NCBI GenBank assembly: GCA_965116885.1 | Contig: OZ220741.1 | Location: forward strand, 774,881 to 838,880 | Length of the DNA: 64,000 nucleotides | Direction of reading: 5' to 3' | Source of the DNA: Candidatus Latescibacterota bacterium | Lineage (GTDB): Bacteria > Latescibacterota > UBA2968 | In this document: one piece after another, positions 1 to 64,000 of the stretch | How positions within the stretch are numbered: position 1 is the first letter of the stretch | Layout of the letters: each line of letters opens with the position of its first letter | The notes under the pieces: generated by a model | The model's database searches: none | Told to the model about the DNA's origin: nothing | The model's input: the letters and a program-made list of their open reading frames with translations, nothing else | Made by a program: the position numbers and the translations under genes

Positions 1-849
1 CTTGCCCAACTTGTGAAACGTACTCGCAACAACACCTTTCTTATCCACGCGCTCATCCAACCGTTCCTGCATCTCCTGTGCCGCCTTATTCGCAAAAGCC
101 AGCATAAGAATCTCATCGGGCCGTGCCTGCCCGCTCTCAACCAAAAAACCCGCGCGCCCCACCATCGCACTCGTCTTGCCAGTACCCGCACCAGCCAGTA
201 CCAGATTATTATCTTCATCTATCACACACGCATCGCGCTGGCTCTCGCTCAGAGGATTGCTCTCCACCCCATCAAAAAAGGTCGAAAACGCTTCTTTGAG
301 GCGCTTGACATACTGCGCGCGAAAATCTTCTACCTCTTGATCGCCCCAGTGCGCCACCTCCTGCACCAGCGTAAAATCAGCATGGCGCTTGCGATCCAAA
401 TACCCTACCGCTGGCACCTTGCGAAACTGATCGAGCATTTCCCGCGCCAGCTCTTTTATCTTCAACAAACGTGAACTGCGCAGATAACCTTCATCCAGCA
501 ATCTATTAATCTCCCCGGCACACCGCTTCACTTCTGACGCGAACTTTTGAGACTCCTCCAACCAATACCAATAATCCTGCAACCAGTCGAAAAACCCATC
601 CACCTCTGCCTTGCACAGCCCCTTCAATCGCTCCTCTCCGCGATCCGTCGGCAACACCAGCTCAAAAAACAGCTTCCCGCGATATAATACATCTTCTCGC
701 GTCAAATTTTCAGCGCATAAGGCAAAGCGTTTGCCCCCGGCCCTCTCCAAAGTCAGACCATCAGATGAAATTAAAATCGTTGCCGTCCTCGCGCCCAAAA
801 GACGCATTGCCCAATGCGGGGTAACACTTTTGTTTTTAAGTGTATCCAT
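1..849 (-). CDS. UvrD/Rep-family DNA helicase (helicase IV-like), N-terminal part; gene continues beyond window start
   Basis: Reverse-strand translation from ATG (complement of 847-849) gives ...LVLAGAGTGKTSAMVGRAGFLV...ILMLAFANKAAQEMQERL... with a Walker A motif (AGAGTGKT) and helicase IV-like N-terminal context; no stop codon before window edge. Confidence 0.6.
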   Translation of the reverse strand, partial: MDTLKNKSVTPHWAMRLLGARTATILISSDGLTLERAGGKRFALCAENLTREDVLYRGKLFFELVLPTDRGEERLKGLCKAEVDGFFDWLQDYWYWLEESQKFASEVKRCAGEINRLLDEGYLRSSRLLKIKELAREMLDQFRKVPAVGYLDRKRHADFTLVQEVAHWGDQEVEDFRAQYVKRLKEAFSTFFDGVESNPLSESQRDACVIDEDNNLVLAGAGTGKTSAMVGRAGFLVESGQARPDEILMLAFANKAAQEMQERLDERVDKKGVVASTFHKLGK

Positions 850-915
850 TCACCAATTCTCAAAAAAGAAAAGCCTCCTTGCTTCGGAGACTTTTCAAAA
901 AATAAATAAAACAGC

Positions 916-989
916 GGGCGACCACAGGGGGTCGCCCCTACAAATCGGATTCACAATATCACCGTAGGGGACGGCCCCTGTGCCGTCCC
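916..989. repeat. Two adjacent GC-rich 26-nt palindromic REP-like elements (GGGCGACCACAGGGGGTCGCCCCTAC and GTAGGGGACGGCCCCTGTGCCGTCCC) between clpP and helicase gene
   Basis: Perfect hairpin-forming palindromes; same family recurs at 52219-52244, 53646-53672, 61455-61480, 61499-61525, 61536-61561. Confidence 0.8.
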
Positions 990-1019
990 GCATGCGTAGC
1001 CCAACCAACCCCCAGCCCC

Positions 1020-1643
1020 TCACTCACCTATCTCATCAAACCCATTCACAACCCGACTGATCAACCCGTATTCCACAGCCTCATCGGGACTCATCCAATA
1101 GTCTCGATCCGTATCTTCCTCAATCTTTTCAAGTGGCTGACCGGTCTCATCGGCATACATCTCGTTAATCTTCTTCTTAATCTTCACGACCTCCTCAGCC
1201 GTGCGCCGCACATCTTCAGCCACCCCTTGAAACCGCATCGAAGGCTGATGAATCATAAGGCGCGAATTTGGCAAAGCCAGCCGATCTGCCTTATCTGCCG
1301 CCATCATAATCACCGTCGCTGCACTCGCCGACAGACCCGCACTGATAATTTTTACTCTGGGACGGATAAACCGGATCATATCGTAAATCGCAAACCCATC
1401 GTACACACTACCGCCGGGTGAATTAATAAAAATTTTAATCGGTTCTTCTGGATCTTCATGATCCAAAAACAGCAACTGAGCCGTCACCTTAGCCGTCAAC
1501 TTGTGATCCACGGGATCGGAAATCAAAATCGTACGCGCATCTATCAACCCCTTGTTCAAAATACCGTTCTTCGACGCGCTATCTTCCTCTTTCTCCTCAT
1601 CATCGAGGATCACATCGTCCTCAAAAATCATCCAGTCCTCCAA
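1020..1643 (-). CDS. clpP: ATP-dependent Clp protease proteolytic subunit ClpP
   Basis: 207 aa; ...IFINSPGGSVYDGFAIYDMIRFIRP...ISAGLSASAATVIMMAADK...LPNSRLMIHQP... matches ClpP serine protease fold with acidic N-terminal extension. Confidence 0.85.
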   Translation of the reverse strand: MEDWMIFEDDVILDDEEKEEDSASKNGILNKGLIDARTILISDPVDHKLTAKVTAQLLFLDHEDPEEPIKIFINSPGGSVYDGFAIYDMIRFIRPRVKIISAGLSASAATVIMMAADKADRLALPNSRLMIHQPSMRFQGVAEDVRRTAEEVVKIKKKINEMYADETGQPLEKIEEDTDRDYWMSPDEAVEYGLISRVVNGFDEIGE

Positions 1644-1720
1644 AAATAAAAATCAAAAAACCCGTTATGTTCAATGGCTCAATTTATCCCATATCCCCAT
1701 TTGAGTCAAGAGCCTTGCGG

Positions 1721-4700
1721 TTAATTTTTTTTCTCCAAACGCCTATCCGCCTTCACCAACTTCACCCCCACGCTCTTACCATCCTGACACGTAAACGCCA
1801 CAACCGTCTGATCCGCCTGAACCCTTGCGTCCACCAGATCATACGCACCATCCAAACGCCATATCCCTCGCACCGTCACCTCTACCTTCCGGGGCATACT
1901 CGCCTGATTGACAATTAGCGAACCATCCTGACGATGCGGCGTCTGAATCTCCCAACGCCACCCAAAATCCGGATCAGCAACCGAAAGCAATAACCCATCA
2001 CCCACTTCTCGGGACATTACCAAACTCGGCAAAGACACAGACACAATAGCTCCATCCGTCGGCCTCGCATCCTTATCGAACAGCGCATAACCCGTCGCCT
2101 TCATCCCCCGATGATGCACAATATGAGCCTTGTGATCTCGCTGCCAGACATCATACTCGGGTGCATTGGCAAACGCGCTTACCCTATCCGGCGACCTCTG
2201 AACCAACACGGCATATTCATAGAATCCATCTTGAGGCGCGCTACCGTGATCCAGATACGCCAATTCAAAAGTTCCTGTACCACCGCTATCCCTACCATAA
2301 TTTTTAGAAACTTGCTCCTGACGCTGCACCCTCAGGTCGCCCCCATCTGGAACCACATACCCATTACCCAACGAATCCATCACCCATACCCTCTGCCCCT
2401 TTATCCCCTCAAACATATATGGAATCGCATGCACACGCTCCCCATTCACCCCCGTAGAACGGTCCTCAGAGATAGCCGCCTGAAATAGCGGCGTCACCGT
2501 CGTATGACCACCATCATCATTCTCAATACCAGACCCCAGGCAAACCAGTACATCGTCAAAACAAAACACCGTCTTAACAGCTCGAAAACTCGTATTGAAT
2601 CTCGTATCGTGCAACTTCAAGGAGAACACACCATTTTGCCCTTTCAGATTCACCCCACCCACAAAAGTCTCATCCGAAAAATTGCGATCACGTCCCTCGT
2701 GTTTGAGCTGCTCATGACTCAAGCGGATCACCGTCGTACCCGGCCACATACTCCAATCCCATCCATCTCGCACAATCCCACTCGCCTCCCGGCCAACCGG
2801 ATCGCCACTCGCGTAAACCAGCATCGTCCCATAGCTCAAATAACGACCGAGCGGATTATTCCTCCCCGACGACTCGTAATCCCACACATATTTACCCCAC
2901 CCCTTCATACTCACCATCCAGTCCGCACGCCGATGAATGGACAACGCGCCATAAGGCAGCGTCCAGTGCCCCGAAGGTGGAGTAGCAGATGCATATCCCG
3001 CACTTGCAAAATCCGCCATCATCTGTATCGCACCCGGCGTGTGCAAATACATCAGCCGCACCGATACCCGCTCAAACAAATCTTCTATCAGCAACTGCGA
3101 CTTCGGTTTCCAAAGCTGCATAAACGCGCCCGACAGTTCTGCATCCACCGGAGCATAACTCAAAGCCACATACATATATGCCGGCAAAAGTTTGGTAGCC
3201 ACCGCTGTATTCCGCGGAAAACGACCATTAACAGCCATTGAAATATCATACGTATTCGCCATAATCCTGGACGTCAACAACGCCTGCTTCAAATTATCGC
3301 GCTTATCATCTCCAACCGCAAAAGGCGTATCGTGCAACAAATACACCAGCACAGAAGCCACATGAAAAGCATTTGGCGCATACCCACTCGCGTAAATCCC
3401 CCGATGGTGAAAACCCACAAAATCCGGCTTAATCGTATCCAACCACCCCGGCGCAATAGATAGTGCATTATTGAGCCACGCGATATAGCAACGCATATTC
3501 GCCACCTTCTCGGGCGAATCGTCCATCATCAAAATGCACAACAACCGATACATCGCCACCGAGCGTATAAAATCCGCATTCGCGCCCAGCACCTGCGGAC
3601 CCTCATACAACTCGCCAAACATACTGAACCATTTCAGCGTTGCCAACTCTCGTTCCAGCCGCTCCGTATCTTTCAGAATATCCCGCATCAAATACACCGC
3701 ATGGGCATAGCCAGCAACCCGCAAAAACTCGTGATGCATCGCCCCAACACCACTGCCATCTGCCCAACCCTGATCGTGCAAATAGTCGAAAACATCTATC
3801 ACCCGATCACGCGCCTCCTCATTGCCATTCAACCGATAATCCAACACCAGACGCAACAAAACCCCCTGAAAAACACTCTGAAAAAGAGGTTCATAGGGCG
3901 ACAACTCGGCAAACAGGGGCTTCCCCAAAATGCGATCACCCTCGCGTCGAATCTCGTAATCCGCCAGACTGCGATACCCGCGCCTTATATAGGCTTTAAG
4001 CTCATTGAGCCGAATCCTCACAGGCTCCCGCTCGTCATCCTTCACCCCATCACCCAGCACCCACGCCTCATATCGCCGGGCAATCGTCTCAAAAGCCTGT
4101 CTCTCATCATCAGTTATCTCTGTAGGAAGCGGACCTGGCAATGTGTTTTGACTCCACCGATATTCGCGACTCCTATCTGCCCTATTCGCATTGACAAAGG
4201 GAACCTGAGCATCTGGAGACCGCCTGGGGTGAATCCTCTCCACCAACTCCATCAAATCCAGATAAACAGCACCGCTATTCGATGCCCTAATTTCAAACGC
4301 CGTCACCCGTCCATTTCTCGCCCCCTCATAAGACCTGTTCCGCGCATCATCCCGCAAATGGATCCACATCGCCCGCCAGCCCGTAAAATTCAAGCCAAAC
4401 TCAAACTGATAACGCGGATTATTTGCCGACAACTCAGATTCCGTGCCAAACCGAAATGTCAGCACCTCATCGAGAGCCTCCTCGTTGTACACCCACGCCC
4501 GAAACCCGGTCAGTGCCTTATTGCGTCCCGGCGCGGGATCCGTGAACAAAAGTCGCCCGTTATTCTGCCAGGTCCATTTGAGAGATTGTTGCCCCCCTTT
4601 ATAACGCCTCGCTGAAAGCGACACCTCGCTACCTGCATCCACCTGATAGCTCTCGCCCATAGCCTCAAAATCATAGCGCCAGGACACATCCTGCGCCATC

Positions 4701-4753
4701 GCCGCACTGGCCAAGCCAAGAGCGAAAATAACAATACAGCATTTCAAATTCAT
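1721..4753 (-). CDS. Large secreted protein, probable polysaccharide lyase (heparinase II/III-like / alpha-alpha toroid plus beta-sandwich architecture); function inferred
   Basis: About 1010 aa ORF; start chosen at MNLKCCIVIFALGLASAAMA (cleavable signal peptide) rather than upstream ATG at 4816; size and composition resemble heparinase II/III-type lyases; sits next to sulfatase block. Confidence 0.35.
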   Translation of the reverse strand: MNLKCCIVIFALGLASAAMAQDVSWRYDFEAMGESYQVDAGSEVSLSARRYKGGQQSLKWTWQNNGRLLFTDPAPGRNKALTGFRAWVYNEEALDEVLTFRFGTESELSANNPRYQFEFGLNFTGWRAMWIHLRDDARNRSYEGARNGRVTAFEIRASNSGAVYLDLMELVERIHPRRSPDAQVPFVNANRADRSREYRWSQNTLPGPLPTEITDDERQAFETIARRYEAWVLGDGVKDDEREPVRIRLNELKAYIRRGYRSLADYEIRREGDRILGKPLFAELSPYEPLFQSVFQGVLLRLVLDYRLNGNEEARDRVIDVFDYLHDQGWADGSGVGAMHHEFLRVAGYAHAVYLMRDILKDTERLERELATLKWFSMFGELYEGPQVLGANADFIRSVAMYRLLCILMMDDSPEKVANMRCYIAWLNNALSIAPGWLDTIKPDFVGFHHRGIYASGYAPNAFHVASVLVYLLHDTPFAVGDDKRDNLKQALLTSRIMANTYDISMAVNGRFPRNTAVATKLLPAYMYVALSYAPVDAELSGAFMQLWKPKSQLLIEDLFERVSVRLMYLHTPGAIQMMADFASAGYASATPPSGHWTLPYGALSIHRRADWMVSMKGWGKYVWDYESSGRNNPLGRYLSYGTMLVYASGDPVGREASGIVRDGWDWSMWPGTTVIRLSHEQLKHEGRDRNFSDETFVGGVNLKGQNGVFSLKLHDTRFNTSFRAVKTVFCFDDVLVCLGSGIENDDGGHTTVTPLFQAAISEDRSTGVNGERVHAIPYMFEGIKGQRVWVMDSLGNGYVVPDGGDLRVQRQEQVSKNYGRDSGGTGTFELAYLDHGSAPQDGFYEYAVLVQRSPDRVSAFANAPEYDVWQRDHKAHIVHHRGMKATGYALFDKDARPTDGAIVSVSLPSLVMSREVGDGLLLSVADPDFGWRWEIQTPHRQDGSLIVNQASMPRKVEVTVRGIWRLDGAYDLVDARVQADQTVVAFTCQDGKSVGVKLVKADRRLEKKN

Positions 4754-4827
4754 ACTCAGACCTCTAATACTATTTGGGACTGAATCGCGGCTGAAGCATG
4801 CCGCGATGACAACCAAAATCTTCTGAA

Positions 4828-6093
4828 TTACTGGCCTAATACCGGTGCATCTTCTGGCCTGGGAATATTCACAAAATAGGCAAAAACGGCAACTATCAAC
4901 ACTGCTGGTGCCAGCGCGTAAAACGCGGGCGCATAAGACCCCGCAGAACTAAAAACAGACTCAATAAACCACGGACCTGTTGCAGAAGCCAAAACCGCAA
5001 ACACCTGTGCCGCACCCTGAATTTTTCCCAAATGAAGACGGCCAAAAATATCTGCCCACGCCGTAAAAAAAATCACCGAAACCACACCCCCGGAAAACCC
5101 CAGCAATCCCGCATGTGTCAGCGCTTGCCCCGGTGTTTTAAGCTGCGGAAACAAAAGCAAATAAAGACCAACCGCCAGCATCGCAACCGTCATCAGCCTG
5201 CCCAAAGACCATCGGCGCGCCGCCCACCCCGCTGTAAAATTCCCCAACAAACCCGTCGCCATAAACGCCGCCATCGCGTATTGAAACACCGTCTCATCAA
5301 ACCCCAACTCCCCCAATATAGACTGATTGAACAGCATCACACCCGCAATAACCAGATTGTAGAGCGCACTCCCAATAGCAAACACATAAAAAGCCGGTGT
5401 CATCAACGCCTGTACAAGCGTAAACCCAATCACCGGCTCCTGCGGCTCATCATCTTTCACAACCTCGGTATCCAGCCCAACTGCCTCTGGATCTCGACGA
5501 ACAAATAGCAGACACAAACCAGATAGAATCATCAAAATCCACCCCAGCCCCGACCACATAACCCGCCAACCCTGCGTGAGCACAACATCACCAGCAACAA
5601 CAATCGCAACCGCAAAACCCAGACTCATAAGCACGGCGAAAATACCCATCGCAAAGCTCAACCGCCGCACAAACCACTTGCCAACCATCGTCAAACTCAC
5701 CACAGACAGCGCGCTTTGCCCCACACCCCGCATCAAAACCAGCAACAAAAGCAAAAAACCAGCACCTGTCATCTGGCTAAACCCCAAAACCACCAGACTC
5801 AGAACAAATAGCACCGCCGTCACAACAGCGCGAACCCCAAAGCGATCAATAGTTACACCGCAGACCAAATTGAACAACGCTCCCAAAATAGTCGCCCAGA
5901 AATTCATCCCGGCAAAATCGAGCCGAGAAATACCCAGATCCGCGATCAAAGGCTCTGTAATCAAACCAATACCAACACTTCTGCCCGGCAGCGTAGCCAC
6001 CATCGCAACCGCCGCAAAAACCAAAACCACCCAACCGTAATAAAACAGCATACGCGCGGGTAGCGCATTGTCAAAATTATTTTTTAAAATCAA
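4828..6093 (-). CDS. MFS (major facilitator superfamily) transporter
   Basis: 421 aa, about 12 predicted hydrophobic helices, motif ...GVTIDRFGVRAVV... between TM2 and TM3 typical of MFS. Confidence 0.8.
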   Translation of the reverse strand: MILKNNFDNALPARMLFYYGWVVLVFAAVAMVATLPGRSVGIGLITEPLIADLGISRLDFAGMNFWATILGALFNLVCGVTIDRFGVRAVVTAVLFVLSLVVLGFSQMTGAGFLLLLLVLMRGVGQSALSVVSLTMVGKWFVRRLSFAMGIFAVLMSLGFAVAIVVAGDVVLTQGWRVMWSGLGWILMILSGLCLLFVRRDPEAVGLDTEVVKDDEPQEPVIGFTLVQALMTPAFYVFAIGSALYNLVIAGVMLFNQSILGELGFDETVFQYAMAAFMATGLLGNFTAGWAARRWSLGRLMTVAMLAVGLYLLLFPQLKTPGQALTHAGLLGFSGGVVSVIFFTAWADIFGRLHLGKIQGAAQVFAVLASATGPWFIESVFSSAGSYAPAFYALAPAVLIVAVFAYFVNIPRPEDAPVLGQ

Positions 6094-6134
6094 TTTTCTA
6101 CTCTGTTAGAATGGGCGCTGAACATATAGTTAAA

Positions 6135-6168
6135 AAGCTCCAACAAGATGAACTGCTTGTTGGAGCTT
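6135..6168 (-). terminator. Rho-independent terminator-like hairpin for the minus-strand AT-rich operon (13-bp perfect stem AAGCTCCAACAAG / CTTGTTGGAGCTT, 8-nt loop) followed on minus strand by TTTTAACTAT
   Basis: Perfect inverted repeat 6135-6147 / 6156-6168 immediately downstream (minus strand) of stop at 6187. Confidence 0.6.
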
Positions 6169-6186
6169 TGCAAATTAAAAAATGGG

Positions 6187-6750
6187 TTAATCCGGTAAAC
6201 CAATTCGACCCCTAAAATTGTAAAACCTTTGCATCAGATGCTGAACATAAATTGGTGGTACAACTGCAATCCTATCTATACCGCCCTCTTCAATTGCACG
6301 ATAAATATTTAAAGTTGCAATACCAAAGACATTTTTGAAATCCATATACAAATCAGGTAGAGGTCGGACTTGATCACTATTTTCAATCGACGCTTCTTGA
6401 AGATGGTGATACCTTTCGTTTTGGTTACTCTTCACATTTCTAAACAAGCTCGAATTGAGCTGACTTCGCTGCCGAATATTTTCTTCCTCATAAACGTCAC
6501 AAAAAAAAATCTGAGCAAGCTCATTTTGTGGCTTTGGGGGGCCAGTAAATCGCGATACATAATCCCACTCTAAATCACAAGCCGGGTTCATCACCATTAC
6601 CAGATTATGTTCTATAGGATTAAATATTATTTCCAAATCTCGTGATGAAGCTTGAGCAGGTACATCTGCCACAAACTCATGTACACCATATAGTATCTCA
6701 CCCTGGATTAAGGCTCCAACTTCGGGGGAAGGTTCATATTTAAACGCCAC
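6187..6750 (-). CDS. Hypothetical protein (AT-rich island gene 3)
   Basis: 187 aa ORF, low GC, no recognisable motif; co-directional and tightly spaced with 6760-7326. Confidence 0.55.
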   Translation of the reverse strand: MAFKYEPSPEVGALIQGEILYGVHEFVADVPAQASSRDLEIIFNPIEHNLVMVMNPACDLEWDYVSRFTGPPKPQNELAQIFFCDVYEEENIRQRSQLNSSLFRNVKSNQNERYHHLQEASIENSDQVRPLPDLYMDFKNVFGIATLNIYRAIEEGGIDRIAVVPPIYVQHLMQRFYNFRGRIGLPD

Positions 6751-6759
6751 GTCACGTCC

Positions 6760-7326
6760 TCAACCGTCAATAATCAACTCTGGTCGAGGAATGGTTTTCC
6801 CGACTTTGGCTATTTTAGGTTGCGTCTCTTGCTCTTGGCTCTTCAACCGGAACCGGGCTGGCGGTGGTGGTTGTAAATGAAATTGAAGTATATCCGCCAA
6901 TGTTTCCAAAGCCTCTTCTAAGCCTTGAGATGGCAAACCCGATATGAGAAAATGACAAAAGAATCTCTGCGCGATCTCCCTGCTCTCGCCCTCCTGCTCA
7001 TTGTAAAAACTAATCTCTTGCCCCAAAGCACCCACGGTACCACTAAACCTCCAATATCCCTTTACATTTTCTATTTCATTCTGGTTCAAGAGCATATCTG
7101 AGCTTCGGGATGCGATCTCTCTACTCTCGCCCTCTTGCTCATTGTAAAAACTAATCTCTTGTCCTAAATCTCCCACAGTACCACTAAACTTCCAATATCC
7201 CTTTACATTTTCTATTTCATTCTGGTTCAAGGGCATATCTGAGCTTCGAGGAGAGAGTCCATCGGAAGAGGTCCCCCGCTGTGCGATTAAAGGATTTAAG
7301 AATTGAAGGAATTGCATCAAACTCAC
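6760..7326 (-). CDS. Hypothetical protein with internal 47-aa tandem duplication (AT-rich island gene 2); true start may be downstream because ORF overlaps upstream gene by 110 nt
   Basis: 188 aa; segment SSDM(P/L)LNQNEIENVKGYW(K/R)FSGTVG(D/A)LGQEISFYNEQEGESREIA occurs twice. Confidence 0.5.
   Translation of the reverse strand: MSLMQFLQFLNPLIAQRGTSSDGLSPRSSDMPLNQNEIENVKGYWKFSGTVGDLGQEISFYNEQEGESREIASRSSDMLLNQNEIENVKGYWRFSGTVGALGQEISFYNEQEGESREIAQRFFCHFLISGLPSQGLEEALETLADILQFHLQPPPPARFRLKSQEQETQPKIAKVGKTIPRPELIIDG
6971..7252. repeat. 141-bp direct tandem duplication (2 copies, about 92% identical) inside CDS 6760-7326
   Basis: Copy 1 6971-7111, copy 2 7112-7252; in-frame (47 codons). Confidence 0.85.
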
Positions 7327-7996
7327 TCCTTTCTTCGGTATAACAGTCTGTATCTATCAAATACTGCTCTTGATTATTTTTATAACTTAGACCATGTCGA
7401 AGCCTGACCTTCGATAGTCCTTTGATATCAACAATATCGAATTCTGCCTCAGAAATGATACGGGACGGTGCAGTCTGAAGGGTTGTATCGCCAAGCAACC
7501 CAATGAGAGCCGGATTCAATAATTCTGACCACGCTATACCATCTAAACCGATTTTTTCTCGCTCAATTATATCAATATACCTGAGTCCGATTCTGGTGTA
7601 AAAATTGGGTTTATACTCTTCGTCCAATGCCTCAGCAACCAGATTCATCTCCTGACTGAAATTCTCCCAACTCTTGTAGCCATTGTCCGTGAGAGCGATA
7701 AAGCCCTGAGTCAGATTGACATATTTTTTTTTATTTTCAGATGCAAACTTATGATTAGGCCCTTCGGGAGTTTTAAGAGAACCTATATTCGAAAGTTGTT
7801 CTACTATCCTGGAGAATTCCTCTGGAAGATATTGATTCTCTCCCTCATAATAGGGATATTGAGACCTTATTCGATCTTGGAAATTAGACGGCGGTTCACT
7901 TGCAATTTTCAAAATTTCAGGAAATCGCAACTGACAAATAACCCTCTGCAATGGGTTTTTTGCGAATATTATTCTGTCAGATTTGGGAAAGGCCAT
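7217..7996 (-). CDS. Hypothetical protein, resembles conserved uncharacterised family (possibly TIGR04255-like) (AT-rich island gene 1)
   Basis: 259 aa from MAFPKSDRIIFAKNPLQRVICQLRFPEILKI...; about 42% GC versus about 58% in flanking genes; family resemblance is from memory only. Confidence 0.5.
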   Translation of the reverse strand: MAFPKSDRIIFAKNPLQRVICQLRFPEILKIASEPPSNFQDRIRSQYPYYEGENQYLPEEFSRIVEQLSNIGSLKTPEGPNHKFASENKKKYVNLTQGFIALTDNGYKSWENFSQEMNLVAEALDEEYKPNFYTRIGLRYIDIIEREKIGLDGIAWSELLNPALIGLLGDTTLQTAPSRIISEAEFDIVDIKGLSKVRLRHGLSYKNNQEQYLIDTDCYTEERSEFDAIPSILKSFNRTAGDLFRWTLSSKLRYALEPE

Positions 7997-8060
7997 ATCA
8001 TAAATTGTTATTTTGATGAAACTCAAACTTTCACAGAATGAAATAGGCAAAACACTTTAC

Positions 8061-8085
8061 GTCAAGCACTTTTTGGACGCTTGAC
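8061..8085. promoter_or_regulatory. 7-bp perfect inverted repeat GTCAAGC-N11-GCTTGAC in the gap between the sugar isomerase gene and the AT-rich operon; candidate operator or weak terminator
   Basis: Seen in 8051-8103 intergenic spacer; contains TTGAC -35-like hexamers on minus strand. Confidence 0.25.
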
Positions 8086-8103
8086 CTATCAAATGGGTTT
8101 CTG

Positions 8104-8931
8104 CTATTTATATTCTACACACGCCTTGAGCTTTGCCAGACCCTCTTCAGCGACCACAACAGACCCTTTTGCCCAGTAACTCGGATTAAACAACTCCAGA
8201 GACAACATCCCCTCATACCCCGCATTCTCAAACCCCGCCACAATCTCTGCCCAGGGCGCCAAACCATCCCCTGGATAAACCCGATCCGCATCTGTTATGG
8301 TATCCCTGCCGGGCGAAGCTGGATAATCATTCACATGCACCAAACCCAACTTACCCGGACCCAGATGCTCCAGCCCGTGAAAATGTCCACTCCCCTTGTA
8401 CATGTGATACACATCCGCCAGAAGCACCGTATCTGGCCGCCCGCATTCAGCCGCTACAAACAAAGCTTCACCCAGCGTACCCAGAGTCTGCGCAATACCC
8501 CAAAACTCCAGCAGCGGTCTCGCCCGAAACCCGACAACCTCATCCATCAATTCCCCATAGCGACGCGCCACAGAAAACAAATCCACATCCCGGTCCCGGA
8601 TCCCAAAAGGCGGAGCCGCGACATACGTACAATCGAGCGCATCGGCCATCTCAAAACAGCGACGCGCTTCCTCAAGCCCCTTTGCCCGCTCCTCATCCTC
8701 TGGCACAGACCACTCAAAAAACGCGATCAAATTGACAATCTGAATCCCCCTATCCGCTGCCTTATCGCGTATCTCAGACAGCGAACCACCCCCTGCAACC
8801 CACGCATCAATTTCTGCCACCCACGGCTCAATCCCCTCATACCCCGCATCCGCCGCAATATCGATGGCATCGACCACAGAAACGCCCTCATTGCGAATCG
8901 TGCTGGTATTCAAACAATACGAAAAACCCAT
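8104..8931 (-). CDS. Sugar phosphate isomerase/epimerase (xylose isomerase-like TIM barrel)
   Basis: Start MGFSYCLNTSTI with GAGGAG RBS (8941-8946, minus strand); ...GYEGIEPW...HVNDYP... pattern typical of AP endonuclease 2/xylose isomerase-like TIM barrels. Confidence 0.7.
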   Translation of the reverse strand: MGFSYCLNTSTIRNEGVSVVDAIDIAADAGYEGIEPWVAEIDAWVAGGGSLSEIRDKAADRGIQIVNLIAFFEWSVPEDEERAKGLEEARRCFEMADALDCTYVAAPPFGIRDRDVDLFSVARRYGELMDEVVGFRARPLLEFWGIAQTLGTLGEALFVAAECGRPDTVLLADVYHMYKGSGHFHGLEHLGPGKLGLVHVNDYPASPGRDTITDADRVYPGDGLAPWAEIVAGFENAGYEGMLSLELFNPSYWAKGSVVVAEEGLAKLKACVEYK

Positions 8932-9043
8932 GTTTATTCTCCTCACACAAAGACACGAAGGGATAAAAAACGACCCGTTTTACCCCGCCCGCTCCGTCTA
9001 TTCATCTGCGTCTATCTGCGTCATCTGCGGATACTTCTGTTTC

Positions 9044-10432
9044 CTATATACTCGGCAAAGGTGCCGTATCACCCGTCTCGTGCTGCCACAGGCGAATCGC
9101 CGCCGCCATACTGCGAACGCGATCCCGGTGCTCGGGCGCATCGAACAAATTATTCTCCTCAAAAGGATCGGTATTCAAATCGAACAACTCGCACTGATCG
9201 CCCGCACACAAATTCAACTTCCACCGGTCGCCCGTCACAACACAGCGCCACGGCAGCGTCGCCACCAAATTGATATCGGGAGTTCCCAAATTGCGGTCGC
9301 CAATCCCATTCCACTCCATAAACGCCATGTGCGCCTTCAAATCGCGGTCGCCCGTCAAAGCACCCGCCACACTCTCACCCTGACACTGATCTGGAATCGG
9401 TACCCCCGCCAGATCCAAAAGCGTCGGAACCAGATCCGCGTGACCAAACACCCCATCCACCCGCGTCTGCTCCGCATTCAACCACGGCACATGCATCAAA
9501 AACGGAACCCGCGCCGACTCTTCGTAAAACGCCCGCTTCTCCCACATGCGGTGATCGCCCGCCATCTCGCCGTGATCGCTCGTAAACACAAAAATCGTAT
9601 TCTCCATCTGACCCGTCTCATCCAGCGCCTGCACCATCTGACCAATGGCATCATCCACAATTTTCACATTGCCCAAATACTGCGCCCGCAACTTTCGCCA
9701 ATTCTCATCCCGCGTCATATCTTCTGCCACAACCCGCGCATCCGTGGTATTGCGATAAAAATCCGAACGCACGCGGTTAAACAGCGAATGCCCCTCTGGA
9801 TGCTTCAAAAACGTCGGTCCCACCGGAATCTCCTCCGGATCGTACAACCCGTCATAAGGTCCCCGATAAGGCGGATGCGGCTCAAACGTACTGGCAACGA
9901 GCAGCCATGGCCGCCCCGTATGCTCGCGAATAAACCGCTCGGACTCCGCGCCCACATAAGCCCCAATCTGCGCGGAAGCCGGCATCTCCGCACGTTGCTG
10001 GGGCGTAAACCTGTTGGGCACATCCGGCGCAAAGCCCTGATCCACCAACCACTGGTGGTACCCACACCCATCCGCAATACTACACCACTCGTCAAACCCG
10101 TGCTGACAGTTGCCATCATCTCCCAGATGCCACTTGCCCACATACCCCTTGCGGTACGTATCGGGCATCATCTCCGCGATGGACAACGTCTCCTCCCTCA
10201 TCGGAATCCCATTGACCACACACCCATGCGAATGCGGATAAAGCCCGGTAATCAACGACCCCCGCGCCGGCGTACAAACCGCCTGCGTCACATAGGCATT
10301 CTCAAAAACAAAACTCCGCGCAGCCAGCGCGTCATGATGCGGCGACTGAATCCACTCATTGCCATAACACGCCATCGTATCCGTGCGCTGCTGATCTGTG
10401 ATAATAACTACTATATTTGGTTGACGCGACAT
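9044..10432 (-). CDS. Sulfatase (S1 family, formylglycine-dependent)
   Basis: 462 aa; N-terminal IVVIITDQQR and C-T-P-A-R-G-S-L-I-T-G formylglycine motif. Confidence 0.9.
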   Translation of the reverse strand: MSRQPNIVVIITDQQRTDTMACYGNEWIQSPHHDALAARSFVFENAYVTQAVCTPARGSLITGLYPHSHGCVVNGIPMREETLSIAEMMPDTYRKGYVGKWHLGDDGNCQHGFDEWCSIADGCGYHQWLVDQGFAPDVPNRFTPQQRAEMPASAQIGAYVGAESERFIREHTGRPWLLVASTFEPHPPYRGPYDGLYDPEEIPVGPTFLKHPEGHSLFNRVRSDFYRNTTDARVVAEDMTRDENWRKLRAQYLGNVKIVDDAIGQMVQALDETGQMENTIFVFTSDHGEMAGDHRMWEKRAFYEESARVPFLMHVPWLNAEQTRVDGVFGHADLVPTLLDLAGVPIPDQCQGESVAGALTGDRDLKAHMAFMEWNGIGDRNLGTPDINLVATLPWRCVVTGDRWKLNLCAGDQCELFDLNTDPFEENNLFDAPEHRDRVRSMAAAIRLWQHETGDTAPLPSI

Positions 10433-10434
10433 TG

Positions 10435-11772
10435 CTATCTCTCCTGAATTTTAAAATGCCTACCTTCTTTCGCTGCTTGCCATTGGTCTTCTGTATCGAT
10501 CTCCACGCCGGGATCGCCCTGTTGATTCATCCAGCAGTCCAGTTCGGCAGACAGGCGTTTCTTCGTCTCTGCGTGCGCGGGATCATCGACCAAATTATTC
10601 AACTCACAGGGATCCTCATCCATGCGATACAACTGCTCAGGGGGACGGCGCATGTATCGATCCACCAAAAACCGCGTATGCTCATTAAACGTCGTATCAA
10701 AAACCCATGTCGGCCAGTACTGGTGCCATCTAAACTGCCCCATCAGATGCTTCTCAATATAGATCGCCTCGGGCGTCAAATTGCGAATATAGTGATACGT
10801 ACCATCCGTCACCGCGCGGATCGGATAGGGCGGACCCTCGGGAATATTATTATGCATAAAATACGCGAACTCTCGATGTGCATCTGCCTCGCCCAAAAGC
10901 ACAGACATAAAACTCGACCCATCAAAATCAATCGCATCGGGATCGCCGCCCGCAGCCTCAATCAGCGTTGGTGCGACATCTTCATACTGAATAACCGCAT
11001 CGGTATATCCCGGCTTCACCACGCCGGGCCAGCGCACGATAAAACCCGTATGAACACCCGTATTCCAATTCGTCCACTTGCACCCGGGAAACTGCGACCC
11101 CTGCTCAGACGTAAAAATCACCAGCGTATTATCCGCCTGCCCGGACTCATCCAGCACCGATAGAATCTCACCCACCTCCTGATCCAGCACCTCGATCTCC
11201 GCCAAATACTTGGCATAATCACTCCGCGTCTCCTCTGTATCCGCCAGATACGGAGGCAACTTCAACGCATCCAGATCAAAATGCTCGGGATTGCCCAGCG
11301 TCCACGGCGCGTGCGGCTCAAAAAGACCTGCCACAAGACAAAAAGGCGCATCCCGATCTTGCTCCACAAACGCGCGAATACCCTCAACGCCAAACTCGGG
11401 ATCGGGATGTGTGCATCCCCCCTCAATACCCGGCACATATTCAAAAGGAAAACTCTTATTGGGACCCACATGCTTCTTGCCACACAGCCCCACGCGATAT
11501 CCCAGATCCCCCAGAAAATGCGGAAGACTCCTCGTCCCCGGACGCGCAGCAGAATGATTCCAGCACGAACCATTGCGCGCCGGGTACAACCCCGTATAAA
11601 GTGCCGTACGGCACGGATTGCACATCGCCATAGGCAAATACGCCCGATTAAAAACCAGACCATCCCGCGCCAACCCGTCAATATTCGGCGTATCCACATT
11701 CTGCCCACCGTAAAGCGACAAATCGAGATACGTCGCATCATCTGCAATCACGATCAAAATATTCGGTCCCAT
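10435..11772 (-). CDS. Sulfatase (S1 family)
   Basis: 445 aa; ILIVIADD... and C-N-P-C-R-T-A-L-Y-T-G motif. Confidence 0.9.
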   Translation of the reverse strand: MGPNILIVIADDATYLDLSLYGGQNVDTPNIDGLARDGLVFNRAYLPMAMCNPCRTALYTGLYPARNGSCWNHSAARPGTRSLPHFLGDLGYRVGLCGKKHVGPNKSFPFEYVPGIEGGCTHPDPEFGVEGIRAFVEQDRDAPFCLVAGLFEPHAPWTLGNPEHFDLDALKLPPYLADTEETRSDYAKYLAEIEVLDQEVGEILSVLDESGQADNTLVIFTSEQGSQFPGCKWTNWNTGVHTGFIVRWPGVVKPGYTDAVIQYEDVAPTLIEAAGGDPDAIDFDGSSFMSVLLGEADAHREFAYFMHNNIPEGPPYPIRAVTDGTYHYIRNLTPEAIYIEKHLMGQFRWHQYWPTWVFDTTFNEHTRFLVDRYMRRPPEQLYRMDEDPCELNNLVDDPAHAETKKRLSAELDCWMNQQGDPGVEIDTEDQWQAAKEGRHFKIQER

Positions 11773-13211
11773 AACCCCTCCTTTTTAAGTCCCAATCGCA
11801 CCAACAACTCTGACGGCGCATCAATAGCGCGCAATTTCTCAACCATCAAATTTTGCATACGAGCCAGCGCATCGGATTCACTATCGGCGAGATCATTCTC
11901 CTGATCGGGATCCGAAGGCATGTGATACAACCGCGTCTTGTGCTTCTCGGGATGTCGCGCAGGCGTCTGCTTGCTCCGCAGCACATCGGCACCCCAATCA
12001 AACTGATTCCGATTCGCAATAATACTCGAATAAGCATACACCGGCGGATTGGACTCATCCACCCCCTGCAACAGCACATACTCCCCATCGGTAATATTGC
12101 ACGTCCCCGAAAACTGACCGTACAAAATCGCATCGCGCCCGGGCGCATCCTCATCCCTCAGAAACGGAATCAAACTCTGCCCGTGCAAATTCACCCCATC
12201 GGGCACCGCCAACCCCATGGCCTCCACCACAGTCGGAAAATAATCAACCGGCTGAACAAACTGCACGGGACGCGCACCGTGACCAAACTCGGGATGCCAC
12301 ACAATCATCGGAATCCGCGTAATCTCATTCCAGAGCACCCAATTCTTTCCCGTGCGCCCGTGATCGCCATTGTGCGTCCCGTGATCCGACGCGAGAATAA
12401 TCATCGTATTATCCATCAACCCCATATTCTCAACCTGATCCAGAAAATGCCCCACCCAGCGATCCACCATCGTCACCTCACCCGCATAAATCGCCTGCAC
12501 CCGCTTCAACTCCGCCGCCGTCAAATTGCCATCCACCCAATCGTACGGCGCCACCGGATACTCCATCACATCGTCTTCCGAATCATCGTACAACTTCACA
12601 TAGTGGCGTGGCGGATCCCATGGCTCGTGCGGATCAAAAGAATCAATCATCAAAAAGAACTCTTGATCCGCATTGTGCTGAAGCCATCGCGCCGCCCGTG
12701 AAAACAACTGCGGCGAAAACCAATCGCGTTCTTCCTTGCGGATATATTGCGCATTGCGAAAATGCGGTTGCTCGGGCCTGTTATGCGGCGGATAATCCAG
12801 CGTCCGATTCTCAAAAACAATATCCGAATCCGTCACATACCGGTCCCGCTCCTGCCCGCGCACAAAATCAAATCCCGAAAACGGACGCCAGTACCCACTG
12901 CCCGGATTGCTCGTCCAGTGGTGATACACATCCGTAAAAAAGTAGGACACCTTACCCGCCTCATGCACCGTCCCACCCAGCGTCACATCATCCGGCTCTA
13001 TACCGCCCCACCCCCGCCACGGAAACTCGTATCGCCCCGTCGCAATATCCCGGCGACACGGCAGCGTAGGATACGAAGCCAAATACGCATTCTCAAAAAC
13101 CGCGCCCCGCTCGGCAAAACGATCTATATTCGGCGTGTGAATCCGAGAATTGTCATAACACCCCACATGATCTCGACGCCAGGTATCCAGCACAATCAGA
13201 ATGACATTCAT
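11754..13211 (-). CDS. Sulfatase-family (alkaline phosphatase superfamily) protein with non-canonical active site: Thr replaces the formylglycine Cys (T-L-P-C-R-R-D-I-A-T-G)
   Basis: 485 aa; VILIVLDTWRRDH...; aligned on the conserved TG, the position of FGly-Cys is Thr and a Cys sits at +3. Confidence 0.75.
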   Translation of the reverse strand: MNVILIVLDTWRRDHVGCYDNSRIHTPNIDRFAERGAVFENAYLASYPTLPCRRDIATGRYEFPWRGWGGIEPDDVTLGGTVHEAGKVSYFFTDVYHHWTSNPGSGYWRPFSGFDFVRGQERDRYVTDSDIVFENRTLDYPPHNRPEQPHFRNAQYIRKEERDWFSPQLFSRAARWLQHNADQEFFLMIDSFDPHEPWDPPRHYVKLYDDSEDDVMEYPVAPYDWVDGNLTAAELKRVQAIYAGEVTMVDRWVGHFLDQVENMGLMDNTMIILASDHGTHNGDHGRTGKNWVLWNEITRIPMIVWHPEFGHGARPVQFVQPVDYFPTVVEAMGLAVPDGVNLHGQSLIPFLRDEDAPGRDAILYGQFSGTCNITDGEYVLLQGVDESNPPVYAYSSIIANRNQFDWGADVLRSKQTPARHPEKHKTRLYHMPSDPDQENDLADSESDALARMQNLMVEKLRAIDAPSELLVRLGLKKEGLWDRIF

Positions 13212-13221
13212 AAAAAACTCC

Positions 13222-13884
13222 TCATGTTAAAACTTCTTCTACCCTCACCCGCAGATCCGCCACAGAATCACCCGCGGCATTGAGCACCACAGGACCATCA
13301 TAACCATTCGCCTTGAGCGCGCGGACCACATCCACATCATCCTCCCCAATCGTCACCATCCCGATACGTTCCACATACTTATCCACAATCCCAACAGCGT
13401 TATCAACATCCATCGCATTGAGCCAGACATGCGCGCGCTCGGGCAAATCGGGCATCAAAGCGTCAAAATCCGCCGCACTTTCCAAACACGTATCCACCCC
13501 ATTCCCGATATTCAGCGTCACATCGGGAATATTCTCAAGCAACGCATGCACACCCCTCACCAGAGCCTCACGCGCCTCGCGGGAACGCGCACCACAGAGA
13601 AAATTGGCACACCGCAAGCGGAGTGCCCGCGCCAGATGAACATCCCACTCAACCTGCCGCAAATTGGAACCCGGATCATCGCGCACATGTAACCCCATCA
13701 ACGCCACCCCCGCATCATCGAAATAATCGCGAATCATCCTCACCGAAGCATCTGGATGAAAAGGCGAACTCGCCGTAAACGCACAATGCAACACCATAGC
13801 ATCAAAACCCGCTGCCTTCGCAATCTTCAAGGCAGCGGGCAACACAGCTTTTGGACACATAACAGGATCAAAACACAAACGCAA
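13222..13884 (-). CDS. Sugar phosphate isomerase/epimerase-like TIM-barrel protein (small)
   Basis: 220 aa; hydrophobic beta/alpha pattern similar to 8104-8931 family; weak. Confidence 0.5.
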   Translation of the reverse strand: MRLCFDPVMCPKAVLPAALKIAKAAGFDAMVLHCAFTASSPFHPDASVRMIRDYFDDAGVALMGLHVRDDPGSNLRQVEWDVHLARALRLRCANFLCGARSREAREALVRGVHALLENIPDVTLNIGNGVDTCLESAADFDALMPDLPERAHVWLNAMDVDNAVGIVDKYVERIGMVTIGEDDVDVVRALKANGYDGPVVLNAAGDSVADLRVRVEEVLT

Positions 13885-13905
13885 AACAAACCTCCTTCCC
13901 TCGTC

Positions 13906-14685
13906 TCACATCCCCTCCCAATACGCCCACATATCATCCGGATCTTCAAACTTGAGATCATCCCAATTCGTCCACCGAAAACGCGTAATAATCGCCATGC
14001 GAATCTCATCGCTGCAATTCATACTCGCGCTGTGAATCAAATGACTGTGCCAGAGCATCGCGGATCCCGCCGGCCCAGAAATCTCTTCATAATCCTCTTC
14101 ATCCCAATCGAGAATCTCCAGCGGCCTCGTCGAACGCGGCTCCCCCTCGTAAATCGGCAACTGGTAAAACGCCTTACCCAGGCTCACCCGCGAATGGGTC
14201 TTAAAATAATCCGCCATGTGCTTATGTGTCCTCGGCCACACGCAGGTACCCCCACCCTGGGGCTTCACATCATTGAGATACAGCGTAATACCCACCGTCC
14301 AATTATTCACAACACCGCTGCCAAGCCCGTGGCCATCCATATGATTACCTCTGGGACCTACCCATTCACCACCCTGTGGAAACCGCAAATTCGCCGACGT
14401 AATTGGCGGATGCAAAGGCGCCAGCCGCCCCTTACCAGCCAACTCCTCAACCATACTGTACAGCGGCGAATCGTAAATCAGCGCGTGAAATGCCGCGTGC
14501 CCATCCATCCCCTGAGACCCCTCTTTCCCAACCCACGAAGAAGGATCATTGCGATCCACAGGCAAATGATCCCAGATCACATCTCGCGCAGCTGCCATCT
14601 GCGCGGGCGTCACCACATCGCGTTTAATCACATAGCCCTTCTCTCGAAACACCTCTTTATCATCAACCGTCAAATACGCCATCAC
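13906..14685 (-). CDS. Phytanoyl-CoA dioxygenase (PhyH) family Fe(II)/2-oxoglutarate oxygenase
   Basis: 259 aa; H-M-D motif (NHMDGHG) and distal His (LIHSASM). Confidence 0.75.
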   Translation of the reverse strand: MMAYLTVDDKEVFREKGYVIKRDVVTPAQMAAARDVIWDHLPVDRNDPSSWVGKEGSQGMDGHAAFHALIYDSPLYSMVEELAGKGRLAPLHPPITSANLRFPQGGEWVGPRGNHMDGHGLGSGVVNNWTVGITLYLNDVKPQGGGTCVWPRTHKHMADYFKTHSRVSLGKAFYQLPIYEGEPRSTRPLEILDWDEEDYEEISGPAGSAMLWHSHLIHSASMNCSDEIRMAIITRFRWTNWDDLKFEDPDDMWAYWEGM

Positions 14686-16136
14686 ACGCTCCTTCCGTCT
14701 GCGATATACCGCTCGACCATCTCCCTGAACTCGCGCACAATACCCGGTTCCTGGTTAAACTTATTATACGACTCAAACGGATCATCCCCCATATGATAAA
14801 GCTGACCCCTTGACCCCGGCACAGGACCCGTGCCCGCACACCCATCCACACCGCGCCCCATATCTCCAGAATTATCACAATCGCCAATCAACTTCCAATC
14901 CCCTCGCCGAATCGAAAACACCCCCATGCAGGAATGGTGTATCAAATCATCCCGAACAGGCTCAGTCTCCCCCATCAACGCGGGTAAAAAACTCGCACTA
15001 TCTTCCCCCGCATCCTCAGGAAGCGTCTCCCCCACAATATCCGCCACAGTCGCCATAAAATCCTGCAACCCGACCAGCGCATCGCAAACCGAATTCGGCG
15101 CAACAACACCCGGCCAGCGCGCGATAAACGGCTCTCTGTGTCCTCCCTCCCAGATAAACCCCTTAAAACCGCGCCAATCACCGCAAGACTTGTGACCATA
15201 CGTGCGTCCATTACACCCGGGCAACGCCCCATTATCACTCGTCACAATAACCAGCGTATCATCCGCCAAATCACAGCGATCCAGCGCATCCATCACCTGC
15301 CCCACCATCCAGTCAACCAGCGCGACCATATCCCCCCGGGGACCTGCCTCACTCGCACCGCGCAAAAACTCCGGCACGCATTCGACCGTACACGGTTCAT
15401 GCGGCGCAGAAGCCGCCAGATAAAGAAAAAAAGGCGTATCTTCATCCTCTGCCCGCTCCTCAATATACGCCACAGCCTTCTCCGTAAAAGCCGGATCCGC
15501 CTCCTTGTGGTCCCAATCTGGAACCATCAACCCGCGCCGACCACCCGCCATCTCAACCGGCTTTTGCACACTCGGAATACCCACCGTCTGATCCTGATCG
15601 ATAAAACAATAAGGCGGTTGCGCCGTCGAACAACCCGATGTCCCGTAAAACCTGTCAAACCCCAACTCAATCGGTCCGCCAGCAATCGGCTTTGAAAAAT
15701 CGATCTTATCTTCCTCCACCGGATCGGGTGATCCACCCGGCCACGGCAGGGGCTGATCAAAATCAAACACCTCACCATCCTTCACACCCCAGCCCAAACC
15801 CAAATGCCACTTACCAAAACATCCCGTGTGATATCCACACTTCTTCAACAAAGAAGCCACCGTCATACGCTCAGGCTCAATCAATGGCAGTTCGTAATTG
15901 AACAACACATGAGACTTCAATTCGGTGCGCCAGCAATAACGCCCGGTCAAAATCCCGTATCGCGTGGGCGTACACACCGCCGAAGGCGAATGTGCATCTG
16001 TAAACCGCATCCCCTCGCGCGCCAACCGATCCATATACGGCGTGGGAATCTTCGACTGCGGATTATAACACCCCACATCGCCATAGCCCATATCATCGGC
16101 GAGGATATAAACAATATTTGGACGTGTATTAGACAT
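14682..16136 (-). CDS. Sulfatase (arylsulfatase-like, S1 family)
   Basis: 484 aa; NIVYILADDMGYGDVGCYN and C-T-P-T-R-Y-G-I-L-T-G. Confidence 0.9.
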   Translation of the reverse strand: MSNTRPNIVYILADDMGYGDVGCYNPQSKIPTPYMDRLAREGMRFTDAHSPSAVCTPTRYGILTGRYCWRTELKSHVLFNYELPLIEPERMTVASLLKKCGYHTGCFGKWHLGLGWGVKDGEVFDFDQPLPWPGGSPDPVEEDKIDFSKPIAGGPIELGFDRFYGTSGCSTAQPPYCFIDQDQTVGIPSVQKPVEMAGGRRGLMVPDWDHKEADPAFTEKAVAYIEERAEDEDTPFFLYLAASAPHEPCTVECVPEFLRGASEAGPRGDMVALVDWMVGQVMDALDRCDLADDTLVIVTSDNGALPGCNGRTYGHKSCGDWRGFKGFIWEGGHREPFIARWPGVVAPNSVCDALVGLQDFMATVADIVGETLPEDAGEDSASFLPALMGETEPVRDDLIHHSCMGVFSIRRGDWKLIGDCDNSGDMGRGVDGCAGTGPVPGSRGQLYHMGDDPFESYNKFNQEPGIVREFREMVERYIADGRSV

Positions 16137-16138
16137 CT

Positions 16139-16552
16139 CTAACCTCTCATATCAATCCACGGTTCATCCCCCGACACATCGACCAGCACCTCACCATCGA
16201 ATTTAGCCGGAGACAAAATCGCCAAAAAAACCAGATCCTCATCCCCGGCATTATACGTCCCATGCACCATATCCATCGGAATATGCGCCGCATCCCCCGG
16301 ACCCAGAATTTGCGAAACCCTATCCACCCACTGTTCCGCCGTCCCCGAAATCACATAAATAACCTCTTCCATACACGGATGGCGATGAAACGCGTGCGCC
16401 TTGCCCGGCGGCATCGTCACCCGCACCAGCAACAAATGATCCGCCTCGGTCAACCCCTCCCGACTGATCCACTCGTGCGGCCCCCACGGCAATTCCTCCA
16501 CCTGCACATCGTCTTGCGCGATAAACCTCAACACATCAGATTTTGGCATCAC
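16139..16552 (-). CDS. Cupin domain protein
   Basis: 137 aa; HRHPCMEEVIYVISG...HIPMDMVHG two-motif cupin signature. Confidence 0.75.
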   Translation of the reverse strand: MMPKSDVLRFIAQDDVQVEELPWGPHEWISREGLTEADHLLLVRVTMPPGKAHAFHRHPCMEEVIYVISGTAEQWVDRVSQILGPGDAAHIPMDMVHGTYNAGDEDLVFLAILSPAKFDGEVLVDVSGDEPWIDMRG

Positions 16553-17941
16553 TCACTCCTGCGGCAATTCCTCGGCACAGATATCGATCTCCTCGATCAG
16601 CCGCGCCAGATCTGCTTCTACTTCTGCCTGCACATCGGCATACGCCGGATCGCCGTACACACTCGTCATCTCCCAGGGATCCTTCTCCAAATCGAACAAA
16701 TCGCGCTCGCCGGTTCGATGTACCGCGAGCGTATAATTTTGCGTACGCACGCCATAGTGCTTCGTCGGCCCATCCCAATACGCATAAAAAGCCGACTGCC
16801 GCCAATCTTCGGGCGTCTTCCCCTCGCACAGCGCGCGAAAACTCCTGCCCTGCACCTGTGCATCGGGTTGCAACCCGGCAAAATCGAGATACGTCGCGCC
16901 AAAATCCACATTCACCACAATATCCTCATTCACCGAACCCGGTGCAATCGCCCCTGGATACCGCATCACATAAGGCATGAGCAGCGACTCCTCCAGAATC
17001 AATCGCTTGTCAAAATACGAATGCTCGCCCAAAAACATACCCTGGTCAGAAGTATATACCACAATCGTATTCTCCGTCAACCCCTCCTCATCCAGATAAT
17101 CCAGCAACCGCCCCACACCCTCATCAATCGCCGTAATACACCGCAAATAATCCTTCACATACTTCTGATAAGCCGCGTGAATCTTCTCCGTCGTACTCAT
17201 CCCCGTCGTATCCAACCGCCCCGTGGGCCACTCCCTTCCCCGGAGGCCCTCATCCATCCGCTCGGCCTGCATCAGTATCGTACGGTGGTGATCCTCCAAC
17301 GCGCTGGACACCTTGTCAAACGGCTTATACAAATTCGACGGCTCGGGCAAATCCCCATCCGTGAACAAATCCGCATGACGAGGCGCGTACTCCCACAAAC
17401 CATGGGGCGCTTTGTGATGGCACAGCATCAAAAAGGGCTTATCCGGATCGCGCGCCTTCAACCAATTGAGCGACAAATCCGTAATAATATCCGTCGCATA
17501 CCCCTCGTACTGCGTCGGCTCGCCATTGCGCGTAAACGACGGATCAAAATAAGCACCCTGCCCCGGCAACACCTCCCAATAATCAAACCCATCCGGATCA
17601 GACCCCAAATGCCACTTACCCGCAATACCCGTTTGATACCCAGAAGCCTGCAACTGCCGCACAAAATTGGGATGATCGTCACTCAGAGGTTGATTCAACC
17701 GCAACACCCCATTTTTATGGCTGTATTGCCCCGTAATAATACTCGCCCTGCTCGGCGAACACAGCGCATTATTGCAAATACAATTGTCAAACCGCATCCC
17801 CTCATTGGCGATGCGGTCAATATTCGGTGTATCCACCACCTCATTCAGCCATCCGTTATAACAACTAATGGCATTCACAGTGTGATCATCAGACATAATG
17901 TAGAGAATATTGGGACGCGAATCAGACATTAAACCCTCCAT
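16553..17941 (-). CDS. Sulfatase (S1 family)
   Basis: 462 aa; NILYIMSDDH and C-S-P-S-R-A-S-I-I-T-G. Confidence 0.9.
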   Translation of the reverse strand: MEGLMSDSRPNILYIMSDDHTVNAISCYNGWLNEVVDTPNIDRIANEGMRFDNCICNNALCSPSRASIITGQYSHKNGVLRLNQPLSDDHPNFVRQLQASGYQTGIAGKWHLGSDPDGFDYWEVLPGQGAYFDPSFTRNGEPTQYEGYATDIITDLSLNWLKARDPDKPFLMLCHHKAPHGLWEYAPRHADLFTDGDLPEPSNLYKPFDKVSSALEDHHRTILMQAERMDEGLRGREWPTGRLDTTGMSTTEKIHAAYQKYVKDYLRCITAIDEGVGRLLDYLDEEGLTENTIVVYTSDQGMFLGEHSYFDKRLILEESLLMPYVMRYPGAIAPGSVNEDIVVNVDFGATYLDFAGLQPDAQVQGRSFRALCEGKTPEDWRQSAFYAYWDGPTKHYGVRTQNYTLAVHRTGERDLFDLEKDPWEMTSVYGDPAYADVQAEVEADLARLIEEIDICAEELPQE

Positions 17942-17953
17942 TTGAAAAAAATA

Positions 17954-19216
17954 TCACCGCTCCGGAACATAATCATCAATAAATTCCGGCATCATATCCA
18001 GCACCTTTTGCAAGCGTTCACGCGCCGCTTCAGAATCGGCATCGCCCAGCCCCAAAACAATATCGTGTTCTTCCAGCCGATCCGCAGGCACATCGTAAAA
18101 CCGGCCATCGTGATAAATTTTAAACCGATGTTCTCGCGCAAACTGCCCCGCGTGATCTTGACCAAAACCAAAACGCGGGTTGTAATGACAAAAAATCCAA
18201 TCCCTCGGATCGCCCCGTTCGCCCCGCAACTGGGGCAAAAAACTGCGCCCATCGCACGGCATCCCCTCCGGAATGGGCGCATCGGCCAAATCCATCAGCG
18301 TCGGCAAAAAATCGCTAAAATCCACCAGATCATCTAACACTATGCCCTCTGGCGCCACACCCTTCCAAAAAGCAATAAAAGGCACATGCGTCCCCGCATC
18401 GGGCATCGTACCCTTACCCCCCACAATCTCAACACCACCCTCAAGCTGGGACGTAATCGTGCGATGCGTACCATTATCACTCGTAAACATCACCAGTGTA
18501 TTCTCGAGCAAATCCAGCGCCTCGAGCTTCTCCACAATCCGCCCCACCAGCTTATCCGCATACGCCACCATATCGGCAAAATAGCGCGTATCCTGCTCAC
18601 CTCTCCGATCTCTATCCCGCCACTCCGGACTATCGGGCGTGGGAACAAAAGGCGCGTGAACCAGAATCATCGGATAATAAGCAAAAAAAGGCACATCCCG
18701 ATGTCGCTCAATAAAATCCAGCAAATAATCACAACAAATATCGGGACCATACCGATCTTGAATATAATCGTCGGGCAACCATTCCCCATTACATTCAATT
18801 TGCGGATTTGCATATCGTCTCTTACCCGTGCGAGTACCATCTTCTGGCGGCGGGGTCATATTCCACAAACAATGCTCGTCAAACCCAAAATGCGCGGGCA
18901 TCTTATTGTCCTTGCTCAACTGCCACTTGCCCGCAACACATGTTGCATACCCCGCATCCTGTAACAAATTGCCAAACGTCTTTTCTCTGGGATTCAAATA
19001 GGCGAACCTGTCGTAATTCCGAAAATTGTACTGCCCCGTCATAATCTCCACGCGAGAAGGCGTACACAAAGGCGTCGAATAACAATGTGAAAAGCGAATC
19101 CCCCGCGCTGCCAGATCATCCAACACTGGCGTCTCATACGTCGTACTCCCATAACAACTCAAACACTCAAATCCCATATCATCTGCCATAATCAACACAA
19201 CATTTGGTCTCGCCAT
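17954..19216 (-). CDS. Sulfatase (S1 family)
   Basis: Start MARPNVVLIMADDMGFE with GGAGGAG RBS; C-T-P-S-R-V-E-I-M-T-G. Confidence 0.9.
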   Translation of the reverse strand: MARPNVVLIMADDMGFECLSCYGSTTYETPVLDDLAARGIRFSHCYSTPLCTPSRVEIMTGQYNFRNYDRFAYLNPREKTFGNLLQDAGYATCVAGKWQLSKDNKMPAHFGFDEHCLWNMTPPPEDGTRTGKRRYANPQIECNGEWLPDDYIQDRYGPDICCDYLLDFIERHRDVPFFAYYPMILVHAPFVPTPDSPEWRDRDRRGEQDTRYFADMVAYADKLVGRIVEKLEALDLLENTLVMFTSDNGTHRTITSQLEGGVEIVGGKGTMPDAGTHVPFIAFWKGVAPEGIVLDDLVDFSDFLPTLMDLADAPIPEGMPCDGRSFLPQLRGERGDPRDWIFCHYNPRFGFGQDHAGQFAREHRFKIYHDGRFYDVPADRLEEHDIVLGLGDADSEAARERLQKVLDMMPEFIDDYVPER

Positions 19217-19373
19217 ACGCTCCTCCATTAAATAAACCCGAGCCAATTTAATACGACAACATCTCTATATCAACCCTCTTCTGGCACCACTATGAATCTG
19301 GTTGACACACCAATGCTACAGATGATACTATTATATTTCCGTGGAAACAACAGAACAAAGGGAAGGACAAAAA

Positions 19374-20222
19374 ATGAACATCTCGCTCACATCAACAGAA
19401 CGAAGCTCTGGTGAACTGGCAAAAGACAAATTGGCAAATGCGATAGAGGCAATACGGCACGACGGCTATGTCATCATCGAGCAAGTGGTAAATCACGCGA
19501 TCCTCGACGCCCTCAAAACGCGCATGGACGAAGACTCTGCAAAGCTAATTGAAGCACAAAAATGGGGTGGCGCAGGTGGCGTACAGGGTCATTTACAGCA
19601 AGGTCCGCCACCATTTGACCCATACCTATCCCCAGACATCCTTGTCAATCCCTATGCCATTCAGATCTCACGAGAAATGCTGGGCACAGGGTTTTACTGT
19701 TGCTTTTACAACGGCAACACCAATACGCCAAACAGCACCTTTCAACCCCTTCATTCTGACGGCGTTCACCTCTGGGGAGAGCAAAACCGCCCCCATCCAG
19801 CAACCCAACTCATCATCAACATCTTTCCCCAGGACACATCTGACAAAAACGGATCGACACAAATCTGGCCAGGCTCACACCTCGATATGCGCCCGGTAAC
19901 AGACGAAACAGAAGCCGATCGTCGATCCTTTTCACCCCCCATTCAGGCCACCCTCCAAAAAGGCGACATCCTGATCCGCGATTCGCGCCTCTGGCATCGC
20001 GGCGTACCAAATCCCTCCGATCACAACCGCCACATGATCGCAGTTGTGTACAACATCGGATGGCTGGTCAAACGGCGAACACTCTTCTTCGATAAAAGCA
20101 GTAAAAAAATATTCGAAGCAGGTGGCGTCGATCCCAATGCCGAATTCATCGATCCTCCGTTCGAATACCTGTTTGAAATGGCGTGCAGAAAAATAAAAAA
20201 CGATCCCATGCGCGGCGTCTAA
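19374..20222 (+). CDS. PhyH-family Fe(II)/2OG dioxygenase (only plus-strand gene of the block; lower GC)
   Basis: H-S-D (PLHSDGVHLW) and distal His (LWHRGV); start MNISL preferred over upstream ATG 19341. Confidence 0.7.
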   Translation: MNISLTSTERSSGELAKDKLANAIEAIRHDGYVIIEQVVNHAILDALKTRMDEDSAKLIEAQKWGGAGGVQGHLQQGPPPFDPYLSPDILVNPYAIQISREMLGTGFYCCFYNGNTNTPNSTFQPLHSDGVHLWGEQNRPHPATQLIINIFPQDTSDKNGSTQIWPGSHLDMRPVTDETEADRRSFSPPIQATLQKGDILIRDSRLWHRGVPNPSDHNRHMIAVVYNIGWLVKRRTLFFDKSSKKIFEAGGVDPNAEFIDPPFEYLFEMACRKIKNDPMRGV

Positions 20223-20336
20223 ACCACTTCATTCTCGCCTGGCATAACCGCCCAATCGGTACGCAGTTCCGCGACGTGTTCGCCCAGTTCGCTATCGCTG
20301 AGGGGATGGACCGGTCGCATGGGCTGATCTCCTATC

Positions 20337-21620
20337 TCACTCTGCCTGCTTTTGTTGATTTTTCAGAATCTCGTCGAGAAGCGGCAGTCCTTTGAGCCGC
20401 GCTTTCCAGTTTCGAGGCTGTTTTTCGGCAAGGCTCATAATGCCTTTATTGTATTTGAATCCCTCGCTGGTCACATTCTCAATAATCGGATGCCAACTAT
20501 CCCCAGTGCGATCTCTTACAACCCCAACTGAGGGACCTCTAACCCGTTTGATCTTCCTATCATTCTTATCAAACCGTAGCGCTTTCAGGTATTCCTCCGG
20601 AACATTCGCAAGCCCCTTGAGTGCAATGGCCGCATTTGTCCCAAATATCGCATGGATATTCTTTACCGTAGTCCCATCTGAAAACACACCGGGTTTATAA
20701 CGCTCATCCGTCTGATTCCGTTTCTCCACATAACCAGGTCCCATCGTCACGGCAAAAGCACAACTCTTCACAGTCACACCGTCGATTTTGACAACGCCGT
20801 TTTGAGCTTTGTGTGGTCCAAGCAACACCGCAGTACTGCCATTCTCACAATATAGATTCTTTGCCGTAATATCATGCACGCCGCCGTTATGCCCTCCGGC
20901 ACCCGTTTCCAGTCTAAAAGTCACCCCACCGCCAATGGCTTCGAGATTTTCAAAATGGATGGTCTCCCCCGCATGCATCTGAACCAAACCGTAACCTGGG
21001 CTGGTATTCGTGCTTCTCAGGTTTCTCACCAGACCAGCGGTTGGCCTGAAGACGCCCTCACTCTCCACATCTCTATCGCTGGACGGCGTAAAGATAAATG
21101 CAGAATAAGTGGTAAAACTATCCTTAACATCAATATCGGAGAGCAGGAAATTTTTGACCTTCCTGCAGTTGACGGTCCGTATGCCTTCCCCCGCCACACT
21201 TCCGCGATCTGAATAATCGACAATAAACTTACCGCCCAACCCGCGAATACTGACATTCTCTATGGATTCGGCATTCCTTCCCGTACCCAATCCAAAAACA
21301 ATGGTCTTCGTACCTTTGGGCCAATAGGGTTTGATAACCGTGTCTTTCTCGATCAACAGGTGTACATTGGACTTCAAATTGATGCCCCCAAAACGATAAA
21401 CCCCTTTCGGAACGATCAGGCGTCCGCCACCTTTTACAGAGACCTCATCAATCGCTTTTTGCAATCGCTCACTCTGATTGCTCTCACCCCCATCATCAAC
21501 CAGTCCGAAATCCGTCTTCAGATTCATCGTCAAACCATTTGGATCCATCGTTTCCACGTATGTCGCCTCCGCAACCGCAGTCATTACAAATAGGGTTATC
21601 ATCAACAATACGGTCTTCAT
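20337..21620 (-). CDS. Secreted right-handed parallel beta-helix protein (pectate-lyase-3 / GH28-like glycosidase fold)
   Basis: 427 aa; signal peptide MKTVLLMITLFVMTAVAEA; N-term ...DFGLVDDGGESNQSERLQKAIDEV..GGGRLIVPKGVYRF.. matches pectate_lyase_3-type beta-helix; about 47% GC. Confidence 0.6.
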   Translation of the reverse strand: MKTVLLMITLFVMTAVAEATYVETMDPNGLTMNLKTDFGLVDDGGESNQSERLQKAIDEVSVKGGGRLIVPKGVYRFGGINLKSNVHLLIEKDTVIKPYWPKGTKTIVFGLGTGRNAESIENVSIRGLGGKFIVDYSDRGSVAGEGIRTVNCRKVKNFLLSDIDVKDSFTTYSAFIFTPSSDRDVESEGVFRPTAGLVRNLRSTNTSPGYGLVQMHAGETIHFENLEAIGGGVTFRLETGAGGHNGGVHDITAKNLYCENGSTAVLLGPHKAQNGVVKIDGVTVKSCAFAVTMGPGYVEKRNQTDERYKPGVFSDGTTVKNIHAIFGTNAAIALKGLANVPEEYLKALRFDKNDRKIKRVRGPSVGVVRDRTGDSWHPIIENVTSEGFKYNKGIMSLAEKQPRNWKARLKGLPLLDEILKNQQKQAE

Positions 21621-21632
21621 GGTTGTCTCCCC

Positions 21633-23441
21633 TCACTGACGTTCAACATAAACGTAGTAAGCGCCGCAGATGGGCTGGTTGCGCTCGTCGTCGAACCAGG
21701 TGTGCAAAAGCGTGGGGCCCGGCTCCAGATCCACGGTAAACACAACACCCTGATCGTCTGGCTTAACGGGCCTGGCGTAGAATTGTCCACCGACCAGCAC
21801 ACGCGCTCTGGCAATCGGCAACGCAATACCCGCTTTCAGTTCGCCATCGGTCAATTGAGCCGCCTGGCAAGCCTCTCTCAGCTTGAGGCCGCTCTCTCTC
21901 GGCCAGCGCCGCAGTTCAAAAGTGTACGTGCCAGCGGCCTCGACCATCAGGTGCCAGTAACTGTTCTTCCGCACGGCCGTCCTCACCTGCCGCTGCTGAT
22001 CCACAAAGACATCTCGCCACTCGCAGGCCGACAGCGTCATCGGATTCTCGGCTTCACTGCCGATGGTAATCCGCTGCACTTGATTGGCGACCGGTTCCAC
22101 TTCTTGCCACCAGGCATTTAGATAATCCCGCATCTGCCGGACAATGTCAGGATGCTGATCGGCAACATCGAGATTCTGTTCGGGATCGCTATCCAGATCA
22201 TACAGTGCCGTTCCTTCAAGCAAGCGCCACCGTTTCCAGAGCACAGCAGCCCCCTCGCGTCTTATGAACGAAGGGCTGTCGGGCGTCGGGTAGTCCAGCT
22301 GCCCGGGCATACGGCTGTAATTCACCGTCAACATGCGATCTTCCGGCACCTGCTCCGCACCCCGCAAAGCCGGAGATAGGCTAATCCCGTCCAAACGCAA
22401 TTCGGCTGGCGATTCCAGCCCACAAAACTCGATCAAAGTCGGCAAAATATCCTGCACCTGAGTCAGTCCCTCAATCTCCCGGGGTTCGCCCAGACCACCA
22501 TTTGGCCAATGCAAGAAAAACGGTACCCGATGCCCACCTTCCCAGAGCTCGCACTTTTTACCCCGCATCCCGGCATTGTAATAGACAGAACCAAAAGTAC
22601 TGCCATTATCAGTCATAAAAATCAGGATGGTATCCCTATCTACGCCCTGTTCTTGCAGAAAGCGCCGAAGCGCACCGACCTGAGTATCCAGATTTCGAAT
22701 CATAGCGAGAAAGCGAATGATATTTTCTCGCAAATTTTCGGGAAGTGCAGGCAACTGGTGTTCATCCTCTGCAAATGCCGCCTCAATGGCCTCGCGGTCT
22801 TCGGCAGGCACAAAAAGTGGGGCGTGCGGGGCATTGGTCGGCAGGAAAGTGAAAAAGGGTTCTGAAGCCGCGATCCGTGCTTGCATCCACGCTTTTGCCG
22901 CGTTGAAAAAGACCTCGGTACAGTACCCATCCTGTCGCACGCGAGAGCCATTGTGACAGTATATATCATCGAAATAATCGTTCTCCCAGTAGTCGGGCAC
23001 CGAACTGATATGAGAGGATGGAAACCAGAGACTTTCCTCAAAACCGCGGTCTTGAGGACGGTACGGATAGTTGTCGCCCAGATGCCATTTGCCAAACACA
23101 CCCGTTCGGTAACCGTTCGACCGGAAAATATCGGCCATGGTCGGCAAATCTGGGCGCAAAAGCGAGCGTCCGCTGCTCACGTTCACAGCGCCATTGCGTG
23201 CCGCATCAAGTCCGCTCAGCAATTGACCGCGAGTAGGCGTACACATGGGCGCGACGTGAAAATCCATCAGCCGAATACTTTCCCCGTGCAAGCTGTCCAG
23301 ATTCGGCGTCCGGGCAACGGGATTGCCGTGACAGCCCAGATCGCCATACCCCTGGTCGTCGGTAATGATCAAAATCACATTGGGGCGAGAAGGGTGCAGG
23401 CTCGATGATTCGCGTTCTTTCAAAACAGTTTTACCTTTCAA
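21633..23441 (-). CDS. Sulfatase (S1 family) with C-terminal extension domain
   Basis: 602 aa; NVILIITDDQGYGDLGCHGN and C-T-P-T-R-G-Q-L-L-S-G. Confidence 0.9.
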   Translation of the reverse strand: MKGKTVLKERESSSLHPSRPNVILIITDDQGYGDLGCHGNPVARTPNLDSLHGESIRLMDFHVAPMCTPTRGQLLSGLDAARNGAVNVSSGRSLLRPDLPTMADIFRSNGYRTGVFGKWHLGDNYPYRPQDRGFEESLWFPSSHISSVPDYWENDYFDDIYCHNGSRVRQDGYCTEVFFNAAKAWMQARIAASEPFFTFLPTNAPHAPLFVPAEDREAIEAAFAEDEHQLPALPENLRENIIRFLAMIRNLDTQVGALRRFLQEQGVDRDTILIFMTDNGSTFGSVYYNAGMRGKKCELWEGGHRVPFFLHWPNGGLGEPREIEGLTQVQDILPTLIEFCGLESPAELRLDGISLSPALRGAEQVPEDRMLTVNYSRMPGQLDYPTPDSPSFIRREGAAVLWKRWRLLEGTALYDLDSDPEQNLDVADQHPDIVRQMRDYLNAWWQEVEPVANQVQRITIGSEAENPMTLSACEWRDVFVDQQRQVRTAVRKNSYWHLMVEAAGTYTFELRRWPRESGLKLREACQAAQLTDGELKAGIALPIARARVLVGGQFYARPVKPDDQGVVFTVDLEPGPTLLHTWFDDERNQPICGAYYVYVERQ

Positions 23442-23490
23442 TGAACAATTATCAGGTCTTTTTCAGATCTTCCCTGGCCAGATCATCCAT

Positions 23491-24879
23491 TTAATAAATC
23501 AGCCGGCCTTTGCGTAGCGCAGGCTCATTGTAGCGCTCCATCTGGGCAATCAGCTCAGCTTTAAACTTCTCGGCAATCTCTTTGTATTCGGGATCGGAAT
23601 ATACGTTGACCAGCTCATCCGGGTCCTTATGCAGATCGTACAACCAGGGATCATCAACCTGTGAGAGAACCAGTTTATAACGTCGGTTAACGGCCATAAC
23701 GGTCTGCGATCCTGAAGTAGTCATATAGACAATGCGATCATCATCTACCACCTTTTCATCACCGAGAAACGCCGCAGCATCATTTAACCCATGGGCATCT
23801 GGAATCTCCTCCTCAATCCCCATAATACCCAGAATCGTCGGACCGAAATCAACCGTCGTATAGGCGGTATTCACAACTTTCCCCGGCGCGATCTTCTCCG
23901 GCCAGCGAATCACAAACGGAATCTTTGCACTGCCCTCGTAGGGCATCCCCTTGTTGTGGCGTCTATGTTCGCCCATCAGGTCGCCGTGATCGGCAGTAAA
24001 AATTACGATCGTATTCTGATCCAACCCCCCGGCTTCCAGATCTGCCAGAATGCGCCCCACATTATCGTCGATGCATTTGACCATCCCAAAATACCTCTGC
24101 ATCTGCCTCTGATTCAGCTCATGGGCCGTATTCCTGTCTCCAAACCGGTGCCATTTCGGCATTTTCTCCACAGGAAAATCCATCGTGCGCGGATTTTGAA
24201 AAACCATGTCTTTGTACATCGTATCGTAGGGCGCGCGAACCGTATTTGGCCCGTGCGGATCCGGGATAGAAACCATAATGCAAAAGGGTTGATTCTGATC
24301 GCGCTCGATAATTTCCAGGGTGCGGATAGTCAACCAATCAGTTGTAAACGATTTTTCGTCGGCATCATCTACTCTGCTGGCAGGTCCACCCCTGTTGTTC
24401 CTCGCCGCAACATAGGGCGTGCCATCATCTTTCAACCCAAGTTTCTTCCAGTGACCGCGGTTCCACATATACCGATTGTCTTCAAAACCGAATTTGTGCT
24501 CTGGCGCAAAACCGGGCTTGGCTTCTCCACCCAGATGCCACTTGCCGAGATATGAGGTGGCATAACCCTGATTCTTGAGCACCTCGGCAAACGTGATCAG
24601 CCCCTCTTTCAGGGGAATGTCGTTTTTATAAACATCGGTAGCAATCGGATAAAGACCGGAAACAAAAGAAGCACGCGAAGGCGAACAAACAGGCGACGAC
24701 GAATAATAACTGTCGCAAATAGCACCGTCCCGCGCGAGCGAATCAATATGCGGCGTATCTACTTTAACGCCTGGTCCCCAGACAAAAGCCTGATCCTCCG
24801 TCATCAAATCGCGATAACAACCCAATGTGCGAAAATTGTGTTCATCGGTATGAATAATCAGCAGATTCGGTTTACTCAT
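23491..24879 (-). CDS. Sulfatase (S1 family)
   Basis: 462 aa; NLLIIHTDEH and C-S-P-S-R-A-S-F-V-S-G. Confidence 0.9.
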   Translation of the reverse strand: MSKPNLLIIHTDEHNFRTLGCYRDLMTEDQAFVWGPGVKVDTPHIDSLARDGAICDSYYSSSPVCSPSRASFVSGLYPIATDVYKNDIPLKEGLITFAEVLKNQGYATSYLGKWHLGGEAKPGFAPEHKFGFEDNRYMWNRGHWKKLGLKDDGTPYVAARNNRGGPASRVDDADEKSFTTDWLTIRTLEIIERDQNQPFCIMVSIPDPHGPNTVRAPYDTMYKDMVFQNPRTMDFPVEKMPKWHRFGDRNTAHELNQRQMQRYFGMVKCIDDNVGRILADLEAGGLDQNTIVIFTADHGDLMGEHRRHNKGMPYEGSAKIPFVIRWPEKIAPGKVVNTAYTTVDFGPTILGIMGIEEEIPDAHGLNDAAAFLGDEKVVDDDRIVYMTTSGSQTVMAVNRRYKLVLSQVDDPWLYDLHKDPDELVNVYSDPEYKEIAEKFKAELIAQMERYNEPALRKGRLIY

Positions 24880-24894
24880 TTGGTTCTCCCTTAC

Positions 24895-25611
24895 TCAAAC
24901 TGGGCCAGCCGCCCATCTTACAGCCTTTTCCACCAGATAACCCAGTGCGTCTGTCTTTTCGGGATGCGCGCTAAAACAAAATACACGGCCTTTTTCAAAC
25001 TGCGTGCGAACAATGGCTGAAGTGCCTGGCATAACGCCTTCAGGCGCACCTTTTTTTGCGATCTCAGTGCGGTATAGAGCAAGACATTCGTAATCGGGGA
25101 CGAGTGGATCATCCGATTCACGGCGTCCCAGCAGCGGTCCCTGACCATAGAAAATCTGAAGATTTTTCTCCTTGATCCCAAACAACTTCTGGGCATCCGA
25201 AGACAGTTCAATCGTCACAATGCCAGTGCCCCGCGCCCAGTGTTCTCGGTCTATCACCTTTGCATCTATCAAGTCGAGAGACCACAGGTAGTCATTGGTC
25301 GCAAGATAGGCTCCGGCACAGATCCCGATAAAACCGCCTCCCTCTTTTACAAATTCCCGCACTGCTTCTCTCCCCTTTGACTCCAGGGCACGCCCTTGCT
25401 TTCCACCGCTACCACCGGGTTGGATGAGAACATCCACCTCCGAGAGCTTACCCCCACGAATTGCCAGAGCGTCCATCCTGACGATCTCGAAATCCGGCTT
25501 TGCCTTTGCCTTGCCGAGCACTTCGAGAAGTTCCGCGCAACTTGGACCAGCGCCTTCGCCCTCATACACAGCGATCCGAATCCGGGTATTTTTTATTTTC
25601 TTTTCACTCAT
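24895..25611 (-). CDS. Class I glutamine amidotransferase-like / BPL_N-type domain protein
   Basis: Start MSEKKIKN; ...EGGGFIGICAGAYLAT... nucleophile-elbow-like motif. Confidence 0.5.
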   Translation of the reverse strand: MSEKKIKNTRIRIAVYEGEGAGPSCAELLEVLGKAKAKPDFEIVRMDALAIRGGKLSEVDVLIQPGGSGGKQGRALESKGREAVREFVKEGGGFIGICAGAYLATNDYLWSLDLIDAKVIDREHWARGTGIVTIELSSDAQKLFGIKEKNLQIFYGQGPLLGRRESDDPLVPDYECLALYRTEIAKKGAPEGVMPGTSAIVRTQFEKGRVFCFSAHPEKTDALGYLVEKAVRWAAGPV

Positions 25612-26443
25612 ATTGCACAACCGGTGGTTTTGATGGCTCAATAGGCCGAATAATCTTTCGACGGGCGGGCGTCAATCTCGCCACCAACTCATCGGAATAT
25701 TCATACCCCAAACGATCTCGGGTCCAAAAAGACGAATACCGATAAATCAATGCGCGGCGCTCTCCTTCGTTGGTCCTCACACTGGCACCGTGAATAAGTG
25801 CATCAGTAAACACAACGGCATCTCCCGCCTTGAGATGCACCTCCTTGAGAAGGGGAGCCATATCACCGGGCTCGAGAACATAATCCTTCCTGCCCTGCCT
25901 TTTCTGATGCACCAGCGGATTTGGAAGATTGGACTTATGGGACCCGGGAACGACCAGTGTCCCACCATCCCCGGGACCAATATCATTCAGCGCCAGGAGA
26001 ATGTTCAAATTGCCACAGAAAAATTTATTGTCGTGATATTCAAAACTCGTGCGATACATCTTATTGTGACCGCCAGCATGCAACCTCACATGGCTCCCAC
26101 GACGGATGATCGGAAGAAAATTCATCCAGATGTGCAAACCGTGGTTATCCACGTACCGCTTGACAAACTCGATCCAGTTCGGATTATCGATCAACGCCTC
26201 AAAACACGAACCCCCTTCGATAACATTTCTGAAACTCACACTGTGACTATTGGTATTTTCATTTTTCACAACATGAACATTGCCCAACCATTCCTCACCA
26301 GCGTCGCTCAAAACAAGCCATTCATCAACCTTCTCATTGATCTCGGCAATAAGCTCTGGCTGCACGGCGTTTTCCAGAATGAGGAAGCCCTCAAGATCAA
26401 AACAATAGTCATCCCATTTATCGGGCATAGGTGTCATAGTCAT
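25604..26443 (-). CDS. PhyH-family dioxygenase-like protein, HxG variant (LHAGGH), paralog of 26457-27293
   Basis: 279 aa; no HxD/E upstream of distal His (ALIHGASV); about 55% identical to the next gene. Confidence 0.7.
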   Translation of the reverse strand: MTMTPMPDKWDDYCFDLEGFLILENAVQPELIAEINEKVDEWLVLSDAGEEWLGNVHVVKNENTNSHSVSFRNVIEGGSCFEALIDNPNWIEFVKRYVDNHGLHIWMNFLPIIRRGSHVRLHAGGHNKMYRTSFEYHDNKFFCGNLNILLALNDIGPGDGGTLVVPGSHKSNLPNPLVHQKRQGRKDYVLEPGDMAPLLKEVHLKAGDAVVFTDALIHGASVRTNEGERRALIYRYSSFWTRDRLGYEYSDELVARLTPARRKIIRPIEPSKPPVVQYE

Positions 26444-26456
26444 ATCCCCTAAAAAA

Positions 26457-27293
26457 TCATGCAGTCACAGATTGAACAGGCGGTCTTATCGGCACAACAG
26501 GCCGCACAATTTTTCTGCGTGCAGGCGTGAGCCTGGCGAGCAATTCTTCTGACGGCTCAAAACCAGTAGCATTTTTCATCCAAAACGCAGTGTATCGATA
26601 AATCAGTATCCTGCGCTCGCCATCATTAGTCCGCACACTGGCACCGTGTGTACACGCATCCGTAAAAATAACAGCATCTCCAGCATCGAGATGCATTTCC
26701 TTTAAATAGGGCCTCAATTTCGTCTCCTCAACCGCAGTCTTATGTCGCCCATTCTCCGCCTCAAAAACCAGAGGATTAACCACATTGCATTTATGTGATC
26801 CAGGCACAATCATAGTACCGCCATCCCCCGGACCAATATCGTTCAGCGCGAGTAAAACATTGAAATTGCCACAATAGAAATTATCGTTATGATATCGAAA
26901 ACTGGTGCGATAACTCTTATTATGCCCACCGGAATGCACAGGTACATAGCTACCTTTTCGACTGACAGACAGATGGTTCGCCCAGATGTACAACCCATCA
27001 TTATCGACATAGCGCTTCACGTACTCGAGCCAATTGGGATTATCGATCAACGCCTCAAAAGCTGGTCCACCCTCAATAATATTGGCAAACTTAATATCGG
27101 GACCCTTTACGGGTTCGGGATCGCTACCGCGAACATGACCGATCCATTTGTGTCCGGCCTCGTGTAAAGCAACCCACTCATCAACCGTCTCATTAATCTC
27201 CGCAATCAACTCTGGGGAAACGACATCCTTCAGAACGAGATATCCCTGAAGATCAAAACGGTAATCATCCCATTCAGTGGGTGAGGGTACCAT
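26457..27293 (-). CDS. PhyH-family dioxygenase-like protein, HxG variant (VHSGGH)
   Basis: 278 aa; tandem paralog of 25604-26443. Confidence 0.7.
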   Translation of the reverse strand: MVPSPTEWDDYRFDLQGYLVLKDVVSPELIAEINETVDEWVALHEAGHKWIGHVRGSDPEPVKGPDIKFANIIEGGPAFEALIDNPNWLEYVKRYVDNDGLYIWANHLSVSRKGSYVPVHSGGHNKSYRTSFRYHNDNFYCGNFNVLLALNDIGPGDGGTMIVPGSHKCNVVNPLVFEAENGRHKTAVEETKLRPYLKEMHLDAGDAVIFTDACTHGASVRTNDGERRILIYRYTAFWMKNATGFEPSEELLARLTPARRKIVRPVVPIRPPVQSVTA

Positions 27294-27421
27294 ATTTTTT
27301 CTCCTTATTTATCAACGCGAATGCCCCCAGTGTGCCCAGAACCCAATCGAAACCACTGGGGGCAATTGTACTGCTGTCAAGATTCCCACGTTGCTTTAAA
27401 TCGTACCATACAATTTCCCTG

Positions 27422-28516
27422 TTATTCACAGTACAACTTCGCCACGGCAATCGCATCCTCTTCCCAGCAGGTATAAAACAAATACAACTGACCATCTTCT
27501 TTGAAGGCATAAGAATCGTGCACCACATCGCCCTCCCAATCCTCCTCAGCGCGGACCATATCTTCGGGGGGATAACTCGTCTGCCACGTCCGCCAATCGC
27601 CTGCACTCAAATCCACAGTCGAACGCATAATATATTCCGGCTCCTCCCATTTTCGGCTGTAAAACACCTCCAGCGTCTCGCCGTCTTCCATCACCCGCAC
27701 AGACCCGTGGCGCAGACCCAACCCCCCATTGGGAAGATGATCACCCGCCAGCCCATCGGCGACGAGATCATCTTCAATAGGCGACGACTCAGCAGACACC
27801 CACAGAGGGTCGCTCGTATTCCAACCCTCTGGCGCATCCCACGGACATTCGGGATCAGCCGGCTCTAAAAAAAATCCGCGCTGTGCAAAACCGTACCAAT
27901 CGCCGCGATAGGTAAACACCCGCAAATAATTTCGATCCGCAAATTTCAACCTTTTCAATCCATGGCCTTCTTCCCCACCTACCTCGGGACGGTTAAAATT
28001 CAACCCGGACTTCGACGTCGCCACAAATGAACGCTGGCCATCATTGCTCTTCCCGTGAACCACCATGATAAAATGCCGATTATCCTCATCCACAATCACC
28101 TCGGGAGACGACACATGCCCCGTCAACACAATGCCATCTACCACATCAATCGTCTCAGTCTCATTGCCCAGCCGCAAATCAAACACCCCGCGCCCCGGAA
28201 AACGCGGATCATCCAATCTCCCGGCATTAAAAATCGTCCAATCCGCCGAATCCACCCGATCTGACCACGCCATGTGAATACTCGTCCCGTGATGCGACGC
28301 AAAATAGAGATAATAATTCGCATCCGAATGTGCCCGATCTTCCGCAGACACCCAATCGGGAATCCGAACCACCGTGGGAAACATCGCATCGCCGCGCAAC
28401 CTCGAGCGATTGGGATCTGCGCCAATTCTGAGCCGCCGCACATCATTTCCCTCGACAATCGGCCTGCCGTGCAATTTCTCGACCCGATAAGTTACTACAC
28501 CCATACATTCCTCCAT
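27422..28516 (-). CDS. Hypothetical protein, possibly beta-propeller glycoside hydrolase-like
   Basis: 364 aa, Trp/Asp-rich, no secure motif; embedded in sulfatase/PhyH block. Confidence 0.4.
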   Translation of the reverse strand: MEECMGVVTYRVEKLHGRPIVEGNDVRRLRIGADPNRSRLRGDAMFPTVVRIPDWVSAEDRAHSDANYYLYFASHHGTSIHMAWSDRVDSADWTIFNAGRLDDPRFPGRGVFDLRLGNETETIDVVDGIVLTGHVSSPEVIVDEDNRHFIMVVHGKSNDGQRSFVATSKSGLNFNRPEVGGEEGHGLKRLKFADRNYLRVFTYRGDWYGFAQRGFFLEPADPECPWDAPEGWNTSDPLWVSAESSPIEDDLVADGLAGDHLPNGGLGLRHGSVRVMEDGETLEVFYSRKWEEPEYIMRSTVDLSAGDWRTWQTSYPPEDMVRAEEDWEGDVVHDSYAFKEDGQLYLFYTCWEEDAIAVAKLYCE

Positions 28517-28519
28517 AAT

Positions 28520-29476
28520 TCAACGGCGTTCATTCAGCGACGTCCAACCGCGTCCCGGGGTGTGAACCTTCTTTCTATCCCACTCCCTCCGCAACGCGGC
28601 AAATTCCCCGGGATCTCGCATCTCGCGCTCGGGATTTTGCGTATCCTGAATCACGAAATACGCCTCACCCGGATGGCACGCCATCGTCACTGGCTCGCGT
28701 TCTGGCGTATAATCTTCGGGCACCTCGCCGATATTGCTCGGCACGCCAAAATCCTGATATCGCAAATCCATACTCCACCGCACAATATCCGTCTTGTTTT
28801 CAAACGAAGCATGCGGCGTCAAATTCGTCAAAAACAAAACCGACCCCGCCGACATCTCCACAGGTATCGCACCCTCGGGAACATTTTCAGGTGCAATTTC
28901 CAAAAAGCCCGCGTGCCCACCCGTATAATGTCGAATAATCCCCTTATCCTGCACCTTTGGAATCACCCACAAACACCCATTATCCAGCGTCGCATCCACC
29001 AGCGGTACCCAACACGTCACCATCAAATACTCGTAACAATGCGCCATTGAATAACCCGCATCCTGATGCCACGGCACCTCCCCGCGCGAATAGCCCGGCA
29101 CCTTGGGACGTATGCGATAAATCGACGTACCGACGATATTGGGACCAATAATATCCTCAATACACGCAATCAACGGCCGATGCCGCAACGCCTTCAAAAT
29201 CCCCGGCCCGTGAAACCTGCCCGACCAGATCGACATCAACACCTTGTGGGCGGCCTCCGGATTGTACCGATTAAGCCTCGTCAGCCGCGTCTCAAACGGC
29301 TCCTCAGCAAAATCGCGGTCCAGCTCGCCTTCGGCAATCAACTCATCGCACTTCTCCTGAACCGCGCCCGTCAACCCATCCTTCAAAAGTTGCAAATCGT
29401 CCGAAGAATAAATGGATTCTTTAACCACATAACCAAGCTCTTTGAATTGTCTAACTTCCTCTGCTGTAAGCCCCAT
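28520..29476 (-). CDS. PhyH-family Fe(II)/2OG dioxygenase
   Basis: Start MGLTAEEV (RBS AAAGGAAA); classic VPWHQDAGY motif. Confidence 0.75.
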   Translation of the reverse strand: MGLTAEEVRQFKELGYVVKESIYSSDDLQLLKDGLTGAVQEKCDELIAEGELDRDFAEEPFETRLTRLNRYNPEAAHKVLMSIWSGRFHGPGILKALRHRPLIACIEDIIGPNIVGTSIYRIRPKVPGYSRGEVPWHQDAGYSMAHCYEYLMVTCWVPLVDATLDNGCLWVIPKVQDKGIIRHYTGGHAGFLEIAPENVPEGAIPVEMSAGSVLFLTNLTPHASFENKTDIVRWSMDLRYQDFGVPSNIGEVPEDYTPEREPVTMACHPGEAYFVIQDTQNPEREMRDPGEFAALRREWDRKKVHTPGRGWTSLNERR

Positions 29477-29493
29477 AGATATTTCCTTTCCGA

Positions 29494-30264
29494 TCACATC
29501 ACCACTGGTTGCCGCCCGCCAATCGACGGCGGCTCCATAATCCGTCGCTGCTGATCTGTCACATTGGGATAATCGTCTGGATTGTAATAATTCTGTGCCC
29601 ACGCCGAATGTCCCGGACTGAATTTATACAGCAATGAACGGCGCTCGTGCTCGCCTTCCCAGGGCATTGTTCCGTGCACCAGAGCCTCTGTAAAAATGAT
29701 CATATCCCCAGCCTCTGCTTCGGGCTGATGTACATAGTGCGCTGGCCGCTCAAAATTGCGCACATCGTTGGGAATATTGACAAAATTGCTCTTATGCGAC
29801 CCGGGAACACAGGCAAAGCCGCCATCCCCTTTGCGCGCGGGCGCAAGATTATACGTAAACACCGTCAACCCATTGCGCATCACGCCATCATGGTATTTGT
29901 ACCAATGATCGCCCGGCACACCCGCCTGCAGTGATGGCCCACCGTGCAATCGCCCGCGTCTCGCGCCCTTCTTCATAAAAATAGAATAATCGTGATCCAC
30001 GCGAAACGTCGGCCCCAACAACTCAATCATATACGGCAACGCATTGGGATGATCGAACAACGCCTGCGTCTCTGGACCCCACATTGAAACGCGACTCGTG
30101 CGGCGGTGCCCATCTTTTTCGTCGTCAGGATCAGCCCATACCTCATCGGCCAACTTATTCAGCGCATCCACCTCATCTGCACTCAACACATCTTTAACAA
30201 CCAAAAACCCCTGCAAATCAAATCGAAACTTCTCTTCCGGTGTCATAATGGCCTCCGTTTCCAT
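29494..30264 (-). CDS. PhyH-family dioxygenase-like protein, HxG variant (RLHGGP)
   Basis: 256 aa; distal His in FTEALVHGT; no HxD/E found. Confidence 0.7.
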   Translation of the reverse strand: METEAIMTPEEKFRFDLQGFLVVKDVLSADEVDALNKLADEVWADPDDEKDGHRRTSRVSMWGPETQALFDHPNALPYMIELLGPTFRVDHDYSIFMKKGARRGRLHGGPSLQAGVPGDHWYKYHDGVMRNGLTVFTYNLAPARKGDGGFACVPGSHKSNFVNIPNDVRNFERPAHYVHQPEAEAGDMIIFTEALVHGTMPWEGEHERRSLLYKFSPGHSAWAQNYYNPDDYPNVTDQQRRIMEPPSIGGRQPVVM

Positions 30265-31061
30265 TACAGATTATCAACCGCATAAACCGCTTTCTCTATC
30301 TGTTCCTCTCCGACGGTTTTGACCTTCGCATCAGAACCGAGCAACAGGGCAATATCGCAAATATTATTTATATCTCGCGGAACACCATTGGACGCTTGAT
30401 AGAGCGCGTCGAGCGCGTCCTCGTCGAACAAGGATCGATCGGCTCCCGCTTTTTCCAGACGTGTTTGCACATAAGACAGGGTTTCTTCGCGCTTAAATGG
30501 TGCGAGGTGATATTGGCGTGCGACCTGTTGTCCCAATGGCTCAATGCCAGCGACCCGGTCCTTGAGACCTGTCTGTCCAATGAGGAGAAGAGTAAGAAAA
30601 AAACGCCCGTTGCGTTGAAAGCTGAACAGAGATTGCAACTCTTCAAATGTATTGTCGTCTGCTATTGCATCGGCATCATCGACAATGACAACCGTATATT
30701 TGCCCGCATTGGCACTTTTGACAGTCTGAACCTCAAGTGCGCGTTGCAATTTTCCATTCGATTGGTCCTCAACACCCAATTGCCCGAGCATATCTCGAAG
30801 AAAGTCTTCCGGCGCAAGACCGGGTCTATTCATAAGCGCGATTTTATACCTATCGGATGACAGTTCATGGATGAGCATGCGACTCACAACGGTTTTGCCA
30901 CAGCCCGCATCGCCCGTGAGTACGGCAGCCCCCATGCGAGTATTAATCGCGTAAAACATTTGCAACAGTGCTCTCTGGTGATCTGCTGAAGAATAAAAAA
31001 AACGCGGATCCGGCACACTTTCAAACGGCAATTCTGTCAGATTCCAATATTCCTGGTACAC
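30264..31061 (-). CDS. ExeA/GspA-like AAA+ ATPase (AAA_22 family)
   Basis: 265 aa; N-term YWNLTELPFESVPDPRFFYSSADHQRALLQMFYAINTRMGAAVLTGDAGCGKT matches ExeA-type pattern; stop overlaps PhyH start by 1 nt. Confidence 0.7.
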   Translation of the reverse strand: MYQEYWNLTELPFESVPDPRFFYSSADHQRALLQMFYAINTRMGAAVLTGDAGCGKTVVSRMLIHELSSDRYKIALMNRPGLAPEDFLRDMLGQLGVEDQSNGKLQRALEVQTVKSANAGKYTVVIVDDADAIADDNTFEELQSLFSFQRNGRFFLTLLLIGQTGLKDRVAGIEPLGQQVARQYHLAPFKREETLSYVQTRLEKAGADRSLFDEDALDALYQASNGVPRDINNICDIALLLGSDAKVKTVGEEQIEKAVYAVDNL

Positions 31062-31338
31062 GGTTTTAACCCTTTATTTTAAATCCGACCATGGTCTTTA
31101 CAGCCCAATCGGAGTCGTGGTTTAACGCTGCCCATTGCACCTATTTTGTCGCAATCCAATATAGTTACCTCAAACGGTCTGTGTCAAGTAATCGACAAAG
31201 CGATTTAAGGGCTTTCCCATGTTTTATACAACACGGAGACATTGGCACAAAATACTTTGACGGAACGTAACCAAACCCTATATTTTGCTGCACTGCGCTT
31301 GTGACATATCTGTTTTGACTCTCATTTTGGAGATCTGT

Positions 31339-32835
31339 ATGGCCTGGTGGCAATCCGTTTTGCTGGCCACTTACAGCCTGGTGTTTGCATTGCTGATGCT
31401 CGTAAGTCTGCATAGACACTTGATGGTACACCTCTATTACAAGCACCGTCGCAAACAACCCATTCCCCGCGGCACCTTTGATGAATTGCCCTTTGTGACA
31501 GTGCAATTGCCCGTATTTAATGAACGCTATGTGGTCGAACGATTGATTCGCGCGGTCGCCAAAATGGATTATCCAACCGACCGCCTCGAAATTCAGGTTT
31601 TAGATGACTCAACCGATGAAACAACCGCCATTGCCAGACAGTGCGTGGATGAACTTCGGCGTTCGGGACTGGATATCGCGCTGATACACCGCAACACGCG
31701 CACCGGGTATAAAGCCGGTGCTCTCGCAGAGGGATTGCGGGTTGCACGGGGTGAATTGATCGCAATTTTTGACGCCGATTTCCTGCCGCCACCAGACTTT
31801 TTGAACAAAACCATCCCGCACTTCGTCGAACCGCAGGTCGGCATGGTTCAGACGCGCTGGGGACATCTGAATCGGGACTATTCCATTTTGACACGCGTAC
31901 AGGCCATCTATCTCGACGGTCATTTTGTGATGGAACACGGTGCGCGAAGCCGCTCGGGCTTGTTCTTCAATTTTAACGGCACAGCGGGCGTCTGGCGCCG
32001 AGCCTGTATCGATGAAGCGGGCGGTTGGCAGCACGACACCCTGACCGAAGACCTCGATTTGAGCTACCGCGCGCAATTGGCGGGCTGGCGATTTGTCTAT
32101 CTTGAGAATACCGTAACACCGGCAGAAATCCCCGTGGAAGTAAATGCCTGGAAGTCACAGCAATTTCGGTGGGCAAAAGGCTCGGTTCAGACCGCAAAAA
32201 AAACACTAAAGACCCTGTTGAAAAGTCATCTCTCCTGGCGCGTGAAGGGCGAAGCCGCTTTTCATCTGGTAACCAATTTCGCATATTGTTTGATGGCAAT
32301 GATCGCCATTCTCATCTTTCCCGCAATTGTCCTGAGGGAAGACCTGGGATGGCTCCGGGTGGTAATAATCGATTTTCCCCTCTTTGTAGGCGCAACGGGC
32401 GTGATCTCCAGATACTATATCCACTCGCAGCGGGAAATATATTCGGATTGGAAATCGCGCATCCTGTATTTGCCATTTGTACTCGCCCTGGGCATGGGAA
32501 TTTCATTGAACAACGCGCGCGGAGTAATTCAGGCACTGCGAGGGCACGAGACTGCATTTAACCGCACCCCTAAGTATCGCGTTATCGGACGGAATGGAAG
32601 TTGGTATCGCAAAAATTACGCCCTGCGAAAAAACATGACGTCATTTTTGGAAATTGGACTCGGTTTTTATTTGCTGGCCGCTATGGCGTATTCGATTGCG
32701 AAAGGACTGTATTTCCCCGTACCATTCCTGGTTTTGTTTGCCTCTGGATTTTTTTATGTAGGGTGCCTGTCTTTGTTCCAGGGTACCTGGGCAAAGATGC
32801 ATTCGCAATCAATTGAAGTCGCGGAAGCAAACTAA
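31339..32835 (+). CDS. Processive family-2 glycosyltransferase (cellulose synthase/CslA-like) with N- and C-terminal TM helices
   Basis: LDDSTDET (DxD), FDADF, TED and QQFRW (QxxRW) motifs; start MAWWQ with GGAG RBS. Confidence 0.8.
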   Translation: MAWWQSVLLATYSLVFALLMLVSLHRHLMVHLYYKHRRKQPIPRGTFDELPFVTVQLPVFNERYVVERLIRAVAKMDYPTDRLEIQVLDDSTDETTAIARQCVDELRRSGLDIALIHRNTRTGYKAGALAEGLRVARGELIAIFDADFLPPPDFLNKTIPHFVEPQVGMVQTRWGHLNRDYSILTRVQAIYLDGHFVMEHGARSRSGLFFNFNGTAGVWRRACIDEAGGWQHDTLTEDLDLSYRAQLAGWRFVYLENTVTPAEIPVEVNAWKSQQFRWAKGSVQTAKKTLKTLLKSHLSWRVKGEAAFHLVTNFAYCLMAMIAILIFPAIVLREDLGWLRVVIIDFPLFVGATGVISRYYIHSQREIYSDWKSRILYLPFVLALGMGISLNNARGVIQALRGHETAFNRTPKYRVIGRNGSWYRKNYALRKNMTSFLEIGLGFYLLAAMAYSIAKGLYFPVPFLVLFASGFFYVGCLSLFQGTWAKMHSQSIEVAEAN

Positions 32836-32855
32836 AACAAAGGTGGAATAGGCAC

Positions 32856-33704
32856 ATGGCAATGCGACTCGACAATCCATATCTCTGGGCATATACCGCA
32901 GCCATTCTGTTGCACATTCTACTCCTGCTCCTGGAAAACCCGCTGTCTGCGATCATTGTGCCGCAACCAGAAAAAATACCCGTGTCACCGCCCCTGACAT
33001 TTGAATTTGTCGATGTGCCCCAAAATCGAGACGACGCCCCGCCTGAAGAAACCCCGTTGCTCGCAGAGCGCGATAACATCTCTCGCGATCAACAAATGGA
33101 CCCCTTGCCCGAAAGCCACTTGCCATATTCCGATGGCATATCGCGGGCAAAGAACATAGCGACGCCAGCGCAGGGAAAGTCGCGCAGTGAGACACAGAGT
33201 ACAGACCGCGCACCGGAAACCACCGACAATCCCTTTAGCTTTGTAGAGGTATTGCAGAAAAATCCCGAAGAAGCGCGAAAAGAGCGAGAACGCGCGGTGC
33301 TGGGTGGGGAACTGCCTCAAGTGCGTATAGATATGGACAACAGCAAAACCCGCGCACTCGAACGCGGGGGATTGCAACTGAGCACGTATGCCTGGGACTA
33401 TGCGCCCTATATGCAATATCTCAAGCGACATATTGACCGTCATATTTATCCACCCCGCGCATTCGAGTTGGGTATGATCGACGGCATGACCCAGGTAAAA
33501 TTTAGAATCTGGCGCGATGGTCGGCTTGAAGGTCCCGAACTGATCGACTATAAGGGCCATGGCTTGTTGCGCGATACGAGCCTGAAGGCTGTTGAACTCT
33601 CGGCACCATTCAAGGCATTACCGCCAGATTTCCCGGATGAGTACCTCGAAATTGTGGGGACTTTTGAGTATTTAATTTTTGGAAAAGGACAAAGGCGACA
33701 ATAA
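32856..33704 (+). CDS. TonB-family energy transducer (N-terminal TM, Pro/Glu-rich linker, TonB C-terminal domain)
   Basis: 282 aa; C-term YPPRAFELGMIDGMTQVKFRIWRDGRLEGPELID... Confidence 0.65.
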   Translation: MAMRLDNPYLWAYTAAILLHILLLLLENPLSAIIVPQPEKIPVSPPLTFEFVDVPQNRDDAPPEETPLLAERDNISRDQQMDPLPESHLPYSDGISRAKNIATPAQGKSRSETQSTDRAPETTDNPFSFVEVLQKNPEEARKERERAVLGGELPQVRIDMDNSKTRALERGGLQLSTYAWDYAPYMQYLKRHIDRHIYPPRAFELGMIDGMTQVKFRIWRDGRLEGPELIDYKGHGLLRDTSLKAVELSAPFKALPPDFPDEYLEIVGTFEYLIFGKGQRRQ

Positions 33705-33705
33705 T

Positions 33706-34329
33706 ATGGGCTGGGCACTATTTGAACAGGGTGGTCTCATGATGTATCCTCTGACTTTGTGCTCAGTACTGGCTTTGGGCATTGCAATTGAGCGCGGATT
33801 TGCACTGCGCCGTCGCGCCATCATCCGGCCCGAGATTGTCAGTGTAATCGACAATATTCAAGGATCCGAAGACATTGGATTGGCTTTGAACGTCTGCAGA
33901 CAACACAAAGGTCCTTTCTCTGCAGTGATGCGCGCGGGATTAGACAACCGACATTTGTCCTTAGAAGAGATCCGAGAAAGTATTCTGGATCAGGGCCGTC
34001 AAGAGATGGGGGTATTGCAGAAGGGACTGGTAGTTCTGGAAACCGTAGCGGGAGTTTCGCCGCTTTTGGGACTTTTGGGCACTGTTTTGGGCATGATTAA
34101 AGTTTTTCAACAGGTTTCAGAAGTGGGCGTAGGGCAGGCCAATCTCCTGGCAGGGGGTATTTCGGAAGCAATTCTAACGACTGCTGCCGGACTTTTTATT
34201 GCAATTCCATCACTTGTATTTTACAATCTATACAGCAGTCGGGCAGAAAGCCTGATTTTGGAAATTGAGAAATACGCCAACACCCTGCTAAAAAAACTCC
34301 GGGGATTTCAAGGATCCGAAGGTGGATAG
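33706..34329 (+). CDS. exbB: MotA/TolQ/ExbB proton channel protein
   Basis: 3 TM helices, ...GVSPLLGLLGTVLGMIKVFQ... signature; ATG overlaps TonB stop. Confidence 0.8.
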   Translation: MGWALFEQGGLMMYPLTLCSVLALGIAIERGFALRRRAIIRPEIVSVIDNIQGSEDIGLALNVCRQHKGPFSAVMRAGLDNRHLSLEEIRESILDQGRQEMGVLQKGLVVLETVAGVSPLLGLLGTVLGMIKVFQQVSEVGVGQANLLAGGISEAILTTAAGLFIAIPSLVFYNLYSSRAESLILEIEKYANTLLKKLRGFQGSEGG

Positions 34330-34331
34330 CG

Positions 34332-34739
34332 ATGCGATTGCAAATGCCCGGCAAACGCCGCCCGGCCATCAATGTGACCTCTTTGATCGACGTCCTGTTT
34401 TTATTGCTTACATTTTTTCTCGTAACCACGCAATTTGTCGATCAATCCGCGCTCAAAGTCGAACTGCCCGCCATGGCACACGCGGAAAAAACGCAGCACG
34501 CGAGGCGTTATATTCTCAACATATCGGCAGATGGTCAAATGGCATTGGATGGTCAGATCGTCGATCAAACGACATTGCGGGAATTATTAAAACAACACGC
34601 AGCGGCCATAGATGAAAGTGGGGGCCTGATTTTGCGGGCAGACCGCCAATTGCCTTATGGCGATGTGATGTCGATTCTGGACCTCGTCAGAGGTGTGGGA
34701 ATCAGACGGATTACCAATGCCACAGCGGAACCCGAATAG
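34332..34739 (+). CDS. exbD: ExbD/TolR biopolymer transport protein
   Basis: 135 aa; INVTSLIDVLFLLLTFFLVTTQF single TM; stop TAG lies inside the GACGAATA repeat. Confidence 0.8.
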   Translation: MRLQMPGKRRPAINVTSLIDVLFLLLTFFLVTTQFVDQSALKVELPAMAHAEKTQHARRYILNISADGQMALDGQIVDQTTLRELLKQHAAAIDESGGLILRADRQLPYGDVMSILDLVRGVGIRRITNATAEPE

Positions 34740-34850
34740 ACGAATAGACGGTGCGGGGTACAACTGGTCGTTTCCCAGACCAGTTCATAGACGAATAGAC
34801 GAACCCTGCCCTACCAGCCAACCGCTATCGTTGATTCGTTGATTCGTTGC
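34733..34850. repeat. Composite repeat element: (GACGAATA)n octamers flanking hairpin GGTACAACTGGTC-N9-GACCAGTTCATAG, then GAACCCTGCCCTACCAGCCAAC and inverted GATTCGTT copies
   Basis: About 85% identical to element at 53474-53650. Confidence 0.8.
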
Positions 34851-34861
34851 GAGGTAGGAAC

Positions 34862-35471
34862 AATGCGCGTTTCCAAATCGTCCAATTTTTCACATATTGA
34901 AGATATCCAAATCGTTGCCCGGGTCTTAGAAGGCAACACAGAGGCTTTCTCTGTGCTGGTACAGCGACACCATGAACGCGTGTACAATACAGTTTACAGC
35001 TTCATTGGCGATATCGACGAAGCCGACGATTTGGCGCAAGAAGCATTTCTCAAAGCATTTCGCGCTCTGAAACGATTTCGAGGACAATCGCTATTTTCAA
35101 CATGGGTACACCGCATCGCTGTCAATTGCTGCTTAGACCATCTCAAGTCCAGACATCGGCGCAGCTTTGTTTCTCTGGATGAACATCGAGAAAATTGGGA
35201 CGCACCGCGCATCTGGGTGGGCCAGCCCCCAAATGCAGATGTGCGCGTTGAACGGCGGGAACTTCAAGAAATTCTCGAACGCGCCCTGAATGATCTGTCG
35301 GAAGAATATCGCGTGACCTTTGTTTTGCGAGAAATTGAAGGCCTGGCCTATGAAGAAATTGCCGAAGTGCTCAAATGCTCGATAGGAACCGTGAAATCTC
35401 GCCTGTTTCGCGGACGGACAAAACTCCGCGAAATTTTGCAAGTACAATACGACAACTGGATTGAGGCGTAA
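34862..35471 (+). CDS. ECF (sigma-70 family, group 4) RNA polymerase sigma factor
   Basis: Region 2 (DDLAQEAFLKAFRAL) and region 4 HTH (YEEIAEVLKCSIGTVKSRLFRGR); RBS AGGTAGG. Confidence 0.85.
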
Positions 35472-35473
35472 AT

Positions 35474-35947
35474 ATGGACGCAGACAACACCGTTGACATC
35501 AACTGCGAATTGTTGTCGGCTTATCTCGACGATGCGCTTACAGAAGCAGAACGGACGAGAGTTGAGAAGCTATTGCGCGTGTCCGATAGTCTCAGGCGTG
35601 AACTGGCCGAGATGGTGCGAGTGCGACAACTTTTTGCGGCCTGGTCTCCACCTGCACCCGATCGTTTTTTTGTACGGCGTGTAGATATAAAAATCCGGGA
35701 AGAAATGGCGCAAATGAAGAACAGGTGGGGGTTTCAAAAATTCGCCACTGCCGCAATATTGCTGATTTCTATTGGCTCTCTGGCATTTTTAACCCAACGC
35801 CTGGACAGAACTGTTGAACCCGTCACGCTGGATGCTTTTTTGCAGAGTTCGCTCGACCGAGAGGTTCGAGAAGTTGTGAGTTTGACCGAAGATGATTTTT
35901 CCAAAGACCGCGTGCTCGACCTCGTCTTATCAGACAACGCGCGTTAG
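35474..35947 (+). CDS. Putative anti-sigma factor (N-terminal anti-sigma helix, single TM)
   Basis: 157 aa immediately after sigma gene; CELLSAYLDDALTEAER motif; central hydrophobic helix. Confidence 0.6.
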   Translation: MDADNTVDINCELLSAYLDDALTEAERTRVEKLLRVSDSLRRELAEMVRVRQLFAAWSPPAPDRFFVRRVDIKIREEMAQMKNRWGFQKFATAAILLISIGSLAFLTQRLDRTVEPVTLDAFLQSSLDREVREVVSLTEDDFSKDRVLDLVLSDNAR

Positions 35948-35959
35948 AAGGTTTTTATT

Positions 35960-36346
35960 ATGTTTATTTCGCGTTTCCGCTTTATATGCCTGATCGTTTT
36001 GTGTCTCTTACTTGGCGCGGTAATAGGGACTGTTTACGAAAGTCTCGCGTCTGGTGATTCTGGAAAGAGGCGAGTGCGCCTGTCTGAAATGGTGGCAAAG
36101 CTCGACCTGTCAGATGGTCAGAAAGCGCAACTGGACACAATCCTCGAACAAGGGCGCAAATGCATGGTCGATATCAACACGGCCTATCGCTCAGAGTTTG
36201 GAAAAGTGAGAAACATAACCCGCGCTCAAATACGGGAAATCTTGACGCCTGATCAGCGCAAAGAATTTGATGAAATGATGGCCGAACAAGAGGCTCTGCG
36301 GCATCATCAGCGCAAAAACAGGACCCCCGGCAATCAGGCCGAGTGA
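35960..36346 (+). CDS. Periplasmic Spy/CpxP-like (LTxxQ) stress protein
   Basis: 128 aa, signal/TM then LSDGQKAQLDTIL and LTPDQRKEFDEMM repeats. Confidence 0.6.
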   Translation: MFISRFRFICLIVLCLLLGAVIGTVYESLASGDSGKRRVRLSEMVAKLDLSDGQKAQLDTILEQGRKCMVDINTAYRSEFGKVRNITRAQIREILTPDQRKEFDEMMAEQEALRHHQRKNRTPGNQAE

Positions 36347-36416
36347 TAAAAAGAATTTTATGAAAAAATAAGTGAGTAATCGTTTACTTTCTTCAAAGAT
36401 TTGAGAGGACGGAAGA

Positions 36417-38072
36417 ATGATAAAAAAAATAGCTACTTGCCGATGGTTCATGCTGCTTTTTCTCGCGCTCTTTGCCTGTGGCGAAGAAGAAGCACAACAG
36501 GCAGAGGGACAAGGCGGACGTGCTGGACGCGGCGGACGTGCTGGACGCGGTGGTGGCGCTGCTGCGCCCGTCAAGGTCGAGACTGTACAGCGAGGAGACA
36601 TTTCTGCATATATTCTCAAAAATACGACACTCGAAGCCGAAAGATGGGTTGACGTTCGAGCGCGCAGAGCTGGGCAGGTCATCGCATTACTAAAAGAAGA
36701 AGGCGACCCCGTACGTGCGGGTACCATCCTGGCACGACTCGACGCCGACGCTGCTCAAATCAGCGTCTCGCAGCGAGAAATTTCGTATCGCGAAGCCAAA
36801 CAGCGGTATGAACGCGAAGATGCCTTATTTCAGCGCAATCTGGGTAGCAAACAGTCTTATGAAAATGCCAAGACCCAATTCGAATCGTCCAAAGCACAAC
36901 TCGAACAGGCCAAACTCGATTTGAGTTACACGGCAATTAGAGCACCCATTGAAGGCATTATGACGCTGAGAAATATTGAGGTCGGCAACATGGTCACCAA
37001 CAATCAGGTGGTCGCCTCTGTAGCCAAATTCGATCCCCTGCTTGCACGCATCCAGGTAACCGAAAAGGACTTTGGCAAAATCACCGTAGGGCAGACCGCG
37101 CGCATTACGGTTGAAGCCGCACCTGAAAGAGAATTTACGGGCACAGTCAAAATGATCAGCCCGGTGGTAGATCCCGAAAGCGGCACGGTTAAAGTAACCG
37201 TTGAGATACCTCGAACAGATGCAAGTCTGCTGCGCCCGGGAATGTTTGCCTCGGTTTATATTATCACGGAAACGCGAAGAAACACCCTGGTTATTCCCAA
37301 AAAAGCCCTCGTACTCGAAGGAGAAGGCAACCAGGTATTCACCTTTGAAACCGATCCCGAAAGCGGGCGCGGTCAGGCACAACGCAGGCGCATTGAAATC
37401 GGCTTTACAGACAGTGACCGTTTAGAGATTCTCACAGGTCTTTCCCAAGGAGAGCAAGTCATTACCGTAGGACAGGAAGGATTGCGGCCCGGTTCTTCCG
37501 TACGCCTCGTAGGCGAGGCAGCACCTCCCGCATTTGCCGGACGCGGTGGACAGGGACGCGCTGGACGTGGACAGATGGGACAAAGTGGACAGGGACGCGC
37601 TGGACGCGGACAGATGGGACAAGGTGGGCAGGGTAGGCAGGGGCGTGGACAGATGGGACAGGGCGAAGGACGCGCTGGACGCGGACAGATGGGACAAGGC
37701 GGGCAGGGTAGGCAGGGGCGCGGACAGATGGGGCAAGGCGGACAACGAGGTGGTGATGGACAGGGACGCGCTGGACGTGGGCAGATGGGGCAAGGTGGAC
37801 AACGAGGTGGTGATGGACAGGGACGCGCTGGACGCGGGCAGATGGGGCAAGGCGGACAACGAGGTGGCGGTTTTGCCGGTGGACAAGGCGGCGGTGATCC
37901 CACAGACCGCATAAAACGCATGATTGAGCGCTTCCCCGAAGTCAAAGCCGAATACGAAAAGCGCGTGAAAGACGACCCCGAACTCGCAACAAATATGGAA
38001 AAACTCCGCGCTTTTATAGCTGAGATGCAAGAAAAAGGATTGATACCAGCACGAGGCAGACGAGGTAATTAA
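36417..38072 (+). CDS. RND efflux membrane fusion protein (HlyD/AcrA family) lipoprotein with N-terminal GRAGRGG and about 110-aa C-terminal Gly/Gln/Arg/Met repeat extension
   Basis: Lipobox LALFAC; biotinyl-lipoyl/beta-barrel MFP core; repeats GRAGRGQMGQGGQ. Confidence 0.8.
   Translation: MIKKIATCRWFMLLFLALFACGEEEAQQAEGQGGRAGRGGRAGRGGGAAAPVKVETVQRGDISAYILKNTTLEAERWVDVRARRAGQVIALLKEEGDPVRAGTILARLDADAAQISVSQREISYREAKQRYEREDALFQRNLGSKQSYENAKTQFESSKAQLEQAKLDLSYTAIRAPIEGIMTLRNIEVGNMVTNNQVVASVAKFDPLLARIQVTEKDFGKITVGQTARITVEAAPEREFTGTVKMISPVVDPESGTVKVTVEIPRTDASLLRPGMFASVYIITETRRNTLVIPKKALVLEGEGNQVFTFETDPESGRGQAQRRRIEIGFTDSDRLEILTGLSQGEQVITVGQEGLRPGSSVRLVGEAAPPAFAGRGGQGRAGRGQMGQSGQGRAGRGQMGQGGQGRQGRGQMGQGEGRAGRGQMGQGGQGRQGRGQMGQGGQRGGDGQGRAGRGQMGQGGQRGGDGQGRAGRGQMGQGGQRGGGFAGGQGGGDPTDRIKRMIERFPEVKAEYEKRVKDDPELATNMEKLRAFIAEMQEKGLIPARGRRGN
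37541..37870. repeat. Imperfect tandem DNA repeats (about 39-66 bp units) encoding GQGRAGRGQMGQGGQ(RGGD) in the MFP gene
   Basis: GGACAGGGACGCGCTGGACG(T/C)GG(A/G)CAGATGGG(A/G)CAAGG(T/C)GG repeated 7 or more times. Confidence 0.85.
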
Positions 38073-38076
38073 ACCT

Positions 38077-41000
38077 ATGAAACTCATTGAATTTTCGACC
38101 CGGCGACGGGTAACAGTAACTATGTTTGTGGCTGCGGCAGTACTATTCGGCATGGTAGCTTTTCAACGCCTATCGATTAACCTGCTCCCCGACATCACCT
38201 ATCCCACCCTGACGGTACGCACAGAATACGAAGGTACAGCACCCTCAGAGATGGAACGCTTAATCACCGAACCGATTGAAGGGTCTGTGGGTGTGGTAAA
38301 CGGAGTTATCCGGGTAACCTCGGCCTCGCGCCCTGGCATATCGGATGTGGTTGTGGAATTCGCCTGGGGCACGGACATGGATTTTGCTTCACTCGATATT
38401 CGAGAAAAGCTCGATCAAGTGCGCCTGCCACAGGATGTGAGAAAACCCGTACTGCTGAGATTTGACCCTTCGCTCGACCCAATCATGCGTATCGGCCTCT
38501 ACGGCGAAGAAAGTTTGATTTCGCTGCGCCTCCTGGCCGAAGAAGAAATTAAGCCCGAACTGGAAAGCCTTGAAGGCGTCGCATCTGTGCGCGTCAATGG
38601 CGGGCTGGAAGAAGAAATACAAGTTGAAATCGACCAACCCAAACTGGCTGCATTGCGCATTCCACTCGCTCAGGTCGTCAATCGCTTAGCCCAGGAAAAT
38701 GTGAACTTAACGGGCGGAGAACTCAAAGACGGCGAAGCGGAATACCTGGTTCGCACATTCAACGAATTTAAAACAATAGAAGAAATTCAGGATATCGTGG
38801 TAGGCCAGCGGCAGGGCACAGTTATCACATTAGCCGATATAGGACTGGTGACCCGAGGACATCGCGAACGCACGGTAATTACGCGCATTGATCAGCAAGA
38901 AAGTGTCGAACTGGCCATATACAAAGAGGGCGACGCCAACACTGTAACAGTTGCACAAGCCGTTAAAGAAGCCATCGCGCAATTCCGCCGCACATCCGGC
39001 GATTTGCTCGGTAATTCGCGTATGGAGGTCGTCTCCGATCAATCGACATTCATTCGAGACTCAGTATCCGAGGTCCTCAACACCGCTATTTTGGGCGGCT
39101 TTTTGGCCATCATCGTTCTCTACCTATTTTTGCAAAGCCCCAAAAGCACGGGCATCATCAGCGTATCCATTCCCATCTCAGTTGTTGCCACATTTTTCCT
39201 CATGTACGCATCGGATGTGAGTCTCAACATCATGTCGTTGGGTGGACTCGCCCTGGGAATAGGCATGCTGGTTGACAACTCAATTGTCGTACTCGAAAGC
39301 GTACAGCGTTACCAGGAAAGCGGCATGAGTCCGCGTGAAGCGACCAATAAAGGGGGGTCTGAAGTGGGGCAAGCCGTGGTGGCTTCTACAATGACGACAA
39401 TATGCGTCTTTGTCCCCATTGTTTTTGTAGAAGGCATTGCCGGACAGCTCTTCCGAGATCAGGCACTCACCGTGACCTATTCACTTGTCGCTTCCCTTCT
39501 TGTCGCACTCACAGTCATACCCATGCTGGCTTCGTTGGAATTTTCATGGATCGGCGAATTTGCCGCTGTAGAGCAACGGAAAAAGGAAAGTGGACACAAG
39601 GGGGGAGTAGAAGGTCCCGCCCACATAATGGGAATGCTCGGGGCGGTTGCGGGATGGCTCGGACGCGGTATTCTGGCCTGTCTGGCACCCTTATTCTGGC
39701 TTTTCGACAGGGTGATTGGGCGCGCTTATCTCATCTATCCGCACATTATCAGGTGGGCACTCAGGCATCGCCTGTATGTAATTGGGTTGGCAATAGCCCT
39801 CCTGGCCGGCACTGCGACACTTGGCAATAGACTCGGCAGTGAACTGATCCCTGAAATGAGCCAGGGAGAGTTCTCAATTTCAGTTGAAATGCCACTGGGT
39901 ACGCCCCTTGCCGCGACCACGCAATCCATTCAAGCCATTGAGAGAATTGTGCGCAGCCAACCCGAAGTACGTCTGGTGTACAGCATTGTCGGTACGCAAT
40001 CGGCATCTGGAGGAAGCGGCGGAGAAGAAAGGGAAAATGTAGGCGAAGTCAATGTCGTACTCCACGAGGGTATTATTCGAGATCGCGAAATTGCCGTAAT
40101 GGATCGCTTGCGCCAAATGATCCTGGAAATTCCCGCCGTGGATACAAAATTTACTCGTCCATCGCTATTTTCTTCCCGCACGCCCATCGAAGTGGAAGTC
40201 GCCGGTTATAATTTGCAGTCTCTACAGATGATCGCCGGGGAAATGATGGCGCGCATGCAAACCATTCCGGGACTGACAGATGTTAAAACCACGAGCGAGG
40301 GCGGTACACCCGAAGTGCAAATTCGGTTTGACCGCAAGCGTGTGGCTCAAATGGGCACGACGATAAATGCCATTGGCGAGATTATCCGCAATCAGGTTCA
40401 AGGGGAGGTTGCCACACAATTTACCCGAGGAGATCGGCGAGTCGATATTCGCGTCCGAGCCGAGGAGGAACATCGAAGCACAGTAGATGATCTGAGGCGA
40501 TTGATCATCAGCCCCAACAATGCCCCATCGCCAGTTCCTTTGAGTGTGGTCGCCGATTTACAGGTGGAAATGGGACCTGCTGAAATTCGCAGAATTGATC
40601 AGGAGCGCGTGGCATTGATTTCAGCCAACCTGGTGGGGCGAAGTCTGAGTGCTGTCGTCGCAGACCTCGAACGCGAAATCGATCGGATGGAGTTGCCCGC
40701 CGATTTTGCTATTAAAGTGGGTGGACAAAATGAAGAGCAACAGCGGTCGTTTGAAAGTATGCAATTGGCGATTGGACTGGCGATCTTTCTCGTCTATCTG
40801 GTCATGGCATCGCAGTTTGAATCGCTCGTTCACCCCTTCGTGATCATGTTTGCCATCCCTTTTGCGCTGGTAGGTGTTTTTGCCCTGCTCCTCCTGACCG
40901 GACAAACCATCAGTGTGGTCGTGCTCATCGGTTTGATTATGCTCGCTGGCATTGTCGTCAACAATGCCATTGTGCTCATCGATTATATCAACACCCTTCG

Positions 41001-41352
41001 AAGAGATCAAGGCATGCCCAAAATGGAGGCCATAGCAGAAGGGGGCAAAGTGCGCCTGCGTCCCATTTTAATGACCACCTCGACAACCGTGCTCGGTTTG
41101 TTGCCTATGGCGCTGGGCGTTTTCAATTTTCAGCCCCTTGTCAAAAGCATCGAAGGCGCGCTGGATGGCATATTGTCCGGACAGGTATTCGTCGTGGTCA
41201 TGGCTGTAGTGGGTATGATATTCCCCGTGGGACAGGGCGCAGAGATACGCGCGCCTATGGCCATTACTGTTATCGGCGGCCTGGTCGTATCAACACTGGT
41301 AACCCTGGTACTGATCCCAACGCTGTATTCGCTAACCGACCGCAAGGAATAG
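38077..41352 (+). CDS. RND family efflux transporter permease (AcrB/HAE1-like)
   Basis: 1091 aa, 12-TM with two large periplasmic loops; 4-nt spacing from MFP gene. Confidence 0.9.
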   Translation: MKLIEFSTRRRVTVTMFVAAAVLFGMVAFQRLSINLLPDITYPTLTVRTEYEGTAPSEMERLITEPIEGSVGVVNGVIRVTSASRPGISDVVVEFAWGTDMDFASLDIREKLDQVRLPQDVRKPVLLRFDPSLDPIMRIGLYGEESLISLRLLAEEEIKPELESLEGVASVRVNGGLEEEIQVEIDQPKLAALRIPLAQVVNRLAQENVNLTGGELKDGEAEYLVRTFNEFKTIEEIQDIVVGQRQGTVITLADIGLVTRGHRERTVITRIDQQESVELAIYKEGDANTVTVAQAVKEAIAQFRRTSGDLLGNSRMEVVSDQSTFIRDSVSEVLNTAILGGFLAIIVLYLFLQSPKSTGIISVSIPISVVATFFLMYASDVSLNIMSLGGLALGIGMLVDNSIVVLESVQRYQESGMSPREATNKGGSEVGQAVVASTMTTICVFVPIVFVEGIAGQLFRDQALTVTYSLVASLLVALTVIPMLASLEFSWIGEFAAVEQRKKESGHKGGVEGPAHIMGMLGAVAGWLGRGILACLAPLFWLFDRVIGRAYLIYPHIIRWALRHRLYVIGLAIALLAGTATLGNRLGSELIPEMSQGEFSISVEMPLGTPLAATTQSIQAIERIVRSQPEVRLVYSIVGTQSASGGSGGEERENVGEVNVVLHEGIIRDREIAVMDRLRQMILEIPAVDTKFTRPSLFSSRTPIEVEVAGYNLQSLQMIAGEMMARMQTIPGLTDVKTTSEGGTPEVQIRFDRKRVAQMGTTINAIGEIIRNQVQGEVATQFTRGDRRVDIRVRAEEEHRSTVDDLRRLIISPNNAPSPVPLSVVADLQVEMGPAEIRRIDQERVALISANLVGRSLSAVVADLEREIDRMELPADFAIKVGGQNEEQQRSFESMQLAIGLAIFLVYLVMASQFESLVHPFVIMFAIPFALVGVFALLLLTGQTISVVVLIGLIMLAGIVVNNAIVLIDYINTLRRDQGMPKMEAIAEGGKVRLRPILMTTSTTVLGLLPMALGVFNFQPLVKSIEGALDGILSGQVFVVVMAVVGMIFPVGQGAEIRAPMAITVIGGLVVSTLVTLVLIPTLYSLTDRKE

Positions 41353-41353
41353 C

Positions 41354-42175
41354 ATGGAGCAGAGCCGAAATGAAGCGTTTGTCGAATCGCTTCAGAACTA
41401 TTCGCTTTCAGAACTCGAAGATATTTATGCACATCTGGACCGAGACCTGTTTCCAGAGCGATTCGATCAAGTCAGGGACGAAATTGAAGCGCGCTTAAAG
41501 GACTTTGATTCAAAAGCTACAGGCATAAGTACACTAACTGGATCACCCGGATTTTTGAGACGCATCGCATCGAGCGCGATTGATTTCTCCATGCAAGTGC
41601 TCGTTCCCTTTTTGATTTTTTTTCTTCTCAAAAGCGTTCTTTTTCCAAGTGCCCCAACCGCAAGTGGCGGGGGTGGACGCGGCGGACGAGGTGGCGGGGG
41701 ACGCGGCGGACGAGGTGGGGGCGGTGGCGGCAATCAATCCGATGACCTCTGGTCAGACATCACGGGTTTTGTGGGCAGTGCAAAGGACATCGCTGTTGGA
41801 TTGGTCGAAGGGGATCCCGCAGCACAGAGCAGGGCGATGCTTATCTGGAACGATTTTGGTATCATCCTGGTCATTCTACTCGTTTTCCGGGTCTTCATGA
41901 CCTTATCGGGGTGGGCGCGTTCTGGATTTACCCCTGGAATGCGCGAATTGGGCATTCGGGTCGAGCGCGTTGGAGGCGGTGTTCCAACCTGGTCACAAGC
42001 GGTGGGCAGATTTGTTCTACAGCCTCTAATTTTTATCGCGACACTGGGGCTCAGTGGTCTGTGGATGCTATGGGATCGCGACAGTCGGGCACTTCACGAT
42101 AAAATTCTCGGCACAAGGCTCGTTCGCGTGGTGCGCACCTGGGAAAAAACTGGATCCGAGAGAAGATTTGAATAG
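41354..42175 (+). CDS. RDD family membrane protein with internal GGGRGGRGGGGRGGRGGGGGG tract
   Basis: C-term LWDRDSRALHDKILGTRLVR (R..D..D); start 2 nt after RND stop. Confidence 0.6.
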   Translation: MEQSRNEAFVESLQNYSLSELEDIYAHLDRDLFPERFDQVRDEIEARLKDFDSKATGISTLTGSPGFLRRIASSAIDFSMQVLVPFLIFFLLKSVLFPSAPTASGGGGRGGRGGGGRGGRGGGGGGNQSDDLWSDITGFVGSAKDIAVGLVEGDPAAQSRAMLIWNDFGIILVILLVFRVFMTLSGWARSGFTPGMRELGIRVERVGGGVPTWSQAVGRFVLQPLIFIATLGLSGLWMLWDRDSRALHDKILGTRLVRVVRTWEKTGSERRFE

Positions 42176-42255
42176 AATATGTCAGTTATCCGAAACTTTT
42201 AATCATGTGATTTCGTCTAAACCCTCGAAATATTTTAAGAGGAGGAGTAAGTATT

Positions 42256-42693
42256 ATGTATAGACGGATGTATAAAGTGTGTTGTGTCGTGCTGGCAACC
42301 GCATTTTTTTGGGGGTGTTTGGCCCCTGTTGCCGAAGCGCAGTCCCTTTTTACTGCACGGCGCACATTTGGTATCTTATTTCTCGGAGGTAGTGCGTTTA
42401 TGGCCAAGCGCGCCATTGATTATAAGCGCGATGCAAACGACATCTATGAAGCCTACAAGGCGGCGACAGATGCACGGGAAGCCGAGCGGCTTTTTAACCG
42501 CACAAGTGATCGAGATACCAAGAGCCAGATGAGTATTGGATTTTCCGCAATTTTGTTGATCAGTGGTTTGCGTTTGCTCATGCACAGCGGCGTGGATGAT
42601 AAAATGCCCAAAATTGATCGACGAATCAAAATTGATCTCAACAGTGATATTCGCAAAAAGTCTGTTGGGATTGTGTTAAAGAAAAAATTTTAA
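42256..42693 (+). CDS. Small hypothetical lipoprotein/secreted protein
   Basis: Strong RBS AGGAGGAG; signal VLATAFFWGCLAPVAEAQS. Confidence 0.55.
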   Translation: MYRRMYKVCCVVLATAFFWGCLAPVAEAQSLFTARRTFGILFLGGSAFMAKRAIDYKRDANDIYEAYKAATDAREAERLFNRTSDRDTKSQMSIGFSAILLISGLRLLMHSGVDDKMPKIDRRIKIDLNSDIRKKSVGIVLKKKF

Positions 42694-42702
42694 TCATCAA
42701 TA

Positions 42703-45700
42703 ATGGGCCATGAGGAGATTATTATGAATCACTGGTGGACGCGCCGACTACAAGTCGGCCTTTTGGGGATTGCGATAATTTTAATTGCTATGTGGGGATG
42801 CGGACGCGAGCGCGTAAATCCAATTGACGCACAATATGAGGGTGAGGGAAGCGTAACTCTGAATGCGCCGGGCAATATTCGCGCCCAGGGCGGTATTGGA
42901 CGGATCACTTTGAACTGGAATCCGGTAAACAGCACCAGCCTTGCGGGATACGGCATATCGCGGTCAACATCGGCTACGGGAGACTACGTGCTGTTACGCG
43001 GCGAATCATCTGTCCCCGGCGCGACGACAGCACGGACGACATTTGTGGATTCAACAATAGATGTTAGTGTATCGAAAATATACTTTTACAAACTCAGCAG
43101 CGTAGATGTAGATGGACAAGCGAGCGAGTTGTCTGCATTTGTAAGCGCAGAAGTCCTCGATGATACGCGCGCACCAGCTATGCCGACAAATCTCGTCGCT
43201 ATCACCGATGCCGATGGCAAACAGGTGACACTGGGCTGGTCAGCACCAGAAACGGATGAGGGCAATCAGGAATTGACCGGCTTGTCCGGGTACAGAATTT
43301 TCAGGATCAAAGATTCGCAGGGCAAACTCCAGATACAGGGATCACAAACAGCTCTGGTTCAACTCGCAACAGAACTGGGCATTGACCTCGATAATCTGGG
43401 AGCAATATCCGACGACTTGAAGGATATTTTCGTCGAACTTGGGACAGTGCCAGCCGGCCAGACTTATTTCCTCGATACCGATGGACTCGAAGCTGGTGTG
43501 CTTCACGTTTATGTGGTCATCGCTGTTGATCCAGATGGCAACACCGGGCCTCCAGCACTTGCTTTAGTGACCATAAGCGCACCGGGCGCGAACGTACCAG
43601 TGCCTGCTGGCTTGCGCGCGACGAAAAATGAACAGGCGCGCATTGTCATCTCCTGGAATCCCGTGAACGATCCCAATTTGCTGGGCTATCTGGTCTTGCG
43701 GTCACAATCGACACAAGGTCCCTTCACATCCGTAACAAGTGATACGCTCTTTACCACGGGACAGACGACCTATGTCGATTCGCTCGTCACCACCGATCAA
43801 GTGTACTACTACAAAGTTCAAACCGTTGTGCAAGATCCTCAGCTTGGGCTATTGCGCAGTGATACTTCCACTTTCATTGACGGACAGGCACTTGCCGACC
43901 AGAGTGCTCCTGGCGCGCCCTCAGATCTCATCGTCAGCCTGGACGATGAGAATTTCCAGCGGGTGATGCTGAACTGGACTGCACCTGTAACAGACAGAAA
44001 TGGCAATGAACTGACCGGACTGGCCTCTTTTGAAATCTACCGGTCGCGCGAGAACAATACATCCTTTGCACTGATCGCCACAGTATCGAGCGATCAGGTG
44101 AGTTTTGTGGATACTTCTGTCGAATTGCTCACCACGTATTTCTATGCAATCAGAGCATTGGATCAAGCCGGCAATGCCGGACCCCGGTCTCAGCCGATAT
44201 CTGTGACCACCAGGGGATTTGCCATCCCGCGCAACGTGCGGGCAACTTCTGGTGTGCAGAAAATCACCTTGACCTGGACGGCAAACACCGAGCCTGAATT
44301 AACGGGATATGAAATCTTGCGCTTTACAGATCCCACGCACGAAACCCCCGACAAAACCTTCTCTTCTGTACTGACGACGTATGTGGATACCCCTGTCACA
44401 GCAGATCAACCCTTTGTCTATCGGGTGCGGGCGGTTGGCACCGCCAATGTAAAGAGCGAATTGTCACCCCCCGTCTCTGCACAGGCCACGGAAGCTGCTC
44501 CGGTTCTGGCAGCACCGCGCAATGTGCAGGCAAGGGGTGGGATTGGTCACATTACCATCACCTGGGCGGCAAACACAGAAGCAGAACTGATCGGATATCG
44601 CGTGATGCGCTATACAGACCCGGCACAAACCGAGGCTGAAGCGACCTTTATGACCGTGCAAACGACTTATGTCGATTCACCACTGGTATCGGAACAGACC
44701 TATGTGTATCGCGTACAGGCGCTTGGTACCAACAACGAAGAAAGCGAACGGTCACTATATGCCTCTGCAACGGTCTCAGCCGATCAGAGTCCTCCTGGCG
44801 CGCCTTCGGATCTCATCGTCAGTCTGGACGAGGCGAATTTCCAGCGCGTGACGCTCAGCTGGACGGCTCCCACGAGAGACAGCAATGGCAATGAATTGAC
44901 CGGATTGACCTCCTTTGAAATCTACCGGTCACGCGACAATAATACATCCTTTGCGCTAATCGCCACAGTATCGAGCGATCAGGTGAGTTATGAAGACACA
45001 TCTGTCGAGTTGTTGACGCGATACTTTTATGCGGTCAGAGCATTGGATCAGGCCGACAATGCCGGACCCCGGTCTCAGTCGGTATCTGTGACGACCAAAG
45101 GATTTGCTGCACCGCGCAACTTGCAGGCGACTGCTGGTGTGCAGCAAATCACCTTGACCTGGGCGGCAAATACCGAGCCGGAATTGACGGGATATGAAAT
45201 CTTGCGCTTTACAGATCCCACACAAGCAACACCTGAGCGAATCTTCTCTTCTGTGTTGACGACGTATGTGGACACCCCTGTCACAGCAGATCACCCCTAT
45301 GTGTATCGCGTGCGTGCGATTGGTCCTTCCAATGTGAAGAGCGAACTATCGGCTCCCGTTTTTGCACAGGCCACTGCGCCAGTTTTGGCAGCCCCGCGCA
45401 ATGTGCGCGCGACTGCTGGAATTGAGTACATTACCATCACCTGGTCTGCCAATACAGAAGCAGAACTGACCGGGTATCGCGTGATGCGCTATACAGACCC
45501 GGCACAAACCGAAGCCGAAGCGACCTTCACAATCGTGCATACGACTTATGTCGATTCGCCGCTGGTAGCAGGACAGACCTATGTCTATCGCGTACAGGCG
45601 GTAGGTGTAAACAATACAGAAAGCGAACTCTCGCTATTTGCCTCTGCAACGGTACTGATCGATGATAGCCCACCTGCTACTCCTGGCAATTTTGCCGCCG

Positions 45701-46281
45701 TTTTGGCGAGTACCGGCACAGCGGTAGAGTTGAGTTGGGATGCCTCCATAAGAGATGCAAATGGCGGTGCTCTGACCGGACTTGTCCGCTATGTGATTTA
45801 TCGAGACACATCGAATACTGTGCCGATTGAGCTAACGACCGTAGATGCGGCGCATCAAATGTATATAGATACCGGCCTGGTAAACCGCACGACTTACAGG
45901 TATCAGATCTCTGCCATTGACCATCGTGGTAATGAGAGTGCGCGATCACCCATCAGGACAGTGACCACATCTGAAACAGATGTCGTGGCACCATCGAACC
46001 TGCAGGTTTCTTATAATGGCGACGTCCCCGAGGTCACTTTGAACTGGAGTTCCCCCGCTGAGTTTGACAGTTTTGTGATTCAACGGGCAGTACTCGCTCC
46101 AGGTGCTTCACTTCAAGATTTAACAGATGCAAATTACACGAATTTGGACATCTCACAACAGACCACTTCTTATAGCGATACAACTATACAAAGTGGTGTC
46201 ACCTATGTTTACCGGGTCCGCACAAATCTTGCCGGACGGATCAGCAGTCCTTCCAATATTGTGATTATTGTGGTCCCATAG
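42703..46281 (+). CDS. Large cell-surface lipoprotein with multiple fibronectin type III-like domains; contains 885-bp tandem duplication
   Basis: 1192 aa; lipobox IAMWGC; repeated xPxNVxAxxGxxxITLxWxANTExELTGYxIxR FN3-like units. Confidence 0.8.
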   Translation: MGHEEIIMNHWWTRRLQVGLLGIAIILIAMWGCGRERVNPIDAQYEGEGSVTLNAPGNIRAQGGIGRITLNWNPVNSTSLAGYGISRSTSATGDYVLLRGESSVPGATTARTTFVDSTIDVSVSKIYFYKLSSVDVDGQASELSAFVSAEVLDDTRAPAMPTNLVAITDADGKQVTLGWSAPETDEGNQELTGLSGYRIFRIKDSQGKLQIQGSQTALVQLATELGIDLDNLGAISDDLKDIFVELGTVPAGQTYFLDTDGLEAGVLHVYVVIAVDPDGNTGPPALALVTISAPGANVPVPAGLRATKNEQARIVISWNPVNDPNLLGYLVLRSQSTQGPFTSVTSDTLFTTGQTTYVDSLVTTDQVYYYKVQTVVQDPQLGLLRSDTSTFIDGQALADQSAPGAPSDLIVSLDDENFQRVMLNWTAPVTDRNGNELTGLASFEIYRSRENNTSFALIATVSSDQVSFVDTSVELLTTYFYAIRALDQAGNAGPRSQPISVTTRGFAIPRNVRATSGVQKITLTWTANTEPELTGYEILRFTDPTHETPDKTFSSVLTTYVDTPVTADQPFVYRVRAVGTANVKSELSPPVSAQATEAAPVLAAPRNVQARGGIGHITITWAANTEAELIGYRVMRYTDPAQTEAEATFMTVQTTYVDSPLVSEQTYVYRVQALGTNNEESERSLYASATVSADQSPPGAPSDLIVSLDEANFQRVTLSWTAPTRDSNGNELTGLTSFEIYRSRDNNTSFALIATVSSDQVSYEDTSVELLTRYFYAVRALDQADNAGPRSQSVSVTTKGFAAPRNLQATAGVQQITLTWAANTEPELTGYEILRFTDPTQATPERIFSSVLTTYVDTPVTADHPYVYRVRAIGPSNVKSELSAPVFAQATAPVLAAPRNVRATAGIEYITITWSANTEAELTGYRVMRYTDPAQTEAEATFTIVHTTYVDSPLVAGQTYVYRVQAVGVNNTESELSLFASATVLIDDSPPATPGNFAAVLASTGTAVELSWDASIRDANGGALTGLVRYVIYRDTSNTVPIELTTVDAAHQMYIDTGLVNRTTYRYQISAIDHRGNESARSPIRTVTTSETDVVAPSNLQVSYNGDVPEVTLNWSSPAEFDSFVIQRAVLAPGASLQDLTDANYTNLDISQQTTSYSDTTIQSGVTYVYRVRTNLAGRISSPSNIVIIVVP
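43901..45670. repeat. Two tandem 885-bp (295-codon) near-identical units inside FN3 gene
   Basis: Unit A 43901-44785, unit B 44786-45670; both start APGAPSDLIVSLD(D/E)(E/A)NFQRV. Confidence 0.85.
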
Positions 46282-46302
46282 AAACCCGCGAGAAAGGAAA
46301 AA

Positions 46303-46340
46303 AATGGCGTTCTTCTTTTGAAGGACGCCATTTTCTTTAT
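46303..46340 (+). terminator. Rho-independent terminator after FN3 gene (AATGGCGTTCT / AGGACGCCATT stem, then TTCTTTAT)
   Basis: 11-bp stem with 1 mismatch, 8-nt loop, T-rich tail. Confidence 0.6.
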
Positions 46341-46446
46341 AAATAGGCGTCAACTGTCGCCTTTTATGCGTCAGATATCAAAGTTAAGAATTTTCATAAT
46401 CTCTTTAACCAATTTATTATCAACATGTTATAAATCTCATCACCTC

Positions 46447-46462
46447 TGGCACAGATTGTGCA
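46447..46462 (+). promoter_or_regulatory. Candidate sigma-54 (-24/-12) promoter TGGCACAGATTGTGCA about 42 nt upstream of the sigma-54 activator gene
   Basis: GG and GC elements with correct spacing (consensus TGGCACG-N4-TTGCW, one mismatch in -12 box). Confidence 0.35.
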
Positions 46463-46504
46463 TGATGTCTCTTGTAAAACAACTCACTACATATTGGAGG
46501 TTTT

Positions 46505-47854
46505 ATGGGAGACATACTGATTGTTGATGGAAACCCGCAACGCGCAATGCAATTGGCGCAACTGGCAGAAGAACTCGGCGCAAACGCGCGCACAGCGAGT
46601 TCCTTTTTTCACTGCTTGAAACGCATTGAAGAAAAAATTCCCGATCTCGCCCTTGTCGCTGAAACCCTCCCCGATGGACGGGGATTAAAGCTACTTCCCG
46701 TATTTGATGGCCTGTGTCCCGTCGTAATTATCGGTGAATATATGGCATCTGATAGAATACTCGAGGCTCTGTCGTCGGGAGCGCGCGATTTTCTCGTACA
46801 CCCCATTGACCGTCAGACGCTGGATATTCTGATCTCTCAATTGCAGGGTGAGGGCAAAATCGCACTGCACTATCTGTCTCAGAATCCCGGGGGTGAGTCG
46901 CCGACGGGAATGGTAATTGGATCGTGTCCAGACATGTTATTTGCACTCAAGCGCGCGGGCCTGGCAGCGCGAACATCAGCAACGGTCCTGATCTATGGTG
47001 AAAGTGGAACTGGAAAAGAGTTAATGGCGCGAGAAATCCATCGGGCATCGGGACGGGTGGGTGCATTTGTAGCACTCAATTGTGCTGCAATAGCAGAAAA
47101 TATTGCCGAAAGTGAACTCTTTGGGCATGAGCGAGGTGCTTTTACCGGTGCCATAACCCGTCGGGCAGGGTGTTTTGAACAAGCCGATGGTGGCACGCTT
47201 TTTCTCGACGAAATTGGCGAGGCTTCGCCTGCATTTCAAGCCAAGCTATTGCGGGTATTAGACCGCGGTGAATTTGTCAGAGTTGGCGGGCAATCCCCCA
47301 TACAAACGCAGGTTCGGATCATTGCTGCCACCAACCGCGACCTCGATTCCATGATCGAGCAAGACAAATTTCGCCTGGATTTGTTTTACAGGCTCAGCGC
47401 CGTGACCATAGCCCTCCCCCCACTGCGAGAGCGCAGCGAAGATATTCCACACATTGTTCAAGCAATGCTAACGCGATTGAAAACCGATACCGGCGTGGAG
47501 GTCCGGGGGGTATCTGAAGCGGCAGTTGCATATCTGGCGGGATGTGAATGGCCGGGCAATTTAAGGGAATTGCAACACGCCATTTACCGCGCAGCCCTGG
47601 CCTGTCAAAAAGGGGTAATTCGACCTGAACATCTCGATGTACTCAAATCTACACAGTCCAGCGCACAGGACAAAGTTGAAACCCTGGATGAAATCGAGCA
47701 GGCGCATATTGAACGGGTACTACTCACTACCGGTGGCAATCAGGGACGAGCCTGTGAGTTGCTCGGAATATCCAGACCGACGTTGAGACGAAAAATACGC
47801 CGATACGCGCTTGAAAGAGTGAAAAACGGACAGGTGAGTTCAACCTTGACTTGA
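46505..47854 (+). CDS. Sigma-54-dependent transcriptional activator (NtrC-family response regulator: receiver, AAA+ sigma-54 interaction and HTH_8 domains)
   Basis: GESGTGKELMAREIH Walker A; ESELFGHERGAFTGA (GAFTGA); C-term ...GNQGRACELLGISRPTLRRKIRRY. Confidence 0.9.
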   Translation: MGDILIVDGNPQRAMQLAQLAEELGANARTASSFFHCLKRIEEKIPDLALVAETLPDGRGLKLLPVFDGLCPVVIIGEYMASDRILEALSSGARDFLVHPIDRQTLDILISQLQGEGKIALHYLSQNPGGESPTGMVIGSCPDMLFALKRAGLAARTSATVLIYGESGTGKELMAREIHRASGRVGAFVALNCAAIAENIAESELFGHERGAFTGAITRRAGCFEQADGGTLFLDEIGEASPAFQAKLLRVLDRGEFVRVGGQSPIQTQVRIIAATNRDLDSMIEQDKFRLDLFYRLSAVTIALPPLRERSEDIPHIVQAMLTRLKTDTGVEVRGVSEAAVAYLAGCEWPGNLRELQHAIYRAALACQKGVIRPEHLDVLKSTQSSAQDKVETLDEIEQAHIERVLLTTGGNQGRACELLGISRPTLRRKIRRYALERVKNGQVSSTLT

Positions 47855-47910
47855 GAAAAGGTACAACCCATACTATGACGAGTTTTTAATTTTTTTATAG
47901 AGAGGTATTT

Positions 47911-49077
47911 ATGGGATTTCTCATTGATCTGGTCTGTACAAAAACGGACAAAGCGTATTCAAAAGACCTCCTCTGGAATTTGAGTCCAGAGGCAGAGGCG
48001 CCGTTATTTGCCCGATATGACCTCGATGCGGTTGCAAAAGCTATGCGCCGGGAAAAACTCGCAGAACGAGTACCGACAATGTGGCGTTATGCCGAAGTTT
48101 TACCCGTCGAAAACGAGCAATTTCAGGTAAGTCTCGGCGAAGGATTTACCCCCTTGTTGCAAGCAACATCGTTGGGGCGAAAAATTGGCGTGCCAAAGCT
48201 GTACATCAAAGACGAAGGCTTAAATCCAACGGGATCATTTAAAGCGCGAGGCATGTCAGCGGCAATTTCGAGAGCTGCGGAATTGGGTGCTCGGGCCATT
48301 GCCATCCCCTCGGCTGGCAATGCAGGTGGCGCAACAGCCGCTTATGCTGCGCGAGCGGGCTTGCCAGCGCATATTTTTATGCCTAAAGATGTGCCACAGG
48401 CCAATTATATCGAATGTAAGGTCTTGGGCGCAAATGTCGAATTGATAGACGGTCTGATTTCCGATTGCGGAAAAATTGTGGCATCGCGCAAAGAAGCCGA
48501 GGGATGGTTCGATATCTCGACACTCAAAGAGCCATACCGCGTGGAAGGCAAAAAAACGATGGGCTATGAATTGGCCGAACAATTTGATTGGGAATTGCCA
48601 GAAGTCGTCATCTATCCAACCGGAGGTGGCACGGGACTGATAGGCATGTGGAAGGCATTTGACGAAATGGAACAAATGGGATGGATTGGCTCAGAACGCC
48701 CCCGCATGATATCCGTACAAGCCGAGGGATGCGCACCCATTGTTCGAGCTTATAGCGCAGGAGAAGAACACGCCGAACCGTGGGCCGATGCAGAAACAAT
48801 CGCCGCAGGTCTGCGCGTTCCCGCTGCCGTAGGCGATTTTTTAATGCTAAAAGCCATCCGCGACAGCGGTGGATGCGCGCTCTCCGTCACAGATGAAGAA
48901 CTGATGGCATCCGCATCAAAAATGGCTGCTGCCGTGGGTTCATTTCCCGCACCCGAAGGCGCAGCTACCCTCTCTGCCCTCGAAAAACTCATAGCACAAA
49001 ACCTGGTTAGCGAGCGCGAGCGCGTCGTATTATTCAACACGGGAACAGGCTTAAAATACATCGAACTATTTGAGTGA
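47911..49077 (+). CDS. Threonine synthase-like PLP-dependent enzyme (fold type II)
   Basis: 388 aa; LNPTGSFKARG PLP-lysine motif; short ThrC-like N-terminus. Confidence 0.6.
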   Translation: MGFLIDLVCTKTDKAYSKDLLWNLSPEAEAPLFARYDLDAVAKAMRREKLAERVPTMWRYAEVLPVENEQFQVSLGEGFTPLLQATSLGRKIGVPKLYIKDEGLNPTGSFKARGMSAAISRAAELGARAIAIPSAGNAGGATAAYAARAGLPAHIFMPKDVPQANYIECKVLGANVELIDGLISDCGKIVASRKEAEGWFDISTLKEPYRVEGKKTMGYELAEQFDWELPEVVIYPTGGGTGLIGMWKAFDEMEQMGWIGSERPRMISVQAEGCAPIVRAYSAGEEHAEPWADAETIAAGLRVPAAVGDFLMLKAIRDSGGCALSVTDEELMASASKMAAAVGSFPAPEGAATLSALEKLIAQNLVSERERVVLFNTGTGLKYIELFE

Positions 49078-50379
49078 AATCGCATCTGCAGCCGCGTACC
49101 CGCTTCTGACAGCACCTTCGATAGTAGGTGGCAATCCAGTGTCAGTCCAATCGCCCGCGAGAAACAAACGGGGATGTGGCGTCTGAGTCTCGGGCACTGC
49201 ATAAGAAAGTGGCAACGCGCAAGTCGCCGCGTGTTCGCATATCACTTTGGCGTGTAATACCTCGGCACGCCTACTTTCGGGAAAGACCTGATGGAGTTCT
49301 CTACAAGCCATGTCAATGAGTTCTTCATGTGACATGTGTAAAAGATGATGCGCCGCACTTGCGACCATAGTGAGAAAACCCTCAGAAGCGCGGTCATGGT
49401 CGCCATAGAGCACAGGCTTATTAAAAACCCATTCCATTGTCGTGCCGAGCAAACCGCACATAGGTTCACGCATAATGGACCGATCAAACCATAAGTTGAC
49501 GGAAAAAATCGGCGATGGCTCGTATTGACAAAGCGTGTGATGGAGTTCGGCAAAGGTTTTCGCACAAATCATTCTCGCGAGTTGTAGTGGGGGAACCGCC
49601 GCAATACACATATCTGTATCTATCACATCTCCCGAGCGGGTATGAATGCGAACGCCAGAGGAAGCTGGCACAATAGATGTCACAGCTTTTCCGCACAGGA
49701 CCTCGCCATCCCGTTTTGAGATATATTCCCGTGCGCGATTGGCAAACAAACCGCTCAGACCCGTCCGCGCATATCCCAAACGCGCGCCATCTGATTCGCC
49801 CCAAAAAGCTTCTCGCAGCACGGCTTGAAGATATCGCGCACTGGCATTTTTCGGTCGCTGGTTGAGGGCCGCAATGCAAAGCGGATCCCAGAAAGCCCTC
49901 CGCATACGCGGCTTCTGACCGCACTGCTTGAGCCAGGCATCCACCGTGAGACGGGTATCGAGATCCTGGTGCAACTCCGCCACAATTTTTCTCAACGATG
50001 GGATATCTGTCCAGTGAACCGCGCCAAATCGCAAAAAGCCCGATAGCAAATTTAGCGGCACGGGCAAAAAGGATGGAAACCTCAATGTGTACGCGCCATC
50101 AACAGCGTGACGAAAGTCTATCCTGAACTGAGGTTGAAACACCACATCATCGCGCGCACCAATCCGCTCGAGAAAATCGAGCGTCTCCCGATAGCACTTC
50201 ATCAACAGATGCTGCCCATTATCAACAGTATCGCCCGTAACGGGATCTGTATAAGAAAAGGTGCGCCCCCCCAGTTGCTGCCGCCGCTCCAAAAGCGTGA
50301 CGGAATATCCCGCATCGCAAAGGCGGACACCCGCTGCAAGACCAGCAAATCCCCCCCCGATTATGATAACGCGTTTCAC
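49066..50379 (-). CDS. hpnE: Hydroxysqualene dehydroxylase HpnE (squalene-associated FAD-dependent desaturase)
   Basis: Rossmann VIIIGGGFAGLAAGVRL...E; downstream of two squalene/phytoene synthase paralogs; start GTG 50379 or upstream ATG 50472 (ambiguous). Confidence 0.65.
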   Translation of the reverse strand: MKRVIIIGGGFAGLAAGVRLCDAGYSVTLLERRQQLGGRTFSYTDPVTGDTVDNGQHLLMKCYRETLDFLERIGARDDVVFQPQFRIDFRHAVDGAYTLRFPSFLPVPLNLLSGFLRFGAVHWTDIPSLRKIVAELHQDLDTRLTVDAWLKQCGQKPRMRRAFWDPLCIAALNQRPKNASARYLQAVLREAFWGESDGARLGYARTGLSGLFANRAREYISKRDGEVLCGKAVTSIVPASSGVRIHTRSGDVIDTDMCIAAVPPLQLARMICAKTFAELHHTLCQYEPSPIFSVNLWFDRSIMREPMCGLLGTTMEWVFNKPVLYGDHDRASEGFLTMVASAAHHLLHMSHEELIDMACRELHQVFPESRRAEVLHAKVICEHAATCALPLSYAVPETQTPHPRLFLAGDWTDTGLPPTIEGAVRSGYAAADAISLK

Positions 50380-50380
50380 A

Positions 50381-51229
50381 TTACCCCCAGGCGAAACGAC
50401 TGCCCAGCCAATAGCGCAGTGCAATGCCCAGTTTGTGCAAATTGTTGAGGCGAACAGACGTGCCAAAAACATCGTAGTTGGCGCGCTGGATCTTCACGAG
50501 CAACTGGGCATAAATTTTGCCCATAATCTGTGCCGAAAACATGGCTGTTTGGTCCTCGGCGGGAAGCAATTCTTCTGCTTTTTGATAATAGTCCCATGCG
50601 CGTTGCGCTTGAAACCGCATCAAATCGACAAACGCGGCATTATAATCTCCCCGAGCAAGAGCCTCTTCCGGATATCCAAACCGCACCATCTCTTCCCCCG
50701 GAAGATAAATACGGTCCTGTTGCCAATCCGTATGCACATCTCGCAAAATATTAGTCAGTTGAAGCGCGAGACCCAGATTGACGGCATATTCGCGGGTCTG
50801 CGAATTGCGGTACCCAAAAATTTCAATACAAATTAACCCCACAACCGATGCGACCCGATAGCAGTATTCGCGCAACTCGTCAAACGTCGCATACCGATTC
50901 TTAGTCAAATCCATCTCCACGCCCTCAATAAGCGCCAGAAAATGCGCTTTGGGAATGGGAAAATCTCGCAAAACGCCCTGCAGATTCTGCGCAATTGGAT
51001 GCGTAGCACTGCCCTCATAACAGGCGTGGAGTTGCTCACGCCATGCCTCAAGGCGGCACCCCGCCTCTTCTGGCGAAGCCGCATCATCCACAATATCATC
51101 GGTATGTCGGCTAAACGCATAAGCCGAAAAAATGGCCTCGCGTTTTTTGCGCGGCAAAAAAACAAAGGCATAAAAAAAATTCGTTTGGGCACCTCGCACA
51201 ATTTTGGCAACGTGTCTTTTGAGGTTCAT
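50381..51229 (-). CDS. hpnD: Presqualene diphosphate synthase HpnD (squalene/phytoene synthase family)
   Basis: FFYAFVFLPRKKREAIFSAYAFSRHTDDIVDD Asp-rich motif; ATGA overlap with upstream hpnC. Confidence 0.65.
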   Translation of the reverse strand: MNLKRHVAKIVRGAQTNFFYAFVFLPRKKREAIFSAYAFSRHTDDIVDDAASPEEAGCRLEAWREQLHACYEGSATHPIAQNLQGVLRDFPIPKAHFLALIEGVEMDLTKNRYATFDELREYCYRVASVVGLICIEIFGYRNSQTREYAVNLGLALQLTNILRDVHTDWQQDRIYLPGEEMVRFGYPEEALARGDYNAAFVDLMRFQAQRAWDYYQKAEELLPAEDQTAMFSAQIMGKIYAQLLVKIQRANYDVFGTSVRLNNLHKLGIALRYWLGSRFAWG

Positions 51230-52110
51230 GATCCAAAGCCTCGAAAAAAAAGCATCTTGAACAAAAGCATGGGTAAATCGCGTTTTGTAACCGTAGGCCG
51301 TCGATGAAAAATATCGCAATCGCTATCGCGAATCTTTTTTAGAATATGCATCCCGCCCAAACAGGTCAACCGCAGTTCAAAGCGCAACCGTCCCTTCACC
51401 ATATCCAGCAGGGGATAACCCTGCACAAAGAGATCCCGCGTACTGTTGATAAGATGATCCATAAGCTCGCAAAATTGCGGCGTAACGCGCTGATCGCGCA
51501 GATCTGAAATCCCCACGCCAAACCGTTTGAGATCCTCCTGCGGGAGATAAATGCGCCCACGCGAAAAATCAATCGCAATATCCTGCCAGAAATTGGCGAG
51601 TTGCAACGCACTACATATCGCGTCGGAATGCCGCGCATAGTGCTCGCCGCGATACCCAAACAGATGGAGAATAAGCCGCCCAACGGGATTCGCAGAAAAG
51701 GTACAATACGCCAGCAAATCCTCATAAGCCCGATGGCGATTGGTCGTCACATCCATGCGAAAAGCCGTGAGCAAATCCCTGAGCAATTGCACGGGTAAAT
51801 CGCGCGTGCGAATCGTCTCTGCAAGCGCCGTAAATATCGGACCAACCGGGTCTGAAAGACACGCATCGAGCCGCGCTTCCCACTCCGCCAGATGACCGAG
51901 CCGCTCCTGTGCCGTCAAACCCGGCTCATCGGCAAAATCATCCGCCGTACGCGCAAACGCATAGATACTATACACATGGGGCCGAACGCGTTTTGGAATA
52001 AGCACCGAGCCAACCGGAAAATTCTCATAATGCGCGCGGGTGAGTGCCTCGCAATGGGCATAAGCCTCTGCAATCGCAATCCCGCGGGTATTGTGTGCAG
52101 TCTGTGACAT
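51226..52110 (-). CDS. hpnC: Hydroxysqualene synthase HpnC (squalene/phytoene synthase family)
   Basis: HYENFPVGSVLIPKRVRPHVYSIYAFARTADDFADE; start MSQTAHN (52110) preferred because longer ORF would read through the REP element at 52219. Confidence 0.65.
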   Translation of the reverse strand: MSQTAHNTRGIAIAEAYAHCEALTRAHYENFPVGSVLIPKRVRPHVYSIYAFARTADDFADEPGLTAQERLGHLAEWEARLDACLSDPVGPIFTALAETIRTRDLPVQLLRDLLTAFRMDVTTNRHRAYEDLLAYCTFSANPVGRLILHLFGYRGEHYARHSDAICSALQLANFWQDIAIDFSRGRIYLPQEDLKRFGVGISDLRDQRVTPQFCELMDHLINSTRDLFVQGYPLLDMVKGRLRFELRLTCLGGMHILKKIRDSDCDIFHRRPTVTKRDLPMLLFKMLFFRGFGS

Positions 52111-52218
52111 AAGATGAAGATACGACAGGGGGGTGGGAAAATCAATATATTGACTTTCGGGTGTGTATCCTTGCATTTTACAGCGTGCGTGTGTATCTTT
52201 GCCCGCGCACAATAAAAC

Positions 52219-52244
52219 GGGACGGCACAGGGGCCGTCCCCTAC
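52219..52244. repeat. REP-like palindrome GGGACGGCACAGGGGCCGTCCCCTAC preceded by AATAAAAC
   Basis: Identical to copies at 61455 and 61536; reverse complement of copy at 964. Confidence 0.8.
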
Positions 52245-52285
52245 AACACCATGCCGCAATGACAACTAAAACAAAGGAAAAAATA

Positions 52286-53482
52286 ATGTTTGAATCCCTG
52301 ACAATGGCCCCTGCGGATCCCATTATAGGATTGACCGAAGCATTCAAAAACGATCCAAACCCCAACAAAATAAACCTCGGCGTTGGCGTGTACAAAGACG
52401 GCGACGGCAACACACCAATATTTGTCTCTGTAAAAACAGCAGAAGAACGCCTACTCGCACATGAAGACACCAAAAATTATCTCGGCATAGAAGGCGACGA
52501 AGCGTATAACAAAGCCGTCCAGGAACTCCTCTGGGGAACAGAACACGAAATCCTCACCAGTGGACGCGCGGGAACAGCCCAGGCACCGGGCGGCACGGGC
52601 GCGTTGCGCATTGCCGGTGACTTTATTCATCAGCACTATCCCCATGCCCGCGTATGGCTGAGCGATCCCACCTGGGCAAACCACCCCAAAATTTTTGAAT
52701 CTGCCAGCGTACCCACAGCGACCTACCGCTATTACAACCCCGCGTCTTTCGGCCTGGACTTTGATGCACTCATCCAGGACCTCGAACAAATCCCCGCTGG
52801 CGATGTCGTATTACTACACGGATGTTGCCACAACCCCACCGGCGTCGATCCCTCCGCCGAGCAATGGGCACAAATAGCCGATATCATCGCAGATCGCGGC
52901 ATCATCCCACTCGTTGACTTTGCCTATCAGGGCCTGGGCAATGGCCTTGCTGAAGACGCAGTCGGACTCCTATCTCTCAGCCGACCCGGCAGCGAACTCC
53001 TCGTCGCCAGTTCCTTCTCCAAAAACTTTGGCCTCTACCGCGAACGCACAGGCGCATTGACCCTCGTGGGAAAAAACGCCGCCACCGTTGAAAAAGCGAT
53101 GAGCCACATCAAAATCTGCATCCGCACAAATTATTCCAACCCGCCATCGCACGGCGCACAGGCAGTCGCAACAGTCCTCAACGACACCGACCTGCGAGCA
53201 CAATGGGACGGCGAAGTAAAAGCCATGCGCGACCGCATCAACACCATGCGCACCCTATTTGTGGATACCCTCGAAACAAAAGGCGTGCGGCGCGACTTTT
53301 CGTTTATCGCACACCAGAGGGGAATGTTCTCATTCTCCGGGTTGACCCCCGAGCAAGTAGATGCATTGCGCGAGCGATATTCGATATACATCGTCAGTTC
53401 GGGACGCATCAACGTGGCGGGCATGACAAAGGACAATATTGGGCCATTGTGTGAGGCGATCGCGGAAGTGATAGACGAATAG
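52286..53482 (+). CDS. aspC: Aspartate/aromatic-amino-acid aminotransferase (class I, AspC/TyrB family)
   Basis: 399 aa from MFESLTMAPADPIIGLTEAFKNDPNPNKINLGVGVY; SFSKNFGLYRER PLP-lysine motif. Confidence 0.85.
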   Translation: MFESLTMAPADPIIGLTEAFKNDPNPNKINLGVGVYKDGDGNTPIFVSVKTAEERLLAHEDTKNYLGIEGDEAYNKAVQELLWGTEHEILTSGRAGTAQAPGGTGALRIAGDFIHQHYPHARVWLSDPTWANHPKIFESASVPTATYRYYNPASFGLDFDALIQDLEQIPAGDVVLLHGCCHNPTGVDPSAEQWAQIADIIADRGIIPLVDFAYQGLGNGLAEDAVGLLSLSRPGSELLVASSFSKNFGLYRERTGALTLVGKNAATVEKAMSHIKICIRTNYSNPPSHGAQAVATVLNDTDLRAQWDGEVKAMRDRINTMRTLFVDTLETKGVRRDFSFIAHQRGMFSFSGLTPEQVDALRERYSIYIVSSGRINVAGMTKDNIGPLCEAIAEVIDE

Positions 53483-53765
53483 ACGAATAGACGAATAGAC
53501 GGAGCGGTGTACAACTGGCCGCCTCTCAGGCCAGTTCATAGACGAATAGACGAATAGACGAATAGACGAATAGACGAATAGACGAATAGACGAATAGACG
53601 AATAGACGAATAGACGAATAGACGAACCCCGCCCAACCACCCAACGGGCGGGCACAGGGGCACCGCCCCTACATTGATGAACTGTACCGAACCAGTTGTA
53701 CCCCGTTCCGTAGATTCGCTGATGAACTGCTGGCGCAGTTGTACCCCGTTCCGCTGATTCGCCTT
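53474..53765. repeat. Composite repeat: (GACGAATA)x3, hairpin GTACAACTGGCC-N9-GGCCAGTTCATAG, (GACGAATA)x10, GAACCCCGCCCAACCACCCAAC, a REP-like palindrome (53646-53672), then two inverted degenerate copies of the hairpin unit
   Basis: Octamer units start at 53541 every 8 nt to 53620; first units overlap aspC stop codon. Confidence 0.85.
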
Positions 53766-53779
53766 TCCAGGGAGACATC

Positions 53780-54553
53780 ATGACACTCAAAGACCGCATA
53801 GCAATCGTCACAGGCGCAAGCTCTGGCATTGGACGGGGCATAGCACTGGCACTTGCCCGAGAAGGCGCAGGTGTAGCAGTGGCCGATATTCAGGAAGCAC
53901 CTAAAAAGGGCATCTATCACGACACTGACCTGACCACTTCTACAGTTGAAGAAATAGAAAAACTGGGAGGAAAAGGGATCTTTGTGCAGACCGACGTATC
54001 CGATGACGAGGCGGTGAAAATCCTGATCGAACGGACCGTCTCCGAATTTGGCAAACTGGACATCCTAATAAACAACGCCGGCATCACAATACCCGGCGGC
54101 ATTGAAGAAACGACCATCGCCGACTACGACACCGTAATGGGCGTAAACCTTCGGGCACTATATGTCGCCAGCAAACTCGCCATGCCACACCTCAAAAAAC
54201 CCTCGGGCAGAATCATCCACATCGCATCTGTACAGTCATTCGGCGGTGGTGGCGGACCCGCGTATGCCGCATCAAAAGCCGGCGTAGTCAACCTCACGCG
54301 AGACACCGCCCTGGAATTGGCCCCCTTTGGCGCAACCGTCAACGCCATCTGCCCGGGCTACATCGAAACGCCCATACAGGATTATCTCACACCGCAGGAA
54401 ATTGAAGACTGCCGGGTAAAAACCCCACTGCCCCGCCTGGGTTTGCCATCGGACATCGGCAACGCCGCGGTATTCTTCGCATCGGACGCCGCCGCATGGA
54501 TCACCGGCACCGCCCTGCCCGTGGATGGCGGATGGATGGCGTCTATTTTTTGA
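53780..54553 (+). CDS. SDR family NAD(P)-dependent oxidoreductase
   Basis: TGASSGIG cofactor motif; S..YAASK catalytic tetrad. Confidence 0.85.
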   Translation: MTLKDRIAIVTGASSGIGRGIALALAREGAGVAVADIQEAPKKGIYHDTDLTTSTVEEIEKLGGKGIFVQTDVSDDEAVKILIERTVSEFGKLDILINNAGITIPGGIEETTIADYDTVMGVNLRALYVASKLAMPHLKKPSGRIIHIASVQSFGGGGGPAYAASKAGVVNLTRDTALELAPFGATVNAICPGYIETPIQDYLTPQEIEDCRVKTPLPRLGLPSDIGNAAVFFASDAAAWITGTALPVDGGWMASIF

Positions 54554-54559
54554 TTCTCA

Positions 54560-57034
54560 TCAATGCGGTATTCCCAACTGATGCATCCGCCGATGAATCG
54601 CTGCACGGGCTTCGACAAAGGGACGTTCCAAATACGCGAGATGGTCCAACTCGCCATGATGGTGCGTCGCCGTGCCAGAGGCGTGTCGGGCAGCGGTTTG
54701 ACGGATGTACGCCAGGTCGCCATCGATAAGCGTCAGCATATACTGGGCGGCTTCCAGATCGAACATCCACCACTCGCCACCGCAGGCGATATAAATCGGC
54801 GACGTATGGGCGAAAATCCCCCGTCCCCAGCCATCGTGATGGGGAACACTGGTATAATTGGGACCGGCACATCGGGCGGCAATCCACGTATGACCATCCA
54901 CCTTCACCTTTCCCTTTAGTTCCAGTCGTCGCGCACCTTTATTATCCTCCGTCGAAGCAACAACGCGCCCTGCCTGAACGATCTCGAGCGTATGAATCGG
55001 GAAAATACTCTCTGCCCACGCCTCGACCTCCACCGTACCGGCTCCCGACAACTGCATCGTATCGCCAACCTGGTGTCCATCTGCGGTAAGATGAATGATG
55101 GGACCACCGCTGTGAAATGTTCGCCCCTGTGACACACTCTTGCACCAATTATCGTAGGTGAATTCCTCGTCGGGCAAATAGGCGTACGTGCGGTAAATAC
55201 CAACGGGCACATCGCTACTCATCTTATCCGTTCCACCAACCAGCGGCAAGCGGTAACCGCAGTTGAGATAGCGGTAGTATTCCAGATGATTGAACGGCGC
55301 ATGACGCAGCATCTCCACGCCATCCACGCGCCCCGTGGCAATCAGCGCCGCAGGCTCCCCATTTGGATTCGGGAGATGCGGGATAATAACCGAGCCACCC
55401 TGCGCGTGACACTGATCCGCCCAATCGCTCATCGTAATCTCCAGCGTACCACCCAGTTCGGACTCACCCGGACCGTCACTGCACCACGGCATCACCGGCT
55501 CCTTGAGACCCCACAGGATGAGATGCCCCAAAAAGTGCTGCCTATTCTCCTGACCCACATAGACGATATTATTCCCATCTTGCGAAATACTCGGCCTGCC
55601 CGTAAAATCCTCCGTATTGGTAAAAAGATTGCCCCACTGCGACGGAAGCAAATTAACGATATTGAGATCCTCCCCCTGGGACTCCGTATGACTTCCCTGT
55701 GTCGAAAGAAAGTGAACGTGCGAATCCCCGCTATACCATCCCCCCTCGTTCATATGAATCCATCGCTTGAGACGCAAAGTCAGTTCGCGTTGACCCGGTT
55801 CGATCTTCACCCGCGTCCGCACCGGCTCATACTCAAATCCCCGGGCGACATCCACAATAACTTCACCGCGCGGCAACCACCCCTGGCAACGACCGTCGAT
55901 GTACGCATAAGTGATTTGTCCGAGCCGAAGATCGCCACCAATATCAACATGCCAGCTATCGAGGTTAGAATTGACCTGATTGTGATGCCCGTAAGGCTGA
56001 TAGGGAATCCCCTCTGGCGAGCGGAAATGGACGCGGCAAGGGATAGGCTTGCCCGTATCGTCATCGAGCACAGTGACGTGAACCCAGTTCCGTCCCCGAT
56101 CCAGGAGTTCCACACGCATGCGCGGGGTCTCGACCACCTTCTTCTCCTCCACATCACCCCACTTGACCTCGCCCACCTTTTCCTCGCCCTGCTTCACCGT
56201 CATCGTAGCCGAAGGCGTGGCAGCGACCTCGACATAAGCCGGACTCGATTTGGGATTCTGCGCCTCTCCCCAACCGGCGAAATCATCATTGACAAAATCA
56301 TCGGCAGACGCTTCGGGCAAGGGATGCACATAAGTTGCCGTCCCCCGATCCACCTCTACGTTGAGATCAAACGGTTTTTCCGCATCTTCGGGATGGGTCA
56401 GAATCAGACGCGCTTCCCGCTTCCCGTGTCGCACAAAAGGATACTCATCCAGATGCGAAAGCGTAACACCCGCGATAATAAAACGCGGACCGCCCGGGAT
56501 AATCTCCAGCGACTCGACTACGCGATCCGGCAAAGGATTCTCCCACGCCCACAGAAAATAACCGCGGGCCGACCCGCGCGACACCTCGGTCTGACGTCGC
56601 CCCATACTCTCCCATTTCCCTTCATAACGCGGCATCAACTGGTCGTTCTGGTCCGAAAATGCGACAAAAGGCGCGCCGCCGCTGGATAAATGTGCAATCT
56701 CAAATCGCTCGCGGATGGGAATGCGGAATTCTTCACCCTCCGCCATCCGAAACAAATAATCCGCCACAGTCTCCCCCAACGGACCGCCCTCCATCAGATC
56801 GGAATCCAACAGGCGATGAGCAATAATCACGCGGCGTGCCGACGCATTGATCGGAATCGTCACGCGACCAGAAGCCTCATCCAGCGCGATAAAACAATTC
56901 GAACCGTCGTCGTTTACCAAAAATGGCAGACCGCGGAAGGATTGTTTGCCTATAGGAGCCTTCGCATTTGCGCCCAGAACTTCCAGTCCCGCACTGCACA
57001 ACGCCGACAAATCGAGAGGTTGATAGTCTGCCAT
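54560..57034 (-). CDS. Large PHP-like/CehA-McbA-type metallohydrolase domain protein
   Basis: 824 aa; GDSHVHFLSTQGSHT His-rich metal-binding motif; no signal peptide obvious. Confidence 0.45.
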   Translation of the reverse strand: MADYQPLDLSALCSAGLEVLGANAKAPIGKQSFRGLPFLVNDDGSNCFIALDEASGRVTIPINASARRVIIAHRLLDSDLMEGGPLGETVADYLFRMAEGEEFRIPIRERFEIAHLSSGGAPFVAFSDQNDQLMPRYEGKWESMGRRQTEVSRGSARGYFLWAWENPLPDRVVESLEIIPGGPRFIIAGVTLSHLDEYPFVRHGKREARLILTHPEDAEKPFDLNVEVDRGTATYVHPLPEASADDFVNDDFAGWGEAQNPKSSPAYVEVAATPSATMTVKQGEEKVGEVKWGDVEEKKVVETPRMRVELLDRGRNWVHVTVLDDDTGKPIPCRVHFRSPEGIPYQPYGHHNQVNSNLDSWHVDIGGDLRLGQITYAYIDGRCQGWLPRGEVIVDVARGFEYEPVRTRVKIEPGQRELTLRLKRWIHMNEGGWYSGDSHVHFLSTQGSHTESQGEDLNIVNLLPSQWGNLFTNTEDFTGRPSISQDGNNIVYVGQENRQHFLGHLILWGLKEPVMPWCSDGPGESELGGTLEITMSDWADQCHAQGGSVIIPHLPNPNGEPAALIATGRVDGVEMLRHAPFNHLEYYRYLNCGYRLPLVGGTDKMSSDVPVGIYRTYAYLPDEEFTYDNWCKSVSQGRTFHSGGPIIHLTADGHQVGDTMQLSGAGTVEVEAWAESIFPIHTLEIVQAGRVVASTEDNKGARRLELKGKVKVDGHTWIAARCAGPNYTSVPHHDGWGRGIFAHTSPIYIACGGEWWMFDLEAAQYMLTLIDGDLAYIRQTAARHASGTATHHHGELDHLAYLERPFVEARAAIHRRMHQLGIPH

Positions 57035-57067
57035 AACAGGTATCCTTTCTTTATAGGTGTCTATATC

Positions 57068-58756
57068 TCACAAAAAATCCAAATCTGCGCCGAGGTGAGC
57101 GGGCAAAACGCATTTGGCATACAGATGTCGCCATCCGCGCTCGGGAATTGGCAAAGGAACAAAAGCCTCGCGGCGACGCGCAAGCTCTGCCTCATCGACC
57201 AGCAAATCAATGCGGCGCTCTTTTGCATTCAACGCCACCATATCGCCATCGCGCACAAAAGCAAGCGGTCCCCCTGTCGCCGCCTCGGGAGAACAGTGCA
57301 ACACCACCGTACCATAAGACGTCCCACTCATACGCGCATCGGAAATCCGCACCATATCTTTGACCCCTCTTTGCGCCAGATATTTGGGAATGGGAAGAGA
57401 CCCCGCCTCTGGAAACCCATCCCCCACAGGACCGGCATTTCGCAAAATCATCACATGATCGGGCGTAATATTGAGAGACGGGTCATCAATCCGCGCAGAT
57501 GCATCCTCAGCAGAATCAAAAACAACCGCGGGACCCCGGTGCGCGAGCAATTCCGGAGACGCCGCAGCAACCTTCAGCACAGCCCCGTCCGGCGCCAGAT
57601 TGCCGCGAACCACAATCAGCGCGCCCGTAGCACCAAGAGGATCGTCCAGCGTGCGAATAGTACTTTGCCACGGTTGAGGAGGTTGAACCGTCTCCAAATA
57701 ATCGCCCAGCGTCTGCCCCGTAATCGTCGGCACAGAACAATCCAGCAAAGACGCCAGCGCCTTGAGCAACGCGGGAACACCGCCCGCATCGTGAAAATCC
57801 TCCATATAACCCACACCTGCGGGCTTGCAATCCACCAGCAGTGGCACATGTTGCGACACATCGTGCATATCTTCCAGAGTCAGCCGAGTCCCCGCCCGCC
57901 GTGCAATAGCCAGAAGATGCACAATCGCATTCGTAGAACCACCCAGCGCGTGGAGCACTGCAAGCGCATTGAGAAAAGACCCCCGCGTGAGCAATTGCGC
58001 AGGACGCCGTTCTGCGCGAGCTATCGCAACAGCCATGCGTCCAGACCGCACGCCCACGCGCAAGCGATCTCCCGTACCCGAAAGCGGAGTCGCCCCGCCA
58101 GAAACCATCAAACCCAGCGTCTCCACCACACTCGCCATCGTCGAAGCAGTCCCCATAACCATACACGTCCCCGGCGTACTGCAAAGCGACTGCGTCACAC
58201 CTTCGATCTGCCAATCGCTCAGTTCCCCAGCACGATATTGCGCCCAATAGCGGCGACAATCTGTACACGCACCCAACCTCTCACCCTGCCACGAACCCGT
58301 TCGCATCGCACCAGACACCACCTGAACAGCGGGAATATTAGCCGAAGCAGCCGCCATCAATTGCGCCGGCACAGTCTTATCGCACCCCCCCATCAGCACC
58401 ACAGCATCCATAGGTTGCGCCCTGATCAGTTCCTCGGTCTCCATAGACAGCAAATTCCGAAAAAGCATCGTCGTAGGCGAAAAGAAAATTTCATTCAGCG
58501 AAATCGTGGGAAACACAAACGGCAGGCCGCCGCCTTCGAAAACCCCGCGTTTGACCGCCTCGATCAAATCCGGCATATGCCCGTGGCAGGGGTTATAATC
58601 AGAAGCTGTCGATGCAATCCCAATAACGGGACGATCCACATCCTCACCATCATATCCCGCAGCCGCGAGAAACGCCCTGCGAATATACTTGCTAAATTCC
58701 GGATCGCCGTAGCTCGTCAAATTCCGGTTAATACCGGTGTCTGTCGATTGGGTCAT
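57068..58756 (-). CDS. IlvD/EDD family dehydratase (dihydroxy-acid/sugar-acid dehydratase)
   Basis: Start MTQSTDTG; ...CDKTVPAQLMAAA... Fe-S cluster Cys motif region. Confidence 0.8.
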   Translation of the reverse strand: MTQSTDTGINRNLTSYGDPEFSKYIRRAFLAAAGYDGEDVDRPVIGIASTASDYNPCHGHMPDLIEAVKRGVFEGGGLPFVFPTISLNEIFFSPTTMLFRNLLSMETEELIRAQPMDAVVLMGGCDKTVPAQLMAAASANIPAVQVVSGAMRTGSWQGERLGACTDCRRYWAQYRAGELSDWQIEGVTQSLCSTPGTCMVMGTASTMASVVETLGLMVSGGATPLSGTGDRLRVGVRSGRMAVAIARAERRPAQLLTRGSFLNALAVLHALGGSTNAIVHLLAIARRAGTRLTLEDMHDVSQHVPLLVDCKPAGVGYMEDFHDAGGVPALLKALASLLDCSVPTITGQTLGDYLETVQPPQPWQSTIRTLDDPLGATGALIVVRGNLAPDGAVLKVAAASPELLAHRGPAVVFDSAEDASARIDDPSLNITPDHVMILRNAGPVGDGFPEAGSLPIPKYLAQRGVKDMVRISDARMSGTSYGTVVLHCSPEAATGGPLAFVRDGDMVALNAKERRIDLLVDEAELARRREAFVPLPIPERGWRHLYAKCVLPAHLGADLDFL

Positions 58757-60594
58757 GATGTCACCGCTTCCAGCGCGCACGCCGCTGAATCGAGCATCCC
58801 ATTGACAATCTCCTCGGCGAACTGATCGACATTTTCGCGCGTCTGCTCCAAATCATCCCCAGCCAGATCTGCGCGATCAGCCGAAGCCGCCGACACGTAA
58901 TACTTGATCTTCGGTTCTGTGCCAGAAGGCCGAGCTGTTACCCGCGTGTACCCTTTCTCCGACAAAGTAAACGCGAGAACATTGCCTGTACTCCCCTCAA
59001 TTGTGCGCGTATTCCCCGTCTGAACATTGTACACAGTATTCGTCTGGCGATCAATAACCTCAACCACCTTGTACCCGCCAATTGCAACAGGTGGATCCCG
59101 GCGCAGACCATTCATAATTTGGGCAATCTCCTCATTGCCCCGCGCGCCTTCTCGATACGTCGATCTCTGCACCTCGCAAAAATAACCGAACATGCGATAA
59201 ATATCATCCAGATAATCCCGCAGCGTGCGACCTTGCCTCTTGAGTTTAGCCGCGCACTCCGCGATCAAAACCGCTGCAACAGCCGCATCCTTATCGCGCA
59301 CAAAATCCGTAAACAAATAACCGTGGCTCTCTTCCGTCCCAAACACAAAAGTCTCATCTTCTGCCAGACTATTGATCACATCGCCAATATATTTAAACCC
59401 AACGAGCAGATTGTCAACAGGCATCAAACCAAAATGCCTGGCAATAAGACTGATGAGATCTGTCGTAACAATCGTCTTACACACAATTCCCCTATTGGGC
59501 AATTTATCCTGCTCCCTGAGCGAAGTCAAAATATAATAACACAAAACAGCACCGATCTGATTGCCATTAATCGCGAGACCATCGGGAGCGGCATCCCAAC
59601 CCTTCTGCGGATCGGGCAGCGCACACCCCAGACGATCGGCATCTGGATCGCTCGCCAGAACAACATCAGCCCGAACCTGTCTCGCCTCTTCAATAGCCAG
59701 AGCAAGCGCGCCCGGATCTTCGGGATTTGCCACACCCCTTGCCACCGTCGGAAAATTGCCATCCGGAACATCTTGCGCCTCCACCAGATGGAGAGAATAC
59801 CCCAGATTCTGAAGCGCGGGCACAACACTCGTTGCACCAACGCCGTGTAGCGGCGTATATACAACACTTATATCGCGGGCATCGCAAAGGGAAAGATTCG
59901 CCAGACTTTTGACATATTGCGCGTCGAGCTTCTCATCGAGCACCTCAATCAGCCCCCGTTCCACCCCCTCCTCATAGCCAATTCTATTGAGGCTCTTAAC
60001 ACCACCAACCTCGGCAATAATATTCTTATCGTGTGGCGGAACAACCTGCCCGCCATCTATCCAGTACGCCTTAAAACCATTATCCGAAGGCGGATTGTGA
60101 CTCGCGCTAATAACCACCCCTGCAACAGCACCCACCTTGCGAAGCGCAAAAGAAAGATGAGGCGTTGCGCGAGGACCGTCAAACAGACGCGCAACAATAC
60201 CATTGCCCGCAATAATCGAAGCCGTCTCCCGCGCAAAAACATCCGAATTATTGCGCGTATCATACGCGATCACCACACCCTTATCTCTAACATCTTCAAT
60301 ACCCGACTTGAGAATATACTGCGCCAAACCCTGTGCGGCTTCTCCAATCGTCCTCAAATTAATCCGATTGGGACCCGGCCCCATCTTGCCCCGAATACCC
60401 CCCGTACCAAACTCAATATGGGTGCGAAAAGCATCCTCAATCTCGTCCATATCTCCATCTTCAATAAACAATTGAATCTCCGGCACAAAATCGGCAAATT
60501 CCGGATCAATAAGCCATTGTGAAACGGCTCGAAATGCCGCGGCAGAAAGCCTGTTCTCCGCTGCCCAGTCTTTGATCTGCTGGTGTATCGTCAT
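58753..60594 (-). CDS. Phosphoglucomutase/phosphomannomutase (alpha-D-phosphohexomutase) family
   Basis: VISASHNPPSDNGFK phosphoserine loop; 4-nt overlap with downstream gene. Confidence 0.85.
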   Translation of the reverse strand: MTIHQQIKDWAAENRLSAAAFRAVSQWLIDPEFADFVPEIQLFIEDGDMDEIEDAFRTHIEFGTGGIRGKMGPGPNRINLRTIGEAAQGLAQYILKSGIEDVRDKGVVIAYDTRNNSDVFARETASIIAGNGIVARLFDGPRATPHLSFALRKVGAVAGVVISASHNPPSDNGFKAYWIDGGQVVPPHDKNIIAEVGGVKSLNRIGYEEGVERGLIEVLDEKLDAQYVKSLANLSLCDARDISVVYTPLHGVGATSVVPALQNLGYSLHLVEAQDVPDGNFPTVARGVANPEDPGALALAIEEARQVRADVVLASDPDADRLGCALPDPQKGWDAAPDGLAINGNQIGAVLCYYILTSLREQDKLPNRGIVCKTIVTTDLISLIARHFGLMPVDNLLVGFKYIGDVINSLAEDETFVFGTEESHGYLFTDFVRDKDAAVAAVLIAECAAKLKRQGRTLRDYLDDIYRMFGYFCEVQRSTYREGARGNEEIAQIMNGLRRDPPVAIGGYKVVEVIDRQTNTVYNVQTGNTRTIEGSTGNVLAFTLSEKGYTRVTARPSGTEPKIKYYVSAASADRADLAGDDLEQTRENVDQFAEEIVNGMLDSAACALEAVTS

Positions 60595-60713
60595 AAATAC
60601 TCCTGTCCATCGCGTTTACATAACTATCTATTGCCAAATATTGCAATCTACACGCCACTGTGTCAAGTGCATAGGCAAAACTACTTGACTTTAACCCTCA
60701 TTTATGCCCTATT

Positions 60714-61493
60714 TTGAAAATGCTCACAACAATCCTCATCGCCATTGGCCTTGTGCTGGGTATTCCCCTGGCTATTATAGCACTTTTCTTATGCCTGCCA
60801 ATCCGCATACGTGCAACGGGATACTACCGCGAAAACGACTATAGTATATCCGGTTTTGCGCGCGGTTGTGCCGGGCTATGTGGTATTATCTGCGACATCG
60901 ACAAAAAGGGGATACAACTACGCGTCGTTATCGGACGCTGGACCGCGTGGCGACCCCGAGAAAAACCGCCATCATCAGAGCCGACAACAGAATCCGAAAG
61001 AGATACCGCCACTGAACCACAACGGGACAGACCAGAATCATATCCGACAACAAAACCCTCCTATTGGTCGCGTTTGCAAACCCTGCGCGCAAAAACAAAA
61101 CAATACCTGAACTACGCCGCGGATGCGCGTCCTATTCTGACGCGATTTATGAAACGGTTGCTGAAAACAATATCACTTCAACACGCGGAATTGAATCTGG
61201 AGTTAGGAACAGACGATCCCGCCTTCACCGGACGTCTATTTGGATATATCGAAGCGACCAAATGCATCTTTGGCAAACGCATCCACATCTCAATCACCCC
61301 TGATTTTTTGCAACCGCGCTTTGCCGGATCGGGATCCTTGAAACTCTCCATTTATCTTCACCGTTTGATATTCGCCGCACTCGCCCTGATCCTGCGCGGC
61401 GGACTCATGCGCGCAAAAATCTGGTGGACAAAACGCAAAAACAGGCGCAAAGCAGGGACGGCACAGGGGCCGTCCCCTACGATGATATTGTGA
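60714..61493 (+). CDS. DUF2953/YtfI-like membrane protein
   Basis: N-terminal TM, Pro/Glu/Thr-rich linker; upstream of a GerW/YtfJ-like gene as in Bacillus ytfIJ; C-terminal 14 codons are encoded by a REP element. Confidence 0.45.
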   Translation: MKMLTTILIAIGLVLGIPLAIIALFLCLPIRIRATGYYRENDYSISGFARGCAGLCGIICDIDKKGIQLRVVIGRWTAWRPREKPPSSEPTTESERDTATEPQRDRPESYPTTKPSYWSRLQTLRAKTKQYLNYAADARPILTRFMKRLLKTISLQHAELNLELGTDDPAFTGRLFGYIEATKCIFGKRIHISITPDFLQPRFAGSGSLKLSIYLHRLIFAALALILRGGLMRAKIWWTKRKNRRKAGTAQGPSPTMIL

Positions 61494-61561
61494 TTTTTGT
61501 AGGGGCGACCCCCCTGTGGTCGCCCGCTGACTGCTGGGACGGCACAGGGGCCGTCCCCTAC
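61455..61561. repeat. Cluster of three REP-like palindromes (61455-61480, 61499-61525, 61536-61561) in alternating orientation
   Basis: Same 26-nt family as at 916-989 and 52219-52244. Confidence 0.85.
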
Positions 61562-61597
61562 GGCTAATTATCGCGACTTTATTTATTGGGAGGAAAC

Positions 61598-61987
61598 ATG
61601 GCCATCGAAGACATGGTGCGAACGATGTTAAATGAACTGCGTGAAATCGTAAAAACCGAAACCGTAGTAGGCGAGCCTGTAATTGCGGGCGACATCACCA
61701 TCATCCCCGTATCCAAAATATCCTTTGGATTTGGTGCAGGAGGAGGACAGGGAAAAAAAGACGACGGAAGCAGTGGCACGGGTGGAGGCGGCTCTGTGCA
61801 ACCCGTGGCATTCATCGTCATACAAAAAGGCAAAGCACAGCTTCTGCCCATAGAAGACAAAAGCATGTCCATCGCCGACCTGCTCAAATACGCGCCCGAT
61901 GTACTTGAAAAAATTAAAGCATTTAAGGACAAGCGAAAACAGAAGAAAGATGACGAGGAAGCCGACAGCGAAAAAGAAAAAAAATAA
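61598..61987 (+). CDS. GerW/YtfJ family protein
   Basis: About 130 aa; ...VVGEPVIAGDITIIPVSKISFGFGAGGGQG... followed by Lys/Glu-rich tail; RBS GGGAGG. Confidence 0.6.
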   Translation: MAIEDMVRTMLNELREIVKTETVVGEPVIAGDITIIPVSKISFGFGAGGGQGKKDDGSSGTGGGGSVQPVAFIVIQKGKAQLLPIEDKSMSIADLLKYAPDVLEKIKAFKDKRKQKKDDEEADSEKEKK

Positions 61988-61993
61988 AATAAT

Positions 61994-64000
61994 ATGCTCT
62001 CAAACTTAAACCAACCCTTGCGAACTCTGCCGGGTATTGGGCTAAAACGCGAAAAAGTATTGGAAAACGCAGGCATCGCCACCGTGGGCGATCTCCTATT
62101 GTATTTGCCCTATCGGTACATAGATCGCTCTACCGAAGTCGGCATCGCACACCTGCCGCTGGATCGAGAAGTCACCGCAGTAGGCGAAATCGTGAGCATG
62201 CAGACAATCCCCGGCAAGCGTCGGCGATTCGTCATGACAGTCGAAGACCAGACCGGATCGGTCGCCTGTACGTGGTTCGGAGGCATTCAATACCTCAAAA
62301 ATTCATATCGCGCGGGCGACATCGTAGCACTCGGAGGCAAATTGACGCGGTTTGGGCGCACATTGCAAATGGTACACCCCGAAATAGAAGTTCTCGCAAA
62401 CGAAGACGACGACAATCAGCGGCTGCATACCGGACGCATCATCCCGCTGTATTCCACCACATCAAAAATGAAAGCAGACCGCCTCACAGCCCGCGCACTT
62501 CGCCGTCTCTTATTCGCCGCGCTACAAGCTATTGGAGATCAAATCGAAGACCCATTGGACGAAAACATACGCAAACGCTGTGGCCTGATGCGCCTGCGAG
62601 ACGCAATTGAAAAAATCCATTTCCCAGACACAACAACGGACATAGACACTGCGCGGCAGCGCCTATCTTTCGACGAGATCTTCTACATCCAGCTCTATCT
62701 GGGACACGCAAAAAAGCTGCGCCAGCGCACACCCGGACGCGTACTGGCATCCAGTGGCCCCCTGACGCAACAACTCGTGGCGAATCTACCCTTCAAACTA
62801 ACGCATGCACAAACGCACGCTATAGCAGAAATCGGCCATGACCTGCAGCGACCCGTAGCCATGCACCGCCTGTTACAGGGCGACGTGGGATCTGGCAAAA
62901 CCCTGGTCGCCCTTCACGCCATGTTGTGTGCCGCAGACAGCGGCGCGCAAGCCGCCTTAATGGCACCCACAGAGATCCTCGCCGAGCAGCACGCCCATAC
63001 CATTCGAGAACTCGTCGCCCCACTGGGCTTAGAAATAGCATTGGTAACAGGACGCATGCGAAAAGCGCAACGCACCAAAATACTGGACGGATTGCATTCT
63101 GGAAAAATAAAAATAGCAGTCGGCACACATGCCCTATTGCAAAACGACATCGCATTTGCCGACCTCGCACTCATCGTCGTCGATGAGCAACATCGCTTTG
63201 GCGTGGTCCAGCGCGCCATGCTGCGCGAAAAAGGCAACGCGCCCCATCTTCTGGTCATGACCGCCACCCCCATACCCAGATCCCTATCGCTGACCCTGTA
63301 CGGCGACCTGGATGTCACCATCATCGACGCCCTGCCGCCTGGTCGCATCCCTGTACGCACGGGATGGCGTTATGCACAGGACCGCGCTCGCGCACTGCAA
63401 TTTCTGCGCAGCGAACTGCAACAAGGACATCAGGCATATATCGTCTATCCACTCGTCTCCGAATCCGAAAAAAGCGACCTGCAAGCCGCCACCGCCGCCT
63501 TTGAAGACCTGCAAAAAGGCGCACTCTCCAACTCCCGGTTGGGCTTGCTTCACGGACGGCTAAAACGCGACGAAAAAGAAACCACAATGTCTGCCTTCAG
63601 GCGCGGCGATCTGGATGCGCTGGTCACGACAACAGTCATAGAAGTCGGCGTCGATGTTCCCAATGCCACAGTCATGATGGTCGAACACGCCGAGCGCTTT
63701 GGACTATCGCAATTGCACCAATTGCGCGGGCGCGTGGGCCGCGGTCAACATCAATCCTACTGTATTTTAATCGCAGACCCCCAGGAAGGGCTATCGGATG
63801 ACGCACATGAACGCCTCGACGCCATGGCGCGAACAACGGACGGATTCGAAATCTCAGAAGCCGACTTGTGCATCCGGGGACCCGGACATATTTTTGGCAC
63901 CCAACAAGCCGGCTTCCCCAAATTCCACTTTGCCGACCTCGTACGCGACGGCGCCTTAATCACCGCCGCGCGTAGAGAAGTACAGACACTCCTGGACCAC
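61994..64000 (+). CDS. recG: ATP-dependent DNA helicase RecG (runs off window end)
   Basis: Wedge domain then helicase motifs GDVGSGKT, VVDEQHRFGV, ...QLHQLRGRVGRG; no stop within window. Confidence 0.85.
   Translation, partial: MLSNLNQPLRTLPGIGLKREKVLENAGIATVGDLLLYLPYRYIDRSTEVGIAHLPLDREVTAVGEIVSMQTIPGKRRRFVMTVEDQTGSVACTWFGGIQYLKNSYRAGDIVALGGKLTRFGRTLQMVHPEIEVLANEDDDNQRLHTGRIIPLYSTTSKMKADRLTARALRRLLFAALQAIGDQIEDPLDENIRKRCGLMRLRDAIEKIHFPDTTTDIDTARQRLSFDEIFYIQLYLGHAKKLRQRTPGRVLASSGPLTQQLVANLPFKLTHAQTHAIAEIGHDLQRPVAMHRLLQGDVGSGKTLVALHAMLCAADSGAQAALMAPTEILAEQHAHTIRELVAPLGLEIALVTGRMRKAQRTKILDGLHSGKIKIAVGTHALLQNDIAFADLALIVVDEQHRFGVVQRAMLREKGNAPHLLVMTATPIPRSLSLTLYGDLDVTIIDALPPGRIPVRTGWRYAQDRARALQFLRSELQQGHQAYIVYPLVSESEKSDLQAATAAFEDLQKGALSNSRLGLLHGRLKRDEKETTMSAFRRGDLDALVTTTVIEVGVDVPNATVMMVEHAERFGLSQLHQLRGRVGRGQHQSYCILIADPQEGLSDDAHERLDAMARTTDGFEISEADLCIRGPGHIFGTQQAGFPKFHFADLVRDGALITAARREVQTLLDH

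What the first reader, a model, noticed from the sequence alone, without database searches (positions are those of the whole stretch)
916..989. Family of 26-nt GC-rich palindromic REP-like elements, 7 copies at 4 intergenic loci
The near-identical palindromes are GGGACGGCACAGGGGCCGTCCCCTAC and its variant GGGCGACCACAGGGGGTCGCCCCTAC. They lie at 916-941, 964-989, 52219-52244, 53646-53672, 61455-61480, 61499-61525 and 61536-61561. They occur singly, as inverted pairs, or as a triple. All are in intergenic spacers or at the extreme 3' ends of genes, and several are preceded by AATAAA(A)AC. This is typical of repetitive extragenic palindromes, which act as terminators, mRNA stabilisers or RAYT transposase targets. 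This specific consensus is not one I recognise.
Basis: seen in the sequence. Interest (0 to 1): 0.5.

Follow-up and report, generated by a model that had tools for sequence, protein, structure and literature searches.

The report
GTAG-tagged REP hairpins of a RAYT system
The seven GC-rich hairpins are genuine repetitive extragenic palindromes of a type already described, the short DNA repeats handled by a domesticated transposase (RAYT subclass 2.4 / Group 4), here seen in an uncultured, probably Latescibacterota, genome, so the finding is real but ordinary.

Summary
There are exactly seven copies at the stated coordinates, against about 0 expected by chance. Read on the informative strand, each copy is Y-GTAG-GGG-N4-CCCCTGTG-N4'-CCC. 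That is an 8-bp stem with a 6-nt loop, carrying the GTAG head that defines RAYT-associated REPs. The three stem variants differ by compensatory changes. The same motif occurs in at least 118 genome stretches from about 20 phyla and in 45 metagenome contigs. The four free stem positions are perfectly complementary in 146 of 162 pattern-retrieved copies. In other genomes the same hairpin flanks RAYT genes or sits in frame inside them. These genes pass Pfam Y1_Tnp and best match NCBIfam REP_Tyr_transpos. Their motifs match the published TnpA_REP subclass 2.4 (Bertels Group 4), whose REPs, in-frame intragenic insertions and scattered taxonomic spread are already described, including a near-identical REP. 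A relative with about 91% DNA identity lacks all five copies at three orthologous spacers, so the copies turn over quickly. No RAYT lies in the window, and the source genome could not be scanned. Only 2 of 7 copies have a T-rich tail, so transcription termination is at most a side role. Verdict: a new member of a known kind, of low to moderate interest.

The parts
916..941 (-). REP copy, CGAC/GTCG stem. It reads GTAGGGGCGACCCCCTGTGGTCGCCC on the - strand and is followed on that strand by GCTGTTTTATTTATTTTTT.
   Evidence: Exact match. CM score 44.9 bits. DNA fold -9.8 kcal/mol, z -4.85. Terminator-like tail.
964..989 (+). REP copy, ACGG/CCGT stem. It is the partner of 916-941, with the two GTAG ends facing each other across a 22-nt spacer.
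   Evidence: CM 42.5 bits. DNA fold -9.8 kcal/mol, z -4.66.
916..989 (.). Composite heterotypic pair (CGAC-type, spacer ..TCACAATATCA.., ACGG-type). It lies in the convergent spacer downstream of clpP (1020-1643, - strand).
   Evidence: It is the same composite unit as 61455-61525, spacer included. It folds as two independent hairpins. ClpP assignment from Pfam.
52219..52244 (-). Single REP copy, ACGG stem, in the divergent spacer between the hpnC-like gene (- strand) and the aminotransferase gene (start 52286, + strand). It has a T-rich tail on the - strand.
53646..53672 (-). Single REP copy, third stem variant (GGGCGG-T-GC / GCCCGCCC, one bulged T), between the aminotransferase gene and the SDR gene.
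   Evidence: CM 34.5 bits. DNA fold -8.2 kcal/mol.
61455..61480 (-). REP copy, ACGG stem. It overlaps the last codons of the DUF2953 ORF (..RDGTGAVPY..), whose stop codon lies in the spacer at 61491-61493.
61499..61525 (+). REP copy, CGAC stem with one extra C in the loop (27 nt). It is the middle unit of the trimer.
   Evidence: CM 35.7 bits.
61536..61561 (-). REP copy, ACGG stem, third unit of the trimer. It lies tail-to-tail with 61499-61525 across a 10-nt spacer and sits upstream of ytfJ.

Best explanation
These are repetitive extragenic palindromes (REPs) of the GTAG-tagged class. They belong to the REP type that goes with RAYT / TnpA_REP subclass 2.4 (Bertels Group 4). Each unit is a single-strand DNA hairpin with four recognisable parts. 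First, a pyrimidine followed by GTAG at the 5' foot. Second, three fixed G-C pairs. Third, four stem pairs that may be any sequence as long as they pair. Fourth, a fixed C-G closing pair around a CCCTGT loop. The likely mechanism is inferred from what is established for E. coli TnpA_REP and IS200/IS608 TnpA. A single-copy HUH/Y1 enzyme elsewhere in the genome would bind the folded hairpin together with the GTAG head when the DNA is single-stranded, for example at the replication fork. It would then cut and rejoin nearby, seeding, deleting or rearranging copies. That would produce single copies, heterotypic inverted pairs and BIME-like clusters in spacers and at gene ends. What is shown: the anatomy, the covariation, the cross-genome occurrence, the physical linkage to RAYT genes in other genomes, and presence/absence differences between close relatives. 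What is inferred: that the source genome encodes such a RAYT, that this enzyme acts on these copies, and the chemistry involved. Individual copies may be co-opted secondarily; the copy at 916-941 looks like a terminator for clpP.
For: Seven copies against about 0 expected. A GTAG head on all 7, with a pyrimidine 5' of it in 7/7 window copies and in 119/137 copies elsewhere. Stable hairpins of -8.2 to -9.8 kcal/mol as ssDNA. The pattern search imposed no pairing on the N4 blocks, yet 146/162 retrieved copies are perfectly complementary there, using more than 15 stem sequences. All 4 free positions covary: 53 double-change cells against 16.3 +/- 3.3 in shuffles, 0/500 shuffles as high, and 95.7% of cells paired against 31-52% in slid controls. 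RAYT-like ORFs lie next to this hairpin in L046, L049, L084 and L122. Three of the four were scanned and pass Pfam Y1_Tnp (26-40 bits, cut-off 23). Two were scanned against NCBIfam and best match REP_Tyr_transpos at 72-79 bits, against 32-37 bits for IS200. The fourth (L049, cut by the locus end) was matched only to the HMM built from the other three. Four further homologues chosen by protein similarity alone all carry the hairpin beside or inside the gene. One of them is on an 8.08 Mb Latescibacterota chromosome that also holds a dispersed copy. The motifs (M)PNH[IFV]H, WQ and YIxxNP match published subclass 2.4, whose REPs have three G-C pairs at the stem foot, and a near-identical REP is listed there. 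Relative L174, at about 90-93% DNA identity, has none of the 5 copies at three orthologous spacers, and more distant relatives have copies with other stems there. Inverted pairs combine different stems in 48/56 cases across loci, as in the window.
Against: No RAYT gene lies in the 64 kb window, and the source genome could not be scanned. Linkage in this organism therefore rests on other genomes. NCBIfam scores fall just under the curated equivalog cut-off of 80 bits. The spacers are too diverged to show a clean empty site or target, so gain cannot be told apart from loss. No activity has ever been shown for a subclass 2.4 enzyme, to my knowledge. Bertels et al. found only modest copy numbers of flanking 16-mers for Group 4 (14 occurrences).
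Confidence: 0.8

Rival explanations
1. The elements exist mainly as RNA-level signals. In this view they are intrinsic terminators or 3' stabilising hairpins selected for gene expression, and any link to a transposase is incidental.
For: Two copies (916-937 and 52219-52240, - strand) are followed by T-rich tails and pass the terminator scan. The first lies directly downstream of clpP. Di Nocera et al. argue that many GTAG REPs are transcribed.
Against: Five of 7 copies have no T tail. The 52219 copy lies in a divergent promoter spacer with no upstream gene on its strand. A canonical terminator (868-896) already follows the clpP copy. The invariant GTAG head and loop, conserved across about 20 phyla, are not needed for termination. 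Stem mismatches show no strand asymmetry (G.T 8 against A.C 6). Rfam has no match. Copies also lie in frame inside RAYT genes.
Confidence: 0.1
2. They are binding sites for a host DNA-architecture or replication protein, as E. coli BIMEs bind gyrase, IHF and Pol I. In this view they are kept for chromosome structure rather than moved by a RAYT.
For: The BIME-like arrangement of alternating orientation, heterotypic partners and a conserved spacer. The conserved head and loop imply recognition by a protein.
Against: There is no direct evidence here. Presence/absence differences between genomes about 91% identical argue against a fixed structural role at these sites. The only protein found repeatedly linked to the motif is a RAYT.
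Confidence: 0.07
3. It is a chance similarity, or a local duplication limited to this region.
For: Only 64 kb of the source genome could be examined.
Against: Shuffles give 0.00-0.03 matches. The copies are spread over 60 kb at four loci with unrelated flanks. The same motif, with paired stems, occurs in at least 118 genome stretches and 45 metagenome contigs.
Confidence: 0.01

Closest known systems
REPs cognate to TnpA_REP subclass 2.4 (Quentin et al. 2018, PMC6006769), equal to RAYT Group 4 (Bertels et al. 2017, PMC5581495)
   Same: A 5' GTAG head directly at the foot of the stem, with three consecutive G-C pairs at the stem bottom. The associated RAYTs carry NH[IFV]H, WQ and YIxNNP-like motifs. 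[quoted passage not shown] The distribution is scattered across many phyla. Their table lists GTAGGGGCGGG-TCCTGTG-CCCGCCC.
   Different: The 8-nt CCCCTGTG block (C-G closing pair plus CCCTGT loop) is not in their tables. Latescibacterota and most of the roughly 20 phyla seen here were not in their sample. In the source genome the RAYT itself has not been observed.
GTAG-tagged REP super-family (Di Nocera et al. 2013, PMC3733652; Nunvar et al. 2010, PMC2817692)
   Same: A GTAG tag, 6-13 bp stems and sub-families with complementary stem changes. Copies occur singly, as inverted dimers 20-100 bp apart and as trimers, lie mostly between genes with some reaching into them, and are associated with RAYT genes as REPtrons.
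   Different: This loop consensus does not appear in their supplementary text. Their 24 families come mostly from Proteobacteria.
E. coli BIMEs (alternating Y and Z REPs) with TnpA_REP/RayT
   Same: Alternating orientation, partners with different stems and a conserved inter-REP spacer. The enzyme is an HUH/Y1 protein that recognises GTAG plus the hairpin, by established knowledge (PMC3479197, PMC8266576).
   Different: E. coli REPs have longer, bulged stems and belong to subclass 2.2 / Group 2. E. coli RayT is only distantly similar to the RAYTs found here (phmmer E 3e-4 to 4e-3). Binding by IHF or gyrase was not tested.
REPINs of Pseudomonas (Bertels and Rainey 2011, PMC3116915)
   Same: Two inverted REPs with a spacer behave as one repeated unit. 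Here the composite unit occurs at two loci 60 kb apart.
   Different: REPIN partners are near-identical and fold into one long hairpin. Here the partners have different stems (18/26 positions complementary) and fold separately. The RAYT group also differs (Groups 2/3 against Group 4).

Membership tests
GTAG-tagged REP | A short (20-40 bp) GC-rich imperfect palindrome that folds into a stem-loop | tested here: met
   26-27 nt, 8-bp stem, 6-7 nt loop, -8.2 to -9.8 kcal/mol as ssDNA, z -2.9 to -4.9. Covariation at all 4 free pairs.
GTAG-tagged REP | An unpaired GT[AG]G tetranucleotide at one foot of the hairpin | tested here: met
   GTAG on 7/7 copies, directly at the foot.
GTAG-tagged REP | Many copies dispersed through the genome | not testable with these tools
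   Only 64 kb of the source genome is available, holding 7 copies at 4 loci.
GTAG-tagged REP | Predominantly extragenic, occurring singly, as inverted dimers or in clusters | tested here: met
   Six of 7 copies are intergenic and one overlaps the last codons of an ORF. The window holds two singles, one pair and one trimer. Across loci there are 147 singles, 50 pairs and 8 larger clusters.
GTAG-tagged REP | A RAYT gene flanked by the same REP (a REPtron) in the same genome | tested here: inconclusive
   Met in other genomes (L046, L049, L084, L122, L166-L168, L171). No RAYT lies in the window, and the rest of the source genome is not available.
REP of TnpA_REP subclass 2.4 / RAYT Group 4 | Three consecutive G-C pairs at the bottom of the stem, directly after GT[AG]G | tested here: met
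   GTAG-GGG...CCC in all 7 copies. Definition taken from PMC6006769.
REP of TnpA_REP subclass 2.4 / RAYT Group 4 | A cognate RAYT with HuH NH[IFV]H, W-motif WQ and Y-motif YIxNNP, often carrying an in-frame REP insertion between HuH and Y | tested here: met
   The RAYTs next to this hairpin read PNH[FIV]H or PDHVH, LWQR, and YIVENP, YIKDNP or YIENNP. REP-encoded peptides occur in 84/120 homologues, starting 10-11 residues after HuH in 44 of the 68 with a forward copy. This was shown in other genomes, not in the source.
REPIN | Two near-identical inverted REPs that together form one long hairpin | tested here: not met
   The partners have different stems (CGAC against ACGG), and the pair folds as two separate hairpins. 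Across loci, 48/56 inverted pairs are heterotypic.
BIME-like cluster | REPs of different types in alternating orientation, separated by conserved spacer motifs | tested here: met
   The trimer at 61455-61561 alternates -,+,- with ACGG, CGAC and ACGG stems. The spacer motif TCACAATATCA is shared with the pair at 916-989. Host-protein binding was not tested.
Intrinsic terminator | A GC-rich hairpin immediately followed by a U-tract, downstream of a gene on the same strand | tested here: not met
   Only 2 of 7 copies have a T-rich tail, and only one of those (916-937, - strand) lies downstream of a gene.
Any Rfam RNA family | A score at or above the family's gathering threshold | tested here: not met
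   No matches in the whole window.

The most novel reading that the evidence does not exclude
A single REP recognition code is shared, together with subclass 2.4 RAYTs, across about 20 bacterial phyla: pyrimidine-GTAG, three G-C pairs, four free pairs and a fixed CCCCTGTG block. It would still be actively gaining or losing copies in Latescibacterota. If so, this REP/RAYT system spreads horizontally, or is very ancient with a frozen recognition code. That contrasts with the lineage-bound, vertically inherited Group 2/3 systems. The natural stem variation would then amount to a ready-made mutational map of what the enzyme reads (head and loop sequence) and what it ignores (middle stem sequence).
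Probability: 0.35. Interest if true: 0.45.

Novelty: new member of a known kind. Interest (0 to 1): 0.25.

Why it matters
The practical value is for annotation. These hairpins explain odd spacers, altered gene 3' ends and spurious Gly/Pro/Ala-rich ORFs in Latescibacterota and many other uncultured lineages. They also extend a documented REP/RAYT type to phyla that the 2013-2018 surveys did not sample. The broad conservation of head and loop, with freely covarying middle stems, gives a concrete and testable prediction of what subclass 2.4 RAYTs recognise. No biochemistry exists for that subclass, to my knowledge. The finding does not reveal a new kind of system.

Tried and rejected
- My first coordinates for the aminotransferase gene were off by one, so two calls failed.
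- Looking up that protein by exact sequence found nothing, so the source assembly is not on record under that product.
- All-vs-all clustering of ORFs in the first 118 loci showed no protein family recurring in more than 11 loci. This is expected if the RAYT is single-copy per genome.
Using phmmer with E. coli RayT, followed by a custom HMM, did find the RAYTs.
- I misremembered the position of E. coli rayT and had to fetch a second region.
- Rfam at gathering thresholds gave no match.
- Aligning filled against empty sites with relative L174 did not give clean insertion boundaries or target duplications, because the spacers have diverged.
- The REPIN reading (one long hairpin from two identical inverted REPs) was rejected because the partners have different stems.
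- The terminator reading was rejected as a general explanation.
- I briefly thought the in-frame REP pair inside RAYT genes might be new. It is described in PMC6006769.
- Plasmid and phage searches with the RAYT found only 5 and 1 distant matches, so no obvious vehicle for horizontal spread emerged.
- The exact 26-mer shared with human-gut contigs need not mean transfer. With four free pairs there are only 256 perfect stems, so identity can arise independently.

Full report
**Observation.**
- Four are exact copies of GGGACGGCACAGGGGCCGTCCCCTAC (964-989, 52219-52244, 61455-61480, 61536-61561).
- Two carry the GGGCGACC/GGTCGCCC stem (916-941, and 61499-61525 with one extra base).
- One (53646-53672) has a third stem with a bulged T.

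Dinucleotide-preserving shuffles give 0.00-0.03 matches. A covariance model built from copies in other genomes, run with filters off, finds exactly these seven at 34.5-44.9 bits. The next best hit scores 8 bits. All seven GTAGGGG heptamers in the window lie within these elements. No other GTAG-tagged hairpin with a perfect stem of 7 bp or more exists in the window.

**Anatomy.** That is an unpaired GTAG head followed by an 8-bp stem and a 6-nt loop.
- As single-stranded DNA the copies fold at -8.2 to -9.8 kcal/mol, well below shuffles.
- The three stem variants differ by compensatory changes (ACGG/CCGT, CGAC/GTCG, CGG(T)G/CCCG).
- The base 5' of GTAG is a pyrimidine in all seven copies.
- The pair at 916-989 and the first two units of the trimer at 61455-61561 are the same composite unit. 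It consists of a CGAC-type copy, a spacer containing TCACAATATCA, and an ACGG-type copy, with the GTAG ends facing each other.
- Because the partners have different stems, the pair folds as two separate hairpins and not as one long one.

**Genomic setting.** Pfam assigns the flanking genes as ClpP, two squalene-synthase-like genes (HpnC/HpnD type), a class I/II aminotransferase, an SDR, DUF2953 and YtfJ.
- The 916-989 pair lies in a convergent spacer downstream of clpP.
- The 52219-52244 copy lies in a divergent spacer.
- The other two loci lie between co-directional genes.
- Copy 61455-61480 supplies most of the last 13 codons of the DUF2953 ORF.
- Only two copies have a T-rich tail on the strand where the hairpin is followed by it. 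Only one of those lies downstream of a gene, and a canonical terminator follows it anyway.

**Beyond the window.**
They come from about 20 phylum-level lineages, including Latescibacterota, Binatia, Cyanobacteria, Chloroflexota, Desulfobacterota, Myxococcota, Planctomycetota, Acidobacteriota, Nitrospirota and Pseudomonadota.
- In 146 of the 162 matches the N4 blocks are perfectly complementary, using more than 15 different stems. Chance would give about 1 in 256.
- On the 32 distinct 26-mers, all four free positions show double compensatory changes: 53 cells against 16.3 +/- 3.3 in shuffles, with 0 of 500 shuffles as high. Pairing is 95.7%, against 31-52% when partners are slid.
- The base before GTAG is a pyrimidine in 119 of 137 copies.
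- Stem mismatches are G.T 8 and A.C 6. Neither strand is favoured, which an RNA-only role would predict.
- The exact ACGG-type 26-mer occurs in 45 metagenome contigs, many from the human gut, that share no other DNA with the window.
- Rfam has no match.

**Link to a transposase.** No RAYT lies in the window.
- Among the fetched loci, phmmer with E. coli RayT and then a custom HMM found RAYT-like ORFs directly beside clusters of this hairpin in L046 (Anabaena), L049 and L084 (delta-proteobacterial MAGs) and L122 (a metagenome contig).
- The L084, L046 and L122 proteins pass Pfam Y1_Tnp. The L046 and L122 proteins best match NCBIfam REP_Tyr_transpos at 72-79 bits, just under the cut-off of 80, against 32-37 bits for IS200. 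The L049 ORF, which is cut by the locus end, was matched only to the custom HMM.
- A profile search found at least 7,995 homologues, many named RayT by JGI.
- I fetched the context of four homologues chosen by protein similarity alone. All four carry the hairpin beside or inside the gene.
- One of these lies on an 8.08 Mb Latescibacterota chromosome that also holds a dispersed copy.
- In 84 of the 120 listed homologues, REP-encoded peptides lie in frame. Of the 68 with a forward copy, 44 start it 10-11 residues after the HUH motif.

**Turnover.** IlvD places the source near Candidatus Latescibacteria: 78% identity to named members and 95-96% to unnamed 4.7 Mb chromosomes. I fetched three syntenic relatives.
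- The closest (L174, about 90-93% DNA identity) has none of the five copies at the three orthologous spacers.
- The two more distant relatives carry copies with other stems and loops in or near the aminotransferase-hpnC spacer.
- The spacers are too diverged to define insertion boundaries.
- L174 carries a related GTAG hairpin with a different loop elsewhere.

**Comparison with what is known.**
- GTAG-tagged REPs with compensatory stem sub-families, dimers and trimers are documented in more than 80 species of 8 phyla (PMC3733652).
- Quentin et al. 2018 define TnpA_REP subclass 2.4 (Bertels Group 4) by the motifs NH[IFV]H, WQ and YIxNNP. They describe its REPs as having three G-C pairs at the stem foot. 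[quoted passage not shown]
- Their table lists GTAGGGGCGGGTCCTGTGCCCGCCC, although not the CCCCTGTG block itself.
- Bertels et al. found Group 4 in 61 species of 17 classes.
- The RAYTs found here match those motifs.
- Across loci, inverted pairs combine different stems in 48 of 56 cases. That resembles E. coli BIMEs more than Pseudomonas REPINs.

**Verdict.** The elements are REPs of a described RAYT-associated type, seen here in a lineage not previously sampled. The mechanism (ssDNA hairpin recognition and cleavage by an HUH/Y1 RAYT) is inferred from E. coli TnpA_REP and IS608 work, and no RAYT has been seen in the source genome. This is a new member of a known kind, with an interest score of about 0.25.

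Noticed in passing
window 53471-53501 and 53538-53626: Two perfect tandem arrays of the 8-mer ATAGACGA (3.9 and 11.1 copies). The first overlaps the stop codon of the aminotransferase gene (53482), and the second ends 20 nt before the REP at 53646. Relative L174, at about 91% identity, has neither.
   Followed up: partly
L084 6702-6775; L169 3265-3359; L171 3268-3350; L172 3265-3353; proteins P0006-P0120: An inverted REP pair lies in frame inside the RAYT gene just after the HUH motif in 84/120 homologues. It encodes VGAxPxxxP...GxPxGxAPT, and median length is 207 aa with the insertion against 173 aa without. This is already described for subclass 2.4 (PMC6006769), and its function is unknown.
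   Followed up: yes
L049 7275-8000: Inside one RAYT ORF the REP-derived insertion has expanded into about seven tandem GQARGPEN peptide repeats.
   Followed up: no
L169 1-6666 (GCA_041322375.1, JBGLNO010000001.1): One RAYT (P0049) has no flanking REPs, only the intragenic pair. Its start and stop overlap neighbouring genes in what looks like a defence island (Methylase_S, DUF3644, SLFN_AlbA_2/HATPase_c_4, Fic).
   Followed up: no
L122 2240-2593; L166 2028-2247: In human-gut metagenome contigs, the RAYT P0009 is followed by same-strand REP copies at a period of about 109 bp. These copies have exactly the window's ACGG stem, although the contigs share no other DNA with the window.
   Followed up: partly
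window 1721-23441: A polysaccharide-utilisation cluster: a PL8 lyase (1721-4816), an MFS transporter and at least four sulfatases. This fits a Latescibacterota-like glycosaminoglycan degrader.
   Followed up: no
window 868-896: A canonical hairpin with T-runs on both sides (AAAAGCCTCC..GGAGACTTTTC), which looks like a bidirectional terminator, sits about 20 nt from the REP pair.
   Followed up: no
L174 1417-1465: The closest relative carries a different GTAG-tagged hairpin (GTAG-GGGGCGGG-ttttaaa-CCCGCCCC) next to a partial copy. REP families therefore differ even between genomes about 91% identical.
   Followed up: no
window 54560-57034: An 824-aa ORF with no Pfam match is conserved in relative L174 (11723-14197) but absent from L175 and L176 at that position.
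   Followed up: no

Follow-up and report, generated by a model that had tools for sequence, protein, structure and literature searches.

The window analysed here is a 64-kb stretch of contig OZ220741.1 from a Candidatus Latescibacterota bacterium (positions 774,881 to 838,880), and positions 6094–8103 of it form an island that carries three co-oriented genes on the minus strand, g1, g2 and g3. The island has a GC content of 40.5% (0.405) vs. 0.522 for the remainder of the window, which is the lowest value among all 2-kb windows in the 64 kb (mean 0.518, sd 0.026; 4.3 sd below the mean). Its tetranucleotide distance to the rest is 0.50, where other 2-kb chunks average 0.244 ± 0.031 and do not exceed 0.329, and both GC skew and AT skew flatten within it. 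The original prediction had described an island of about 42% GC in a background of about 58–60%; sliding windows bear out the contrast in GC as well as in tetranucleotides, while the figures themselves have to be corrected to about 40 and 52%.

The leader and putative promoter region 5' of g1 (7997..8103, minus strand) was delimited from its sequence, fold and conservation. It contains the 7-bp inverted repeat that had been noticed earlier, GTCAAGC-N11-GCTTGAC at about 8061–8085, the 3' arm of which overlaps a TTGACG hexamer and which as RNA has a folding energy of -13.7 kcal/mol (z -3.1). Across the window and four related genomes the mean column identity of the leader is 89% and the repeat arms are invariant, and it is conceivable that the repeat serves as part of a promoter or as an operator. 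A 13-nt complementarity between the leader (8034–8046) and the g1/g2 junction (7071–7083 and 7212–7224) was examined as a possible long-range RNA switch and, lacking conservation in the genomes L006–L008, was set aside as chance. At the other end, between g3 and the MFS transporter gene, lies a terminator-like hairpin (6134..6169, minus strand), recognised from its arms, RNA fold and recurrence. The arms (6134–6147 and 6156–6169) pair perfectly over 14 bp around an 8-nt loop, so that the hairpin originally placed at 6135–6168 with a 13-bp stem is real and slightly longer than stated. Its folding energy is -20.6 kcal/mol (z -6.6), and a 37-nt self-complementary element recurs at the equivalent position in L006 and L008 (97 and 100% reverse-strand matches, respectively). 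A consensus terminator scan has no entry for 6134–6169 because the U-tract is short.

Three genes of the island

The first gene, g1 (7217..7996, minus strand), encodes a protein of 259 aa from an ATG at 7996; a TTG start would extend it to 277 aa (7217–8050). The resemblance to TIGR04255 in the original prediction was confirmed by an HMM match to the NCBIfam model with an E-value of 1.8e-42 and 145.9 bits over model positions 2–249 of 252, i.e., membership over the full model length relative to a curated cutoff of 30 bits. PGAP also gives the name TIGR04255 to the plasmid relatives of g1. No record of the family was found in the literature or in Pfam, and its name itself reads "sporadically distributed". 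The protein is the best conserved of the three, and invariant or near-invariant charged residues fall in predicted strands (C21-Q22-x-R24, R135-x-G137-x-R139-Y140-x-D142, and D215-x-D217 in full-protein numbering). Matches to the predicted fold are weak, with TM-scores of 0.26–0.42 that are about equal for the guanidino-kinase McsB, TBP, Med20, and AdoMetDC; the similarity lies at the level of general sheet topology. Two candidate relationships were discarded. In a PDB sequence search g1 matched the Sp100 bromodomain region locally (E 0.001–0.03); this was put down to chance, since the g1 model shows a strand-helix-strand arrangement for the segment concerned. Pfam HI1480 was reached by one member only at E 0.079, with 0 of 25 members past threshold.

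The second gene is shorter than the mechanical open reading frame of 188 aa (6760–7326) from which it was first described; the lengths of 259 and 187 aa given for its neighbours stand. Relatives conserve an ATG start located 20 nt ahead of the g1 stop codon; in the window it gives g2 as 6760..7236 on the minus strand (158 aa), or as 6760–7095 (111 aa) from the duplicated-copy ATG at 7095, the latter version fitting the 109–111 aa found in relatives. These 20 nt are shared with the end of g1, and 9 nt separate the end of g2 from g3. The gene encodes a small acidic protein, and an alignment of 34 homologues has a conserved P-x-x-G-L-x-E-A...F motif and an R-P together with an acidic C-terminus. 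The protein evolves faster than g1 and g3, yet its reading frame is kept: close relatives differ by indels whose lengths are divisible by 3, and codon-position variability is [25, 27, 40]. Fast evolution is typical of antitoxins. Neither sequence nor profile searches of Pfam and the PDB gave a match to g2, and it has no recognisable DNA-binding or antitoxin domain of the RHH, AbrB, HTH, or Phd/YefM type.

The two possible starts arise from a tandem duplication of 141 bp (6971..7248, minus strand) identified by TRF (period 141, 2.0 copies, 92% matches) and by alignment of the copies (137 nt, 93% identical). It takes in the final ~30 nt of g1 together with codons 1–47 of g2 and is in frame for g2. 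The duplication, which the original prediction does not mention, is absent from L002 and L006–L008 and hence specific to this genome. Classified by eye in the g2 frame, the 11 differences between the copies are 8 synonymous and 3 non-synonymous, a synonymous excess with P = 0.0012 given an assumed synonymous expectation of 25%.

The third gene, g3 (6187..6750, minus strand; 187 aa), starts with GTG, and its GAGGA Shine-Dalgarno sequence overlaps the g2 stop codon. It belongs to a family of ~1,300 clusters at 50% identity that carries no annotation, and for both g2 and g3 Pfam, NCBIfam, PADLOC, PHROGs, and the PDB provided none. Structure prediction, proposed earlier as a check on all three proteins, places g3 in the SH3-like barrel of the MazF/PemK/Kid/CcdB toxin fold; the alignment behind the prediction had 14 sequences, and of the five models two were poor (pLDDT 43 and 37). 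This predicted assignment has no counterpart in a sequence-level link to MazF, PemK, or CcdB: g3 and all 68 family members had no Pfam match, including to the PemK_toxin and CcdB models, a g3 profile found neither MazF nor CcdB in the PDB, and hhalign of the family against MazF, Kid, ChpBK, and EndoA was negative at a probability of 0.2% (with a small target alignment of 4 sequences). Conserved in the family are Q-G-E, C-D-L-x-x-D-x-x-x-R, E-R-Y-H, and D-F, among them an invariant Cys-Asp pair and several invariant arginines. In MazF the catalytic residues are an Arg in the beta1-beta2 loop and a Thr/Ser after beta3; in the g3 alignment this loop is variable. The g3 proteins are acidic (median pI 5.6), and many RNA-binding toxins differ from them in charge.

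Linkage, distribution and inheritance

The three genes form an obligate module. Among the 80 best genome loci found via g1, 58 have a g3 homologue 260–380 nt (about 320) downstream of g1 on the same strand with an open reading frame in the gap, and a further 3 have a distant g3-like protein of the form QGD...SQCCD. Conversely, g1 lies upstream of g3 in 30 of the 32 metagenome loci found via g3 with the 14-sequence g3 alignment as query. A g2 HMM matches 98 of the 99 loci that have both g1 and g3, and 65 of 66 when only loci outside its building set are counted. The ordered trio was found in at least 12 bacterial phyla, in a patchy manner and in a small fraction of 185,579 species; the co-occurrence in unrelated genomes that had been proposed as a check is thus seen, and the homologues are not scattered housekeeping singletons. 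At 59 of 59 loci the GC content of the trio is below that of its flanks, on average by 8.9 points, which fits a horizontally moving accessory cassette. No conserved fourth gene or uniform defence-island context was found, the 150 flanking open reading frames representing 140 Pfam families; the commonest of these is phage integrase, and transposases are also among the neighbours. A complete trio is present on one IMG/VR viral contig, the only such record for g3, which had 0 matches in 72,556 plasmids and 0 in 50,697 phage records. A defence-database search, also suggested beforehand, was run with PADLOC-DB v2.0.0 and gave no match for g1, g2, g3, or eight proteins of the variant cassettes described below.

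At the site in the window the island has been inherited stably. Four related Latescibacterota genomes carry it at the same site with 80–92% nucleotide identity and a divergence like that of the flanks, which points to an old acquisition and not a recent insertion, and no empty site was found, as 4 of 4 syntenic relatives have the island. Substitutions in g1 and g3 are biased towards third positions, indicating purifying selection in the clade. The island is therefore an old, stably inherited accessory module of this genome, and the horizontally acquired cassette originally proposed is supported, with the qualification that its insertion is not recent. Stable inheritance at one site under purifying selection could also be explained by a domesticated cellular function.

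Distant TIGR04255 genes also head other three-gene cassettes in which the second and third genes are different. In 8 genomes and 2 viral contigs TIGR04255 is followed by proteins denoted B and C (a third viral contig has C only), and on plasmids of A. baumannii, Vibrio, and Chroococcidiopsis it is followed by an Xre/cI helix-turn-helix protein, which is not a homologue of g2, and a protein of ~280 aa. A P2-like phage of Burkholderia has TIGR04255 followed by 175-aa and 236-aa proteins, located between the integrase and the portal gene Q and adjoining a HigB-like toxin/antidote pair. The cassette of Burkholderia phage vB_SBP21 lies at 6830–8860 of PV111789.1. The segment between gpA and gpQ is a defence hotspot of P2 (PMC9122126). 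Finally, a Rhizobium plasmid carries TIGR04255 with 288-aa and 218-aa proteins between a multiubiquitin/ThiF/DUF6527 cluster and an IS110 element. When read by eye, the third proteins of the Burkholderia phage and Rhizobium plasmid cassettes have a cysteine motif H...H...GLTC in common. Taken together, TIGR04255 cassettes are spread over 12 or more bacterial phyla, and conjugative plasmids and the gpA–gpQ hotspot of P2-like phages are among their locations. The occurrence of g1 relatives in this hotspot and on plasmids, near an integrase, an IS element, a HigB-like pair, and a ubiquitin-like system, agrees with a toxin or defence function.

Proposed function and alternative explanations

We favour the interpretation that the island is an old, horizontally acquired and self-contained tripartite toxin-antitoxin or abortive-infection module, with a probability of about 0.55. 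The three genes would form one transcription unit that runs from the conserved leader to the hairpin, and they are translationally coupled, with the g2 ATG falling within g1, 20 nt from its end, and the g3 Shine-Dalgarno sequence lying over the g2 stop. g3 would be the effector, a barrel of the MazF/CcdB fold that is most likely a sequence-specific endoribonuclease and less likely a CcdB-like protein poison. g2, being small, acidic, fast-evolving and directly upstream of g3, may be its cognate neutraliser or an adaptor, and g1 may act as a hub, i.e., a sensor or regulator that governs release of the effector. The toxicity of g3, its neutralisation by g2, the role of g1, and a phage-defence phenotype are each put forward from fold, gene order, and genomic context. 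The original guess at a toxin- or defence-type function is supported by the predicted fold of g3 and by the context of the g1 relatives, the function as such being deduced from these. The linkage of the trio, its accessory and mobile character, the interchangeable partners of TIGR04255, and the fast but frame-keeping evolution of g2 were counted in favour of the toxin-antitoxin interpretation. Near-absence of g3 from plasmid and phage records, the acidic character of g3, the lack of a sequence-level link between g3 and known toxins, the small alignment and the two poor models behind its predicted fold, the lack of a recognised domain in g2, the weak fold matches of g1, stable inheritance at one site, and the negative PADLOC result were counted against it.

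It is tempting to speculate further that TIGR04255 is a hub, as sensor or regulator, around which a large and hitherto unrecognised superfamily of three-gene conflict systems (for defence or addiction) is built with interchangeable downstream pairs. The island would be one member, and its effector would represent a new MazF/CcdB-fold branch that has a Cys/Asp/Arg active site of its own. This wider proposal is tentative, and we consider it somewhat short of even odds.

Two other explanations are both improbable, to a similar degree. The first is that the trio is a domesticated or ordinary cellular operon, e.g., for RNA processing or stress regulation, and that its low GC reflects an old foreign origin or constraints on codons or structure. 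The inheritance of the island at one site with flank-like divergence in four genomes, the third-position bias in g1 and g3, the absence of g3 from the plasmid and phage records, and the negative PADLOC result speak for such an operon. It is harder to reconcile with a patchy distribution in few of 185,579 species, a GC content always below that of the flanks, heterogeneous neighbours that include integrases and transposases, the swapping of the genes downstream of TIGR04255 between variants, the presence of g1 relatives in a phage defence hotspot, and the toxin-type predicted fold of g3. The second is that the system centres on an enzyme, so that g1 would be catalytic (guanidino-kinase/McsB-like or AdoMetDC-like), bind a nucleotide or small molecule, and modify g2, g3, or a target or make a signal, with g3 as a non-nuclease effector such as a CcdB-like poison or a binding adaptor. 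Although the many invariant or near-invariant charged residues in predicted strands of g1 speak for it, the TM-scores of g1 are low and are reached similarly by TBP, Med20, and AdoMetDC, no sequence-level match to kinase or decarboxylase families was obtained, and no nucleotide-binding motif was identified in g1.

The tandem repeat directly upstream of g3 would also be compatible with a type III system (ToxIN/AbiQ/CptIN-like) in which the g1–g3 interval, including the 141-bp repeat, is a repetitive RNA antitoxin, but this reading was rejected as very improbable, given that the repeat is confined to this genome, consists of two 141-nt copies that are in frame and differ mostly at synonymous sites, and that at 98 of 99 loci the interval holds a reading frame encoding a conserved amino-acid motif, with indels among close relatives in multiples of 3.

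Should the tripartite toxin-antitoxin interpretation be correct, TIGR04255 would gain a biological context as the invariant first gene of modular three-gene cassettes, the unannotated g3 family of ~1,300 clusters would be assigned to the MazF/CcdB toxin fold, and the trio would be a candidate for a new tripartite toxin-antitoxin or anti-phage system that current defence catalogues (PADLOC v2) do not detect. Homologues in culturable cyanobacteria (among them Chlorogloea sp. CCALA 695 and Oscillatoria sp. HE10JO), in Thioalkalivibrio, on an A. baumannii plasmid, and in Burkholderia phages offer a ready experimental handle.

Comparison with known systems

The trio has the generic layout of a type II toxin-antitoxin system, with small, adjacent, co-oriented and coupled genes and a patchy accessory distribution. 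As in MazEF, Kis-Kid, and CcdAB, the putative effector gene comes last, after a small, acidic, fast-evolving and translationally coupled gene, and the genes as a set are accessory and patchily distributed. Unlike in these systems, g3 is ~75 residues longer, has extra helices and shows no sequence-level membership; its conserved residues differ from the Arg/Thr motif of MazF; g2 is without an AbrB or ribbon-helix-helix antitoxin domain; and a larger, obligatory third partner, the TIGR04255 protein, heads the operon. Known type III systems such as ToxIN, AbiQ, and CptIN have, between promoter and toxin gene, a terminator and an array of short direct RNA repeats of ~34–36 nt, whereas the upstream element of the island is a conserved protein-coding gene with no short RNA repeat array.

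Tripartite toxin-antitoxin systems include TAC (toxin-antitoxin-chaperone), omega-epsilon-zeta, PaaR-PaaA-ParE, and HipBST. The trio resembles them in having three presumably co-transcribed genes, a toxin-like effector, a small middle protein, and a third component that is nearly always present. It differs in that, by any test run, g1 is neither a SecB-like chaperone as in TAC nor a DNA-binding repressor, and in that the best conserved of its components is g1, which turns up again ahead of unrelated gene pairs. To our knowledge, none of these systems is built on a conserved hub with swapped downstream pairs. A modular arrangement of the hub type is represented by Panacea, in which the antitoxin PanA is found with many toxin partners (PMC8832971). 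TIGR04255 has no relation to DUF4065/PanA that is detectable by sequence, and it is the downstream gene pair and not a single toxin that is swapped. What the island and its relatives share with Panacea is one conserved family, here TIGR04255, standing beside several unrelated partner families in the same operon layout.

Composition and gene structure of the island

The AT-rich island at 6094-8103 has a GC content of 40.5% against 52.2% across the remaining window, is the GC minimum among all 2-kb windows of the 64 kb (4.3 sd under the mean) and lies at a tetranucleotide distance of 0.50 from the remaining window, compared with 0.244 ± 0.031 (maximum 0.329) for other 2-kb chunks. The low-GC contrast of the original prediction is therefore real, but the background of 58-60% GC given with it is not, as about 52% was measured. 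The flanking genes are strongly strand-skewed and the skew flattens within the island. On the + strand the host genes at 1-16000 have an unusually strong GC skew of about -0.25 to -0.45 and an AT skew of up to +0.5, so that their coding (minus) strand is G- and T-rich, and across this profile both skews fall towards zero within the island. Only one further 500-bp stretch of the window, 46000-46750, falls below 44% GC; it is intergenic and not an island, and lies between the gene for a 1192-aa repeat-rich protein and a 449-aa ORF that is read, by its sequence motifs, as a sigma-54-type response regulator.

The first gene of the island, g1 (7217-7996, minus strand, 259 aa from ATG), matches the TIGR04255 model at E 1.8e-42 and 145.9 bits (cutoff 30), which bears out the resemblance first noted. 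The third, g3 (6187-6750, minus strand, 187 aa), starts at a GTG aligned to the Met of its homologues, and its Shine-Dalgarno sequence, GAGGA, overlaps the stop codon of the middle gene, g2. The minus-strand ORFs of 259, 188 and 187 aa are present as first described, that of 188 aa (6760-7326, minus strand) being a mechanical ORF. In relatives, however, translation of g2 begins at a conserved ATG lying 20 nt ahead of the g1 stop and its product is 109-111 aa, and the 188-aa ORF is therefore over-extended. A perfect hairpin with 14-bp arms (6134-6147 and 6156-6169; -20.6 kcal/mol, z -6.6) lies 3' of g3 and ends the unit, and the inverted repeat described upstream of g1 is likewise present, in a leader with a mean column identity of 89% across four related genomes. 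Positions 8034-8046 of this leader are perfectly complementary over 13 nt to the junction of g1 stop and g2 start (7071-7083 and 7212-7224), probably by chance because the match is only partly kept in one relative (L002) and lost in the other three (L006-L008).

A tandem duplication of 141 bp (6971-7248) is specific to the source genome among the related genomes compared, spans the g1 end and stop together with the first 47 codons of g2, and is in frame for g2. By-eye codon reading of the 11 differences between the copies in the g2 frame gave 8 synonymous and 3 non-synonymous changes (P = 0.0012, assuming a 25% synonymous expectation), which suggests that both copies are translated and that g2 is a 158-aa protein from 7236, the alternative product being 111 aa from 7095. 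These differences also suggest a g2 protein whose N-terminal segment is duplicated and still under selection.

Linkage, distribution and inheritance of the three genes

Scanning 185,579 species genomes with the g1 alignment gave at least 574 relatives. At 58 of the best 80 of these loci a g3 homologue follows on the same strand, 260-380 nt further downstream, and the gap is taken up by an ORF; 3 further loci encode a distantly g3-like protein in which the QGD...SQCCD motif pattern recurs. In the reverse direction, g1 was found at equal spacing in 30 of the 32 g3-found metagenome loci with room upstream. A g2 profile of 34 sequences matches 98 of 99 loci with g1 and g3 (65 of 66 outside profile building). 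The trio is an obligate module and co-occurs in unrelated genomes of many phyla; hosts among the matches listed include Chloroflexota, Acidobacteriota, Cyanobacteria, Planctomycetota, Nitrospirota, Actinomycetota, Gemmatimonadota, Armatimonadota, Myxococcota, Binatota, Pseudomonadota and Latescibacterota. The trio has a lower GC content than its flanks at 59 of 59 loci, by a mean of 8.9 points. No gene is common to these flanks (150 ORFs, 140 Pfam families), the commonest families being phage integrase (5), SRP54 (3) and DDE transposase, Fic and D12 methylase (2 each). The g3-type trio is rare on mobile elements, with one IMG/VR contig and no match in plasmid or phage records.

Each of the three proteins is acidic (pI about 5). 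The g2 protein is variable in its N-terminal part, carries a conserved helix motif, P-x-x-G-L-x-E-A-x-E-x-L...F, and ends in an R-P plus acidic C-terminus; it evolves faster than g1 and g3, and its indels keep the reading frame. Variable sites at the three codon positions number 25, 27 and 40 in g2, 48, 39 and 114 in g1, and 30, 22 and 73 in g3. At 50% identity (E <= 1e-3), the g3 family forms 1324 clusters in a library of 1.84 billion representatives, and nearly all its members are single-domain proteins of about 190 aa. Some homologues, such as L001 6001-6930 (P0008) and P0139, are about 310 aa long with a C-terminal extension of ~120 residues.

The nearest g1 relatives among the matches listed are from Latescibacterota MAGs (81-89% amino-acid identity), and a 100%-identical protein is encoded on a 5.56-Mb NCBI contig. 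In the four relatives (L002, L006, L007 and L008) the island is also AT-rich and occupies the same site, between an AP_endonuc_2 gene and an MFS gene, with a nucleotide identity of 79-92% compared to 80-95% in the flanks; no empty site was found in these genomes. From this shared site and flank-like divergence, the island is an old acquisition, vertically inherited within the clade. About 2.5 kb away is a variable, defence-like hotspot. Here a different AT-rich insert (GC 0.38-0.47) adjoins the first sulfatase gene in L002 (1-2282), L006 and L008 (both about 1-3600), upstream of the sulfatase matching 9044-10432 of the window; in L002 it encodes SEFIR/TIR_2, AHJR-like and PDDEXK_3 proteins. 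The window and L007 run straight into a second sulfatase at this site.

TIGR04255 with other gene pairs

Loci without g3 carry different gene pairs downstream of g1. In eight genomes (L033, L053, L057, L061, L070, L072, L076, L081) and two IMG/VR contigs (L144, L145) TIGR04255 is followed by a B protein (~180 aa; motifs E-W-I-F-x-D-Y-R-I-G-F and E-S-G-W-Y-L) and a C protein (~142 aa; S-I-N-W-E-D-D and Y-E-R...N-P-Y-H-G-N), and a third contig (L147) shows C only. Comparison by hhalign gave no relation of B and C to g2 and g3, and both families are unannotated, with no match in Pfam or PADLOC. On plasmids of A. baumannii, Vibrio furnissii and Chroococcidiopsis, the pair downstream of more distant TIGR04255 genes (25-27% identity) consists of an Xre/cI helix-turn-helix protein and a hypothetical protein of 273-305 aa; the N-terminal part of the A. 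baumannii middle gene (L135 4259-4828) has a near-threshold match to Pfam Tox-HDC (E 6.7e-4, 20.3 bits, cutoff 21).

On a conjugative Rhizobium plasmid the TIGR04255 cassette is flanked by a multiubiquitin/ThiF/DUF6527 cluster and an IS110 element. In phages of Burkholderia pseudomallei with a P2-like layout, the order is integrase, TIGR04255, 175-aa and 236-aa proteins, HigB-like toxin plus antidote, and portal gene Q; the gpA-gpQ interval of P2-like phages is a hotspot of anti-phage systems (PMC9122126). The third genes of Burkholderia phage vB_SBP21 (L133 5321-6031) and the Rhizobium plasmid (L134 5494-6150) have no match in Pfam or PADLOC. By eye they have in common an H-V-G...H-L-x-W-H...G-L-T-C-[SA]-T pattern, suggesting a cysteine-dependent enzyme.

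Proposed function and relation to known systems

The best-supported reading, to which we assign a probability of about 0.55, is a tripartite module of toxin-antitoxin or abortive-infection type. The analysis shows the linkage, order, coupling, composition and modularity of the genes and the predicted fold of g3. In this reading g3 would be an effector of MazF/CcdB fold, g2, translationally coupled to it, its neutraliser, and g1 a conserved hub with a sensory or regulatory role; toxicity, neutralisation, the trigger and any defence phenotype are inferred. A system centred on an enzyme, with g1 as the catalytic protein, is improbable, and so to the same degree is a domesticated cellular operon. 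A type III system with an RNA antitoxin is very improbable, as the g2 interval has coding evidence. It is also possible, if somewhat doubtful, that TIGR04255 is the defining family of a large superfamily of modular conflict systems with three genes that has gone unrecognised.

No cassette component was matched in a PADLOC v2 screen, or in Pfam and the searchable literature beyond the TIGR04255 label. The cassette behaves most like type II systems of the MazEF, Kis-Kid and CcdAB type and like tripartite toxin-antitoxin systems, although by sequence it is a member of none of them; its obligatory third partner recurs with unrelated downstream gene pairs.

What the first reader, a model, noticed from the sequence alone, without database searches (positions are those of the whole stretch)
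8104..30264. 22-kb largely minus-strand block interleaving 8 sulfatases with 6 PhyH-family dioxygenases
Twenty genes run on the minus strand, many separated by 0-4 nt or overlapping (ATGA-type coupling at 14682/14685, 25604/25611 and 30264). The only interruption is a low-GC two-gene insert at about 19.3-21.6 kb, whose PhyH gene is on the plus strand. The block encodes formylglycine-type sulfatases, six PhyH-superfamily Fe/2OG oxygenases, TIM-barrel isomerase-like proteins, a cupin, a beta-helix glycosidase-like protein and a GATase1-like protein. There is no SusC/D, ABC or PTS importer. Sulfatase-rich loci are known in sulfated-glycan degraders. A 6-fold expansion of PhyH-type oxygenases inside such a locus is not a described pathway architecture. 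It suggests oxidative tailoring, for example hydroxylation or oxidative desulfation, or catabolism of a sulfated substrate, possibly an aliphatic or isoprenoid sulfate ester rather than a glycan.
Basis: partly seen in the sequence, partly recalled or inferred. Interest (0 to 1): 0.75.

Follow-up and report, generated by a model that had tools for sequence, protein, structure and literature searches.

The report
Sulfatase and sugar-oxygenase gene island
An uncultured Latescibacterota bacterium carries a conserved, tightly packed block of eight cytoplasmic carbohydrate-type sulfatases mixed with six very different iron/2-oxoglutarate oxygenases, most likely for breaking down imported sulfated sugar chains by a partly oxidative route that nobody has characterised.

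Summary
Pfam finds 8 sulfatases and 6 PhyH-family oxygenases in 8104-30264, none elsewhere in the window, packed with gaps of -19 to +21 nt.

The window comes from Candidatus Latescibacterota. The block is syntenic in seven related species genomes, and every gene tested has dN/dS of 0.05-0.19.

The "6-fold expansion" is really at least four unrelated PhyH lineages:
- PhyH2 resembles KanJ, an amino-sugar deaminating dioxygenase.
- PhyH3, PhyH4 and PhyH6 share the unusual relocated-acid iron site and the fold of HygX, a sugar-cyclising oxygenase.
- PhyH5 is a canonical WHQD type.
- PhyH1 has no solved relative.

The evidence points to a glycan, not an isoprenoid:
- All eight sulfatases lack signal peptides, so they are cytoplasmic.
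- The three classified match carbohydrate subfamilies S1_15, S1_11 and S1_30.
- An MFS transporter and a secreted chondroitinase-ABC-type PL8 lyase lie just downstream on the same strand.
- A conserved unknown gene models as a GH43/GH130-like beta-propeller.

Outside this lineage the same oxygenase families sit in sugar-uptake loci, rarely beside sulfatases. My searches found no paper on such an architecture. The oxygenase chemistry is unresolved.

Verdict: a new variant of a sulfated-glycan utilisation locus, interest about 0.6.

The parts
1721..4816 (-). Secreted PL8 polysaccharide lyase with chondroitinase-ABC-type architecture (Lyase_N + Lyase_catalyt + Lyase_8 + Lyase_8_C). Signal peptide after an internal Met. 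Probable extracellular depolymerase feeding the locus.
   Evidence: Pfam, (Lyase_catalyt E 4e-72). N-terminus. Same strand as the block. The functional link is inferred.
4828..6093 (-). MFS transporter, the candidate importer of acidic or sulfated oligosaccharides.
   Evidence: Pfam MFS_1 E 3e-29. Weak NCBIfam similarity to lactate and galactonate transporters, below cut-off.
6187..8050 (-). Low-GC insert of three unknown ORFs that separates the block from the MFS and PL8 genes. Probably not part of the pathway.
   Evidence: GC 0.39-0.45. No Pfam or PADLOC hits.
8104..8946 (-). TIM1: xylose-isomerase-like TIM barrel. Nearest solved relative is IolI inosose isomerase. Candidate keto-sugar isomerase or lyase.
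   Evidence: Pfam AP_endonuc_2 E 9e-29. PDB 1i60 E 7e-11.
9044..10432 (-). Sulf1: cytoplasmic Cys-type S1 sulfatase (CTPAR).
10435..11772 (-). Sulf2: cytoplasmic Cys-type S1 sulfatase (CNPCR).
11754..13211 (-). Sulf3: sulfatase-fold protein with Thr in place of the formylglycine Cys (TLPCR). Either inactive or a different esterase.
13222..13884 (-). TIM2: weak, short xylose-isomerase-like TIM barrel.
   Evidence: Pfam E 4e-5, below the gathering score.
13906..14685 (-). PhyH1: Fe/2OG oxygenase with the canonical triad H115-x-D117...H218 and R229. No solved relative. Start overlaps the Sulf4 stop.
14682..16136 (-). Sulf4: cytoplasmic sulfatase, S1_15-like (GalNAc/Gal-6-O-sulfatase type).
   Evidence: PDB 6s20 E 2e-71 and 9bas 'S1_15A'.
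16139..16552 (-). Small single-domain cupin (137 aa).
   Evidence: Pfam Cupin_2 E 5e-18. Kept next to Sulf4 and Sulf5 in L002 and L010.
16553..17941 (-). Sulf5: cytoplasmic sulfatase, S1_11-like (GlcNAc-6 / L-Gal-6-sulfatase type).
   Evidence: PDB 5g2v E 9e-124 and 7lha E 4e-109.
17954..19246 (-). Sulf6: cytoplasmic Cys-type S1 sulfatase.
19341..20222 (+). PhyH2: KanJ-like Fe/2OG dioxygenase (H138-x-D140...H219, R230). The only plus-strand gene. It has a promoter-like site at 19302-19329. The opposite orientation is conserved in relatives.
   Evidence: PDB KanJ E 3e-35..
20337..21620 (-). Secreted right-handed beta-helix (pectate-lyase-like) protein. Present in only some relatives.
   Evidence: Weak Pfam hit below the gathering score. 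Signal peptide. Synteny.
21633..23441 (-). Sulf7: cytoplasmic Cys-type S1 sulfatase with a C-terminal extension (602 aa).
23491..24879 (-). Sulf8: cytoplasmic sulfatase of subfamily S1_30. Always follows the PhyH3/4 genes in relatives.
   Evidence: PDB 9ihk 'Sulfatase_S1_30A' E 2e-146. Synteny.
24895..25641 (-). GATase1-fold protein (BPL_N / ThuA-like). Start probably the ATG at 25611. Present in only some relatives.
25604..26443 (-). PhyH3: HygX-like Fe/2OG oxygenase with a relocated acid ligand (H122-A-G124 ... D214-x3-H218, R229).
26457..27293 (-). PhyH4: paralogue of PhyH3 (62% identity) with the same variant site (H120-S-G122 ... D212-x3-H216).
27422..28516 (-). unk364: cytoplasmic five-bladed beta-propeller with a GH43/GH130/GH117-like fold. 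Member of a very small unnamed family.
   Evidence: No Pfam hit. 29 homologues, one carrying PF04616. AF2 model pLDDT 92. Foldseek TM about 0.5.
28520..29476 (-). PhyH5: canonical PhyH-type oxygenase (WH179QD181 ... H274, R285, in the 360-aa ORF numbering). Its family is 53-58% identical across phyla.
29494..30264 (-). PhyH6: HygX-like variant site (H107-G-G109 ... E193-x3-H197, R208). About 28% identical to PhyH3/4.
30264..31061 (-). AAA_22 P-loop ATPase at the head of the transcription unit. Separated from PhyH6 by insertions in several relatives, so probably not part of the pathway.
31158..31187 (-). Best sigma-70-like promoter match (TTGACA-18-TATATT, 11 of 12) in the divergent intergenic region upstream of the block.
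   Evidence: A consensus match only.

Best explanation
This is a lineage-specific catabolic island of an uncultured, probably host-associated, Latescibacterota bacterium. It degrades sulfated glycan fragments inside the cytoplasm.

Proposed sequence of steps:
1. A secreted PL8 chondroitinase-ABC-type lyase, and perhaps the secreted beta-helix protein, cuts a sulfated glycosaminoglycan-like polymer outside the cell.
2. The MFS transporter imports the fragments.
3. Seven signal-peptide-less Cys-type S1 sulfatases of different carbohydrate subfamilies (S1_15, S1_11, S1_30 and others) remove individual sulfate esters.
4. The six divergent Fe(II)/2-oxoglutarate oxygenases act on the sugar residues themselves. 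They do not act on a phytanoyl or isoprenoid chain. PhyH2 most likely deaminates a free C2 amine oxidatively to a 2-keto sugar, as KanJ does. The HygX-like PhyH3, PhyH4 and PhyH6 abstract hydrogen from a sugar carbon that carries oxygen. This would break or rearrange a bond that hydrolases cannot attack.
5. The TIM-barrel isomerase-like proteins, the cupin and the ThuA-like protein handle the resulting keto-sugars. The beta-propeller cleaves a glycosidic bond.

Shown: gene content, cytoplasmic location, intact catalytic motifs, family assignments, synteny and purifying selection. Inferred: that the genes form one pathway, the identity of the substrate, and every reaction assigned to the oxygenases.
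For: - Composition and packing.
- All eight sulfatase domains begin at residues 2-20 of the maximal ORFs, which leaves no room for a signal peptide. Seven carry CxPxR.
- Carbohydrate subfamilies: Sulf4 matches S1_15, Sulf5 matches S1_11, and Sulf8 matches S1_30 at E 2e-146.
- The MFS and the signal-peptide PL8 lyase lie on the same strand downstream.
- PhyH2 matches KanJ at E 3e-35.
- The PhyH3 family matches HygX best by sequence and by fold (TM 0.65-0.74). It shares the D/E-x3-H relocated acid, and HxG stands where HxD/E normally is (HygX motif described in PMC13374393).
- All six keep the distal His and an Arg at +11.
- unk364 has a GH43/GH130-like propeller fold.
- Outside this lineage, PhyH3-family genes sit beside sugar ABC permeases, a MalK-type ATPase, AraC and LacI regulators, Gfo/Idh/MocA and SDR genes. 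In a Kiritimatiellales locus they sit among GH78-like, GH65, GH29 and sulfatase genes.
- The block is syntenic in seven species-level genomes, with dN/dS of 0.05-0.19 for every gene tested.
- The pair 'HygX-like PhyH directly upstream of a sulfatase' recurs with different sulfatase types in other Latescibacterota: L009, L064 and L036.
- Sponge-associated Latescibacterota are reported as a polysaccharide- and glycosaminoglycan-degrading guild (PMC8163846).
Against: - No expression or biochemical data exist.
- The canonical glycosaminoglycan steps were not found in the window: no GH88 unsaturated glucuronyl hydrolase, KduI/KduD or hexosaminidase.
- The block has no reductase (KanK-like, Gfo/Idh/MocA or SDR) to dispose of keto-sugars.
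- A low-GC three-gene insert separates the block from the MFS and PL8 genes. I could not test whether that adjacency is conserved in relatives.
- The syntenic relatives are close (dS 0.15-0.6). Shared order therefore partly reflects recent ancestry.
- The PhyH3 and PhyH5 families are rarely next to sulfatases outside this lineage, so the link is not universal.
- Similarity to KanJ and HygX is remote and does not fix the substrate.
- Five of the eight sulfatases were not assigned to a subfamily.
Confidence: 0.5

Rival explanations
1. Accretion without a shared pathway. The genome is very rich in both sulfatases and PhyH genes, as reported for sponge-symbiont Poribacteria. This region would then be a flexible island where members of abundant families accumulate, each with its own substrate, and co-orientation would be incidental.
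For: - PhyH genes make up more than 1.9% of all genes in Poribacteria (PMC3909097).
- The block shows high gene flux among close relatives: extra sulfatases, losses, pseudogene fragments of PhyH1, PhyH2, Sulf6 and Sulf7, and toxin-antitoxin insertions.
- Neither the PhyH3 nor the PhyH5 family has a conserved sulfatase neighbour in other phyla.
Against: - All 14 members of the two families in the 64 kb fall within one run of 20 genes.
- Start and stop codons overlap between a sulfatase and a PhyH gene.
- The modules PhyH6-PhyH5-propeller-PhyH3/4-S1_30 and S1_11-cupin-S1_15-PhyH1 are invariant wherever they can be seen.
- The PhyH-sulfatase pair recurs independently with other sulfatase types in L009 and L064.
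Confidence: 0.2
2. Oxidative desulfation. Some or all of the PhyH enzymes would hydroxylate the carbon that bears a sulfate ester, as the TauD-family alkylsulfatase AtsK does, releasing sulfate and a keto-sugar. They would remove esters that the hydrolytic S1 sulfatases cannot reach.
For: - The two families are tightly interleaved and their genes overlap.
- Keto-sugar-handling folds are present: an IolI-like TIM barrel, a cupin and a ThuA-like protein.
- The chemistry is established for AtsK (my background knowledge, not a tool result).
Against: - None of the six matches the TauD/AtsK family. All Pfam hits are PF05721 or PF13759.
- Seven apparently competent hydrolytic sulfatases are already present.
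- The same PhyH families occur in other phyla in sugar loci that have no sulfatase or sulfate context.
Confidence: 0.12
3. A non-glycan substrate. The locus would degrade sulfated lipids, sterols or terpenoids. The PhyH enzymes would hydroxylate the aliphatic chain.
For: - The family name and a weak similarity of PhyH5 to human PHYH and PHYHD1 (E 3e-5 to 4e-8).
- Sulf4 also matches steryl-sulfatase and arylsulfatase A, but less well (E 1e-47).
Against: - The best sulfatase matches are carbohydrate subfamilies.
- There are no acyl-CoA ligase, thiolase, lyase or beta-oxidation genes in or beside the block.
- A PL8 lyase, a glycosidase-like propeller and a sugar-isomerase-like TIM barrel are present.
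- PhyH2 and PhyH3/4/6 resemble sugar-acting enzymes.
Confidence: 0.08
4. A biosynthetic cluster for an aminoglycoside- or orthosomycin-like glycoside, since KanJ and HygX are biosynthetic enzymes.
For: The nearest solved relatives of four of the six PhyH proteins are antibiotic-pathway enzymes.
Against: - The block has no glycosyltransferase, aminotransferase, sugar-nucleotide, methyltransferase or resistance genes.
- Eight sulfatases have no place in such a pathway.
- Identity to HygX is only about 21%.
Confidence: 0.03

Closest known systems
Sulfatase-rich polysaccharide utilisation loci for glycosaminoglycans and algal sulfated glycans (Bacteroidota PULs; the sulfatase islands of Planctomycetota, Kiritimatiellota and Lentisphaerota)
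   Same: Several S1 sulfatases of different subfamilies (S1_11, S1_15, S1_30) are clustered with a polysaccharide lyase (PL8) and a transporter, and the genes are co-oriented.
   Different: - There is no SusC/SusD pair.
- All sulfatases are cytoplasmic rather than periplasmic.
- There are almost no classical glycoside hydrolases: no GH88, GH20 or GH2.
- Six Fe/2OG oxygenases are interleaved, which I found in no published locus.
KanJ, kanamycin B dioxygenase (PhyH family)
   Same: PhyH2 aligns over residues 29-242 at E 3e-35 and has a canonical HxD...H triad with an Arg at +11.
   Different: KanJ is a biosynthetic enzyme in an antibiotic cluster and works with the reductase KanK. Here the context is catabolic and no reductase is adjacent. 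The substrate is unknown.
HygX, the orthoester synthase of hygromycin B biosynthesis
   Same: - It is the best sequence and fold match of PhyH3.
- It shares the relocated acidic ligand (D/E-x3-H), which aligns directly to PhyH3. By motif, PhyH4 and PhyH6 have it too.
- Gly stands at the usual acid position.
   Different: - Identity is only about 21%.
- HygX Lys137 aligns to an Asn in the PhyH3 family.
- The PhyH3 family is widespread in sugar-uptake loci of many phyla, not in antibiotic clusters.
AtsK, the Fe/2OG alkylsulfatase of the TauD family
   Different: It belongs to a different family (PF02668). None of the six proteins matches that family.
The PhyH-gene expansion of sponge-symbiont Poribacteria (Kamke et al. 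2014, PMC3909097)
   Same: An uncultured, polysaccharide-degrading, sulfatase-rich lineage carries many highly divergent PhyH genes of unknown function.
   Different: That report is a genome-wide count with no link to sulfatase loci. Here the PhyH genes are physically interleaved with sulfatases.
Oxidative 3-keto-glycoside cleavage pathways (Gfo/Idh/MocA oxidase plus a xylose-isomerase-like TIM-barrel lyase; ThuA/ThuB)
   Same: A xylose-isomerase-like TIM barrel and a ThuA-like protein are present. The concept of oxidising a sugar so that a glycosidic bond can be cleaved without hydrolysis also fits.
   Different: There is no Gfo/Idh/MocA oxidase in the block. An Fe/2OG oxygenase would have to supply the keto group, and this has not been demonstrated anywhere.

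Membership tests
S1 formylglycine-dependent sulfatases | PF00884 sulfatase domain above the gathering score | tested here: met
   All eight, E 1e-37 to 1e-52.
S1 formylglycine-dependent sulfatases | C/S-x-P/A-x-R motif at the catalytic position | tested here: met
   Seven of eight carry CxPxR. Sulf3 has Thr (TLPCR), so that one protein fails this feature.
S1 formylglycine-dependent sulfatases | A maturation enzyme (FGE or anSME) encoded in the genome | not testable with these tools
   None was found among the window ORFs scanned. The rest of the genome was not available.
Fe(II)/2-oxoglutarate oxygenases, PhyH family (PF05721) | Pfam PF05721 above the gathering score | tested here: met
   Six proteins score 46.6-78.6 bits against a cut-off of 22.
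Fe(II)/2-oxoglutarate oxygenases, PhyH family (PF05721) | HxD/E...H facial triad | tested here: inconclusive
   Met in PhyH1, PhyH2 and PhyH5. PhyH3, PhyH4 and PhyH6 have HxG with D/E-x3-H instead. This is the HygX variant, which is still an active iron site.
Fe(II)/2-oxoglutarate oxygenases, PhyH family (PF05721) | Arg that binds the 2OG C5-carboxylate, about 11 residues after the distal His | tested here: met
   Present in all six, read directly from the sequences. The role of this Arg is taken from knowledge of human PHYH.
Phytanoyl-CoA 2-hydroxylase proper (isoprenoid acyl-CoA alpha-oxidation) | Close similarity to PHYH, with companion acyl-CoA ligase and 2-hydroxyacyl-CoA lyase genes | tested here: not met
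   The best match to human PHYH (2a1x) is E 3e-5 for PhyH5 and 7e-3 for PhyH3. The window has no acyl-CoA pathway genes.
HygX-type oxygenases | H-x-G ... E/D-x3-H metal site | tested here: met
   D214-x3-H218 aligns to the E-x3-H of HygX. In 20 family members, H122 is conserved in at least 90% and G124 is invariant. The HxG register against HygX is inferred, not aligned.
HygX-type oxygenases | Fold closest to HygX | tested here: met
   The top 15 Foldseek PDB hits are all HygX, TM 0.64-0.74. The model has pLDDT 83.
HygX-type oxygenases | Orthosomycin or aminoglycoside biosynthetic context and orthoester formation | tested here: not met
   No biosynthetic genes are nearby. The reaction cannot be tested here.
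KanJ-type dioxygenases | Significant full-domain similarity to KanJ | tested here: met
   PhyH2 matches at E 3e-35, 125 bits, over residues 29-242.
KanJ-type dioxygenases | A partner NAD(P)H reductase (KanK-like) for the 2-keto product | tested here: not met
   The block contains no oxidoreductase.
AtsK/TauD-type oxidative sulfatases | TauD family domain (PF02668) | tested here: not met
   No such Pfam hit for any of the six proteins.
Bacteroidota-type PUL | Adjacent SusC/SusD pair | tested here: not met
   None in the window. TonB, ExbB and ExbD lie upstream and are transcribed divergently.
Glycosaminoglycan (chondroitin sulfate) utilisation locus | Glycosaminoglycan lyase plus 6-O/4-O/2-O exo-sulfatases | tested here: met
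   A PL8 chondroitinase-ABC-type lyase, with S1_15-like and S1_11-like sulfatases.
Glycosaminoglycan (chondroitin sulfate) utilisation locus | GH88 unsaturated glucuronyl hydrolase and the KduI/KduD route | tested here: not met
   No PF07470 or KduI/KduD hit in the window. These genes may lie elsewhere in the genome.

The most novel reading that the evidence does not exclude
PhyH-family Fe/2OG oxygenases would form an unrecognised oxidative branch of sulfated-glycan catabolism. In the cytoplasm they would take the place of missing glycosidases, hexosamine deaminases or demethylases. They would oxidise sugar carbons: KanJ-like deamination to 2-keto sugars, and HygX-like hydrogen abstraction at carbons bearing glycosidic, sulfate or ether oxygens. 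The bonds would then fall apart or be eliminated by TIM-barrel and cupin enzymes. If true, this would also explain the long-unexplained, very large PhyH gene expansions in sulfatase-rich sponge symbionts such as Poribacteria.
Probability: 0.25. Interest if true: 0.85.

Novelty: new variant of a known kind. Interest (0 to 1): 0.6.

Why it matters
Sulfated glycans such as animal glycosaminoglycans and algal fucans, carrageenans and ulvans are a large carbon pool. Their breakdown is understood almost wholly as hydrolases, lyases and sulfatases.

A conserved locus where most partners of the sulfatases are oxygen-dependent Fe/2OG enzymes related to sugar-modifying oxygenases suggests new enzymology. 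Candidate reactions are oxidative deamination, bond cleavage, and removal of non-hydrolysable decorations.

It also offers a concrete, testable handle on an open question: why some uncultured symbiont lineages carry hundreds of PhyH genes. The six genes, their neighbouring sulfatases and the new beta-propeller are a ready set of expression targets.

If instead the genes are only co-located, the finding reduces to an unusual but ordinary sulfatase island.

Tried and rejected
- Exact-sequence look-ups of the window's PhyH3 and Sulf1 found nothing on record. I therefore could not fetch this genome's own flanks, nor test whether MFS-PL8 adjacency is conserved in relatives. The fetched loci stop within the block.
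- NCBIfam gave no sulfatase subfamily. All hits were far below the cut-offs.
- PADLOC found nothing meaningful for the low-GC insert or for AAA22.
- Ten literature searches found no paper linking PhyH genes to sulfatase loci. Combinations tried included phytanoyl-CoA dioxygenase or PhyH with sulfatase, polysaccharide, symbiont, glycosaminoglycan or sponge, and ketoglutarate-dependent dioxygenase with PUL.
- Searches for 'S1_30' were swamped by unrelated 'S130' matches. The substrate of the S1_30 structure 9ihk is therefore unknown to me.
- Kamke et al. 2013 could not be retrieved.
- I tested whether the PhyH3 and PhyH5 families are generally sulfatase-linked. They are not. Outside Latescibacterota, only 1 of about 68 loci for the PhyH3 family had a sulfatase. 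For the PhyH5 family, 5 of 46 loci of at least 6 kb did. The PhyH5 family has no conserved neighbour at all.
- I considered and rejected a halogenase reading of the HxG motif. The acid is relocated as in HygX, not lost.
- I rejected the long plus-strand ORFs 8864-10447 and 16262-17932 as antisense artefacts over Pfam-supported sulfatases.
- The promoter and terminator scans were no better than shuffled controls overall.
- The search of protein representatives was not used, because it returns no genomic context.

Full report
**Observation**

ORF listing and Pfam scans confirm the reported content of 8104-30264.
- Eight PF00884 sulfatases.
- Six PF05721 PhyH-family Fe/2OG oxygenases.
- A clear xylose-isomerase-like TIM barrel (8104-8946) and a weak one (13222-13884).
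- A 137-aa cupin.
- A secreted beta-helix protein with only a sub-threshold pectate-lyase-like match.
- A BPL_N/ThuA-like GATase1-fold protein.
- One 364-aa protein with no Pfam hit.

A six-frame HMM/phmmer scan finds no other sulfatase or PhyH ORF in the 64 kb. Gene spacing is mostly -19 to +21 nt.

Minor corrections:
- 19 genes are on the minus strand and one on the plus strand.
- The PhyH2/beta-helix pair is not compositionally distinct (GC 0.505 and 0.481, against a block range of 0.47-0.565).
- PhyH5 most likely starts at 29476.
- Two long plus-strand ORFs are antisense artefacts.

**Surroundings**

- a low-GC (0.39-0.45) insert of three unknown ORFs at 6187-8050;
- an MFS transporter at 4828-6093;
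- a 1031-aa PL8 lyase with the chondroitinase-ABC domain set and a signal peptide at 1721-4816.

Upstream lies an AAA_22 ATPase, then a divergent intergenic region with the best promoter-like site. Beyond that are GT2, TonB/ExbB/ExbD, ECF sigma and RND efflux genes. So 'no importer' holds only within the stated coordinates.

**Sulfatases**

In all eight, the Pfam domain starts at residue 2-20 of the longest possible ORF. None can carry a signal peptide, so they are cytoplasmic. Seven have CxPxR. Sulf3 has Thr at the formylglycine position.

PDB comparisons place three of them in carbohydrate subfamilies:
- Sulf4 with S1_15 GalNAc-6-O-sulfatases (6s20, 9bas);
- Sulf5 with S1_11 GlcNAc-6 / L-Gal-6-sulfatases (5g2v, 7lha);
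- Sulf8 with 'Sulfatase_S1_30A' (9ihk, E 2e-146).

The paralogues are only 22-35% identical to each other, so they form a collected set of specificities. The other five were not classified, because NCBIfam was uninformative.

**Oxygenases**

They are not an expansion. PhyH3 and PhyH4 are 62% identical. PhyH6 is about 28% identical to those two. PhyH1, PhyH2 and PhyH5 are essentially undetectable to each other by BLASTP.

- PhyH2 matches KanJ (kanamycin B dioxygenase) at E 3e-35.
- PhyH5 is a canonical WHQD enzyme. Its family is 53-58% identical across Chloroflexota and Verrucomicrobiota.
- PhyH1 has no solved relative.
- PhyH3, PhyH4 and PhyH6 lack HxD/E. They have HxG, with an acidic residue four positions before the distal His.

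A 2026 review describes exactly this H-x-G...E-x3-H arrangement for HygX, the orthoester synthase of hygromycin B (PMC13374393). HygX is also the best sequence hit of the PhyH3 family, and the D/E-x3-H segment aligns directly. It is the best fold hit as well, with TM 0.65-0.74 (model pLDDT 83).

All six keep the distal His and an Arg 11 residues later, so all look catalytically competent. The two identifiable reference enzymes both act on aminoglycoside sugar rings.

**The unknown gene**

unk364 has only 29 homologues among 5.8 billion proteins, and one of them carries a GH43 domain. Its AlphaFold model (pLDDT 92) is a five-bladed beta-propeller. It resembles GH43, GH130 and GH117 enzymes and a GalNAc deacetylase at TM about 0.5 and 10-15% identity. 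This is a carbohydrate-active fold from an undescribed family.

**Organism and conservation**

The closest genomes are Candidatus Latescibacterota MAGs, with PhyH3 up to 97% identical. In seven species-level genomes the order is retained at 72-98% amino-acid identity:

AAA22 - PhyH6 - PhyH5 - propeller - PhyH4/3 - (GATase) - S1_30 sulfatase - Sulf7 - (beta-helix) - PhyH2 (opposite strand) - Sulf6 - S1_11 - cupin - S1_15 - PhyH1

Gene gains, losses, fragments and toxin-antitoxin insertions occur between the genes. dN/dS is 0.05-0.19 for every gene tested in the window 13906-31061, at dS 0.15-1.05. The genes are therefore maintained, but the relatives are close and shared order is only modest evidence.

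More telling is independent recurrence. A PhyH3-like gene directly followed by a sulfatase of a different type appears at another locus (L001/L009) and in distant Latescibacterota (L064, and L036 at 2 kb). One Kiritimatiellales locus places a PhyH3-like gene among GH78-like, GH65, GH29, MFS and sulfatase genes.

Proteins at least 90% identical have been assembled hundreds of times. Some carry NCBI locus tags that I recall as sponge-metagenome MAGs; this is unverified. Sponge-associated Latescibacterota are described as a polysaccharide- and glycosaminoglycan-degrading guild (PMC8163846).

**Breadth of the association**

- PhyH3 family: 70 loci from other phyla at 42-48% identity. One has a sulfatase within 10 kb. 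Recurrent neighbours are sugar ABC permeases, a MalK-type ATPase, AraC and LacI regulators, Gfo/Idh/MocA and SDR genes.
- PhyH5 family: 5 of 46 metagenomic loci of at least 6 kb have a sulfatase, and there is no conserved neighbour.

The families are therefore carbohydrate-associated in general. The marriage with sulfatases is a Latescibacterota speciality, perhaps shared with Kiritimatiellota.

**Most likely mechanism**

This is a cytoplasmic pathway for imported sulfated glycan fragments:
1. PL8 depolymerises the polymer outside the cell.
2. The MFS transporter imports the fragments.
3. The sulfatases strip sulfate esters.
4. The oxygenases modify sugar residues. PhyH2 would deaminate like KanJ. 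PhyH3/4/6 would abstract hydrogen like HygX at an oxygen-bearing carbon.
5. The TIM-barrel, cupin and ThuA-like proteins handle keto-sugars.
6. The propeller cleaves a glycosidic bond.

I put this at about 0.5. The individual reactions are inference.

Weak points:
- GH88, KduI/KduD and any reductase are absent from the window.
- The low-GC insert separates the block from MFS and PL8.
- There are no expression data.

Rivals:
- Accretion of abundant families without a joint pathway (0.2). Gene flux supports it. So does the known PhyH abundance in Poribacteria (PMC3909097).
- AtsK-like oxidative desulfation (0.12). There is no TauD-family match.
- A lipid, sterol or isoprenoid sulfate substrate (0.08). 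The sulfatase subfamilies and all the sugar-related folds speak against it.
- A biosynthetic cluster (0.03).

**Comparison with known systems and novelty**

This is a member of the broad class of sulfatase-rich glycan utilisation loci. It departs from every described example in three ways:
- it has no SusC/SusD pair;
- its sulfatases are entirely cytoplasmic;
- oxygenases stand where glycosidases normally do.

None of the ten full-text searches found a paper describing PhyH-type or other 2OG oxygenases in such loci. The nearest published remark is the unexplained PhyH expansion in Poribacteria.

I rate it a new variant of a known kind, with interest 0.6. The most novel reading not excluded is that these oxygenases form an oxidative branch of sulfated-glycan catabolism, which would explain PhyH expansions in symbionts. 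I give that a probability of about 0.25, and high interest if true.

Noticed in passing
window 6187-8050: Three minus-strand ORFs (187, 188 and 277 aa) with GC 0.39-0.45 against about 0.52 around them. None has a Pfam or PADLOC match. They sit between the block and the MFS/PL8 genes and look like a foreign insertion.
   Followed up: partly
window 11754-13211: Sulf3 has Thr at the formylglycine position (TLPCR instead of CxPxR). It is either an inactive sulfatase or an alkaline-phosphatase-superfamily esterase with a Thr nucleophile.
   Followed up: partly
window 27422-28516: This protein has only 29 detectable homologues among 5.8 billion sequences. Its confident model is a five-bladed beta-propeller distantly like GH43, GH130 and GH117. 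It may represent an undescribed carbohydrate-active family.
   Followed up: yes
window 1-31000: GC skew is very strong, about -0.3 (coding strand G-rich), across the minus-strand genes. The plus-strand genes at 31-49 kb show only +0.05 to +0.17. The skew goes with long spurious antisense ORFs at 8864-10447 and 16262-17932.
   Followed up: no
window 42703-46281: A 1192-aa protein with five fibronectin type III domains and a Rha78A-like Ig domain. Such proteins are reported as enriched in sponge symbionts (PMC8163846).
   Followed up: no
window 54560-57034: An 824-aa ORF with no Pfam or PADLOC match.
   Followed up: no
L002 5797-6183, 8283-8684, 13910-15953: In a syntenic relative, Fic, PIN and MNT/HepT toxin-antitoxin-type genes are inserted between the oxygenase and sulfatase genes. 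The HepT-like domain is called in one gene with a sulfatase. The block seems to be a hot spot for such insertions.
   Followed up: no
L037 8768-9955: In a Kiritimatiellales glycan locus, a URO-D-like protein lies immediately upstream of the PhyH3-like gene. This fold is used by corrinoid methyltransferases, which hints at a link to methyl-ether sugars.
   Followed up: no
window 28520-29476; alignment A2: The PhyH5 family is unusually conserved: 53-58% identity across Latescibacterota, Chloroflexota and Verrucomicrobiota, with about 90 invariant columns. Yet it has no conserved gene neighbour, which suggests a specific but unknown housekeeping-like substrate.
   Followed up: partly
L001/L009 9148-12240: A minimal PhyH4-PhyH3-sulfatase trio sits at an unrelated genomic site in another Latescibacterota genome. 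Its sulfatase is of a different type (28% identity to Sulf4). DUF1800 genes and a sulfatase fragment lie nearby.
   Followed up: partly
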